Of a DNA stretch of 64,000 nucleotides, positions 1 through 64,000 are shown piece by piece. Below the pieces are notes generated by a model that worked only from the letters and a program-made list of their open reading frames with translations, was not told the DNA's origin and searched no databases. Origin of the DNA: Pristiophorus japonicus (lineage: Eukaryota); contig NC_091988.1 in NCBI RefSeq assembly GCF_044704955.1, positions 84,692,001 through 84,756,000 of the forward strand, written 5' to 3'. Every line of letters starts with the position of its first letter. Within the stretch, counting starts at the first letter, position 1. Made by a program: the position numbers and the translations under genes.

Positions 1-300
1 TATCCAGTCTGTCCAACCCATCATAATTTTATACATTTCAATGAGATCTCCTCATTCTGCTAAACTCAATAAATGCAGGCCTCGTTGACTGATTTCTCTC
101 CTCATACAACAGTCCTGCCATCCCAAGGAATCAGTCTGATGACCCTTTGCTGCACTGTCTCTATGGAAAGTATAACCTTTTAGTACGTTAAATCTATCAT
201 CTGGTGATTGACCTTTCTGCTAGAAAGTGTTCTCCTCCCCATTCCTTATGAAAACCTTCATTTTTTTTGAAAGTCTCTATTAAATCTCCCCTTCACAACT
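1..300 (-). mobile_element. Old CR1 3' fragments (antisense)
   Basis: Reverse-complement of the CR1 3' ORF2/UTR (GGAATCAGTCTG..GACCCTTTGCTGCAC). Longer versions at ~12420-13000, ~22245-22830, ~38010-38600, ~50990-51550. Confidence 0.65.
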
Positions 301-599
301 TTTCAAATAAATAAATCTCCACTCCTCTGGATTAAATATTGTGCCTTTTTAAATGGATGTAAGTAATAAGGAGCTGCTGCCATCTTTCTACAGAAAGTAG
401 ATGGGGTTACAGACACCCAGCATTCAGTCAGCCAGGAAGTTGTGTGAGCAGGTTCTAGTCTCCCTCCAGTGCCAAGGGAATAGACCAAAGCAGCATCTCC
501 TTAATTGGCCACTGCAGATAGGTATGTTTTAGACTCCACATACTGTAACTTCACTAAATGTGTTCCACATTTAATATTCCTTAATGGTTAGTTGTAATT

Positions 600-2840
600 G
601 TCTTTTTTTTAAATAAGTTTCGACAGGTACATTAAAAAGGACAAGAATAGTTAAAGTAAATGTTGGTCCCCTAGAGAATGAGACTGGGGAACAGGGAAAT
701 GGCAGACATTGAACAAATATTTTGTATTCTTCATGTTCGACAAAAAAAAAAAATCCAATAGTGGATAATCAAGGGACTATAGGATGGCAGAACAAGCTCT
801 AAAGAAGTGGTACTCAGTAAAATGATGGGATTAAATGTGGACAAGTCCCCTGCCCCTGATGGCTAACATCTGAGGGTTTTAAAAGAAGTGGCTCCAGAGA
901 TAGTGGATGGATTGTTGTGATCTACCAAAATTCCCTGGATTCTAGGGCAGTCCCAGCAGATTGGAAAACCGCAAATATAACTGCCCCTCATTATTTTTTT
1001 TTTTTAAAATGAGGCAGTAAACTATAGACCAGTTAGCCTAATATGTAATTGGGGAAAATGCTGGAGTCTATTAAGGAAGCAGTAACGAGACATTTGGAAA
1101 AGCATAACTTTATGAAGGGGAAATCATGTTTGACAAATTTGCTGGTGTTTTGGTGAGGATGTAACAAGGTGGGTGAATAAGGGGGTACCAGTGGATGCGA
1201 TGTATTTGCCTTCTGGAAATCTAAATAAGGTGCCATATTCATCACAAGCAGTCCCTCAAAACTAGGATGACTTCTTCCATGCCAAAAAAGGATGAGTTCA
1301 CAGGTGTTTCAATGAAGGATCCTGAACAGTGGAAGATACCAGTACATGGATTTTATTAAACGTTGGTGTCCGTTACACACCAGCCACCACACGGGCTTGA
1401 CAGCTAGGTCTTGGTCCAGTGGCAAGGGTTATCCAAGACGACTGGAGACCTGCTCTGCTGCACTGGTCTAGTGCGCGCACACATCGCAGTGTGGGCTGGC
1501 CGGTGCTGCCCCTGGCCCCGAACTCTCCTCTCCTGGGCCCCGATCACATCCCTCCAGTCTCTTGCCACTCCTGCTGTATTGCCCATGCTCCAATCACCGA
1601 CCTGGACATTTATGTCACTGGTCACCATCCAGCACCTGATGGTCTCCCTGCAGTAAGCTGGCTGCTGCGCATGCTCCCTGCCCCACAGCGGGACAATGGA
1701 AAGTGGTGTGACATCGAGGAAGCCCCGCCCCATTGCTCCCTGAGGCGGGTGGACTTGTGCAGACCAAAGATGGCGCCCGAACTCACTGCAACCCCCGACA
1801 GTAACAAAGGCCCGTCCATGCCCGAAGGTGCCCCGCAGCCACTGCCGCTGACTGTGGCCAAATTCCCCCCCCCCCCCACCTTCCTGCACATGTACTTGAG
1901 TGCAAGTCTGCAGGGAGGTTGTGCGCTGCCCAGGCCACACCTCCATCCTCCGTGGTGGCTACAAAACTTGCCCATCCACCAGTAATCTCCCACGTAGAAG
2001 GTTACTGCACAAGATAAAAGTTCATGGGGTTGGGGGTAATATATTAGCATGGGTAAAGGATTGGCTAACAGAAGAGTTGGGATAAATGGGTAATTTTCCA
2101 GTTGGCAAACAGTAACTAGTGGAGTGCTGCAGGGATTGGTGCTGGGTCCTCCACTATTTACAATCCATTAATGATTTGGATGAAGGGACTGAGTGCAATG
2201 TAGCCAAGTTTGCTGCTGATACAAAGATGGGTGGGAAAGTAAATTTAAGAGGAGGATACAAAATCTAGAAAGGGATATAAACAGGCTAAGTGGGCAAAAA
2301 TTTAGCAGCTGGAGTATAATATGGGAAAATGTGAGGTTATCTATTTTGGCAGCAATAATTGAGAAGCAAATTATAATTTAAATGAAGAAAAAGTGCTGCA
2401 GTACAGAGGGACTAGGTCGGAGGGGTGGTCTTTGTGCAAGAAACAGTTAGAATGCAGGTACAGCAAGTAATCAGGAAGGTAAATGGAATGTTGGCCTTTA
2501 TTGCAAGGGGGATAGAGTATAAAAGCAGGGAAGTCCTCTTACAACTATACAGGGTATTGAGGCCATACCTGGAATACTGCATACAGTTTTGGTCTCTGTA
2601 TTTAAGGAAGGATATACTTGCATTGGAGGCTGTTCAGAGAAAGTTCACTTGGTTGCTTCTGGAGCTAAGGAGGTTGACTTATGAAGGTAGGGTGGGCCTA
2701 TATCATTGGTGTTCAGAAGAATGAGAGATGATATTGAATCATAAGATAATGAGGGAGCTTGACAAGGTGGATGCAGAGAGGATATTTCCACTCATGGGGG
2801 ACATAGTTTTAAATGGGCGGCCCCTTATTCTGAGACTGAG
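600..2840 (+). mobile_element. Old degenerate CR1 LINE ORF2 remnant, interrupted by an RTE-type insert
   Basis: Fragments KSPxPDG, MKGKSCLTNLL, LLHKIKVHG, KANGMLAFIARGIEYKSREVLLQLY. Counterparts at ~13270-14800, ~23110-24640, ~38900-41118, ~51860-53400. Confidence 0.8.
1238..1988 (-). mobile_element. RTE-related non-autonomous retroelement inserted in the CR1
   Basis: Starts with a reversed RTE-like 3' end (TTCATCACAAGCAGTCCCTC...GGATGACTTCTTCCA) and separates contiguous CR1 sequence AAGGTGCCA|CACGTAGAAGGTTACTGCAC. Also at ~39519-40266; partial in B/C units. Confidence 0.5.
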
Positions 2841-2941
2841 TACTCAACTAGTGTTGGCCTGGATTTTGTGCTGCAGTCTCTGGAGTGGGATTTGAATACA
2901 TGATCTTCTGACCTCGGGTAGGGGGTCTACCCACTAAAGCA
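2841..2941 (-). mobile_element. tRNA-derived SINE head (antisense)
   Basis: The reverse strand has a B-box-like motif (GTATTCAAATCCCACTCCAGAGAC). Longer copies with part of the Deu-like core at ~14960-15205, ~24795-25040, ~53575-53820. Confidence 0.55.
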
Positions 2942-3254
2942 AATTCCATGTCTGATCTCCTTGGTACTAAACATTTTTAAAGACACTGACTCTTGTGGTA
3001 CTCAGGCCAACAGAGCAGAAAATCCCAGATTTGATGCTTGGTCTGCTCAGTGTTTGCCAATCTCAGCAAGTGGAACAGAGTTGGCCTCTGACCCGTGGCT
3101 AGTGAGGAGGCAAGTTAGCTGAAGATTCTTGCTCCTGATCACCATCTGGACACCCTGTCTGGAAAGTGCAGTTGTGAGGAGTGGATTCAAATTTATGATG
3201 CTGTTTTCCAATTTCCCCCACCCCCCCAACACTCCATCTCCCAGCTCCACCCAG

Positions 3255-3639
3255 GGGCTGGAATCAGTGTAAAACTCCCCGCGGGCTGTATTTGTAAACT
3301 TTTTATATATGTAAAGCATCATGATCTGAAAACATCGATGTAGCGTCATGTATAATGCAAGTTCTGTTTAGTAATGTATGTTGCAAAGAAATCTAACTAA
3401 CCTCACCCATTCCATGTACTGTATAGTGCCATATGTAATGTAATTTAATGACTGTATTACAATGTATCCTGAATTGTACCTCTGAAATGTAAAGCAAGCA
3501 ACTGCGTTGAACGGAACTGCCGTCAGTATCTAAATGTATTGTATGGAATTGCTGACCACATCTAAATGTACTGAACGGCTTTCCAATGTATTTTGTAAAT
3601 TTTATATTCATGAAGTATATTGTGAAATTAAAAAAAAAA
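3255..3639 (+). mobile_element. Poly(A)-tailed LINE 3' UTR remnant (L1/Tx1-like)
   Basis: TGTA-rich tract ending ...AAGTATATTGTGAAATTAAAAAAAAAA; present in every unit. The family assignment rests on resemblance only. Confidence 0.45.
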
Positions 3640-4218
3640 CTCCACTTCTAGTCCCACTACACTCAAATAGAGTGAAAATACTCATTGGCTGGGCTCACAT
3701 GACCAGCAGCCAATCAAGGTGAGGAATCTCTACGAATCAAAGCCTTCAGGCAAGGAGAACATTGGAGTGGGGAACAAAAAGACCCAAACTAAAAACAAAC
3801 TGAACTTTCTCCTTTTGGCTTCTGGGATTCAAGGTATGAATTTGACCAAGCCTGATGAAATGGAAGACACAAAACTCTCTTTCTCCCATTCTTTTTTACT
3901 CCCTGCTGCCTTTAATGGCCTTGGCTGAAATAAGTTTTAGGATAATCTCCACTCTTCCCACCCCAGACCCCACAGCACAAAACTAACTCACAATCAGGTG
4001 CTTAAAAATGGTCGGTCTCTCTCCCAGCTCTCAAGGAGTGTCTAGTGTGAGATGGGGTAATGCTACACTGGTGTAGGGGTTCTTGACCATGTCTGCTCGG
4101 TGTTAATGTTCATTGTTGGGGTCAGAATTTCTCTCCCAAATCTCCACCCAATAATGTGAAATGTCTGGGAATCTGGTATGAAAATGACATTGTGGGGAAA
4201 ACGGGCCAGCCCTGGATA

Positions 4219-4561
4219 TAGGGTTGCCAACGCTCCAGGATTACCCTGGAGTCTCCACAAAATAAAGATTAAATCTCCAGGACACTGTCGGTGAGCAGAA
4301 AAATCACAGGAGCATTAAAATAAATTGTCTTTTTCATTTTCTCTGAGCACGTCTGTTTATTGATGATAAAAATATTGGAGAAAGGATAAAATGGTTGTCT
4401 GACTGGGAGTCAAGAATCACCTGAGTGGGTAAGGAAGCGAGTCCGCTCTCCAATCAGGGTGGGAAGGTGGGGTGCCCTCAGGATGAACGTGTTGGTGGAA
4501 GGGTTGGAGGTCATGTGATGAAACCTCCAGGAATATGTCCAAAGAGGAGTTGGCCACTCCG
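4219..4561. mobile_element. hAT-like MITE
   Basis: TIR TAGGGTTGCCAAC ... GTTGGCCACTCCG; 8-bp TSD CCTGGATA (4211-4218) / CCTGGGTA (4562-4569). Also at 16439-16779, ~26275-26595 (left TIR deleted) and 42475-42817. Confidence 0.65.
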
Positions 4562-4737
4562 CCTGGGTATCGGAACACTCTGCCTGGGTTACCGCCTCCG
4601 CATCTTATCCATTCATAGAGTAGTTTTACATATTACACGAAGCAATCTCTCCTGGTGTTGTCCATGGGAAGGACAGGATCTCTTTCTTGATCGCTATAGG
4701 GGCCCTGTGGAAGATTATACACAATAAAGGCCCAACA

Positions 4738-5021
4738 GGTCACCCATGGCTCAATGGGTAACATGTTCCCTTCTGAGTCAGAAGGTCATGGGTTCATGTC
4801 CCACTCCAGGGAGTTGAGCAGGTAATCCAGGCCAACACTTCCAGTGCAGTACTGAGAGAATGCTGCACTGTCGGAGGTGCCGTCTTACGGATAAGACGTT
4901 AAACTAAGACACTGCCTGTAATTCTGACATTACAACAGTGACCACACTTGAAAAATACTGAATTGACTGTAAAGTGCTTTTGGATAATCCGTGGTTGTGA
5001 AATGTGCTATATAGACACAAG
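4738..5021 (+). mobile_element. tRNA-derived Deu-domain SINE (AmnSINE1/SacSINE1-like)
   Basis: A box TGGCTCAATGG; B box GGTTCATGTCCC; Deu core GCAGTACTGAG..TGCTGCACTGTCGGAGGTGCCGTCTT.CGGAT; L2-like tail GTAAAGTGCTTTTGG..GTGAAATGTGCTATATAGA. Also at ~16956-17239, ~26772-27055, ~42994-43277; tail only at 59288-59377. Confidence 0.75.
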
Positions 5022-5617
5022 GGGCGAGATCTTCGGCTTTCCGTTTTCAGGGCGAAAACAGAGGCGAGGCAGGAAATTTACTGCCCAATTAACGTTAGCG
5101 ATTAATTGCTTAACTTTCAACATGAGGTGGAGTGCAAAGGGAGGCGTTGAACTACTTTTGCAGCGCAAAAACAGGAACCTCGCCAACTTTAGTGCGGGGC
5201 CAGGAGCGCTCAGAGAGAGGCCTTGGGAGGGAAAAAAACATCAAAAAATCATTAAAGAAACATTGACAACACCCTTACCTCACAAATTGCTGCAAAAATT
5301 AAAACATAAAAAATTTTAACTTACCTTTTTTCCAGTTTATCCAACTCACCACCGCCGACAGGGCTGTGTTTTCCCTGGTGGTCATCGTGGGGCGCGTTTC
5401 GCGGCGTACGGGTCGAGTGAGACTCGAAACTCGCAGCGGTGTCACAATGTGAGCCGGTGCACACCTGGCGCAGCTCTCCCCGGTGTTTCTAAGCGCCACC
5501 GCAAAAAACGAATCGAGGATCGCGGCAGGGTGAAAAACAGCTGACCGACAGATTTTTCGCCGCGGAGGGTCAAAACCCGGCAAAAACCCGGTCGCAAATG
5601 ACCCCAAAATCCAGCCC
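5022..5617. mobile_element. CpG-rich PIF/Harbinger-like MITE inserted in the SINE tail
   Basis: Imperfect TIRs GGGC(G/T)AGATCTTCGG ... CCCAAAATCCAGCCC; 3-bp TSD AAG (5019-5021 / 5618-5620). Also at 17240-17853, 27056-27669, 43278-43873, 59378-59974. Confidence 0.65.
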
Positions 5618-7094
5618 AAGTTCGTTCTTTCTTTTCACTGGGTGTACAAATGGATTGTCCATTTTACCGTAGTAAAACCACACTAAAACATGACGCATCG
5701 GGACACTTCCTCCAATGGGGCCGCGCCACACTACCTGAGCACAGCTTCTGCCGAAACCAAACCACAAGTTCCTGAGGCGGCGGTTAATCCCCCCAATAAA
5801 CCACAGCCAGCTTCCTCCACATCTTCCTGCCAAGGTCATGAACAACACAGCACAGCACTCCATAAACCAATTAATCAGCAAGGCCAGGAATTATAGCAGG
5901 GCATTGACTGACTTTCTCACCCATCCATTACCGAGAGACACTAAGGCAAATTGATCAGCACCATCGCCAAGATTAGTAAGATCTGGACAAGTTCAGAAGT
6001 TAAATGTGGTGTCTGCTTGCCTGTCTGGTTCATTTCCATCCTGTCCATCCTGAGTGAGCCATTGGGTCATAGATCAGGAGCTGGGATTCCAGGGCTGAGA
6101 CTAAGGAGTGGGCAAGGGATGGTTGGAGAGGGGGAGGAGGGCACGGGGAGATCCCAGAGTAATAGAAGGGGGTTGGGGGCAGGGGCCAGCTGGTTTGGCA
6201 GGGTTCGGACAGGGAGTGGGGAGCAGTGCGAGTGGTGAGGTGCTGGGGCATATCGTGGGCAATTGAAGGGGAAAGGTGCGGGAATGAGGATGGGGAGGGG
6301 GTGGGCTGGGTGGGGCTAGGATGTAGGTAACAGATGTTGGGGTGAAGGAACTGTGGATGGGATGGGGTCAGTAGCCGGCAGCATCAGTGGGGGGAGGGGG
6401 CAGGGGATAGTTAGCAGGGTGCTGGAATTGGGGATGGGGGTGAGTTCAGGAGCCAGGAGTGGGTGCGGAGGGAAGCTCAATTGGCAAAAGAATTTTCAAT
6501 GATAATCGAGAGAGAAGGAGACTTCAGTAATAACTTGACCTCTGACCCAGGGCCTGGCGAAGGCCCAGACTGAGTGCAGCCCACGGGTTGCGAGGGGTCA
6601 CTCAGCCTTCCTGTCTCTCCTCCACAGTCTTGTCCATGCTCAGGTGGCCCTGGAGAGGGAGCATGCGGTGCCCATAGGTACACTCGAGTCCTCCTGCAAT
6701 CGATGGGTACCGCAGGGAAAGGAAAGTCTTATCGACACGAGTAATAATATTGTGATTTACATTATGAGTTTATTTTAGTTTAATAGGTGATGATGTTTAA
6801 TTATATTAGTGGTACTGCCTCAGTTTGAGGGGCACTTATGCAGTTGCCTCTCTGTTGGTGGAACTGGGCAATCCAGTGTTACTTCTATTGATTTATTAAA
6901 ATAAACCAAGACTTGACCAATTCTCTACATGCAATCAGCTATTGGACCTCAACAGGTCACTACAGACTGCATCAGGCTGTAGGCGCGTTATCCTGTTTAG
7001 ATCTGAATCCAATCTCACTCTAAACAAGTCTCCAATCGTTTTCGGGTCTTGCACCAAAAGGATTATAAAAGAGCCCATATACAGCTTTAAAACC

Positions 7095-7640
7095 AACAAC
7101 AACCTGCACTTATGTAGCACCTTTAACATCGTAAGATGACCCAAGGTGCTTCACAGGAAAGTTATCAAACACAATTTGACACTGAGTCACAAGTGGAGAT
7201 ATTAGAACAGGTGATCAAAAACATGTCAAATAGATAGGTCTTAAAGAGCGTCTTACAGGAGGACAAAAGCAAAATACTCCAGGTGCTGGAAATTTGAAAT
7301 AAAAATCGAAAATTTTGGAAATACTCAGCAGGTCAGGCAGCATCTTGGAGATAGAAACACAGTTAACGTTTCAGGTCGATGAACTTTCGTCAGAATTTAA
7401 TGTCGATGACCTTTCATCAGCGTCTGAAAGGAGGAGAGAGGCAGAGAGGAGGAGAGGCTCAGGGAGGATATCCCAGAGCTGAGGGCAAAGGCAGCTGAAA
7501 GCACAGCCAGCAATGGTGGAGCAATCGAAATCAGGGAGACGCAAGAGTCCACAATTGGAGGAGCGCAGAGATCTCGGAGCGTTGCAGGGTTGGAGGAGCC
7601 GAGGCAGGGGCGGAGTCGGGCAGTGGTACGGAGATGGAAA
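7095..7640 (-). mobile_element. L2-type LINE 3' fragment (antisense) containing a Penelope-like insert
   Basis: AACAACAACCTGCACTTATGTAGCACCTTTAAC is a reversed L2-type tail. Also at ~29200-29745, ~45348-45895, ~61493-62030. Confidence 0.6.
7264..7418 (-). mobile_element. Penelope-like terminal fragment with a hammerhead-ribozyme-like motif
   Basis: Flanked by a ~17-bp TSD AGCGTCTTACAGGAGGA (7247-7263) / AGCGTCTGAAAGGAGGA (7419-7435). The minus strand reads CTGACGA-AAGTTCATCGACCT-GAAACGTTAAC. Confidence 0.55.
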
Positions 7641-7918
7641 TAGACTTCTTTCAGTTCAACATTATCAAAGCTCTTAATAAAATATAGCTCTGTATTTATC
7701 TGAAGTTGTAAAGTTTGATTAAATTTACATAGTTTGAATAGAATGTATGTTCTTTAGGTGTCTGTGTATGTTTCTTTCATTATATTCTGTTTCAGTAAAT
7801 CTTCAGTACATCAAAAAACAAAAGCTGAACTTGTCTTGTTCCCATAGACCCAGATAGTCTCCAGCCTGGAGCATCTCCCGATCACTGACCCAGTCTGTGT
7901 GAAAAACTTTCTGGAAAC

Positions 7919-8012
7919 AACCAATTAGTAAGATTGTTGGATAGGCTATTGGTTTAGTTTAGCCACACCTGCTCCAATTGTTTTCAGGTGATGGCAGGCT
8001 GTGTGTATAAAA
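7919..8012 (+). promoter_or_regulatory. ZP3 copy 1 proximal promoter: CCAAT pair, three E-boxes, TATA box
   Basis: CCAAT 7921-7925, ATTGG 7948-7952, CACCTG 7966-7971, CAATTG 7975-7980, CAGGTG 7985-7990, TATAAAA 8006-8012 (59 nt before ATG). Confidence 0.75.
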
Positions 8013-8064
8013 GGGGATCAGGGGACTCCCCACAGAGCACAGTTGAGCTGTAGTAGTTTGTATT

Positions 8065-11000
8065 ATGGGGCAACTAGTGAAGGGTTTGGGGCCTCTGTTG
8101 ATTTTGATTGGAGCTGTTTGTTGCTCTGATACTAGGCAGCGGTTTAGAAACTGGGACTTCCCATGGAGCATTGACAAGGCCACTCGTGTCCCTCCTGGCC
8201 CAGCTTTTGATTCCAGTTTTAGTAAGTCTGAGGGGCGAAGTATGTCTCCACTGCAGACTGTGATGGTGCAGTGTGGAGAGCAGAACCTGCTGGTCAGAGT
8301 ACAGATGGATTTATTTGGAACCAGGCACCTGATTAAAGCAGCTGATCTGACCCTGGGGTCAACAGGTTGTCGGCCAACTGGGGTCTACTCTCAGAACCAC
8401 ACCGTCCTATTTCATTATGGGCTCCATGAATGTGACAGCACAGTGAAGGTAATGTGATTCTTGATCTAAAACCTTCTGCAAACAATGGGCCCCTGGGAGG
8501 AGGAACACTGGCATAGATTAGTTGGCCTGAATGGACTATTTGTGCTGAACATTCTATGAAATATTTGGACCTGGTAACAATATGATTTTAATGTAAGCTT
8601 TCATTTTGATTGGACTTCATGTTCAGAATATTTTAGAGGCTTGTTTAAATGAGATTCTCATTGAGGTTTCTTTCCCTGATTCAACCTTTTATTGATTGAA
8701 TCAAAACTGGGCATCTGGACTGAAGTACAAGGTTGAGACTGCCTTGAGCAATGTAATAGTGGAGGGTGAGATGAAGGGTTGCAGCTACATGAGTGACTTT
8801 TTTTTTGCTGTACATTTGGTGGTTTAGTCTTGATTTTCTGAGATTGGTTGGGACACAGTTGGAGTTCCATGCTGTTTTTGACTTGTAGAAAGAATCATGG
8901 GAACTGATTACTAAATATTCAAGTGTTCTTTATGCAAAAATGCTTGGAAAGATTGAGGCATTTTTCATCAAATTGAGGTGCCTCTAGAGTAAAGGCAGAA
9001 CATGCTTATGGTGAAATTGTACTGAGGAAACCTAGACTGAAGACAATCCTTTGAAGGGATTCTTAGGATTGTTGACATTTTAGAATGTTATGTCTTGAAT
9101 AGTCAGACTAGATACTGCAAGCTCAAAGTAAGATGTGACCATAGTCCTTTTATTACAGATCACAGTGCCTCTCCAGCCTGTGAGACCTCCTTTTTTTATA
9201 ATATATAATATTGCTCCCACGGCATTGTGGGGTCCCTTGGGACTCCAGGGGATAAGTCCTCTGGTGGTTAGACATGTTTACATACATCACAGACTGCATC
9301 ACCATAAGTGACCATAAAGTACTGAGACCCAATGGAGCAGTTATCCCTATTTCTGTCTTCCATCCCTAAACCCCTCTGCCTCTACCACTCCATCTGTTTA
9401 TGGCACTTATTAAAACTTTGTTTGTGGCCAAACCTTTGGTCAAATATCTTTCATTGATTTGGTGCCAAACTTTTTTTTCTGAACCTCCCTGTGAAGTGCC
9501 TTAATGTTTTACTATGTCAAGTGAGTTTTATATAAATGCACAAGTGGATGATTGTGGGTCACTTCCCTGCAGAGGCCTACAATATCTCTTCAAATGGATT
9601 TGGATAGGGCTGGGACTCTAATTAATAGAAGTATGAAGGGCTGTGTGTTTCTCTAAACACTGCTCTCTTGTCCAAGAATGACTCCCTTGTTCTGTACCTG
9701 ACCCTGACCAGATCACATTTTCTCTCCCAGATGACGGATGACCTGCTGATTTACACCAGCCACCTGTACTACAGGCCAAGCCGTATTGGAGGAGTCATTG
9801 TGAGAACCAGTGGAGCAGTTGTCCCTATTGTGTGCCATTATCCCAGGTAAGGTGGATGATTGACAGGCTCTCCTTTCCTCTGATGGGGTTGTGAATTGGA
9901 AGTAAAACTGGCCTTTCTTCTTCCCACAGGAAGAGGACAGTGAGCAGCAATGCGATCAAGCCCACCTGGGTCCCCTTCTCCTCCACCAAGGCCGGAGAGG
10001 GACATCTGTCATTCTCCCTGCGTCTGATGACTGGTAAGTGATTGTCAATGATCTACCATGCATGTTTTACCCATTCCTTGGAATCAAGTGAGGAACTCAA
10101 AGCTTGTGTTCCTGCTCTCATTCCCTTTCCCTTTCCAGCTAACTGGAGTGCAGAGCGTACCTCCAATATCTACCACCTGGGTGACCTCATTAACATCGAG
10201 GCCTCTGTGATGACCGTGAACCACATGCCTCTGAAGCTCTATATTGACTGCTGTATAGCTACACTGAGCCCAGACCAGGACTCCACCCCCAGATACAACA
10301 TCATTGCCTTCAACGGGTAAGGTCTTTATCTGGGCTGCATATGTCACATACATAACTGTTTGGCGGAGGGAATCCATTCTTAATGATGCAGCTCTTTCTG
10401 ACCCTCTTTCCAGTTGCCTGTTGGACAGCCGAGACGAAGACTCCTTTTCGTCCTTCGTGTCACCGCGAGATCACCTGGATAAGCTTCAGTTCAAGCTGGA
10501 TGCATTCCGCTTCTTTGAGGATGACAGGGACTTGGTAAGAGGAGACCAGATGTTGAGACAGTGAGCGTTTGACACTGAGTAACTCCTGCATGTGTCTCCT
10601 GCAGATCTTCTTCACTTGCCACCTGAAAGTAGCTGCAGCAGATCAAAGGCCAGATTCAGTCAACAAAGCTTGTTCCTTCCAGAAGCCAGCCAACCGGTGA
10701 GTGAAATCTAACCAACAATGGTGATCCTCTTTGGTCAGAATGCATCCATATGCCAATGGTGTGCTTCCTTGTTTGTTTAGATGGTCCCTGGTGACTGAAT
10801 TGGACCTGTCCATGGTGGAAGGATCCACTGAGGTTTGTGCCTGTTGTGATGGGGGCAACTGCAGAGCCTCGAGATTGCGATCTGGAGGAAGACTTCACTC
10901 CAGGGGCAGGAGAGAGGTCCTATCTGAGCTGGGTATGTTGTGGTGGTATTGGGTGTTGGGACTATTGTTTGATGTTTGTTTGTAACTGGATGGAATGAAT

Positions 11001-11303
11001 TGTTGCAGAGTCTGAGCCTGTGTGTGAGGGTGAAGCCTCCCTTGGGCCCCTGATCATTCTGGATGCTGATCTGAAGGACCTGGTCCATTCGATGGGAAGT
11101 GAAGCTGTCGAGCCTCGTGAGGAGATTCCGAGTTCTTCTCCAGGTGAGTGTTGATTTTGAGAACCCAATTCCAGTCTAGTGACTCCTGACTCAATGGCTT
11201 CTCATTCTCTGCAGGTGAGGTGCTTCTGGTTGTGATGTTGGTAGCTGGGGCCATGATCTCAGCCACTCTGGTGGCCTTCTTCCTCTTCAGGAAACACATC
11301 TGA
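8065..11303 (+). CDS. ZP3: Zona pellucida sperm-binding protein 3-like (ZP3/ZPC), copy 1, intact, 9 coding exons, ~456 aa
   Basis: Exons read by hand, all with GT-AG introns: 8065-8448, 9731-9846, 9930-10033, 10139-10316, 10414-10534, 10605-10696, 10781-10932, 11009-11143, 11215-11303 (1371 nt, in frame). Signal peptide [20 protein letters not shown]; ZP-N motifs VQCGE..DLFGT..LTLG..GC..YGLHEC..CHYPR; linker [13 protein letters not shown]; ZP-C motifs [50 protein letters not shown]; ZP3 cluster [10 protein letters not shown]; furin site RGRR; [11 protein letters not shown]; TM then RKHI*. Confidence 0.93.
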
Positions 11304-11349
11304 ATCCTTTCTCATTTGGGCTTTTCCATCATTTGTCAAAAAATGGAGT

Positions 11350-11355
11350 AATAAA
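11350..11355 (+). terminator. Polyadenylation signal of ZP3 copy 1
   Basis: AATAAA ~47 nt after the stop, followed by GT/T-rich sequence. Conserved after copies 2, 3 and 4 (~20659, ~33365, ~49599). Confidence 0.65.
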
Positions 11356-12156
11356 TTTGAAATGTGACTTGCTTGAATTAGTCTTTGGTCTTGGTGTTTT
11401 GAACTTCAGTTGTTTCAAAGGCCCCTCCTGTGTTTACATTCCATATTTCCCTTGTAACAAGTGTTTATTAAAAAAAAAAAATGACTCAATTTCTATTGCA
11501 GCTGCTTGTGCTATTATGATACTGGTCACGGCGACCATCCCACTCCCACTTTCCCTAATGAGCCCCGATTCTCTCTGACTATTTCCAGCACATTAGTCTG
11601 TCCTGGTTCTCTGATTCAATGAAATGGCCTTTTGCCCATCTGATATATTTTTTAACAATTAAAGGCCACAGGGTTTTGTTTTATTGTCCAAATTGGTCCC
11701 AGTAGTGTGCAGATCATTGTTGGAAGTTTGAAATCGCAGCTGGAACACAATATTGAGTGAAAAATTGGGTCTAAATGTGAGGCCCTCATTGGTAGAGCAA
11801 GACTGCTAATGCTCACAGGTGAAGAATGAATGAGTTAGGGCAGCCAACAGCCTTGTAACTATTTGTGTGAGTCAACCATTCAGCAGAGAAAATGAGGGCC
11901 AGGGTTGAGTTACTGCAGATTATATAAATGTGTTTGCAAACTGTTTCTGTTTTGCTGGTAATGGTGCCATTCAACTGGGCTGTCTCCCAAAAGACAGTGA
12001 CTCACTGACCCTAGCATCTCCTTTACTCCCGGCACCTGCTGCCTATTTCCTTTCACCTTCATTTGATTGACAAACCTGACCGCACAAATAATACATGGGA
12101 GAAAAATTCCAAGCTGAAGTGGAGCCTCCATTGGCTGATTTCAATAGTCGCAGGAT

Positions 12157-12251
12157 GAGTGGAGAGTGGAGAGTGGAGAGTGGAGAGTGGAGAGTGGAGA
12201 GTGGAGAGTGGAGAGTGGAGAGTGGAGAGTGGAGAGTGGAGAGTGGAGAGT
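12157..12251 (+). repeat. Perfect heptamer microsatellite (GAGTGGA)13+GAGT
   Basis: Directly visible. Confidence 0.97.
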
Positions 12252-13269
12252 ATCTGAAAGACATGAGACCAGATTTGGAGGCCTAGATTTTACTGATTCT
12301 CACCACCTGCCACTTTGGGGTCAGTTGAAACTCAGCAGTACCTGAGTTTAAAAGGATGGAACCTGCACGCATACAGCAGGGTAGGAGGCCACTTGACCCT
12401 TTTTGCCTGTATTTAATATTGAAGCATGGAAAATAGGAGCAGTAGTAGGCTGTTTGATCCTGTACCACCATTCAATATGATGTCTGATCCTCTCTCTCTC
12501 CCCTCCTCACCATATTCCTGCTTTCTCTCCATACTCTTTTGTCTTGCTATATCTCAAATATATTCCATGACTTAATTTCCACAGCCTTCTGTGGTAGAGA
12601 ATTCCACAGGTTCACCACCCTCTGAAGAAATTTCTCATGTCCTAAATTTCCTACCCCTTATCCTGAGACACTGACCCCTTGTTCTAGACTTCCCAGCCAG
12701 GGGCAATATCCAGTCTGTCCAACCCATCAAAATGTTATATATTTCACTGAGCTCTCCTCATTCTGCTAAACTCTAGTGAATACAGGCCTAGTTGACTGAT
12801 TTCTCGCCTCATATGAGTCTTGCCATCCCAAGGAATCAGTCTGGTGACCCTTTGCTGCACTCCCTCTATGGAAAGTATAACCTTTAGTACTTTAAATCTA
12901 TCATCTGGTGACTGACCCTTCTGCTAGAAAGTGTTCTTCCCATTCCTTATGAAAACCTTCATAACTTTTTGAAAGTCTCTATTAAATCTCCACTCCTCTG
13001 GATTAAATATTGTGCCTTTAAATGGATGTAAGTAATAAGGAGCTGCTGCCATCTTTCTGCAGAAGGTAGATGGGGTTACAGACATCCAGCTTTCAGTCAG
13101 CCAGGAAGTTGTGTGAGCAGGTTCTAGTCTCTCTCCAGTGCCAAGGGAATAGACCAAAGCAGCATCTCCTTAATTGGCCACTGCAGATAGGTATGTTTTG
13201 GCCTCCGTGTACTGTAACTTCACTAAATGTGATCCATATTTAATATCCCTCAAGGGTTAGTTGTAATTG

Positions 13270-14800
13270 TCTTAATTTTCTATGGGTACATAAAGAAAGA
13301 ATAGTTAAGGTAAATGTTGGCACCCTAGAGAATGAGACTGGGGAACAGGGAAATGGCAGACATTGAACAAATATTTTGTAATCTTCGGTAGACAATTTTT
13401 TACTGCTCCAATGATTGACCTGGACCTTGTATATTTGTCACTGGTCACCATCCAGCACCTGATGGCCTACCTGCAGTAAGCTGGCTGCTGTGCATTCTCC
13501 CTGCCCCACAGGGGACAATGGAAAGCGTTGTGATGTCGAGGAAGCCATGCCCCTGTCACTCCCTGCTCCGAGGCAGGTGGGCTCATGTTGCCCAAAGATG
13601 GCACCCAAACTCACCGCAACCCCTGACAGTAAAAAAGCCCTTCCACCCAAAGGTGCCCCGCCGCCGACTCGGTAGCCAAATCTCTCCACCCGCACATGTA
13701 CTTGAGTAAGTCTGCAGGGAGGTTGTGCGCTGCCCAGGACGCTCCTCCATCCTCCGCAGTGGCTGTGAAACACGTCTGTCCACCAGTAATCTCCCACATG
13801 GAAGGTTACTGCACAAGATAAAAGTTCACGGGGTTGGGGGTAATATATTAGCATGGATAGAGGATTGGCTAACAAGAGTCGGGATAAATGGGTAATTTTC
13901 CACTTGGCGAACAGTAACTAGTGGGGTGCTGCAGGGATCGGTGCTGGGTCCTCAACTATGTACAATCTATTAATGACTTGGATGAAAGGACCGAGTGTAA
14001 TGTAGCCAAGTTTGCTGATACAAAGATGGGTGGGAAAGCAAATTGTGAGGAGGACACAATCTGCAAAGGGATATAGACAAGCTAAGTGGGCAAAAATTTA
14101 GCAGCTGGAGTATAATGTGGGAAAATGTAAGGTTATCCACTTTGGCAGCAATAATTGAGAAGCAAATTATAATTTTAAATGAAGATAAATTGCAAAATGC
14201 TGCGGGGCGGGGGGGTCCTTGTGCAAGAAACAAAGTTAGTATGCAGCGACAGCAAGTAATCAGGAAGGCAAATGGCATGTTGGCCTTTATTGCAAGAGGG
14301 ATAGAGTATCGAAGCAGGGAAGTCCTGCTACAACTGTACAGGGTATTGGTGAGGCCACACCTGGATTACTGTGTACAGTTTTGGTCTCAGTATTTAAGGA
14401 AGGATATACTTGCATTGAAGGTTGTTCAGAGAAAGTTTACTAGGTTGATTCTGGAGCTAAGGGGGTTGACTTATGAAGGTAGGTTGGGCCTATATCATTG
14501 GCGTTCAGAAGAATGTGAGATATTGACAAGATAATGAGAGCTTGACCAGGTGGATGCAGAGGACTTAGTCTCAGAATAGGGGGCTGCCCATTTAAAACTG
14601 AGATGAGGAATTTCTTCGAGTGTTGTAAATCTATGGAACTCTGTCCCAGAGCGCTGCAGTCATTGAATATATTTAAGCTGGTGATAGGTTTTTGAGCGGG
14701 CAGGGAAGGGAGCTGAGTTCATTATCAGGTCAGCCATGATCTTATTAATTGGTGGAGCATGCTCGAGGGACCAGGTTACCAACTCCTGCACCTATTATTC
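13270..14800 (+). mobile_element. Old CR1 remnant (unit 2)
   Basis: ORF 14115-14534 KANGMLAFIARGIEY...LVRPHLDYCVQFW, followed by CR1 3' UTR. Confidence 0.75.
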
Positions 14801-17800
14801 TCATACTACTTCTGGGCTCCCTGACCAGAGGAAATATTTTTCCCCACCAATTCCTTTTAACCTACATCTCAATTCGATCACCCTTTTTCCTTCTTTACTC
14901 AAGGACTACGAACCTAGTCGAAGCAGCCTGTTTGTATAATTTAGCCCTAGTATCATTCTGATAAATATTGGCCAGAACATGTAGAGGACTGACCTCTTTT
15001 CAATAGTCCCATCGGATATTTTACGGCCGCTAGAGAGGCCAGATGGAGCCACGGTTGAACGTCCCATCAGAAAGACGAACCTCTACCAGTGTAGTGCTCC
15101 TTCAGTATTCAACTAGTGTTGGCCTGGATTTTGTGCTGCAGTCTCTGGAGTGGGATTTGCATACATGATCTTCTGACCTCAGGTAGGGGTGCTACCTACT
15201 GAGGCAAATTCAATGTCTGATCTCCTCTGTACTAAACATTGTTAATGGTACTGAGGCCAACAGAGCAGAAAATCCCAGATTCGATGCTTGGTCTGCTCAG
15301 TGTTTGCCAATCTCAGCAAGGGGAGCAGTGTGGGGGAATAGAGTTGGCCTCTGACTCTTGGCTAGTGCGGTGGCAAGTTAGCTGAAGATTCTTGCTCCTG
15401 ATCACCATCCGGACATCCTGTCTGGAAAGTGCAGTTATGAGGAGTGGATTCAAATTTCTGCTGCTGTTTTCCAATCCTCAACCCAACACTCCCTCAATAT
15501 CCCTTTCCCAACTCCACCCCTAGGCTGGAATCAGTATAAAACTCCCCTTGGGCTGTACTTGTAAACTTTTTGTATATATAAAGCACCATGATCTGAAAAC
15601 ACCATGTAATGCAAGTTCTGTTCAGTAATGTATGTTGCAAAGAAATCTAACTGTAACCTCACCCATTCCATGTACTGTAATTTGATGACTGTATTACAAT
15701 GTATCCTGAATTGTACCTCTGCAATGTAAAGCAAGCAAATGTATTGAATGGAACCGCTGTCAGTATCCAACTGTATTGTATTAAATTGCTGACCACATCC
15801 AACTGTACTGAACTGCTTTTCAATGTATTTTGAATATAAAAATTTACAAGTATACTTGGAAATGAAACAAAAACTCCACTTCCCTACCCTACCACGGTCA
15901 AGTAACGAAAACATGCATTGGCTGGGCATACAAGAACAGCAGCCAATCAGGGTGAGGAATCTCTGAATCAATGCCTTCAGGCAAGGAGAACATTGGAGTG
16001 GGGAACAAAAAGACCCAAACTAAAACAAATTGAGCTTTCTTCTTTGGGCTTTTGGGATTCAAGGTATGGATTTGACCCAGCCTGATGAAATGGAAGACTC
16101 TATACTCTTTTTCTCCCTTTCTTTTTTTTACACTCCCTACTGCCTTTACTGGTTAGAGGATAATCTCCACTCTTCCCAACCCAGACCCACAGCACAAAAC
16201 TAACTCTCAATCAGGTGCTTAAAAATGGTCGTTCTCACTCTCCCAGCTCACAAGGAGTGTCTAGTGTGAGATGGGGTAATGCCACACTGGTATAGGGGTT
16301 CTTGCCCATGTCCGCGCAGTGTTAATTTTCATTGTTGGGGTCAGCATTCCTCTTTCCAAATCTCCAACCACCATTGTAAAAGGTCTGGGAATCTGGTTCG
16401 AAAATGAAATTGAGGGGAAAACTGGCCCGCCCTGGATATAGGGCTGCCAACGCTCCAGGATTACCCTGGAGTCTACACAAAATAAAGATAAATCTCCACG
16501 ACACTGCTGCAAGCAGAAAAATCACAGGAGCATTAAAATAAATTGTCGTCTTCATTTTCTCTGAGTACTTCTGTTTATTGATGATAAAAATATTGGAGAA
16601 AGGATAAAATGGTTATCTGACTGGGAATCAAGAATCACCTGCGTGGGTAAGGAAATGACTCCGCTCTCCAATCAGGATGGGAAGGTGGGGTGCCCTCAGG
16701 ATGAACGTGTTGGTGGAGGGGTTGGAGGTCATGTGATGAAACCTCCAGGAATATGTCCAAAGAGGAGTTGGCCGTTCTGCCTGGGTATCGGAACACTCCG
16801 ACTGGGTTACCGCCTCCGCATCTTATTCATTCATAGAGTAGCTTTATATATTACACGAAGCAATCTCTCCTGGTGTTGTTCATGGGAAGTCCAGGATCTC
16901 TTTCTTGATAACTATAGGGGCCCTGTGGAAGATTATACATAATAGAGGCCCAACTGGTCAGCCATGGTGCAATAGGTAACATGCTCGCACCTCAGTCAGA
17001 AGGTTGTGGGTTCAAGTCCCACTTGAGGGAGTTGAGCAGGTAATCCAGGCCAACACTTCCAGTGCAGTACTGAGAGAGTGCTGCACTGTCGGAGGTGCCG
17101 TCTTACGGATAAGACATTAAACTGAGACTCTGCCTGTAATTCTGTCATTACAACTGTGACCACACTTCAAAAATTCTTTGTTGACTGTAAAGTGCTTTTG
17201 GATGTTCCGTGGTTGTGAAATGTGCTATATAGACACAAGGGGCGAGATCTTCGGCTTTCCGTCTTCAGGGTGAAAACAGAGGCGAGGCAGGAAATTTACT
17301 GCCCAATTAACGTTAGCGATTAATTGCTTAACTTTCAACATTTAGGCTCTGTGCCAGAGGTGGAGCGCAAAGGGAGGCGTTGAACTACTTTTGCAGCGCA
17401 AAAACAGGAACCTCGCCAACTTTAGTGCGGGGCCAGGAGCGCTCAGAGAGAGGCCTTGGGAGGGGAAAAAACGTCAAAAAATCATTAAAGAAACATTGCC
17501 AACACCCTTATCTCACAAATTGCTGCAAAAATGAAAACATTAAAAATTTTAACTTACCTTTTTTCCAGTTTATCCAACTCACCACCGTCGACAGGGCTGT
17601 GTTTTCCCTGGTGGTCATCGTGGGGCGCGTTTCGTGGCGTACGGGTCGAGTGAGACTCGAAACTCGCAGCGGTGTCACAATGTGAGCCGGTGCACACCTG
17701 GCGCAGCTCTCCCCGGTGTTTCTAAGCATCGCCGCCGCAAAAAACGAATCGAGGATCGCGACAGGGTGAAAAACATCTGACCGACAGATTTTTCGCCGCG

Positions 17801-19022
17801 GAGGGTCAAAACCTGGCAAAAACCCGATCGCAAATGACCCCAAAATCCAGCCCAAGTTCTTTCTTTCTTTTCACTGGGTGTACAAATGGATTGTCCATTT
17901 TACCATAGTAGAACCACACTAAAACATGGCACATCGGGACACTTCCTCCAATGGGGCCGCGCCACACTACCTGAGCACAGCTTCTGCCGAAACCAAACCA
18001 CAAGTTCCTGAGGCGGCGGTTAATCCCCCCAATAAACCACAGCCAGCTTCCTCCACATCTTCCTGCCAAGGTCATGAAGGGTTGCAGCTACATGAGTGAC
18101 TTTTGTTTTTGCTGTACATTTGGTGGTTTAGGCTTGATTTTCTGAGATTGGTTGGGACACAGTTGGAGTTCCATGCTGTTTGTGACTTGTAGAAAGAATC
18201 ATGGGAACTGATTACTAAATATTCAAGGGTTCTTTATGCAAAAATGCTTGGAAAGATTGAGGCATTTTTCATCAAATTGAGGTGCCTCTAGAGTAAAGGC
18301 AGAACATGCTTATGGTGAAATTGTACTGAGGAAACCTAGACTGAAGACAATCCTTTTGAAGGAATTGTCAGGATTGTTTAAATTTGGAATGTTATGTCTT
18401 GCATAGTCAGACTAGATACTGCGAGCTCAAAGTAAGATGTGACCATAGTCCTTTTATTACAGATCAGAGTAGCCTGTGAGACCTCTTTTTTTTTTAAATA
18501 TATAATGATGCTCCCATGGCATACTGGGTTACCTTGGGACTCCAGGGGATAAGTCCTCTGGTGGTTTGACATGGTATTTAAAGGTTTACATGCATCACCA
18601 TAAGTGACCATAAAGTACTGAGGCCCAATGGAGCAGTTATCCCTAGTGCTGTCTTCCATCCCTAAACCCCTCTGCCTTTCTACCACTCCATCTGTTTATG
18701 GTACTTATTCAAACTTTGCTTAAGTGGCCAAGCCTTTCGTCAAATATCTTGCGTCGATTGGTGCCAAACTTTTTTTTTTGAACCTCCCGTGAAGTGCCTT
18801 AATGTTTTACGATGTCAAGTGAGTTATATAAATGCATAAGTGCTTGATTGAGGTTCCCTTCCCCCAGAGGCTGAAATATCTCTTCAAATGCATTTGGATA
18901 GGGCTGGGACTCTATAATAGAAGTATGAATTGCTGTGTGTTTCTCTAAACACTGCTCTCTTGTCCAAGAATAACTCCCTTGTTCTGTACCTGACCCTGAC
19001 CAGATCACATTTTCTCTCCCAG

Positions 19023-20612
19023 ATGACGGACGACCTGCTGATTTACACCACCCACCTGTACTACAAGCCGAGCCATATTGGAGGAGTCATTGTGAGAACC
19101 AGTGGAGCAGTGGTCCCTATTGTGTGCCATTATCCCAGGTAAGGTAGATGATTGACAGGCTCTCCTTTCCTCCAACGGCGGTTGGGGGTGGTGGGGTTTG
19201 TGAATTGGAAGTTAAGCTGGCCGCCTTCCTTCCCAAAGGAAGAGGACAGTGAGCAGCAATGCGATCAAGCCCACCTGGGTCCCCTTCTCCTCCACCAAGG
19301 CAGGAGAGGGACGTCTGTCATTCTCCCTGCGTCTGATGACTGGTAAGTGATCGTCAATTGTCTACCATGCCTGTTTTACCCATTCCTTGGAATCAAGTGA
19401 GGAACCCAAAGCTTGTGTTCCTGTGCTCATTCTCTTTCCCTTTCCAGCTAACTGGAGTGCAGAGCGTACCTCCAATATCTACCACCTGGGTGACCTCATT
19501 CACATCGAGGCCTCTGTGATGACCGTGAACCACATGCCTCTGAAGCTCTATATTGACCGCTGTATAGCTACACTGAGCCCAGACCAGGACTCCACCCCCA
19601 GATACAACATTATTGACTTCAACGGGTAAGGTCTTTATCTGGGCTGCATAAGTCACACTCCTAACTGTTTGGCGGAGGGAATCCATTCTTAATGATGCAG
19701 CTCTTTCCGACCCTCTTTCCAGTTGCCTGTTGGACAGCCGAGATGAAGACTCTTTTTCTTCCTTCGTGTCACCACGAGATCACCTGGATAAGCTTCAGTT
19801 CAAGCTGGATGCATTCCGCTTCTTTGAAGACGACAGGGACTTGGTAAGAGGAGACCAGATGTTGAGATGGTGAGCGTTTGACACTGAGTAACTCCTGCAT
19901 GTGTCTCCTGCAGATCTTCATCACTTGCCACCTGAAAGTAGCTGCAGCAGATCAAAGGCCAGATTCAGTCAACAAAGCTTGTTCCTTCCAGAAGCCAGCC
20001 AACCGGTGAGTGAATTCTAACCAACAATGGTGATCGTCTTTGGTCAGAATGCATCCATATGCCAATCGTGTGCTTCCTTGTTTGTTTAGATGGTCCCTGG
20101 TGACTGAATTGGACCTGTCCATGGTGGAAGGATCTAATGAGGTTTGTGCCTGTTGTGATGGGGGCAACTGTGGAGCCTCGAGATTGCGATCTGGAGGAAG
20201 ACTTCACTCCAGGGACAGGAGGGAAGTCCTATCTGAGCTGGGTATGTTGTGGTGGTATTGGGTGTTGGGGCTATTGTTCGATGTTTGTTTGTAACTGGAT
20301 GGAATGAATTGTTGCAGAGTCGGAGCCTGTGTGGGAGGGTGAAGTTTCCCTTGGACCACTGATCGTTCTGGATGCTGATCTGAAGGACCTGGTCCATTCG
20401 ATGGGAAGTGAAGCTGTCGAGACTCGTGAGGAGATTCCGAGTTCTTCTCCAGGTGAGTGTTGATTTTGAGAACCCAATTCCAGTCTAGTGACTCCTGACT
20501 CAATGGCTTCTCATTCTCTGCAGGTGAGGTGCTTCTGGTTGTGACGTTGGCAGTTGGGGCCCTGATCTCAGCCACTCTGGTGGCCGCCTTCCTCTTTAGG
20601 AAACACACCTGA
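19023..20612 (+). pseudogene. ZP3: ZP3-like copy 2: exons 2-9 intact, promoter and exon 1 deleted
   Basis: Exons 19023-19138, 19239-19342, 19448-19625, 19723-19843, 19914-20005, 20090-20241, 20318-20452, 20524-20612 have the same lengths as copy 1 and no stops. No exon 1 or TATA lies upstream; spacer joins directly to intron-1 sequence at 18074-18078. Confidence 0.85.
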
Positions 20613-23109
20613 ATCCTTTCTCATTTGGGCTTTTCTATCATTTGTCAAAAAATGGAGTAATAAATTTGAAATGTGAAGTGCTTGAATTAGTCTTTGGTCT
20701 TGGTGTTTTGAACTTCAATTGTTTCAAAGGCCCTTTTGCCTGTGTTTAAATTCCACATTTCCCTTGTAACTGTTTTTATAAAAAAAAAATGACTAAATTT
20801 CTAGTGCAGCTGCTTGTGCTATCATGATACTGGTCACGGCGACCATCCCACTCCCACTTTCCCTAATGAGCCCCCATTCTCTCCGACTGTTTCCAGCACA
20901 TTAGTCGGTCCCGGTTCTCTGATTCAGTAAAATGGCCTTTTGCCCATCTGCAATATTTTACATCAGTTAAAGGCCACAGGGTTTTATTTTCATCCCAAAT
21001 TGGTCCCAGTAGTGTGCAGATCATTGTTGGAAGGTTGAAATCCCAGCTGGAACATAATATTGAGTGAAAAATTGGGTCTGCCTATGTGGCCCTCCTTGGT
21101 AGAGCAAGGCTGCTAATGCTCACAGGTGAAGAATGAATGAGTTTAGGCAGCAAAGGGCAGCCAACACCCTTGTAACTATTGGTGTGAGTCAACCATTCAG
21201 CAGAGAAAATGAGGGCCAGGGTGGAGTTACTGCAGATTATATAAATATGTTTGCAAACTGTTGCTGGTAATGGTGCCATTCAACTGGGCTTTCTCCCAAA
21301 AGACTGACTCACTGACCCTCGAAGCTCCTTTACTCCCTGCACCTGCTGCCTATTTCCTTTCCCCTTCACTTGATTGACAAACCTGACCGCACAAATAATA
21401 CATGGGAGAAAAAATCCAAACTGAAGTGTAGCCTCGATTGGCTGATTTCAATAGTCGCAGGATACTTGAAGTGGGCTAGTGTTGCAGCTGCTGACGTATG
21501 CAGGAAGAGGATTTGGGAAGTGAGGGGTGAAATTCTTCCAGGAAAAGGAAGACCAACCAACGTAACATGGTGTTGGAACAAGTGGCGGTGGTGAGGGATG
21601 AATTATCATAAGCTGCGGAGAGATTAAGGTGGCAGACCAGTGCTGCCAGCTTTCTCCATTCAGTGAGCAGGTCCCTGGGCTTTGTGGCCGCTGCTGCCAT
21701 CACAAACATTGGAGGGGGGGTGCAGTGTTGTGTTTGGATCACAGCCACCATTTTGCTTGGCTGGATTCCCACCTAATATGGCATGTTTTTTTTTAAAGCT
21801 GACTTATTAAAGTTTTTAAATCAGTGGTGAGAATCCTGAACCTACCACTGAGTGGTTGAAACAAATAGCATGGGTGTATATAGAGGGAGGTTGGACCAGC
21901 ATGTCGGAGAAGGGATATGCTGCTAGATTTCAATGAAAGACTGGAGGAGACTCGAGTGGAGCATGGACTGATTGGGCAGAATGAACTGTTTCTGTGCTGT
22001 ATATCCTGTGTAAAATCCCAGGCTGCTTGGCAAGCCATTTGCAATATTTTTGCAGACCATTGGTTGAGCACCTCTGATCTGAAAGACATGAGACCAGATT
22101 TGGAGGCCTAGATTTTACTGATTCTCTCCACCTGCCACTTTGGGGTCAGTTGAAACTCAGCAGTACCTGAGTTTAAAAGGATGGAACCTGCACGCATACA
22201 GCAGGGTAGGAGGCCACTTGACCCTTTTTGCCTGTATTTAATATTGAAGCATGGAAAATAGGAGCAGTAGTAGGCTGTTTGATCCTGTACCACCATTCAA
22301 TATGATGATGTCTGATCCTCTCTCTCTCCCCTCCTCACCATATTCCTGCTTTCTCTCCATACTCCTTTGTCTTGCTATATCTCAAATATATTCCATGACT
22401 TAATTTCCACAGCCTTCTGTGGTAGAGAATTCCACAGGTTCACCACCCTCTGAAGAAATTTCTCATGTCCTAAATTTCCTACCCCTTATCCTGAGACACT
22501 GACCCCTTGTTCTAGACTTCCCAGCCAGGGGCAATATCCAGTCTGTCCAACCCATCAAAATTTTATATATTTCACTGAGCTCTCCTCATTCTGCTAAACT
22601 CTAGTGAATACAGGCCTAGTTGACTGATTTCTCGCCTCATACGAGTCTTGCCATCCCAAGGAATCAGTCTGGTGACCCTTTGCTGCACTCCCTCTATGGA
22701 AAGTATAACCTTTAGTACTTTAAATCTATCATCTGGTGACTGACCCTTCTGCTAGAAAGTGTTCTCCTTCCCATTCCTTATGAAAACCTTCATAACTTTT
22801 TGAAAGTCTCTATTAAATCTCCACTCCTCTAGATTAAATATTGTGCCTTTAAATGGATGTAAGTAATAAGGAGCTGCTGCCATCTTTCTGCAGAAGGTAG
22901 ATGGGGTTACAGACATCCAGCATTCAGTCAGCCAGGAAGTTGTGTGAGCAGGTTCTAGTCTCTCTCCAGTGCCAAGGGAATAGACCAAAGCAGCATCTCC
23001 TTAATTGGCCACTGCAGGTAGGTATGTTTTGGCCTCCGTGTACTGTAACTTCACTAAATGTGATCCATATTTAATATCCCTCAAGGGTTAGTTGTAATTG
23101 TCTTAATTT

Positions 23110-24640
23110 TCTATGGGTACATAAAGAAAGAATAGTTAAGGTAAATGTTGGCCCCCTAGAGAATGAGACTGGGGAACAGGGAAATGGCAGACATTGAACA
23201 AATATTTTGTAATCTTCGGTAGACAATTTTTTACTGCTCCAATGATTGACCTGGACCTTATATATTTGTCACTGGTCACCATCCAGCACCTGATGGCCTA
23301 CCTGCAGTAAACTGGCTGCTGTGCATTCTCCCTGCCCCACAGGGGACAATGGAAAGCGTTGTGACGTCGAGGAAGCCATGCCCCTGTCACACCCTGCTCC
23401 GAGGCAGGTGGACTCATGTTGCCCAAAGATGGCACCTAAAACTCACTGCAACCCCCGACAGTAAAAAAAGCCCTTCCACCCAAAGGTGCCCCGCTGCCGA
23501 CTCGGTAGCCAAATCTCTCCACCCGCACATGTACTTGAGTAAGTCTGCAGGGAGGTTGTGCGCTGCCCAGGACGCTCCTCCATCCTCCGCAGTGGCTGTG
23601 AAACACGCCTGTCCACCAGTAATCTCCCACATGGAAGGTTATTGCACAAGATAAAAGTTCACGGGGTTGGGGGTAATATATTAGCATGGATAGAGGATTG
23701 GCTAACACAAGAGTCGGGATAAATGGGTAATTTCCCACTTGGCGAACAGTAACTAGTGGGGTGCTGCAGGGATCGGTGCTGGGTCCTCGACTATGTACAA
23801 TCTATTAATGACTTGGATGAAAGGACCGAGTGTAATGTAGCCAAGTTTGCTGATACAAAGATGGGTGGGAAAGCAAATTGTGAGGAGGACACAATCTGCA
23901 AAGGGATATAGACAAGCTAAGTGGGCAAAAATTTAGCAGCTGGAGTATAATGTGGGAAAATGTAAGGTTATCCACTTTGGCAGCAATAATTGAGAAGCAA
24001 ATTATAATTTTAAATGAAGATAAATTGCAAAATGCTGCGGGGCGGGGGGGTCCTTGTGCAAGAAACAAAGTTAGTATGCAGCGACAGCAAGTAATCAGGA
24101 AGGCAAATGGCATGTTGGCCTTTATTGCAAGAGGGATAGAGTATCGAAGCAGGGAAGTCCTGCTACAACTGTACAGGGTATTGGTGAGGCCACACCTGGA
24201 TTACTGTGTACAGTTTTGGTCTCAGTATTTAAGGAAGGATATACTTGCATTGGAGGTTGTTCAGAGAAAGTTTACTAGGTTGATTCTGGCGCTAAGGGGG
24301 TTGACTTATGAAAGTAGGTTGGGCCTATATCATTGGCGTTCAGAAGAATGTGAGATATTGACAAGATAATGAGCTTGACCAGGTGGATGCAGAGGACTTA
24401 GTCTCAGAATAGGGGGCTGCCCATTTAAAACTAAGATGAGGAATTTCTTCTCGAGTGTTGTAAATCTATGGAACTCTCTGTCCCAGAGCGCTGCAGTCAT
24501 TGAATATATTTAAGCTGGTGATAGGTTTTTGAGCGGGCAGGGAAGGGAGCTGAGTTCATTATCAGGTCAGCCATGATCTTATTAATTGGTGGAGCATGCT
24601 CGAGGGACCAGGTTGCCAACTCCTGCACCTATTATTCTCA
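23110..24640 (+). mobile_element. Old CR1 remnant (unit 3)
   Basis: ORF 23950-24369 with the same CR1 RT C-terminal motifs. Confidence 0.75.
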
Positions 24641-27600
24641 TACTACTTCTGGGCTCCCTGACCAGAGGAAATATTTTTCCCCACCAATTCCTTTTAACCT
24701 ACATCTCAATTCGATCACCCTTTTTCCTTCTTTACTCAAGGAATACGAACCTAGTCGAAGCAGCCTGTTTGTATAATTTAGCCCTAGTATCATTCTGATA
24801 AATATTGGCCAGAACATGTAGAGGACTGACCTCTTTTCAATAGTCCCATCGGATATTTTACGGCCGCTAGAGAGGCCAGATGGAGCCACGGTTGAACGTC
24901 CCATCAGAAAGACGAACCTCTACCAATGCAGTGCTCCTTCAGTATTCAACTAGTGTTGGCCTGGATTTTGTGCTGCAGTCTCTGGAGTGGGATTTGCATA
25001 CATGATCTTCTGACCTCAGGTAGGGGTGCTACCTACTGAGGCAAATTCAATGTCTGATCTCCTCTGTACTAAACATTGTTAATGGTACTGAGGCCAACAG
25101 AGCAGAAAATCCCAGATTCGATGCTTGGTCTGCTCAGTGTTTGCCAATCTCAGCAAGGGGAGCAGTGTGGGGGAATAGAGTTGGCCTCTGACTCTTGGCT
25201 AGTGCGGTGGCAAGTTAGCTGAAGATTCTTGCTCCTGATCACCATCCGGACATCCTGTCTGGAAAGTGCAGTTATGAGGAGTGTATTCAAATTTCTGATG
25301 CTGTTTTCCAATCCTCAACCCAACACTCCCTCAATATCCCTTTCCCAACTCCACCCCTAGGCTGGAATCAGTATAAAACTCCCCTTGGGCTGTACTTGTA
25401 AACTTTTTGTATATATAAAGCACCATGATCTGAAAACACCATGTAATGCAAGTTCTGTTCAGTAATGTATGTTGCAAAGAAATCTAACTGTAACCTCACC
25501 CATTCCATGTACTGTAATTTGATGACTGTATTACAATGTATCCTGAATTGTACCTCTGCAATGTAAAGCAAGCAAATGTATTGAACGGAACCGCTGTCAG
25601 TATCCAACTGTATTGTATTAAATTGCTGACCACATCCAACTGTACTGAACTGCTTTTCAATGTATTTTGAATATAAAAATTTACAAGTATACTTGGAAAT
25701 GAAACAAAAACTCCACTTCCCTACCCTACCACGGTCAAGTAACGAAAACATGCATTGGCTGGGCATACAAGAACAGCAGCCAATCAGGGTGAGGAATCTC
25801 TTTGAATCAATGCCTTCAGGCAAGGAGAACATTGGAGTGGGGAACAAAAAGACCCAAACTAAAACAAATTGAGCTTTCTTCTTTGGGCTTTTGGGATTCA
25901 AGGTATGGATTTGACCCAGCCTGATGAAATGGAAGACACTATACTCTTTTTCTCCCTTTCTTTTTTTTTTTACTCCCTGCTGCCTTTACTGGTTAGAGGA
26001 TAATCTCCACTCTTCCCAACCCAGACCCACAGCACAAAACTAACTCTCAATCAGGTGCTTAAAAATGGTCGTTCTCACTCTCCCAGCTCACAAGGAGTGT
26101 CTAGTGTGAGATGGGGTAATGCCACACTGGTATAGGGGTTCTTGCCCATGTCCGCGCAGTGTTAATTTTCATTGTTGGGGTCAGCATTCCTCTTCCCAAA
26201 TCTCCAACCACCATTGTAAAAGGTCTGGGAATCTGGTTCGAAAATGAAATTGTGGGGAAAACTGGCCCGCCCTGGATTACCCTGGAGTCTACACAAAATA
26301 AAGATAAATCTCCACGACACTGCTGCAAGCAGAAAAATCACAGGAGCATTAAAATAAATTGTCGTCTTCATTTTCTCTGAGTACTTCTGTTTATTGATGA
26401 TAAAAATATTGGAGAAAGGATAAAATGGTTATCTGACTGGGAATCAAGAATCACCTGCGTGGGTAAGGAAATGACTCCGCTCTTCAATCAGGATGGGAAG
26501 GTGGGGTGCCCTCAGGATGAACGTGTTGGTGGAGGGGTTGGAGGTCATGTGATGAAACCTCCAGGAATATGTCCAAAGAGGAGTTGGCCGTTCTGCCTGG
26601 GTATCGGAACACTCCGACTGGGTTACCGCCTCCGCATCTTATTCATTCATAGAGTAGCTTTATATATTACACGAGTCGATCTCTCCTGGTGTTGTTCATG
26701 GGAAGTCCAGGATCTCTTTCTTGATAACTATAGGGGCCCTGTGGAAGATTATACATAATAGAGGCCCAACTGGTCAGCCATGGTGCAATAGGTAACATGC
26801 TCGCACCTCAGTCAGAAGGTTGTGGGTTCAAGTCCCACTTGAGGGAGTTGAGCAGGTAATCCAGGCCAACACTTCCAGTGCAGTACTGAGAGAGTGCTGC
26901 ACTGTCGGAGGTGCCGTCTTACGGATAAGACATTAAACTGAGACTCTGCCTGTAATTCTGTCATTACAACTGTGACCACACTTCAAAAATTCTTTGTTGA
27001 CTGTAAAGTGCTTTTGGATGTTCCGTGGTTGTGAAATGTGCTATATAGACACAAGGGGCGAGATCTTCGGCTTTCCGTCTTCAGGGTGAAAACAGAGGCG
27101 AGGCAGGAAATTTACTGCCCAATTAACGTTAGCGATTAATTGCTTAACTTTCAACATTTGGGCTCTGTGCCAGAGGTGGAGCGCAAAGGGAGGCGTTGAA
27201 CTACTTTTGCAGCGCAAAAACAGGAACCTCGCCAACTTTAGTGCGGGGCCAGGAGCGCTCAGAGAGAGGCCTTGGGAGGGGAAAAAACGTCAAAAAATCA
27301 TTAAAGAAACATTGCCAACACCCTTATCTCACAAATTGCTGCAAAAATGAAAACATTAAAAATTTTAACTTACCTTTTTTCCAGTTTATCCAACTCACCA
27401 CCGTCGACAGGGCTGTGTTTTCCCTGGTGGTCATCGTGGGGCGCGTTTCGCGGCGTACGGGTCGAGTGAGACTCGAAACTCGCAGCGGTGTCACAATGTG
27501 AGCCGGTGCACACCTGGCGCAGCTCTCCCCGGTGTTTCTAAGCATCGCCGCCGCAAAAAACGAATCGAGGATCGCGACAGGGTGAAAAACATCTGACCGA

Positions 27601-30022
27601 CAGATTTTTCGCCGCGGAGGGTCAAAACCTGGCAAAAACCCGATCGCAAATGACCCCAAAATCCAGCCCAAGTTCTTTCTTTCTTTTCACTGGGTGTACA
27701 AATGGATTGTCCATTTTACCATAGTAGAACCACACTAAAACATGACGCATCGGGACACTTCCTCCAATGGGGCCGCGCCACACTACCTGAGCACAGCTTC
27801 TGCCGAAACCAAACCACAAGTTCCTGAGGCGGCGGTTAATCCCCCCAATAAACCACAGCCAGCTTCCTCCACATCTTCCTGCCAAGGTCATGAACAACAC
27901 ACCACAGCACTCCATAAACCAATTAATCAGCAAGGCCAGGAATTATAGCAGGGCATTGGTTGACTTTCCCCCCTTCCAGAACCGACACTAAGGCAAATTG
28001 ATCAACACCATGGGCCAAGATTAGTAAGCTCAGGACAAGTTCAGAAGTTAAATGTGGTGTCTGCTTGCCTGTCTGGTTCAGTTCCACCCTGTCCATCCTG
28101 AGTGAGCTATTGGGTCGTAGATCAGGAGCTGGGATTCCAGGGCAGGGACTAAGGAGTGAGCAGGGGAAGGTGGGAGAGGGGGCGGAGGGCTCCGGGGAGG
28201 TCCCAGAGTAACAGAAGAGGGTGGGGGCGGGAAGGTAGGGGAAGGGGATGGGGGGCAGGGACAGTTGCAGGGGGTGGGGTCTGGACCAGCTGGTTTGGCA
28301 GGGCTCGGACAGGGGGTGGGGAACAGTGCGAGTGGTGAGGTGCTGGGGCACGTAGTGACCAGTTGAAGGGGAAAGGTGTGGGAATAGGGACGGGGGGTGG
28401 GTGGGGCTAGGAGGTAGGTAACAGACATTGGGGTGCAGGAATTGTGGATGGGGTGGGGTCAGTAGGTGGCAGCATCAGTGGGGGGAGGGGGCAGGGGATA
28501 GTTAGCAGGGTGCTGGAATTGGGGATGTGGGTGAGCTCAGGAGCCAGGAGTGGGAGAGGAGGGAAGCTCAAGTGGCAAAAGAATTTTCAATAATAATCGA
28601 GAGAAAAGAAGAATTCTGTAAAAACTTGACCTCTGACCCAGGGCCTGGCGAAGACAAATATTCACAGGCCCAGACTGAGTGCAGCCCACGGGTTGGGATG
28701 GTTCACTCAGCCTTCCTGTCTCTCCTCCTCGGTCTTGTCCATGCTCAGGTGGCCCTGGAGAGGGAGCATGCGGTGCCCATTGGTACACTCGAGTCCTCCT
28801 GCAACCGATGGGTACCGCAGGGAAAGGAAAGTCTTATCGACACGAGTAATAATATTGTGATTTACATTATGAGTTTATTTTAGTTTAATAGGTGATGATG
28901 TTTAATTATATTAGTGGTGCCGCCTCAGTTTAAGGGGCATTTGTGCAGCTGCCTCTCTGTTGGTGGAACTGGGCAATCCAGCATCACTTCTATTGATTTA
29001 TTAAAATAAACCAAGACATGACCAATTCTCCACATGCAATCAGCTATTGGACCTCAACAGGTCACTACAGACTGCATCAGGCTGTAGGGCAGTTAACCTG
29101 TTTAGATCTGAATCCGATCTCACTCTGAACAAGTCTCCAATCGTTTTAGGGTCTTGCACCAAAAGGATTGTAAAAGAGCCCATGTACAGCTTTAAAACTA
29201 ACAACAACCTGCACTTATGTAGCACCTTTAACATCATAAGATGACCCAAGGAGCTTCACAGGAAAGTTATCAAACACAATTTGACACTGAGTCACAAGTG
29301 GAGATATTAGAACAGGTGATCAAAAACTTGTCAAATAGATAGGTCTTAAAGAGCGTCTTACAGGAGGACAAAAGCAAAATACTCCAGGTGCTGGAAATTT
29401 GAAATAAAATCAAAAATTTTGGAAATACTCAGCAGGTCAGGCAACATTTTGGAGAGAGAAACACAGTTAACGTTTCAGGTCGATGAACTTCCATGAGAAT
29501 TTAATGTCGATGACCTTTCATCAGCGTCTGAAAGGAGGAGAAATGCAGAGAGGAGGAGAGGTTCAGGGAGGATATCACACAGCTTAGGGCAAAGGCAGTT
29601 GAAGGCACAGCCACCAATGTTGGAGCAATCGAAATCAGGGAGATGCAAGAGTCCACAATTGGAGGAGTGCAGAGATCTCGGAGCGTTGCAGGGTTAGAGG
29701 ACCCGAGGCAGGGGCGGAGTCGGGCAGTGGTACAGAGATGGAAATAGACTTCTTTCAGTTCAACATTATCAAAGCTCTTAATAAAATATAGCTCTGTATT
29801 TATCTGAAGTTGTAAAGTATGATTAAATTTACATAGTTTGAATAGAATGTATGTTCTTTAGGTGTCTGTATATGTTTCTTTCATTATATTCTGTTTCAGT
29901 AAATGTTCAGTACATCAAAAAACAAAAGCTGAATTTGTCTTGTTCCCAGAGACCCAGATAGTCTCCTACCTGGAGCATCTCCCGATCACTGAACCAGTCT
30001 GTGTGAAAAACTTTCTGGAAAC

Positions 30023-30116
30023 AACCAATTAGTAAGAATGTTGAATAGTCTATTGGTTTAGTTTAGCCACACCTGCTCCAATTGTTTTCAGGTGATGGCA
30101 GGCTGTGTGTATAAAA
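30023..30116 (+). promoter_or_regulatory. ZP3 copy 3 proximal promoter
   Basis: Same CCAAT/ATTGG, CACCTG-CAATTG-CAGGTG and TATAAAA (30110-30116) as copy 1. Confidence 0.72.
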
Positions 30117-30168
30117 GGGGATCAGGGGACTCCCCACAGAGAACAGTTGAGCTGCAGTAGTTTGTATT

Positions 30169-33100
30169 ATGGGGCAACTAGTGAAGGGTTTGGTGCCTCT
30201 ATTGGTTTTGATCGGAGTGGTTTGTTGCTCTGATACCAGGCAGCAGTTTAGAAACTTGGACTTCCCATGGAGCATTCAGAAGGCCACTCGTGTCCCTCCA
30301 GGCCCAGCTTTTGGTTCTGGTTTCAGTAAGTCTGAGGGGCGAAGTGTGTCTCCACTGCAGACTGTGATGGTGCAGTGTGGAGAGCAGAACCTGCTGGTCA
30401 GTGTACAGATGGATTTATTTGGAACCAGGCACCTGATTAAAGCAGCTGATCTGACCCTGGGGTCAACAGGTTGTCGGCCAACTGGGGTCTACTCTCAGAA
30501 CCACACCGTCCTATTTCATTATGGGCTCCATGAATGTGACAGCACAGTAAAGGTAATGTGATTCTTGATCTAAAACCTTCTGCAAACAAAGGGCCCCTGG
30601 GAGGAGGAACACTGGCATGGACTAGTTGGGCTGAATGGACTGTTTGTGCTGAACATTCTATGAAATATATGGACCTGTAACAATATGATTTTAATGTAAG
30701 CTTTCATTTTGATTGGGCTTTATGTTCAGAATATTTTAGTGAGGCCTGTTTAAATGAGATACTCATGGAGGTTTCTTTCCCTGATTCAACCTTTTATTGA
30801 TTGAAAATAAACTGGTCATCTGGACTGAAGTACATGGTTACTAGACTGTCTTGAGCAATGTAACAGTGGAGGGTGAGATGAAGGATTGTGGCTACATGGG
30901 TGACTTTTTTTGATGTACATTTGCTGGTTTAGTTTTGATTTGAGATTGGTTGGGACACAGTTGGAGTTCCATGCTATTTTTGACTTGTAGAAAGAATCAT
31001 GGGAACTGATTGCTAAATATTCAAGTGTTCTTTATGCAAAAATGCTTGGAAAAATTGAGGCATTTTTCAACAAATTAAGCTGCCCCTAGAGTAAAGGCAG
31101 AACATGCTTATGGTGAAATTGTACTGAGGAAACCTAGACTGAAGACAATGCTTTGAAGGAATTCTCAGGATTGTTGAAATTTGGAATGTTATGTCTTGAA
31201 TAGTCAGACTAGATACGGCAAGCTCAAAGTAAGCTGTGACCATAGTCCTTTTTATTACAGATCAGAGTCCCCTGAGACCTATTGATATATAAAAATATAA
31301 TATATTATTTACAGCTTTATATGCATCACCATGTGACCATAAAGTACTGAGACCCAATGGAGCAGTTATCCCTGGTGCTGTCTTCCATCCCTAAACCCCT
31401 CTGCCTTTCTACCACTCCATCTGTTTATGGCACTTATTAAAACTTTGTTTGTGGCCAAGCCTTTGGTCAAATATCTTGTGTTGATTTGGTGCCAAACCTT
31501 TTTCTGAACCTCCCTGTGAAGTGCCTTAATGTTTTACAATGTCAAGTGAGTTTTATATAAATGCACAAGTGCTTGATTGTGGTTCACTTCCCCCAGAGGC
31601 CTACAATATCTCTTCAAATGGATTTGGATAGGGCTGGGACTCTAATAGAAGTATGAATTGCTGTGTGTGTTTCTCCAAACACTGCTCTCTTGTCCAAGAA
31701 TAACTCCCTTGTTCTGTACCTGACCAGATCACATTTTCTCTCCCAGATGACGGATGACCTGCTGATTTACACCAGCCACCTGTACTACAGGCCAAGCCAT
31801 ATTGGAGTCATTGTGAGAACCAGTGGAGTAGTTGTCCCTATTGTGTGCCATTATCCCAGGTAAGGTGGATGATTGACAGGCTCTCCTTTTCTCTGATGGG
31901 GTAGTGAATTGGAAGTAAAACTTGCCTTGCTCCTTCCCACAGGAAGAGGACAGTGAGCAGCAATGCGATCAAGCCCACCTGGGTCCCCTTCTCCTCCACC
32001 AAGGCAGGAGAGGGACGTCTGTCATTCTCCCTGCGTCTGATGACTGGTAAGTGATCGTCAATTATCTACCATGCATGTTTTACCCATTCCTTGGAATCAA
32101 GTGAGGAACCCAAAGCTTGTGTTCCTGCTCTCATTCCCTTTCCCTTTCCAGCTAACTGGAGTGCAGAGCGTACCTCCAATATCTACCACCTGGGTGACCT
32201 CATTAATATCGAGGCCTCTGTGATGACCATGAACCACATGCCTCTGAAGCTCTATATTGACCGCTGTATAGCTACACTGAGCCCAGACCAGGACTCTACC
32301 CCCAGATACAACATTATTGACTTCAACGGGTAAGGTCTTTATCTGGGCTGCATATGTCACTCTCGTAACTGTTTGGTGGAGGAAATCCATTCTTAATGAT
32401 GCAGCTCTTTCTGACCCTCTTTCCAGTTGCCTGTTGGACAGCCGAGACGAAGACTCCTTTTCTTCCTTCGTGTCACCGCGAGATCACCTGGAGAAGCTTC
32501 AGTTCAAGCTGGATGCATTCCGCTTCTTTGAAGACGACAGGGACTTGGTAAGAGGAGACCAGATGTTGAGACAGTGAGCGTTTGACACTGAGTAACTTGT
32601 GCATGTGTCTCCTGCAGATCTTCATCACTTGCCACCTGAAAATAGCTGCAGCAGATCAAAGGCCAGATTCAGTCAACAAAGCTTGTTCCTTCCAGAAGCC
32701 AGCCAACCAGTGAGTGAAATCTAACCAACAATGGTGATCCTCTTTGGTCAGAATGAATCCATATGCCAATGGTGTGCTTCCTTGTTTGTTTAGATGGTCC
32801 CTGGTGACTGAATTGGACCTGTCCATGGTGGAAGGATCCAATGAGGTTTGTGCCTGTTGTGATGGGGGCAACTGCGGAGCCTCGAGATTGCGATCTGGAG
32901 GAAGACTTCACTCCAGGGGCAGGAGAGAGGTCCTATCTGAGCTGGGTATGTTGTGGTGGTATTGGGTGTTGGGGCTATTGTTTGTTGTTTGTTTGTAACT
33001 GGATGGAATGAATTGTTGCAGAGTCGGAGCCTGTGTGGGAGGGTGAAGTCTCCCTTGGACCCCTGATCATTCTGGATGCTGATCTGAAGGACCTGGTCCA

Positions 33101-33316
33101 TTCGATGGGAAGTGAAGCTGTCGAGACTCGTGAGGAGATTCCGAGTTCTTCTCCAGGTGAGTGTTGATTTTCAGAACCCAATTCCAGTCTAGTGACTCCT
33201 GACTCAATGGCTTCTCATTCTCTGCAGGTGAGGTGCTTCTGGTTGTGACGTTGGCAGCTGGGGCCCTGATCTCAGCCACTCTGGTGGCTGCCTTCCTCTT
33301 CAGGAAACTCACCTGA
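30169..33316 (+). CDS. ZP3: ZP3-like copy 3, intact, 9 coding exons, ~455 aa
   Basis: Exons 30169-30552, 31747-31859 (in-frame 3-nt deletion, IGV vs IGGV), 31943-32046, 32152-32329, 32427-32547, 32618-32709, 32794-32945, 33022-33156, 33228-33316. All ZP cysteines, RGRR and the TM are retained; ends RKLT*. Confidence 0.92.
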
Positions 33317-34327
33317 ATCCTTTCTCTCATTTGGGCTTTTCCATCATTTGTCAAAAAATGTAGTAATAAATTTGAAATGTGACTTGCTTGAATTAGTCTT
33401 TGGTCTTGGTGTTTTGAACTTCAGTTGTTTCCAAGGCCCTTTTGCCTGTTTAAATTCCACATTTCCCTTGGAATGGTTATTTAAAAAAAAAAAAAAAAAA
33501 AAAAATTCCTAGTGCAGCTGCTTGTGCTATCATGATACTGGTCACGGCACCCATCCCACTCCCACTTTCTCTAATGAGCCTCCATTCCCTCCGACTGTTT
33601 CCAGCACATTAGTCGGTCCCGGTTCTCTGATTTAGTGAAATGGCCTTTTGCCCATCTGCAATATTTTACATCAGTTAAATGCCACAGGGTTTTTTTTCTT
33701 CATCCCAAATTGGTCCCAGTAGTGTGCAGATCACTGTTGGAAGGTTGAAATCCCAGCTGGAACACAATATTGAGTGAAGAATTGGGTCTGCCTGTGAGAC
33801 CCTCCTTGGTAGAGCAAGACTGCTAATACTCACAGGTGAAGAATGAATGAATTTAGGCAGCAAAGGGCAGCTAACACCCTTGTAACTATTGGTGTGAGTC
33901 AACCATTCAGCAGAGAAAATGAGGGCCAGGGTTGAGTTACTGCAGATTATATAAATATGTTTGCAAACTGTTTCCGTTTTGTTGGTAATGATGCCATTCA
34001 ACTGGGCTTTTTCCCAAAAGCCAGTGACTCACTGACCCTAGCAGCTCCTTTACTCCCTGCACCTGCTGCCTATTTCCTTGCCCTTTCATTTGATTGACAA
34101 ACCTGGGCGCACAAATAATACATGGGAGAAAAATTCCAAGCTGAAGTGGAGCCTCTTGGCTGATTTCAATAGTCGCAGGATACTTGAAGTGGGTTAGTGT
34201 TGCAGCTGGTGACTTCTGCAGGGAGAGGATTTGGGGAGTGAGGAGTGAAGTTCTTCCAGAAAAAGGAAGACCAACCAACCTAACATGGTGTTGGAACAAG
34301 TGGTGGTGGTGAGGTATGAATTATCAT

Positions 34328-37300
34328 TACTGGTTCTGGGGGAGGTGGGACCAGTACAAACCAAATGGTCTGCACCTGGGCAGGACCGGAACAAATGTCC
34401 TAGGGGGAGTGTTTGCTAGTGCTGTTGGGGAGGAGTTAAACTAATATGGCAGGGGGATGGGAACCAATGCAGGGAGACAGGGAAACAAAAAGGAGACTAA
34501 AGCAAAAGACAGAAAGGAGATGAAGAAAAGTAGAGGGCAGAGAAACCCAAGGCAAAGAACAAAAAGGGCCACTGTACAGCAAAATTCTAAAAGGACAAAG
34601 GGTGTTTAAAAAAACAAGCCTGAAGGCTTTGTGTCTTAATGTAAGGAGCATCTGTAATAAGGTGGATGAATTAAGTATGCAAATAGATGTTAACAAATGA
34701 TGTGATTGGGATTAGAGACGTGGCTCCAGGATGATCAGGGCTTGGAACTCAACTTCCAGGGGTATTCAACATTCAGGAAGGATAGATTAAAGGAAAAGAA
34801 GGTGGGGTAGCATTGCTGGTTAAGGAGGAGATTAATGCAATAGTTGGGAAGGACATTAGCTTGGATGATGTGGAATCTATATGGGTAGAGCTGCAGAACA
34901 CCAAAGGGCAAAAAATGTTAGTGGGAGTTGTGTACAGACCTCCAAACAGTAGTAGTGATGTTGGGGAGGGCATCAAACAGGAAATTAGGGGTGCATGCAA
35001 TAAAGGTGCAGCAGTTATAATGGGTGACTTTAATATGCACATAGATTGGGCTAACCAAACTGGAAGCAATACAGTGGAGGATTTCCTGGAGTGCATAAGG
35101 GATGGTTTTCTAGACCAATATGTCGAGGAACCAACTAGGGGGGAGGCCATCTTAGACTGGGTGTTTAATGAGAGGATTAATTAGCAATCTTGTTGTGCGA
35201 GGCCCCTTGGAGAAGAGTGACCATAATATGGTTGAATTCTGCATTAGGATGGAGAATGTAAGTGTTAATTCAGAGACCATAGTCCAGAACTTGAAGGGTA
35301 ACTTTGAAGGTATGAGGTGTGAATTGGCTAGGATAGATTGGCGAATGATACTTAAGGGGTTGACTTGGATGGGCAATGGCAGACATTTAGAGACCGCATG
35401 GATGAATTACAACAATTGTACATTCCTGTCTGGTGTAAAAATAAAAAAGGGAAGGTGGCTATCAAGGGGAAATCAGGGATAGTATTAAAGCCAAGGAAGT
35501 GGCATACAAATTGGCCAGAAATAGCAGCGAACCCAGGGACTGGCTGAAATTTAGAACTTGGCAGAGGCAGACAAAGGGTTTGATTAGGGCAGGGAAAATG
35601 GAGTACGAGAAGAAGCTTGCAGGAAACATTAAGACGGATTGCAAAAATTTCTATAGATATGTAAAGAGAAAAAGGTTAGTGAAGACAAACTTAGGTCCCC
35701 TGCAGTCAGATTCTGGGAAGTCATAATGGGGAACAAAGAAATGGCAGACCAATTGAACAAGTACTTTGGCTCGTTATTCACTCAGGAGGACACAAACAAC
35801 CTTCCAGATATAAAAGGGGTCAGAGGGTCTAGTAAGGAGGAGGAACTGAGGGAAATCCTTATTAGTCGGGAAATTGTGTTGGGGCAATTGATGGGATTGA
35901 AGGCCGATAAATCCCCAGGGCCTGATGGACTGTATCGCAGAGTACTTAAGAAGGTGGCCTTGGAAATAGCGGATGCATTGACAGTCGTTTTCTGACATTC
36001 CATTGATTCTAGATCAATTCCTATCGAGTGGAGGGTAGCCAATGTAACCCCACTTTTTAAAAAAGAGGGAGAGAAAGCAGGGAATTATAGACTGGTCAGC
36101 CTGACATCGGTAGTGGGTAAAATGATGGAATCCAGTATTAAGGATGTCACGGCAGCGCATTTGGAAAGAGGTGACATGATGGGTCCAAGTCAGCATGGAT
36201 TTGTGAAGGGGAAATCATGCTTGACAAATCTTCTGGAATTTTTTGAGCATGTTTCCAGTAGAGTGGACAAAGGAAAACCAGTTGATGTGGTATATTTGGA
36301 CTTTCAGAAGGCTTTTGACAAGGTCTGACACGAGATTAATGTGCAAAATCAAAGTACATGGGATAGTTGGGGGTTGTGTGCTGACATGGATTGAGAACTG
36401 GTTGTCAGACAAGAAGCAAAGAGTAGGAGTAAATGGGTACTTTTCAGAATGGCAGGCAGTGATTAGTGGGGTACCGCAAGGTTCTGTGCTGGGGCCCCAG
36501 CTGTTTACACTGTACATTAATTTAGACGAGGGGATTAAATGTAGTATCTCCAAATTTGCAGATGACATTAAGTTGGGTGGCAGTGTGAGCTGCGAGGAGG
36601 CTGCTATGAGGCTGCAGAGCAACTTGGATAGGTTAGGTGAGTGGGCAAATGCATGGCAGATGAAGTATAATGTGGATAAATGTGAGGTTATCCACTTTGG
36701 TGGTAAAAACAGAGACAGACTATTATCTGAATGGTGACAGATTAGGAAAAGGGGAGGTGCAATGAGACCTGGGTGTCATGGTACATCAGTCATTGAAGGT
36801 TGGCATGCAGATACAGCAGGTGGTTAAGAAAGCAAATGGCATGTTGGCCTTCATAGCGAGGGGATTTGAGTACAGGGGCAGGGAGGTGTTGCTACAGTTG
36901 TACAGAGCCTTGGTGAGTCCACACCTGCAGTATTGTGTACAATTTTGGTCTCCTGAATGGCTTGTATTCATTGGAGTTCAGAAGAAGGAGAGGGGACCTC
37001 ATCGAAACGTTTAAAATTCTGATGGGTTTAGACAGGTTAGATGCAGGAAGAATGTTCCCAATGTTGGGGAAGTCCCAAGCCAGGGGTCACAGTCTAAGGA
37101 TAAGGGGTAAGCCATGTTGGACCGAGATGAGGAGAAACTTCTTCACCCAGAGAGTGGTGAACCTGTGGAGTTCTCTACCACAGAAAGTTGTTGAGGCCAA
37201 TTCACTAAATATATTCAAAAAGGAGTTAGATCGAGTCCTTACTACTAGGGGATCAAGGGGTATGGTGAGAAAGCAGGAATGGGGTACTGAAGTTGCATGT

Positions 37301-37359
37301 TCAGCCATGAGCTCATTGAATGGCCGCCTCCTGCACCTATTTGCTATGTTTCTGTTTCT
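34328..37359 (+). mobile_element. CR1-clade LINE, near-complete ORF2 (AP endonuclease + RT), frameshifted
   Basis: ORF pieces VGVVYRPP, IMGDFN, SDHNM, KSPGPDG, QHGFVKGKSCLTNL, YLDFQKAFDKV, GVPQGSVLGP, KFADD; 3' tail CTATGTTTCTGTTTCT. The empty site GAATTATCATAAGCTGCGG is seen in unit 2 (~21600). Confidence 0.92.
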
Positions 37360-38899
37360 ATAAGCTGCGGGGAGTGGAGGGCGGAGAGATTAAGGTGGCA
37401 GACCAGTGCTGCCAGCTTTCTCCCTTCAGTGAGCAGGTCCCTGGGCTTAGTGGCCGCTGCCGCCATCACAAACATTGGAGCGGGGTCTGGGGGACAGTGT
37501 TGTGTTCGGATCACAGCCACCTTTTTGCTCGGCTGGATTTCCCACCTAATATGGTGGGTTTTTTTAAAGCTGACTTATTAAAGTTTTTTAAAATCGGAGA
37601 ATGCTGAACCTACTACCACTGAGTGGTTGAAACAAATAGCATGGATGTATATAAAGGGAGGTTGGACCAGCATGTCGGAGAAGGGATATGCTGCTAGATT
37701 TCAATGAAAGACTGGAGGAGGCTCGAGTGGAGCATGGACTGATTGGACAGAATGAACTGTTTCTGTGCTGTATATCCTGTGTAAAATCCCAGGCTGCTTG
37801 GCAAGCCCTTTGCAATATTTTTGCAGACCATTGGTTGAGAACCTCTGATCTGAAAGACATGAGATCAGATTTGGAGGCCTAGATTTTACTGATTCTCTCC
37901 ACCTGCCACTTTGGGGTCAGTTGAAACTCAGCAGTACCTGAGTTTAAAAGGATGGAACCTGCACGCATACAGCACAGTAGGAGGCCACTTGACCCTTTCT
38001 GCCTATATTCAACATAGAAGCATGGAAATTAGGAGCAGTAGTAGGCTGTTTGATCCTGTACCACCATTCAATATGATAATGTCTGATCCTCTCTACACCA
38101 TATTCCTGCTTTCTCTCCATACTCTTGTCTTGCTATATCTCAAATATATTCCATGACTTAGTCTCCACAGCCTTCTGTGGTAGAGAATTCCACAGGTTCA
38201 CCACCCTCTGAAGAAATTTCTCATGTCCTAAATTTCCTACCCCTTATCCTGAGATTGTGACCCCCTTGTTCTAGACTTTCCAGCCATGGGCAATATCCAG
38301 TCTGTCCAACCCCATCATAATTTTATACATTTTAATGAGATCTCCTCATTCTGCTAAACTCAATAAATGCATGCCTAGTTGACTGATTTCTCTCCTCATA
38401 CAACAGTCCTGCCATCCCAAGGAATCAGTCTGATGACCCTTTGCTGCACTGTCTCTATGGAAAGTATAACCTTTTAGTACGTTAAATCTATCATCTGGTG
38501 ATTGACCTTTCTGCTAGAAAGTGTTCTCCTCCCCATTCCTTATGAAAACCTTCATTTTTTTTTTGAAAGTCTCTATATTAAATCTCCCCTTCACAACTTT
38601 TCAAATAAATAAATCTCCACTCCTCTGGATTAAATATTGTGCCTTTTTAAATGGATGTAAGTAATAAGGAGCTGCTGCCATCTTTCTACAGAAAGTAGAT
38701 GGGGTTACAGACACCCAGCATTCAGTCAGCCAGGAAGTTGTGTGAGCAGGTTCTAGTCTCCCTCCAGTGCCGAGGGAATAGACCAAAGCAGCATCTCCTT
38801 AATTGGCCACTGCAGATAGGTATGTTTTAGACTCCACATACTGTAACTTCACTAAATGTGTTCCACATTTAATATTCCTTAATGGTTAGTTGTAATTGT

Positions 38900-41118
38900 C
38901 TTTTTTTAAATAAGTTTCTACAGGTACAAAAAAAGGACAAGAATAAAGTAAATGTTGGTCCCCTAGAGAATGAGACTGGGGAACAGGGAAATGGCAGACA
39001 TTGAACAAATATTTTGTATTCTTCATGTTCGACAAAAAAAAAATTCCAATAGTGGATAATCAAGGGGCTATAGGAGGGCAGAACAAGCTCTAAAGAAGTG
39101 GTACTCAGTAAAATGATGGGATTAAATGTGGACAAGTCCCCTGCCCCTGATGGCTAACATCTGAGGGTTTTAAAAGTGGCTGCAGAGATAGTGGATGGAT
39201 TGTTGTGATCTACCAAAATTCCCTGGATTCTGGGGCAGTCCCAGCAGATTGGAAAACCGCAAATATAACTGCCCCTCATTTTTTTTTAAATGAGGCAGTA
39301 AACTATAGACCAGTTAGCCTAATATGTCATTGGGGAAAATGCTGGAGTCTATTAAGGAAGCAGTAGCGAGACATTTGGAAAAGCATAACTTTATGAAGGG
39401 GAAATCATGTTTGACAAATTTGCTGGTGTTTTGGTGAGGATGTAACAAGGTGGGTGAATAAGGGGGTACCAGTGGATGTGATATATTTGCCTTCTGGAAA
39501 TCTAAATAAGGTGCCATATTCATCACAAGCAGTCCCTCAAAACTAGGATGACTTCTTCCATGCCAAAAAAGGATGAGTTCACAGGTGTTTCAATGAAGGA
39601 TCCTGAACAGTGGAAGATACCAGTACATGGATTTTATTAAACGTTGGTGTCCGTTACACACCAGCCACCACACGGGCTTGACAGCTAGGTCTTGGTCCAG
39701 TGGCAAGGGTTATCCAAGACGACTGGAGACCTGCTCTGCTGCACTGGTCTAGTGCGCGCACACATCGCAGTGTGGGCTGGCCGGTGCTGCCCCTGGCCCC
39801 GAACTCTCCTCTCGGGCCCTGATCACATCCCTCCAGTCTCTTGCCACTCCTGCTGTATTTGCCCATGCTCCAATCACCGACCTGGACATTTATGTCACTG
39901 GTCACCATCCAGCACCTGATGGTCTCCCTGCAGTAAGCTGGCTGCTGCGCATGCTCCCTGCCCCGCAGCGGGACAATGGAAAGCAGTGTGACATCGAGGA
40001 AGCCCCGCCCCATCACTCCCTGCTCCCTGAGGCGGGTGGACTTGTGCAGACCAAAGATGGCGCCCGAACTCACTGCAACCCCCGACAGTAACAAAGGCCC
40101 GTCCATGCCCGAAGGTGCCCCGCAGCCACTGCCGCTGACTCTGGCCAAATCCCCCACCTTCCTGCACATGTACTTGAGTGCAAGTCTGCAGGGAGGTTGT
40201 GCGCTGCCCAGGCCACACCTCCATCCTCTGTGGTGGCTGCAAAACTTGCCCGTCCACCAGTAATCTCCCACGTAGAAGGTTACTGCACAAGATAAAAGTT
40301 CATGGGGTTGGGGGTAATATATTAGCATGGGTAAAGGATTGGCTAACAGAAGAGTTGGGATAAATGGGTAATTTTCAAGTTGGCAAACAGTAACTAGTGG
40401 AGTGCTGCAGGGATTGGTGCTGGGTCCTCCACTATTTACAATCTATTAATGATTTGGATGAAGGGACTGAGTGCAATGTAGCCAAGTTTGCTGCTGATAC
40501 AAAGATGGGTGGGGAAAGTAAATTGAGAGGAGGATACAAAATCTAGAAAGGGATATAAACAGGCTAAGTGGGCAAAAATTTAGCAGCTAGAGTATAATAT
40601 GGGAAAATGTGAGGTTATCTATTTTGGCAGCAATAATTGAGAAGCAAATTATAATTTAAATGAAGAAAAAGTGCTGCAGTACAGAAGGACTAGGTCGGAG
40701 GGGTGGTCTTTGTGCAAGAAACAGTTACAATGCAGGTACAGCAAGTAATCAGGAAGGTAAATGGAATGTTGGCCTTTATTGCAAGGGGGATAGAGTATAA
40801 AAGCAGGGAAGTCCTCTTACAACTATACAGGGTATTGAGGCCATACTTGGAATACTGCATACAGTTTTGGTCTCTGTATTTAAGGAAGGATATACTTGCA
40901 TTGGAGGCTGTTCAGAGAAAGTTCACTTGGTTGCTTCTGGAGCTAAGGAGGTTGACTTATGAAGGTAGGGTGGGCCTATATCATTGGTGTTCAGAAGAAT
41001 AAGAGATGATATTGAATCATAAGATAATGAGGGAGCTTGACAAGGTGGATGCAGAGAGGATATTTCCACTCATGGGGGACATAGTTTTAAATGGGCAGCC
41101 CCTTATTCTGAGACTGAG
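38900..41118 (+). mobile_element. Old CR1 remnant with RTE insert (unit 4)
   Basis: Copy of 600-2840. Confidence 0.75.
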
Positions 41119-44100
41119 TACTCAACTAGTGTTGGCCTGGATTTTGTGCTGCAGTCTCTGGAGTGGGATTTGAATACCTGATCTTCTGACCTCGGGTAGG
41201 GGGTCTACCCACTAAAGCAAATTCCATGTCTGATCTCCTCGGTACTAAACATTTTTAAAGACACTGACTCTTGTGGTACTCAGGCCAACAGAGCAGAAAA
41301 TCCCAGATTTGATGCTTGGTCTGCTCAGTGTTTGCCAATCTCAGCAAGTGGAACAGAGTTGGCCTCTGACCTGTGGCTAGTGAGGAGGCAAGTTAGCTGA
41401 AGATTCTTGCTCCTGATCACCATCTGGACACCCTGTCTGGAAAGTGCAGTTGTGAGGAGTGGATTCAAATTTATGATGCTGTTTTCCAATTTCCCCCAAC
41501 CCTACACTCCATCTCCCAGCTCCACCCAGGGGCTGGAATCAGTGTAAAACTCCCCGCGGGCTGTATTTGTAAACTTTTTATATATGTAAAGCATCATGAT
41601 CTGAAAACATCTATGTAGGGCCATGTATAATGCAAGTTCTGATTAGTAATGTATGTTGCAAAGAAATCTAACTAACCTCACCCATTCCATGTACTGTATA
41701 GTGCCATATGTAATGTAATTTAATGACTGTATTACAATGTATCCTGAATTGTACCTCTGAAATGTAAAGCAAGCAACTGTGTTGAACGGAACTGCCGTCA
41801 GTATCTAAATGTATTGTATGGAATGGAATTGCTGACCACATCCAAATGTACTGAACTGCTTTCCAATGTATTTTGTAAATTTTATATTCATGAAGTATAT
41901 TTTGAAATTAAAAAAAAACTCAAATAGAGTGAAAATACTCATTGGCTGGGCTCACAAGACCAGCAGCCAATCAAGGTGAGGAATCTCTAAGAATCAAAGC
42001 CTTCAGGCAAGGAGAACATTGGAGTGGGGAACAAAGACCCAAACTAAAACAAACTGAACTTTCTCCTTTTGGCTTCTGGGATTCAAGGTATGAATTTGAC
42101 CAAGCCTGATGAAATGGAAGACACAAAACTCTTTTTCTCTCCCATTCTTTTTTTACTCCCTGCTGCCTTTAGTGGCCTTGGCTGAAATAAGTTTGAGGAT
42201 AATCTCCACTCTTCCCACCCCAGACCCCACAGCACAAAACTAACTCTCAATCAGGTGCTAAAAATGATCGGTCTCTCTCCCAGCTCTCAAGGAGTGTCTA
42301 GTGTGAGATGAGGTAATGCTACACTGGTGTAGGGGTTCTTGACCATGTCTGCTCGGTGTTAATGTTCATTGTTGGGGTCAGAATTCCTCTCCCAAATCTC
42401 CACCCAATAATGTGAAATGTCTGGGAATCTGGTATGAAAATGACATTGTGGGGAAAACAGGCCAGCCCTGGATATAGGGTTGCCAACGCTCCAGGATTAC
42501 CCTGGAGTCTCCACAAAATAAAGATTAAATCTCCAGGACACTGTCGGTGAGCAGAAAAATCACAGGAGCATTAAAATAAATTGTCTTTTTCATTTTCTCT
42601 GAGCACGTCTGTTTATTGATGATAAAAATATTGGAGAAAGGATAAAATGGTTGTCTGACTGGGAGTCAAGAATCACCTGAGTGGGTAAGGAAGCAAGTCC
42701 GCTCTCCAATCAGGGTGGGAAGGTGGGGTGCCCTCAGGATGAACGTGTTGGTGGAAGGGTTGGAGGTCATGTGATGAAACCTCCAGGAATATGTCCAAAG
42801 AGGAGTTGGCCACTCCGCCTGGGTATCGGAACACTCTGCCTGGGTTACCGCCTCCGCATCTTATCCATTCATAGAGTAGTTTTACATATTACACGAAGCA
42901 ATCTCTCCTGGTGTTGTCCATGGGAAGGACAGGATCTCTTTCTTGATCGCTATAGGGGCCCTGTGGAAGATTATACACAATAAAGGCCCAACAGGTCACC
43001 CATGGCTCAATGGGTAACATGTTCCCTTCTGAGTCAGAAGGTCATGGGTTCATGTCCCACTCCAGGGAGTTGAGCAGGTAATCCAGGCCAACACTTCCAG
43101 TGCAGTACTGAGAGAATTCTGCACTGTCGGAGGTGCCGTCTTACGGATAAGCCGTTAAACTGAGACTCTGCCTGCAATTCTGACATTACAACAGTGACCA
43201 CACTTGAAAAATACTGAATTGACTGTAAAGTGCTTTTGGATAATCCGTGGTTGTGAAATGTGCTATATAGACACAAGGGGCGAGATCTTCGGCTTTCCAT
43301 TTTCAGGGCGAAAACAGAGGCGAGGCAGGAAATTTACTGCCCAATTAACGTTAGCGATTAATTGCTTTACTTTCAACATGAGGTGGAGCGCAAAGGGAGG
43401 CGTTGAATTACTTTTGCAGCGCAAAAACAGGAACCTCGCCAACTTTAGTGCGGGGCCAGGAGCGCTCAGAGAGAGGCCTTGGGAGGGAAAAAAACATCAA
43501 AAAATCATTAAAGAAACATTGACAACACCCTTACCTCACAAATTGCTGCAAAAATTAAAACATTAAAAATTTTAACTTACCTTTTTTCCAGTTTATCCAA
43601 CTCACCACCGCCGACAGGGCTGTGTTTTCCCTGGTGGTCATCGTGGGGCGCGTTTCGCGGCGTACGGGTCGAGTGAGACTCGAAACTCGCAGCGGTGTCA
43701 CAATGTGAGCCGGTGCACACCTGGCGCAGCTCTCCCCGGTGTTTCTAAGCGCCACCGCAAAAAACGAATCGAGGATCGCGGCAGGGTGAAAAACAGCTGA
43801 CCGACAGATTTTTCGCCGCGGAGGGTCAAAACCCGGCAAAAACCCGGTCGCAAATGACCCCAAAATCCAGCCCAAGTTCGTTCTTTCTTTTCACTGGGTG
43901 TACAAATGGATTGTCCATTTTACCGTAGTAGAACCACACTAAAACATGACGCATCGGGACACTTCCTCCAATGGGGCCGCGCCACACTACCTGAGCACAG
44001 CTTCTGCCGAAACCAAACCACAAGTTCCTGAGGCGGCGGTTAATCCCCCCAATAAACCACAGCCAGCTTCCTCCACATCTTCCTGCCAAGGTCATGAACA

Positions 44101-46171
44101 ACACAGCACAGCACTCCATAAACCAATTAATCAGCAAGGCCAAGAATTATAGCAGGGCATTGACTGACTTTCTCACCCATCCATTACCGAGAGACACTAA
44201 GGCAAATTGATCAGCACCATCGCCAAGATTAGTAAGATCTGGACAAGTTCAGAAGTTAAATGTGGTGTCTGCTTGCCTGTCTGGTTCATTTCCATCCTGT
44301 CCATCCTGAGTGAGCCATTGGGTCATAGATCAGGAGCTGGGATTCCAGGGCTGAGACTAAGGAGTGGGCAAGGGATGGTTGGAGAGGGGGAGGAGGGCAC
44401 GGGGAGATCCCAGAGTAACAGAAGGGGGTTGGGGGCAGGGGCCAGCTGGTTTGGCAGGGTTCGGACAGGGAGTGGGGAGCAGTGCGAGTGTGAGGTGCTG
44501 GGGCATATCGTGGGCAATTGAAGGGGAAAGGTGCGGGAATGAGGATGGGGGCGGTGGGCTGGGTGGGGCTAGGATGTAGGTAACAGATGTTGGGGTGAAG
44601 GAACTGTGGATGGGATGGGGTCAGTAGCCGGCAGCATCAGTGGGGGGAGGGGGAAGGGGATAGTTAGCAGGGTGCTGGAATTGGGGATGGGGGTGAGTTC
44701 AGGAGCCAGGAGTGGGTGCGGAGGGAAGCTCAATTGGCAAAAGAATTTTCAATGATAATCGAGAGAGAAGGAGACTTCAGTAATAACTTGACCTCTGACC
44801 CAGGGCCTGGCGAAGGCCCAGACTGAGTGCAGCCCACGGGTTGCGAGGGGTCACTCAGCCTTCCTGTCTCTCCTCCACAGTCTTGTCCATGCTCAGGTGG
44901 CCCTGGAGAGGGAGCACGCGGTGCCCATAGGTACACTTGAGTCCTCCTGCAACCGATGGGTACCGCAGGGAAAGGAAAGTCTTATCGACACGAGTAATAA
45001 TATTGTGATTTACATTATGAGTTTATTTTAGTTTAATAGGTGATGATGTTTAATTATATTAGTGGTACTGCCTCAGTTTGAGGGGCACTTATGCAGTTGC
45101 CTGTCTGTTGGTGGAACTGGGCAATCCAGTGTTACTTCTATTGATTTATTAAAATAAACCAAGACTTGACCAATTCTCCACATGCAATCAGCTATTGGAC
45201 CTCAACAGGTCACTACAGACTGCATCAGGCTGTAGGCGCGTTATCCTGTTTAGATCTGAATCCAATCTCACTCTAAACAAGTCTCCAATCGTTTTCGGGT
45301 CTTGCACCAAAAGGATTATAAAAGAGCCCATATACAGCTTTAAAACCAACAACAACCTGCACTTATGTAGCACCTTTAACATCGTAAGATGACCCAAGGT
45401 GCTTCACAGGAAAGTTATCAAACACAATTTGACACTGAGTCACAAGTGGAGATATTAGAACAGGTGATCAAAAACATGTCAAATAGATAGGTCTTAAAGA
45501 GCGTCTTACAGGAGGACAAAAGCAAAATACTCCAGGTGTTGGAAATTTGAAATAAAAATAGAACATTTTGGAAATACTCAGCAGGTCAGGCAGCATCTTG
45601 GAGATAGAAACACAGTTAACGTTTCAGGTCGATGAACTTTCGTCAGAATTTAATGTCGATGACCTTTCATCAGCGTCTGAAAGGAGGAGAGAGGCAGAGA
45701 GGAGGAGAGGCTCAGGGAGGATATCCCAGAGCTGAGGGCAAAGGCAGCTGAAGGCACAGCCAGCAATGGTGGAGCAATCGAAATCAGGGAGACGCAAGAG
45801 TCCACAATTGGAGGAGCGCAGAGATCTCGGAGCGTTGCAGGGTTGGAGGAGCCGAGGCAGGGGCGGAGTCGGGCAGTGGTACGGAGATGGAAATAGACTT
45901 CTTTCAGTGAAACATTATCAAAGCTCTTAATAAAATATAGCTCTGTATTTATCTGAAGTTGTAAAGTTTGATTAAATTTACATAGTTTGAATAGAATGTA
46001 TGTTCTTTAGGTGTCTGTATATGTTTCTTTCATTATATTCTGTTTCAGTAAATCTTCAGTACATCAAAAAACAAAAGCTGAACTTGTCTTGTTCCCATAG
46101 ACCCAGATAGTCTCCAGCCTGGAGCATCTCCCGATCACTGACCCAGTCTGTGTGAAAAACTTTCTGGAAAC

Positions 46172-46265
46172 AACCAATTAGTAAGATTGTTGGATAGGCT
46201 ATTGGTTTAGTTTAGCCACACCTGCTCCAATTGTTTTCAGGTGATGGCAGGCTGTGTGTATAAAA
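46172..46265 (+). promoter_or_regulatory. ZP3 copy 4 proximal promoter
   Basis: Same motif set; TATAAAA at 46259-46265. Confidence 0.72.
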
Positions 46266-46317
46266 GGGGATCAGGGGACTCCCCACAGAGCACAGTTGAG
46301 CTGCAGTAGTTTGTATT

Positions 46318-49300
46318 ATGGGGCAACTAGTGAAGGGTTTGGGGCCTCTGTTGGTTTTGATTGGAGCTGTTTGTTGCTCTGATACTAGGCAGCGGTTTAG
46401 AAACTGGGACTTCCCATGGAGCATTCAGAAGGCCACTCGTGTCCCTCCAGGCCCAGCTTTTGGTTCTGGTTTCAGTAAGTCTGAGGGGCGAAGTGTGTCT
46501 CCACTGCAGACTGTGATGGTGCAGTGTGGAGAGCAGAACCTGCTGGTCAGAGTACAGATGGATTTATTTGGAACCAGGCACCTGATTAAAGCAGCTGATC
46601 TGACCCTGGGGTCAACAGGTTGTCGGCCAACTGGGGTCTACTCTCAGAACCACACTGTCCTATTTCATTATGGGCTCCATGAATGTGACAGCACAGTAAA
46701 GGTAATGTGATTCTTGATCTAAAACCTTCTGCAAACAATGGGCCCCTGGGAGGAGGAATACTTGCATAGATTAGTTGGGCTGAATGGACTATTTGTGCTG
46801 AACATTCTATGAAATATTTGGACCTGTAACAATATGATTTTAATGTAAGCTTTCATTTTGATTGGACTTCATGTTCAGAATATTTTAGTGAGGCTTGTTT
46901 AAATGAGATTCTCATTGAGGTTTCTTTCCCTGATTCAACCTTTTATTGATTGAATCAAAACTGGGCATCTGGACTGAAGTACAAGGTTATGAGACTGCGT
47001 TGAGCAATGTAATAGTGGAGGGTGAGATGAAGGGTTGCAGCTACATGAGTGACTTTTTTTTTTGCTGTACATTTGGTGGTTTAGTCTTGATTTTCTGAGA
47101 TTGGTTGGGACACAGTTGGAGTTCCATGCTGTTTGTGACTTGTAGAAAGAATCATGGGAACTGATTACTAAATATTCAAGTGTTCTTTATGCAAAAATGC
47201 TTGGAAAGATTGAGGCATTTTTCATCAAATTGAGGTGCCTCTAGAGTAAAGGCAGAACATGCTTATGGTGAAATTGTACTGAGGAAACCTAGACTGAAGA
47301 CAATCCTTTGAAGGGATTCTCAGGATTGTTGACATTTTAGAATGTTATGTTTTGAATAGTCAGACTAGATACTGCAAGCTCAAAGTAAGATGTGACCATA
47401 GTCCTTTTATTACAGATCACAGTGCCTCACCAGCCTGTGAGACCACCTTTTTTTATAATATTGCTCCCACGGCATTGTGGGGTCCCTTGGGACTCCAGGG
47501 GATAAGTCCTCTGGTGGTTAGACATGTTTACATACATCACAGACTGCATCACCATAAGTGACCATAAAGTACTGAGACCCAATGGAGCAGTTATCTCTAT
47601 TTCTGTCTTCCATCCCTAAACCCCTCTGCCTCTACCACTCCATCTGTTTATGGCACTTATTAAAACTGTTTGTGGCCAAGCCTTTGGTCAAATATCTTTA
47701 ATTGATTTGGTGCCAAACTTTTTTTTCTGAACCTCCCCGTGAAGTGCCTTAATGTTTTACTATGTCAAGTGAGTTTTATATAAATGCACAAGTGGATGAT
47801 TGTGGGTCACTTCCCCGCAGAGGCCTACAATATCTCTTCAAATGGATTTGGATAGGGCTGGGACTCTAATTAATAGAAGTATGAATTGCTGTGTGTTTCT
47901 CTAAACACTGCTCTCTTGTCCAAGAATGACTCCCTTGTTCTGTACCTGACCCTGACCAGATCACATTTTCTCTCCCAGATGATGGATGACCTGCTGATTT
48001 ACACCAGCCACCTGTACTACAGGCCAAGCCGTATTGGAGGAGTCATTGTGAGAACCAGTGGAGCAGTTGTCCCTATTGTGTGCCATTATCCCAGGTAAGG
48101 TGGATGATTGACAGGCTCTCCTTTCCTCTGATGGGGTTGTGAATTGGAAGTAAAACTGGCCTTTCCTCTTCCCACAGGAAGAGGACAGTGAGCAGCAATG
48201 CGATCAAGCCCACCTGGGTCCCCTTCTCCTCCACCAAGGCCGGAGAGGGACGTCTGTCATTCTCCCTGCGTCTGATGACTGGTAAGTGATTGTCAATGAT
48301 CTACCATGCATGTTTTACCCATTCCTTGGAATCAAGTGAGGAACCCAAAGCTTGTGTTCCTGCTCTCATTCCCTTTCCCTTTCCAGCTAACTGGAGTGCA
48401 GAGCGTACCTCCAATATCTACCACCTGGGTGACCTCATTCACATCGAGGCCTCTGTGATGACCGTGAACCACATGCCTCTGAAGCTCTATATTGACCGCT
48501 GTATAGCTACACTGAGCCCAGACCAGGACTCCACCCCCAGATACAACATTATTGACTTCAACGGGTAAGGTCTTTATCTGGGCTGCATATGTCACACACA
48601 TAACTGTTTGGCGGAGGGAATCCATTCTTAATGATGCAGCTCTTTCTGACCCTCTTTCCAGTTGCCTGTTGGACAGCCGAGACGAAGACTCCTTTTCGTC
48701 CTTCGTGTCACCGCGAGATCACCTGGATAAGCTTCAGTTCAAGCTGGATGCATTCCGCTTCTTTGAGGATGACAGGGACTTGGTAAGAGGAGACCAGATG
48801 TTGAGACAGTGAGCGTTTGACACTGAGTAACTCGTGCATGTGTCTCCTGCAGATCTTCATCACTTGCCACCTGAAAGTAGCTGCAGCAGATCAAAGGCCA
48901 GATTCAGTCAACAAAGCTTGTTCCTTCCAGAAGCCAGCCAACCGGTGAGTGAAATCTAACCAACAATGGTGATCCTCTTTGGTCAGAATGCATCCATATG
49001 CCAATGGTGTGCTTCCTTGTTTGTTTAGATGGTCCCTGGTGACTGAATTGGACCTGTCCATGGTGGAAGGATCCACTGAGGTTTGTGCCTGTTGTGATGG
49101 GGGCAACTGCGGAGCCTCGAGATTGCGATCTGGAGGAAGACTTCACTCCAGGGGCAGGAGAGAGGTCCTATCTGAGCTGGGTATGTTGTGGTGGTATTGG
49201 GTGTTGGGGCTATTGTTTGATGTTTGTTTGTAACTGGATGGAATGACTTGTTGCAGAGTCGGAGCCTGTGTGGGAGGGTGAAGCCTCCCTTGGGCCCCTG

Positions 49301-49552
49301 ATCATTCTGGATGCTGATCTGAAGGACCTGGTCCATTCGATGGGAAGTGAAGCTGTCGAGACTCGTGAGGAGATTCCGAGTTCTTCTCCAGGTGAGTGTT
49401 GATTTTTGAGAACCCAATTCCAGTCTAGTGACTCCTGACTCAATGGCTTCTCATTCTCTGCAGGTGAGGTGCTTCTGGTTGTGATGTTGGTAGCTGGGGC
49501 CATGATCTCAGCCACTCTGGTGGCCTTCTTCCTCTTCAGGAAACACACCTGA
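46318..49552 (+). CDS. ZP3: ZP3-like copy 4, intact, 9 coding exons, ~456 aa
   Basis: Exons 46318-46701, 47979-48094, 48178-48281, 48387-48564, 48662-48782, 48853-48944, 49029-49180, 49257-49391, 49464-49552; GT-AG introns; ends RKHT*. Confidence 0.93.
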
Positions 49553-50331
49553 ATCCTTTCTCATTTGGGCTTTTCCATCATTTGTCAAAAAATGGAGTAA
49601 TAAATTTGAAATGTGACTTGCTTGAATTAGTCTTTGGTCTTGGTGTTTTGAACTTCAGTTGTTTCAAAGGCCCCTCCTGTGTTTACATTCCACATTTCCC
49701 TTGTAACAAGTGTTTATATAAAAAAAAAGACTCCATTCCTATTGCAGCTGCTTGTGCTATTATGATACTGGTCACGGCGACCATCCCACTCCCACTTTCC
49801 CTAATGAGCCCCGATTCTCTCTGACTATTTCCAGCACATTAGTCGGTCCCGGTTCTCTGATTCAATGAAATGGCCTTTTGCCCATCTGATATTTTTTAAC
49901 AATTAAAGGCCACAGGGTTTTGTTTTATTGTCCAAATTGGTCCCAGTAGTGTGCAGATAATTGTTGGAAGTTTGAAATCGCAGCTGGAACACAATATTGA
50001 GTGAAAAATTGGGTCTGAATGTGAGTACCTCCTTGGTAGAGCAAGACTGCTAATGCTCACAGTTGAAGAATGAATGAGTTTGGGCAGCAAAGGGCAGCCA
50101 ACACCCTTGTAACTATTGGTGTGAGTCAACCATTCAGCAGAGAAAATGAGGGCCAGGGTTGAGTTACTGCAGATTATATAAATGTGTTTGCAAACTGTTT
50201 CTGTTTTGCTGGTAATGGTGCCATTCAACTGGGCTGTCTCCCAAAAGACAGTGACTCACTGACCCTAGCATCTCCTTTACTCCCGGCACCTGCTGCCTAT
50301 TTCCTTTCACCTTCATTTGATTGACAAACCT

Positions 50332-50712
50332 NNNNNNNNNNNNNNNNNNNNNNNNNNNNNNNNNNNNNNNNNNNNNNNNNNNNNNNNNNNNNNNNNNNNN
50401 NNNNNNNNNNNNNNNNNNNNNNNNNNNNNNNNNNNNNNNNNNNNNNNNNNNNNNNNNNNNNNNNNNNNNNNNNNNNNNNNNNNNNNNNNNNNNNNNNNNN
50501 NNNNNNNNNNNNNNNNNNNNNNNNNNNNNNNNNNNNNNNNNNNNNNNNNNNNNNNNNNNNNNNNNNNNNNNNNNNNNNNNNNNNNNNNNNNNNNNNNNNN
50601 NNNNNNNNNNNNNNNNNNNNNNNNNNNNNNNNNNNNNNNNNNNNNNNNNNNNNNNNNNNNNNNNNNNNNNNNNNNNNNNNNNNNNNNNNNNNNNNNNNNN
50701 NNNNNNNNNNNN
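50332..50712. other. Assembly gap (381 N)
   Basis: Run of N. Confidence 1.
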
Positions 50713-50766
50713 AATTCTCTCCACCTGCCACTTTGGGGTCAGTTGAAACTCAGCAGTATCAGTTTA

Positions 50767-50920
50767 GGTGAACCTGTGGAATTGTCTACCACAAAGTTGT
50801 TGAGGCCAATTCACTAAATATATTCAAAAAGGAGTTGGATGTAGTCCTTACTCTTAGGGGGCATCAAGGGGTATGGTGAGAAAGCAGGAATGGGGTACTA
50901 CTCCTGCATCTCTTTTCTAT
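50767..50920 (+). mobile_element. Short CR1 3'-end insertion private to unit 5
   Basis: Matches the 3' end of the 34-37 kb CR1 (GGTGAACCTGTGGAATT...GGGGTACT...TTCTATGTTT). GTTTA flanks both sides; the insertion is absent from other units. Confidence 0.75.
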
Positions 50921-51859
50921 GTTTAAAAAGGATGGAACCTGCATGCATACAGCACAGTAGGAGGCCACTTGACCCTTTCTGCCTGTATTTAACATAGGAG
51001 CAGTAGTAGGCTGTTTGATCCTGTACTGCCATTCAATATGATGATGTCTGATCCTCTCTCAATACCATATTCCTGCTTTCTCCCATACTCTTTTTGTCTT
51101 GCTATATCTCAAATATATTCCATTACTTGGTCTCCTCCACAACCTTCTGTGGTAGAGAATTCCACAGGTTCACCACCCTCTGGAAATTTCTCATGTCCTA
51201 AATTTCCTACCCATTATCCTGAGACACTGACCTTGTTCTAGACTTCCCAGCCAGGGGCAACATCGTTTGTCTAACCCCATCAGAATTTTATACATTTCAA
51301 TGAGAACTCAATCTTAACTCGAGTGAATACAGGCCTAGTTGACTGATTTCTCTCCTCATATGACAGTCCTGCCATCCCAAGAAATCAGTCTGGTGACCCT
51401 TTGCTGCACTCCCTCTATGGAAAGTATAACCTTTAGTACTTTAAATCTATCATCTGGTGACTGACCCTTCTGCTAGAAAGTGTGCTCCTCCCCATTCCTT
51501 ATTAAAACATAATGTTTTTGAAAGTCTCTATTAAATCTCCACTTCACAACTTTTCAAATAAATAAATCTCCACTCCTATGGGTTAAATATTGTGCCTTTT
51601 TAAATGGATGTAAGTAATAAGGAGCTGCTGCCATCTTTCTACAGAAAGTAGATGGGGTTACAGACACCCAGCATTCAGTCAGCCAGGAAGTTGTGTGAGC
51701 AGGTTCTAGTCTCCCTCCAGTGCCAAGGGAATAGACCAAAGCAGCATCTCCTTAATTGGCCACTGCAGGTAGGTTATGTTTTGGCCTCCACATGTACTGT
51801 AACTTCACTAAATGTGTTCCACATTTAATATCCCTTGAGGGTTAGTTGGAATTGTCTTA

Positions 51860-53400
51860 ATTTTCTACAGGTACATAAAAAGAGAGAATAGTTAAAGTAA
51901 ATGTTGGCCCCCTAGAGAATGAGACTGGGGAACAGGGAAATGGCAGACAAATATTTTGTATTCTTCGGTAGACTTTTTTTTAAACTGCTCCAATCATTGA
52001 CCTGGACCTTGCGTATTTGTCACTGGTCACCATCCAGCACCTGATGGCCTCCCTGCAATAAGCTGGCTGCTGTGCATTCTCCCTGCCCCGCAGCGGGACA
52101 ATGGAAAACGTTGTGATGTCGAGGGAAGCCATGCCCCTGTCACTCCCTGCTCCCGGAGGCAGGCGGACTCATGTTGCCCAAAGATGGCACCCAAACTCAC
52201 CGCAACCCCTGACAGTAACACAGCCCTTCCACCCCCGAAGCTGCCCCGCTGCCGCTGCCGACTTGGTGGCTGAATCTCTCCACCCGCGCATGTACTTGAC
52301 TAAGTCTGCAGGGAGGTTGTGTGATGCCCAGGACACTCATCCATCCTCCGGTGGCTGTGAAACACATCTATCCACCAGTAATCTCGCACAGAAGGTTGCT
52401 GCACAAGATAAAAGTTCACGGGGTTGGGGGTAATATATTAGCATGGATAGAGGATTGGCGACGAGTCGGGATAAATGGGTAATTTTCCAGTTGGCAAACA
52501 GTAACTAGTGGGGTACGACAGGGATCGGTGCTGGGCCCTCAACTATGTACAATCTATTAATGACTTGGATGAAAGGGCCAAGTTTGCTGATACAAAGATG
52601 GGTAGGAAAGCAAATTGTGAAGAGGACACAATCAGCAAAGGGATATAGACAAGCTAAGCGAATGGGCAAAAATTTAGCAGCTGGAGTATAATGTGGGAAA
52701 ATGTAAGGTTATCCACTTTGGCAGATATAATTGAGAAGCAAATTGTAATTTTAAATGAAGATAAATTGCAAAATGCTGCAGTACTGGGGGAGGGTCCTTG
52801 TGCAAGAAACAAAGTTAGAATGCAGGTACAGCAAGTAATCAGGAAGGCAAATGGCATGTTGGCCTTTATTGCAAGGGGGCTAGAGTATAAAAGCAGGGAA
52901 GTCCTGCTACAACTGTACAGGGTATTGGTGAGGCCACACCTGGATTACTGTGTACAGTTTTGGTCTCTGTATTTAAGGAAGGATATACTTGCATTGAAGG
53001 TTGTTCAGAGAAAGTTTACTAGGTTGATTCTGGAGCTAAGGGGGTTGACTTATGAAGGTAGTTTGGGCCTATATCATTGGAGTTCAGAAGAATGTGAGAT
53101 ACTGAAACATAAGATAATGAGGGAGCTTGACCAGGTGGATGCAGAGAGGATATTTCCACTCTGAGGACACAGTCTCAGAATAGGGGGCTGCCCATTTAAA
53201 AGTGAGATGAGAAATTTCTTCTTGAGGGTTGTAAATCTATGTAACTCTCTGCCTCCGAGAGCTGCAGTCATTGAATATATTTAAGCTGGTGATAGGTTTT
53301 TGAGCGGGAAGCAAGCGGAGTTCATTATCAGATCAGCCATGATCTTATTAATTGGCGGAGCATGCTCGAGGTACCAGGTTGCCAACTCCTGCTCCTATTA
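51860..53400 (+). mobile_element. Old CR1 remnant (unit 5)
   Basis: ORF 52691-53164 with CR1 RT C-terminal motifs. Confidence 0.75.
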
Positions 53401-55402
53401 TTCTTATACTACTTCTGGGCTCCCTGACCAGAGGAAATATTTTTCCTGACCAATTCCTTTTAACCTACATCTCAATTAGATCACCCTTTGAACCTTCTTT
53501 ACTCAAGGAATACAAATCGAGTCTAAGCAGCCTGTTTCTATAATTTAACCCTTTTAGCCCTAGTATCATTCTGATAGATATTGGCCAGAACACAGAGCAC
53601 TGCCCTGCTCTTCCAATAGTCCCATGGGATATTTTACGGCTGCTCGAGAGGGCAGATGGTGCTGTGGTTGAACGTCCCATCTGAAAGACGCACCTCTACC
53701 AGTGCAGTGCTCCTTCAGTACTCAACTAGTGTTGGCCTGGATTTTATGCTGCAGTCTCTGGAGTGGGATTTGAACACATGATCTTCTGACTCGGGTAGGA
53801 GCACTACCTACTGAGGCAAATTCAATGTCTGATCTCCTCTGTACTAAACATTTTTAAAGGCACTGACTCTTATGGTACTGAGGCCAACAGAGCAGAAAAT
53901 TTCAGATTTGATGCTTGGTCTGCTCAGTGTTAGCCAATCTCAGCAAGAGGAGCAGTGTGGGGGAATAGAGTTGGCCTCTGACGCTTGCCTAGTGAGGAGG
54001 CAAGTTAGCTGAAGATTCTTGCTCCTGATCACTATCCGGACACCCTGTCTGGAAACTGCAATTGTGAGGAGTGGATTCAAGTTTATGATGCTGTTTTCCA
54101 ATCCCCTACACTCCCTCCCCAATATCCCTTTTCCCAACTCCACCCTGGGGCTGGAATCAGTATAAAACTCCCCTTGGGCTGTACTTGTAAACTTTTTGTA
54201 TACATAGGTGTTTTCAGATCATGGTGCTCTATGTAATGCCATGTATAATGCAAGTTCTGTTTAGTAATAGATTTCTTTCCAACATACAACAGTAACCTCA
54301 CCCATTCCATGTACTGTAATTGGATGACTGTATTACATTGTCTCCTGAATTGTACCTCCTAAATGTAAAGCAAGCAAATGTATTAAACGGAACTGCTGTC
54401 AGCATCTAAAATGTATTGTATGGAATTGCTGACTACATCCAAATGTACTGAACTGGTTCCCAATGTATTTTGTAAATTTTTATATTGAAGTATATTTTGA
54501 GGGAAGGCATCATGTCGCCAGTCGAATTCAGTGACTGGGCGAGCCCGATTGTGCCAGTGCTCAAGGCGGATGGGTCGGTCAGGATATGTGGCGATTACAT
54601 GGCCACCATCAATCGGGTGTCACTCCAAGACCAGTACCCGCTACCGAGAGCGGAGGACCTCTTTGCGACGCTATCCGGTGGCAAACTTTTTTCAAAATTG
54701 GACCTGACCTCAGCGTACATGACCCAGGAGCTGGCGAGTGAGTCGAAGAAGCTGACCACCATCACGACACACAAGGGGTTGTTTGAGTACAACAGATGTC
54801 CGTTCGGGATTCGCTCGGCCACCGCGATCTTCCAACGAAATATGGAAAGTCTCCTCAAGTCGATTCCAGGGACGGTGGTTTTTCAGGACGACATCCTCAT
54901 TACGGGTTACGATACTGAAGAACACCTCCACAACCTGGAGGAGGTGCTACGCAGACTGGACCGGGTAGGTCTGCGACTGAAAAAGCCGAAGTGCGTCTTC
55001 CTAGCTCCAGAGGTAGAATTCCTGGGGATGAGGGTAGCAGCAGACGGGATCAGCCCTACTGCATCCAAGACGGAAGCGATCCAGAGAGCACCCAGACCCC
55101 GTAACATGACGGAGCTGCGTTCGTTCCTGGGGCTCCTGAACTATTATGGTAACTTTCTTCCCAAATTGAGCACGCTGCTAGAGCCGCTACACGTGCTCCT
55201 ACGCAAAGGTCGCGAATGGGTCTGGGGGGACAGCCAGGAAAGGGCTTTTAATAGAGCACGCAATTTGTTATGTTCCAACAATCTGTTAACGCTATATGAC
55301 CCATGTAAGAAACTTGTGTTAACGTGCGATGCGTCGTTCTATGGTGTCGGGTGTGTGTTGCAGCATGTGAATGCCAAGGGTCAGTTACAGCCAGTAGCTT
55401 AT

Positions 55403-57296
55403 AGAAACATACAAACATAGAAAATAGGTGCAGGAGTAGGCCATTCAGCCCTTCTAGCCTGCACCGCCATTCAATGAGTTCATGGCTGAACATGCACTTC
55501 AGTAACCCCTTCCTGCTTTCTCGCCATACCCCTTGATCCCCCGAGTAGTAAGGACTTCATCTAACTCCCTTTTGAATATATTTAGTGAATTGGTCTCAAC
55601 TACTTTCTGTGGTAGAGAATTCCACAGGTTCACCACTCTCTGGGTGAAGAAGTTTCTCCTCATCTCGGTCCTAAATGGCTTACCCCTTATCCTTAGACTG
55701 TGACCCCTGGTTCTGGACTTCCCTGACATTGGGAACATTCTTCCTGCATCTAACCTGTCTAAACCTGTCAGAATTTTAAACGTTTCTATGAGGTCCCCTC
55801 TCATTCTTCTGAACTCCAGTGAATACAAGCCCAGTTGATCCAGTCTTTCTTCATAGGTCAGTCCCACCATCCTGGGAATCAGTCTGGTGAATCTTCGCTG
55901 CACTCACTCAATAGCAAGAATGTCCTTCCTCAAGTTAGGAGACCAAAACTGTACACAATACTCCAGGTGTGGCCTCACCAAAGCCCTGTACAACTGTAGC
56001 AACACCTCCTGCCCCTGTACTCAAATCCCCTCGCTATGAAGGCCAACATGCCATTTGCTTTCTTAACCGCCTGCTGTACCTGCATGCCAGCCTTCAATGA
56101 CTGATGTACCATGACACCCAGGTCTCGTTGCACCTCCCCTTTTCCTAATCTGTCACCATTCAGATAATAGTCTGTCTCTCTGGTTTTCCCACCAAAGTGG
56201 ATAACCTCACATTTATCCACATTATACTTCAATCTGCCATGCATTTGCCCACTCACCTAACCTATCCAAGTCACTCTGCAGCCTCATAGCATCCTCCTCG
56301 CAGCTCACACTGCCACCCAACTTAGTGTCATCCGCAAATTTGGAGATACTACATTTAATCCCCTCGTCTAAATCATTAATGTACAATGTAAACAGCTGGA
56401 GCCCCAGCACAGAACCTTGCGGTACCCCACTAATCACTGCCTGCCATTCTGAAAAGTACCCATTTTCTCCCTTGTCCACTTTACTGGAAACATCCTCAAA
56501 AAATTCCAGAAGGTTTGTCAAGCATGATTTCCCTTTCACAAATCCATGCTTATCATGTCACCATTTTCCAAATGCACTGCGATGACATCCTTAATAATTG
56601 ATTCCATCATTTTACCCACTACTGATGTCAGGCTGACCGGTCTATAATTCCCTGTTTTCTCTCTCCCTCCTTTTTTAAAAAGTGGGGTTACATTGGCTAC
56701 CCTTCACTCGATAGGAACTGATTCAGAGTCAATGGAATGTTGGAAAATGACTGTCAATGCATCCACTATTTCCAAGGCCACCTCCTTAAGTACTCTGGGA
56801 TGCAGTCCATCAGGCCCTGGGGATTTATCGGCCTTCAATCCCATCAATTTCCCCAACACAATTTCCCGACTAATAAAGATTTCCCTCAGTTCCTCCTCCT
56901 TACTAGACCCTCTGACCCCTTTTATATCCGGAAGGTTGTTGGTGTCCTCCTTAGTGAATACCGAACCAAAGTACTTGTTCAATTGGTCTGCCATTTCTTT
57001 GTTCCCAGTTATGACTTCCCCTGATTCTGACTGCAGGGGACCTACGTTTGTCTTTACTAACCTTTTTCTCTTTACATACCTATAGAAACCTTTGCAATCC
57101 GCCTTAATGTTCCCTGCAAGCTTCTTCTCGTACTCCATTTTCCCTGCCCTAATCAAACCCTTTGTCCTCCTCTGCTGAGTTCTAAATTTCTCCCAGTCCC
57201 CGGGTTCACTGCTATTTCTGGCCAATTTGTATGCCACTTCCTTGGCTTTAATACTATCCCTGATTTCCCTTGATAGCCACGGTTGAGCCACCTTCC
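55403..57296 (-). mobile_element. 5'-truncated CR1 LINE nested in the Gypsy RNase H domain
   Basis: Minus-strand ORFs KSPGPDGLHPRVLKE, GVPQGSVLG, KFADD, RRFTRLIP; tail AGAAACATACAAACATAGAA at the left end; CTTAT duplicated at 55398-55402 and 57297-57301; internal deletion near 56465. Confidence 0.92.
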
Positions 57297-57361
57297 CTTA
57301 TGCCTCCAGGAGTCTGTCCCAGGCAGAAAGGGGCTATGGGATGGTAGAAAAGGAGGCGCTC

Positions 57362-57413
57362 GCATGTGTATATGCGGTAAAGAAAATGCATGTGTATATG
57401 CGGTAAAGAAAAT
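57362..57413 (+). repeat. 26-bp tandem duplication frameshifting Gypsy pol
   Basis: GCATGTGTATATGCGGTAAAGAAAAT x2. Confidence 0.9.
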
Positions 57414-59053
57414 GCACCAGTACCTGTTTGGCAGGAAACTTGAGCTGGAGACAGATCACAAACCCCTAACGTCCCTTTTGGCCGACAACAAGGTCATAAA
57501 TGCAAACGCATCGGCCCGCATACAGAGGTGGGCACTCACGTTAGCTGCCTATGACTACACAATTCGGCATAGACCGGGCACCGAAAACTGCGCCGATGCA
57601 CTCAGCAGGCTCCTACTAGCCACCACTGAGGGGACTACCGAGCATGGTGCTGAGATGGTCATGACTGTTGAAGCTTTCGGAAGCGAAGGCTCACCCGTGA
57701 CAGCCCGTCAGATTAAAGTCTGGACAAACAGAGACCCGCTATTGTCTCTAGTCAAGAAATGTGTCCTGAATGGGGACTGGGCAGCCATGTACAGGGCATG
57801 CCCTGAGAAATTTAAACCATTTCACAGGTGCAAGGATGAACTCTCGATTCAGGCCGATTGCCTACTGTGGGGAAACCGCGTAGTCATGCCCCAGATGGGC
57901 AGAGAGGTGTTCATCAGAGAACTCCACAATGGGCACCCGGGCATTGTCACGATGAAGGCAATTGCCAAGTCACACGTTTGGTGGCCAGGGATAGACGCAG
58001 ATCTGGAACTTTGTGTTCGCAGGTGCAACACGTGTGCCCAGCTGGGCCATGCGCCCAGGGAAGCCCCCCTTAGCCCCTGGCCATGGCCCGCCAAGCCTTG
58101 GTCACGCATCCATGTGGACTACGCAGGTCCTTTCATGGGGAAAATGTTTTTGGTTGTAGTAGACGCCTACTCCAAATGGATCGAGTGTGACATTTTAAAT
58201 TCAAGCACATCCTCTGCCACGGTAGAAAGTCTACGGCAAATGTTCGCCGCCCATGGTCTACCGGACATCTTGGTCAGCGACAATGGCCCGTGCTTCACAA
58301 GCACTGAATTCCAGGACTTCATGCAGGCAATGGAATTAACCATGTTAGAACGGCACCATTCAAGCCGGCCTCAAACGGCCAGGCAGAACGAGCAGTGCAG
58401 ATAATCAAACAGGGGATGCTCAGATTCCAAGGGGGTTCCCTACAAACCCGCTTATCACGCCTCCTGTTGGCCTATAGATCCCGACCACACTCGCTCACAG
58501 GGGTTCCACCCGCACAGCTACTAATGAAAAGGAAGCTCAAAACCCGATTATCCCTTATACACTCCACCATGAAAGAAATTGTCGAGAGCAGGCGCCAGTC
58601 ACAATATCACTACCATGACAGGAATGCGAGGGCGCGATGTATTGATGCAAATGATCCTGTTTTTGTCCTCAACTACGCTGCAGGGCCCAAATGGCTCGCA
58701 GGCACTGTGGTTGCCAAAGAGGGAAATAGGATTCTGGTAGTTAAACTTACCAATGGACAAATCTGCCGCAAACATGTGGATCAAACAAAAAGGAGGTTCA
58801 GCAACCCCATAGAAGAAGCAGAGGAAGAACACGATATAGAGTTCACTCCACCACAGGTGACCGAACACCGGAACCAAAGGGAGGAGAGCCCAGTTTCTGT
58901 GGGCAGTCCGGACAGGCCTGAGGCACTGCAAACAGCAGACACTCAGGCCAGCGCCCAACAACCAGAGCCCCAACTCAGGCGCTCTACAAGGGAGCATAAA
59001 CCACCAGAGAGACTCAACCTGTGATCCCAATAAGACTTTGAGGGGGGAGGTGC

Positions 59054-59287
59054 TGTCATGTATTCAACCAGCAGTGTAACCCATGTATAAACTGACCGAA
59101 GTTGTACACCGTGAGAACACTGACCACTAGGTGGGAGACACTCCTAACCTGGACCTTCAGGTATAAAAGGGGATGCTCCACCCACCTTCATCACTTGAAT
59201 GCTAAGGAATAAAGGACAGGTCACAGACTGACCTTCTCTCAAGCATGGGCCTCGTGTGCATTTTTACTGTGTAGTAAGGACGTAACA
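59054..59287 (+). repeat. 3' LTR of the Gypsy element
   Basis: TG...CA ends just after the PPT; TATAAAA 59162-59168; AATAAA 59208-59213. Host SINE sequence ACAACTGTGACC resumes at 59288. Confidence 0.75.
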
Positions 59288-62200
59288 ACAACTGTGACCA
59301 CACTTCAAAAATACTGAATTGACTGTAAAGTGCTTTTGGATGTTCCGTGGTTGTGAAATGTGCTATATAGACACAAGGGGCTAGATCTTCGGCTTTCCGT
59401 TTTCAGGGCGAAAACAGAGGCTAGGCAGGGAATTTACTGCCCAATTAACGTCAGCGATTAATTGCTTAACTTTCAACATTTGGGCTCTGTGCCAGAGGTG
59501 GAGCACAAAGGGAGGCGTTGAACTACTTTTGCAGCTCAAAAACAGGAACCTCGCCAACTTTAGTGCGGGGCCAGGAGCGCTCAGAGAGAGGCCTTGGGAG
59601 GGGAAAAAATGTCAAAAAATCATTAAAGAAACATTGCAAACACCCTTACCTCACAAATCGCTGCAAAAATGAAAACATTAAATATTTTAACTTACCTTTT
59701 TTCCAGTTTATCCAACTCACCACCGCTGACAGGACTGTGTTTTCCCTGGTGGTCATCGTGGGGTGCGTTTCGCGGCGTACGGGTCGAGTGAGACTCGAAA
59801 CTCGCAGCGGTGTCACAATGTGAGCCGGTGCACACCTGGCGCTTCTAAGCGCCGCCGCAAAAAAGGAATCGAGGATCGCGACAGGGTGAAAAACAGCTGA
59901 CCGACAAGAGTTTTCGCCGCGGAGGGTCAAAACCCGGCAAAAACCCGGTCGCAAATGACCCCAAAATCCAGCCCAAGTTCTTTCTTTCTTTTCACTGGGT
60001 GCACAAATGGATTGTCCATTTTACCGTAGTAGAACCACACTATAACATGGCACATCGGGACACTTCCTCCAATGGGGCCGCGCCACACTACCTGAGCACA
60101 GCTTCTGCCGAAACCAAACCACAAGTTCCTGAGGCGGCGGTTAATCCCCCCAATAAACCACAGCCAGCTTCCTCCACATCTTCCTGCCAAGGTCATGAAC
60201 AACACAGCACAGCACTCTATAAACCAATTAATCAGCAAGGCCAAGAATTATAGCAGGGGCATTGGTTGACTTTCCCCCCCTTCCATAACCGACACTAAGG
60301 CAAATTGATCAACACCATGGGCCAAGACTAGTAAGCTCAGGACAAGTTCAGAAGTTAAATGTGGTGTCTGCTTGCCTGTCTGGTTCAGTTCCACCCTGAG
60401 TGAACCATTGGGTCGTAGATCAGGAGCTGGGATTCCAGGGCTGGGACTAAGGAGTGGGCAGGGGACGGTTGGAGAGGGGGCGGAGGGCTCCAGGAAGGTC
60501 CTAGAGTAACAGAAGAAGGTGGGGGCGGGAAGGTAGGGGAAGGGGATGGGGGGCAGGGACAGTTGCAGGGGGTGGGGGCTGGACCAGCTGGTTTGGCAGG
60601 GTTCGGACAGGGGGTGAGGAACAGTGCGAGTGGTGAGGTGCTGGGGCACATAGTGGCCAGTTGAAGGGGAAAGGTGGGGGGACAGGGGTGGGGGGTGGGT
60701 GGGGCTAGGAGGGACGTAACAGACATTGGGGTGCAGGAATTGTGGACGGGGTGGGGTCAGTAGGTGGCAGCATCAGTGGGGGGAGGGGGCAGGGGATAGT
60801 TAGCAGGGTGCTGGAATTAACGATGGGGGTGAGCTCAGGAGTGGGAGAGGAGGGAAGCTCAATTGGCAAAAGAATTTTCAATGATAATCGAGAGAGAAGA
60901 ATTCTGTAATAACTTGACCTCTGACCCAGGGCCATCGAAGACAAATATTCACAGGCCCAGACTGAGTGCAGCCCACGGGTTGGGAGGGGTCACTCAGCCT
61001 TCCTGTCTCTCCTCCTCGGTCTTGTCCATGCTCAGGTGGCCCTGGAGAGGGAGCATGCGGTGCCCATCGGTACACTCGAGTCCTCCTGCAACCGATGGGT
61101 ACCGCAGGGAAAGGAAAGTCTTATCGACACGAGTAATAATATTGTGATTTACATTATGAGTTTATTTTAGGTGATATTAATAGGTGATGATGTTTAATTA
61201 TATTAGTGGTGCCGCCTCAGTTTGAGGGGCACTTATGCAGCTGCCTCTCTGTTGGTGGAACTGGGCCAATCCAGCATCACTTCTATTGATTTATTAAAAT
61301 AAACCAAGACTTGACCAATTCTCTACATGCAATCAGCTATTGGACCTCAACAGGTCACTACAGACTGCATCAGGCTGTAGGGCAGTTATCCTGTTTCGAT
61401 CTGAATCCAATCTCATTCTAAACAAGTCTCCAATCGTTTTCGGGTCTTGCACCAAAAGGATTATAAAAGAGCCCATGTACAGCTTTAAAACTAACAACAA
61501 CCTGCACTTATGTAGCGCCTTTAACATCGTAAGATGACCCAAGGTGCTTCACAGTAGTGTTATCAAACACAATTTGACACTGAGTTACAAGTGGAGATAT
61601 TAGAACAGGTGATCAAAAACTTGTCAAATAGATAGGTCTTAAAGAGCGTCTTCCAGGAGGACAAACGCAAAATATTGCAGGTGCTGGAAATTTGAAATAA
61701 AAATAGAAAATTTTGGAAATACTCAGCAGGTCAGGCAACATTTTGGAGAGAGAAACACAGTTAACGTTTCAGGTCGATGAACTTCCATCAGAATTTAATG
61801 TCGATGATCTTTCATTAGCGTCTGAGAGGAGGAGAGAGGCAGAGAGGAGGAGAGGCTCAGGGAGGATATCCCAGAGCATAGGGCAAAGGCAGCTGAAGGC
61901 ACAGCCAGCAATGGTGGAGCAATCGAAATCAGGGAGACGCAAGAGGCCACAATTGGAGGAGCGCAGAGATCTCGGAGCGTTGCAGGGTTGGAGGCAGGGG
62001 TGGAGTCGGGCAGTGGTACGGAGATGGAAATAGACTTCTTTCAGTGAAACATTATCAAAGCTCTTAATAAAATATAGCTCTGTATTTATCTGAAGTCAAA
62101 AAGTATGTGTAAATTTAAATAGTTTGAATAGAATGTATGTTCTTTAGGGGGTCTGTATATGTTTCTTTCATTATATTCTGCTTCAGTAAATCTTCAGTAC

Positions 62201-62309
62201 ATCAAAAAACAAAAGCTGAACTTGTCTTGTTCCCATAGACCCAGATAGTCTCCAGCCTGGAGCATCTCCCGATCACTGACCCAGTCTGTGTGAAAAACTT
62301 TCTGGAAAC

Positions 62310-62403
62310 AACCAATTAGTAAGATTGTTGGATAGTCTATTGGTTTCGTTGAACCACACCTGCTCCAATTGTTTTCAGGTGATGGCAGGCTGTGTGTATA
62401 AAA
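62310..62403 (+). promoter_or_regulatory. ZP3 copy 5 proximal promoter
   Basis: Same motif set; TATAAAA at 62397-62403. Confidence 0.72.
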
Positions 62404-62455
62404 GGGGATCAGGGGCCTCCCCACAGAGCACAGTTGAGCTGCAGTAGTTTGTATT

Positions 62456-62839
62456 ATGGGGCAACTAGTGAAGGGTTTGGGTCCTCTGTTGGTGTTGATT
62501 GGAGTTGTTTGTTGCTCTGATACTAGGCAGCGGTTTAGAAACTGGGACTTCCCATGGAGCATTGAGAAGGCCACTCGTGTCCCTTCTGGCCCAGATTTTG
62601 GTTCTGATTTCAGTAAGTCTGAGGGGCAAAGTGTGTCTCCACTGCAGACTGTGATGGTACAGTGTGGAGAGCAGAACCTGCTGGTCAGTGTGCAGATGGA
62701 TTTATTTGGAACCAGGCACTTGATTAAAGCAGCTGATCTGACCCTGGGGTCAACAGGTTGTCGGCCTACTGGGGTCTACTCTCAGAACCACACTTTCCTA
62801 TTTCACTATGGGCTCCATGAATGTGACAGCACAATAAAG
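62456..62839 (+). CDS. ZP3: ZP3-like copy 5, exon 1 (gene continues beyond window)
   Basis: 384-nt exon 1 homologous to copies 1/3/4 (signal peptide + first part of ZP-N), donor AAG|GTAATG. Intron 1 runs to the window end. Confidence 0.88.
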
Positions 62840-64000
62840 GTAATGTGATTCTTGATCTAAAACCTTCTGCAAACAATGGGCCACTGGGAGGAGGAACATG
62901 GGCATAGACTAGTTGGGCTGAATGGACTGTGTGCTGAACATTCAATGAAATATTTGGACCTGTAACAATATGATTTTAATGTAAGCTTTCATTTTGATTG
63001 GACTTCATGATCAGAATATTTTAGTGAGGTCTGTTTCAATGAGATACTCATGGAGGTTTCTTTCCCTGATTCAATGTTTTATTGATTGAATCTAAACTGG
63101 TCATCTGTACTGAAGTACATGGTGACTAGACTGCCTTGAGCAATGTAACAATGGAGGGTGAGATGAAGGGTTGTGGCAACATGGGTGACTTTTTTTGATG
63201 TACGTTTGGTGGTTTAGTTTTGATTTCTGAGATTGAACTCCAACTTTATCCCAACCGATGTTATATTTCACAATTTGTAGAAAATCATGGGAACTGATTA
63301 CTAAATATTCAAGGGTTCTTTTATGCGAAAATGCTTTGACAGAATGAGGCATTTTTCATCAAATTGAGCTGCCCCTAGAGTAAAGGCAGAACATGCTTAT
63401 GGTGAAATTGTACTGAGGAAACCTAGACTGAAGACAATCCTTTTGAAGGAATTGTCAGGATTGTTTAAATTTGGAATGTTATGTCTTGCATAGTCAGACT
63501 AGATACTGCGAGCTCAAAGTAAGATGTGACCATAGTCCTTTTATTACAGATCAGAGTAGCCTGTGAGACCTCCTTCTTTTTTTTTTAATATATAATGATG
63601 CTCCCATGGCATAGTGGGATACCTTGGGACTCCAGGGGATAAGTCCTCTGGTGGTTTGACATGGTATTTAAAGGTTTACATGCATCACCATAAGTGACCA
63701 TAAAGTACTGAGGCCAATGGAGCAGTTATCCCTAGTGCTGTCTTCCATCCCTAAACCCCTCTGCCTTTCTACCACTCCATCTGTTTATGGTACTTATTCA
63801 AACTTTGCTTAAGTGGCCAAGCCTTTCGTCAAATATCTTGCGTCGATTGGTGCCAAACTTTTTTTTTTAACCTCCCGTGAAGTGCCTTAATGTTTTACGA
63901 TGGCAAGTGAGTTATATAAGTGCTTGATTGAGGTTCCCTTCCCCCAGAGGCTGAAATATCTCTTCAAATGCATTTGGATAGAGCTGGGACTCTAATTAAT

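Follow-up and report, generated by a model that had tools for sequence, protein, structure and literature searches.

A tandem array of ZP3 egg-coat genes in the sawshark Pristiophorus japonicus

The 64-kb stretch of DNA analysed here (the window) carries five ZP3 units, arranged head to tail on the plus strand. Three of them (A, C, and D) are intact, one (B) is decapitated, and one (E) is cut by the window end, in agreement with the initial annotation, which had counted at least five copies. The locus is part of a real tandem ZP3 array. We lean modestly towards the reading that it was built and pruned by unequal crossing-over, that its membrane-anchored precursors come from the ovarian follicle, and that copy number raises dose. 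Selection for dose would itself be slightly better than an even bet. The array is laid out as follows.

1..12156, plus strand: repeat unit A; 1-12077 aligns to 38294-50331, with 1.28% substitutions versus D; the window begins ∼450 bp inside the unit
12157..12251, plus strand: perfect 7-bp repeat, 13.6 copies, at the A/B boundary, replacing ∼0.6 kb present at the B/C boundary
12252..22076, plus strand: repeat unit B, a C-like spacer fused to a non-C-like gene body
18074..18078, plus strand: deletion junction in unit B with 5-bp microhomology; ∼2.98 kb is gone (promoter, exon 1, and the start of intron 1)
22077..37847, plus strand: repeat unit C, by self-alignment homology and window-by-window divergence
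37848..50331, plus strand: repeat unit D, by the same two measures
50332..50712, no strand: 381 N, at the site homologous to the 7-bp repeat that closes unit A
50713..64000, plus strand: repeat unit E, truncated by the window end in intron 1

Both window ends fall inside units, as had been noted before, position 1 being the equivalent of 38294. Units are 10-16 kb long, and their TE-laden spacers were duplicated together with the genes, an early claim that also applies to the old LINE fragment listed below. A through D form a gap-free block, in which the C/D junction is structured as the B/C junction; the 381-N stretch, absent from the initial annotation, sets E apart from this block. The 64-kb window had no Rfam matches. 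The gene copies are given below.

8065..11303, plus strand: ZP3 copy A, 9 exons, 456 aa; residues 25-456 contained in P0056
8065-8448, 9731-9846, 9930-10033, 10139-10316, 10414-10534, 10605-10696, 10781-10932, 11009-11143, 11215-11303, plus strand: exons of copy A
19023..20612, plus strand: ZP3 copy B, exons 2-9 only, open frame of 328 aa, identical to P0132
30169..33316, plus strand: ZP3 copy C, 9 exons, 455 aa, one codon of exon 2 being deleted; residues from 25 on lie within P0055
46318..49552, plus strand: ZP3 copy D, 9 exons, 456 aa, of which residues from 25 on lie within P0059; structure modelled
62456..62839, plus strand: ZP3 copy E, exon 1, with residues 47-128 lying within P0062

Copies A, C, and D have GT-AG boundaries at all introns and open frames, and splice sites and frame are also intact in the remaining exons of copy B. 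Copy B is without a signal peptide, has half a ZP-N domain left, and is likely a pseudogene; this one broken unit of five was counted against the dose explanation. The gene of copy E likely continues past the window end, matching model P0062, which is full length. From residue 25 onward, copies A, C, and D, together with all of copy B, lie letter for letter inside proteins named as Pristiophorus japonicus, in keeping with the cartilaginous fish first guessed. The signal-peptide start found in the window copies is missing from 17 of the 19 database models of the type I lineage (see below), the annotation of which needs fixing.

Pfam, phmmer, and a fold search all bore out the identity of these genes as ZP3. 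Pfam found PF23344 and PF00100 alone (exons 1 and 4, P0002), with no trefoil and no extra ZP-N; phmmer gave E values of 3.6e-99 to 3NK3 versus 5.9e-4 to ZP2, and ranks 1-6 of the fold search were all ZP3 chains (E 2.5e-31 to 6.7e-24; next match, 4.7e-11). Both domains, ZP-N and ZP-C, appear in the predicted model. Twelve conserved cysteines were located at residues 70, 102, 123, 163, 240, 262, 306, 324, 351, 353, 354, and 359 in A and D, with an offset of one residue in C. They include the four-Cys ZP3 subdomain and are invariant in alignment A1, also at the ZP-N positions 102/123. Copy A has two extra cysteines (239 and 388) among its changes at conserved positions. Intact copies begin with a hydrophobic N terminus, a putative signal peptide by hydropathy only, and have a furin site (R-G-R-R at 373), a TM at 430-448, and an intact short cytoplasmic tail. 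The EHP was placed by alignment and model, and its strand and the TM helix were modelled with a block pLDDT of 87-91; retention of furin site, EHP, and TM, as originally claimed, is seen in sequence, alignment, and predicted model alike.

The intact copies encode membrane-anchored precursors, probably made in the ovarian follicle, which furin cleavage would release, with EHP gating as in established ZP biology. The egg envelope would then form from released ZP3 together with a partner of the ZP1/ZP4 type, and a higher copy number would likely mean more egg-coat protein. PMC8391237 describes furin release, EHP gating, and the requirement for a subunit from the other ZP type. A point against the dose explanation is that it would also require amplification or up-regulation of the ZP1/ZP4 partner. 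The pattern expected of a dosage-type array, many tandem intact copies, was found here: three of the four fully visible units are intact, and 19 distinct type I models exist in the sawshark.

Upstream of each gene copy that retains its 5' end lies a putative promoter.

7921..8064, plus strand: promoter of copy A; CCAAT at -144, -117 (reverse), and -91, E-boxes at -99 and -80, and TATA at -59 from the ATG
30025..30168, plus strand: promoter of copy C, motif set as in A
46174..46317, plus strand: promoter of copy D, motif set as in A
62312..62455, plus strand: promoter of copy E, motif set as in A

The TATA box, three CCAAT boxes, and two E-boxes occurred at identical offsets in all four promoter-bearing copies. 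Both motif counts were reached by 0 to 1 of 10000 shuffles per promoter (1 of 10000 for A), in a test that was defined after the motifs had been seen and on four promoters that are not independent; 2 of 1276 non-promoter 200-bp windows (11651 and 33701) passed it as well. CCAAT boxes are reportedly present in zebrafish zp promoters, on which our literature search gave nothing relevant. E-boxes are reported in ZP promoters. The window copies are very probably expressed in the ovary, and more than one copy is probably active. The initial annotation had argued for an ovary/oocyte origin from the retained furin site, EHP, and TM, and ovarian origin is indeed what the promoter motifs favour. Bird ZP3 is made by follicle cells and yet has a TM, so that a TM alone cannot tell oocyte from follicle cell. 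Very thick zonae have been reported in sharks, although our literature search found no such report. In catshark follicles the zona pellucida thickens during vitellogenesis.

Several transposable elements mark the history of the units.

2084..2727, also 13874-14519, 23709-24354, 40362-41005, and 52463-53098, plus strand: old LINE fragment in every unit, with 66-69% matches to younger LINE copies
34328..37380, plus strand: broken LINE insertion found in the tail of unit C only; B-like sequence breaks off at 34327 and returns at 37381; Pfam PF03372, PF14529, PF00078
54476..59024, plus strand: broken LTR-retrotransposon pol private to the E spacer, with RT, RNase H, and integrase; Pfam PF00078, PF17919, PF17917, PF17921, PF00665
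∼55466-57280, minus strand: LINE nested in the E-spacer pol, 91-95% identical to the C-tail LINE

The C-tail LINE holds endonuclease and reverse transcriptase fragments; we take both it and the old LINE fragment to be CR1-like. The domain order of the E-spacer pol suggests a Ty3/Gypsy-like element.

Divergence between units was uneven. A and D differed at 154 of 12001 aligned positions (1.28%), and the B and C spacers at 46 of 5801 (0.79%), with other pairs at 2.9-14.0% by segment, so that the units are not uniformly young, a point absent from the initial annotation. Unit B is a mosaic: its spacer differs from C by 0.79%, and its gene side, measured in intron 1, by 8.3%. By hand arithmetic, the closest pair would have needed ∼9 million generations at the epaulette-shark mutation rate, and "recently amplified," as the array had been called, therefore holds in a relative sense only. 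Regarding constraint, dN/dS was 0.22-0.41 in 6 of 9 pairs and 0.50-0.71 in the other three (A-C, A-D, and C-D); the latter values and the altered conserved positions of copy A, as expected with partly redundant copies, count against the dose explanation. No pair had a dN/dS of >1 that would indicate positive selection among the window copies (9 pairs, low power).

These data can also be read as drift, with copy number itself under no selection: a single copy or a few would suffice, and the array would swell and shrink by unequal crossing-over between its long shared spacers. We regard this as rather unlikely. The microhomology junction in broken unit B, the three higher dN/dS pairs, the private TE insertions, and the missing link between copy number and thickness in teleosts (see below) are all in its favor. 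Against it count the intact frames and splice sites of A, C, and D and even of the exons left in B, the low dN/dS of the other six pairs, the matching motif offsets of all four promoters, and the recurrence of large ZP3 sets across many shark species. In database models, ZP3 is multi-copy shark-wide (Heptranchias, Heterodontus, Mustelus, Chiloscyllium, Stegostoma, Scyliorhinus, and others). A 158-row tree placed the window copies in a 17-row sawshark-only clade (SH-aLRT 96); its 31 groups took 34 label changes, against a minimum of 30 and a mean of 111.8 after shuffling. Multi-copy ZP3 that clusters mostly by species across sharks therefore indicates recurrent turnover rather than a one-off event, and the large sets in many sharks weaken the view of the array as a lineage oddity. 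The proposed link to very large yolky eggs found no support, as only 1-3 ZP3 proteins per species were found in rays (incomplete sampling) and ZP copy number did not correlate with chorion thickness in teleosts (rho 0.286, p 0.493).

What the initial annotation had missed is that the window copies form part of a separate and old paralog lineage, type I. Type I was seen only in the sawshark (19/36 proteins) and Heptranchias (1/46), with none among 166 galeomorph and 16 batoid proteins; at least 17 further sawshark proteins are type II, so that dose alone would not require type I copies. An N-glycan sequon in the linker was found in 0/20 type I, 191/202 type II, and 66/67 other proteins. Compared with vertebrate ZP3, all 20 type I proteins have the linker Asn replaced (by Thr or Met) and a 7-8 residue insertion before the ZP3 Cys cluster, and 15 of 20 have a new sequon at residue 203, a gain seen in the amplified copies. 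In the fish filament the linker glycan packs against the ZP-C of ZP1, and its site was called invariant in the filament paper. Since linker-glycan mutant ZP3 is still secreted and the aligned residue of the 3NK3 chain is Gln, we regard the site as conserved but do not treat it as defining ZP3.

A tree of exons 2-7 separated type I and type II into two clades (support, 100/99). Type I is 66-71% identical to elasmobranch type II sets over exons 2-7, in contrast to 79-91% in sharks over the exon-1 half of ZP-N. Exons 2-7 rejected the idea that type I arose from type II within squalomorphs only (p-AU 1.1e-7), a grouping chosen once the trees had been seen. It is possible, if doubtful, that two ZP3 paralogs predate the shark/ray split, that type II was repeatedly amplified into species-specific arrays of tens, and that type I survives only in squalomorphs. 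Type I would have gained a type II-like exon 1 by gene conversion (a claim that rests on identity contrasts, the 66-column exon-1 tree being mostly unresolved), lost the glycan locking ZP3 onto ZP1/ZP4, and been amplified in sawsharks as a structurally different second subunit that alters filament assembly.

Amplification for envelope properties or sperm interaction rather than for bulk, with type I packing differently on ZP1/ZP4 for want of the linker glycan, strikes us as distinctly unlikely. The depth of the type I lineage, its linker, insertion, and residue-203 changes, and the position of the lost glycan against ZP1 in the fish filament would fit such a role; against it stand the lack of any dN/dS above 1, secretion without the linker glycan, and the apparent dispensability of type I in galeomorphs and batoids.

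Far less probable is an assembly artefact, in which haplotypes or mis-joined contigs were set in tandem. The 97.9% likeness of A and D over 12 kb and the 381-N stretch between D and E would be compatible with it. The 1.28% between A and D is, however, ∼6-fold the diversity of 0.002 reported for another shark, other pairs are 2.9-14% apart, at least three distinct copy types exceed two haplotypes, and A through D are gap-free with like C/D and B/C junctions. In DNA run X1, the exon-2 deletion allele of copy C was minor, the other form taking 153.5/167.4 of depth, a weak point, as contig depth is not copy number and X1 may be the assembly source. Runs X5, X6, and X7, of unrecorded kind, gave no cover over most ZP3 exons, which carries no weight on expression. 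Units 1.3%-14% apart and mosaic are therefore paralogs, not haplotype duplicates.

To our knowledge, ZP gene surveys include almost no sharks, and the usual picture is one of few ZP genes outside teleosts. Database models now indicate that many sharks have ZP3 copies by the tens, with turnover within species, which makes copy number testable in a second fish lineage against egg size, envelope thickness, and egg-laying or live-bearing. In the sawshark copies, ZP3 naturally lacks the linker glycan to which a role in shaping the ZP3/ZP1 filament has been ascribed, which allows a direct test of that structural model. If the two-paralog reading is true, shark ZP3 arrays would amount to a natural experiment, so far undescribed, on the dose and composition of the egg coat.

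The window copies share with vertebrate ZP3 (3NK3/3NK4; fish 8BQU/8RKI) the signal peptide, ZP-N, ZP-C, four-Cys ZP3 subdomain, furin site, EHP, and TM, and type I also shares the Thr of the linker P-T-W motif. Elasmobranch type II sets resemble the window array in being multi-copy, with many genes on one contig and mostly clustered by species. Teleost choriogenin L, a liver ZPC tied to thick envelopes, is likewise a ZPC-class envelope protein, from which the window copies differ by a retained TM and no upstream ERE; teleost choriogenins are without a TM. Liver-made, oestrogen-induced precursors of this kind, a route by which euteleosts make thick envelopes, are highly improbable here, since an ERE-like near-palindrome ∼220 bp 3' of the stop codon in A, B, and D is set against an intact TM and cytoplasmic tail, no ERE at ≤2 mismatches in the 3 kb upstream at any of the four promoters, and near-chance numbers of one-mismatch ERE sites in the 64 kb (five, three of them homologous, versus ∼2 expected by hand estimate).

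Our literature search found no paper on tandem ZP3 amplification in sharks. Sawsharks are internally fertilising, unlike the teleost comparison systems. Tandem ZP3 amplification is already known in teleosts, and the sawshark array is a further case, in a shark. Catfish have 20-22 tandem ZP3 genes expressed only in oocytes (PMC13704971), and lineage-specific tandem ZP duplications occur in teleosts, with ZP3.1, ZP3.2, and ZP3.3 defined by phylogeny and synteny (PMC6262864). Both lineages have tens of tandem copies, some of them pseudogenes, with dose as the proposed benefit; the sawshark array differs in its units of 10-16 kb and TE-laden spacers.

Self-comparison of the window resolved five ZP3 units of roughly 10-16 kb arranged head to tail, with the window start and window end both inside units, as the initial annotation had stated. 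Gene models likewise agreed with its count of five copies, three complete, one decapitated and one running off the window end:

8065-11303, + strand: ZP3 copy A, 9 exons, GT-AG at all introns, open frame of 456 aa
19023-20612, + strand: ZP3 copy B, exons 2-9 only
30169-33316, + strand: ZP3 copy C, 9 exons, GT-AG at all introns, open frame of 455 aa
46318-49552, + strand: ZP3 copy D, 9 exons, GT-AG at all introns, open frame of 456 aa
50332-50712: 381-N stretch between the gap-free A-D block and E
62456-62839, + strand: exon 1 of ZP3 copy E, followed by the window end

Unit B has lost ~2.98 kb, promoter and exon 1 included, with 5 bp of microhomology at 18074-18078. A perfect 7-bp repeat (12157-12251) ends unit A in place of ~0.6 kb; the N stretch after unit D occupies the homologous place and could represent either the 7-bp repeat left unresolved or a point where the assembly was joined. 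Private insertions were a LINE in the tail of unit C and, in the E spacer, a LINE nested within the broken pol of an LTR element, the family names of these elements being putative. The two LINEs (34328-37380 and 55466-57280) belong to one family, are 91-95% identical and lie on opposite strands, each in one unit only; the pair could date the unit C and E events.

The earlier assignment to a probable cartilaginous fish is supported by UniRef proteins named Pristiophorus japonicus (Japanese sawshark), which contain the window copies letter for letter: residue 25 onward of A, C and D in the database models P0056, P0055 and P0059, respectively, the whole of B in P0132, and residue 47 onward of the E exon in P0062. 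The ZP3 loci are therefore already annotated, mostly with wrong 5' ends, since only 2 of 19 sawshark models of type I (the old paralog to which the window copies belong) share the signal-peptide start of the window copies, 17 lack it, and the alternative start was upstream spacer DNA in 3 of 4 models checked. P0004, a 555-aa sawshark model, reads as two fused ZP3 copies and is likely a gene-prediction join across adjoining units.

The best solved relative was ZP3 (3NK3, E 3.6e-99), with ZP2 reaching only 5.9e-4. A structural model of P0059, which carries the wrong database N-terminus, comprised ZP-N, a loose linker, ZP-C, a strand for the ZP-precursor element EHP and a transmembrane (TM) helix (mean pLDDT 71, pTM 0.47), and the first six matches of a fold search with it were ZP3 chains. 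In copies A, C and D, the N-terminus is hydrophobic, all 12 ZP3 cysteines are present, R-G-R-R lies at 373 (A and D) or 372 (C) and a TM spans ~430-448; retention of furin site, EHP and TM, as first proposed, thus held. Such precursors are held by the EHP and freed by furin cleavage (PMC8391237, partial text), and vertebrate coats require ZP3 plus a ZP1/2/4-type subunit (bioRxiv 10.1101/2023.06.21.544075, partial text). Copy A has extra Cys residues at 239 (adjoining conserved Cys 240) and 388 and further changes at conserved sites; these are not simple assembly errors, because some recur in the database copies P0024 and P0063.

Divergence was 1.28% between A and D (154 of 12001 positions) and 0.79% between the spacers of B and C (46 of 5801); for the remaining unit pairs it was 2.9-14.0%, depending on segment. 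Compared with a diversity of 0.002 in the epaulette shark (PMC10587355, partial text), a different species, no sawshark figure having been found, this range argues that the units are paralogs, not the haplotype duplicates that the initial annotation had considered. At a rate of 7e-10 per generation (interval 1.4-14.1e-10; PMC10587355, partial text), also borrowed from another species, hand arithmetic placed the A-D split at ~9 million generations (4.5-46 million). The amplification described as recent is therefore so in being lineage specific, but not necessarily young.

Homology searches and cluster look-ups, three of each, gave many ZP3-like models per shark. Of 276 labelled ZP3 proteins, at least 36 were from sawshark, 46 from Heptranchias, 28 from Chiloscyllium punctatum, 26 from Mustelus, 24 from Heterodontus and 20 from Stegostoma, counted as protein records rather than loci, with isoforms and unplaced scaffolds included and clusters of more than 15 members covered in part (15 of 38, 15 of 33 and 15 of 19). 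Rays, which also produce large yolky eggs, had at least 1-3 per species. The proposed link to such eggs gained no support from these few ray copies, or from teleosts, where ZP copy number did not follow chorion thickness (PMC13704971, partial text). In a tree of 158 rows built by a quick method (171 gathered, 7 removed for short cover, 6 identical merged), the window copies fell within a 17-row clade of sawshark only, and 31 species labels took 34 changes (minimum 30, shuffled mean 111.8), a near-minimum number indicating that ZP3 copies turn over within species. Shark-like ZP3 also occurred under bacterial names (P0012 and P0276; Salmonella, Aeromonas), likely through contamination, and P0012 was placed with basking shark rows.

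We lean, with slightly better than even confidence, towards a birth-and-death array of ZP3 precursors that would be made in the ovary and kept for dose. Recombination-driven drift is possible, yet clearly less probable. Unit B is a chimera: its spacer was 97-99.7% identical to that of C in 600-bp windows, and its intron 1 was A-like for ~230 bp and then 96.5% E-like, the whole intron-1 segment lying 7.3-8.3% from each other copy. Within the gene body, A grouped with D at 58 of 64 informative sites, which argues for little exchange inside genes. For dN/dS, six of the nine pairs gave 0.22-0.41 and the other three (A-C, A-D and C-D) 0.50-0.71.

Specialisation of type I is a somewhat weaker candidate than drift, and we consider it unlikely. 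In a tree of exons 2-7 (49 chosen rows), type II, the other elasmobranch paralog, united sharks and rays (support 100/99), and type I was supported at 99/93; a single group of all sawshark and Heptranchias type I/II rows, named post hoc after the trees, was rejected (p-AU 1.1e-7). Together, these results imply that the duplication would predate the shark-ray split. Among the matches listed, which included no dogfish or angel sharks, type I accounted for 19 of the 36 sawshark proteins and 1 of the 46 from Heptranchias, but for none of the 166 from galeomorphs or the 16 from batoids. Its apparent absence from galeomorphs and batoids is provisional given this sampling, and because the one Heptranchias copy of type I was itself concealed within a cluster of type II proteins. 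Type I-like N-termini on type II bodies in 5 of 24 Heterodontus models (e.g., P0005) suggest that galeomorph ancestors once had type I. Between types in sharks, the exon-1 half of ZP-N was 79-88% identical versus 66-71% for exons 2-7, and against Callorhinchus exon 1 was the faster (38-54% versus 58-65%); exon-1 conversion between types is likely, the exon-1 tree itself being poorly resolved. Among 289 proteins scored for sequons (291 minus 2 fragments with non-vertebrate labels), an N-glycan sequon in the ZP-N/ZP-C linker was present in 0 of 20 type I, 191 of 202 type II (8 uncovered, 3 without) and 66 of 67 others. All 20 type I proteins have a 7-8 residue insertion ahead of the Cys cluster, found in none of the others covered, and 15 have gained a sequon at 203, which occurs in 1 of 67 others and in none of the type II proteins covered there (199). 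P0189, a long-branch Heptranchias ZP3 whose record gives a contig as long as that of P0071 and its type II set, also lacks the linker sequon and grouped weakly with type I (94/79).

The array is a real feature, and an assembly artefact is very improbable. In DNA run X1, coverage extended to all 30 bins of copy C, and the one-codon deletion of this copy accounted for the smaller share of depth; this evidence is weak, since contig depth does not give copy number and the assembly may itself have been built from X1. Liver synthesis is the least probable reading, no oestrogen response element (ERE) at ≤2 mismatches having been found in the 3 kb upstream of the four promoters. All four promoter-bearing copies have TATA at -59, CCAAT boxes, which have a role in fish zp promoters, at -144, -117 and -91, and E-boxes at -99 and -80. 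Both motif counts were reached by 0-1 of 10000 shuffles, and 16 of 1276 windows, 14 of them at the four promoters, passed a motif test defined only after the motifs had been seen. FIGLA-bound E-boxes drive oocyte ZP genes (PMC8391237 and PMC13704971, partial texts). ERE-like near-palindromes with one mismatch lie ~220 bp past the stop codon at 11524 (A), 20832 (B) and 49770 (D), degraded in C, and are near chance level. Run X5, of unrecorded kind and with unspliced pieces also present, gave a 227-letter contig (depth 5.36) almost exactly on copy C exon 8 (33021-33152); neighbouring-bin depths would fit its remainder at the exon 7 end and exon 2 start, a hint only of spliced RNA with an exon 8-exon 2 join (back-splice or read-through to the downstream copy), the joint itself being unseen.

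Tandem ZP3 amplification in catfish (PMC13704971) and lineage-specific tandem ZP duplication (PMC6262864) have already been described (both partial texts). Sharks are not mentioned in the latter text or in PMC13361971, nor ZP3 in the publication on the whale shark genome. The literature search, in which subscription journals were poorly covered, found no account of ZP3 arrays in sharks, and shark genome supplements could already list the expansion. Taken by itself the array is nothing unusual; the testable points are the turnover of ZP3 copies across sharks and the paralog without the linker glycan. In the fish filament, the linker Asn is called invariant, and its glycan packs on the ZP-C of ZP1 and is dispensable for secretion (bioRxiv 10.1101/2023.06.21.544075, partial text); all 20 type I proteins lack the sequon for this glycan.
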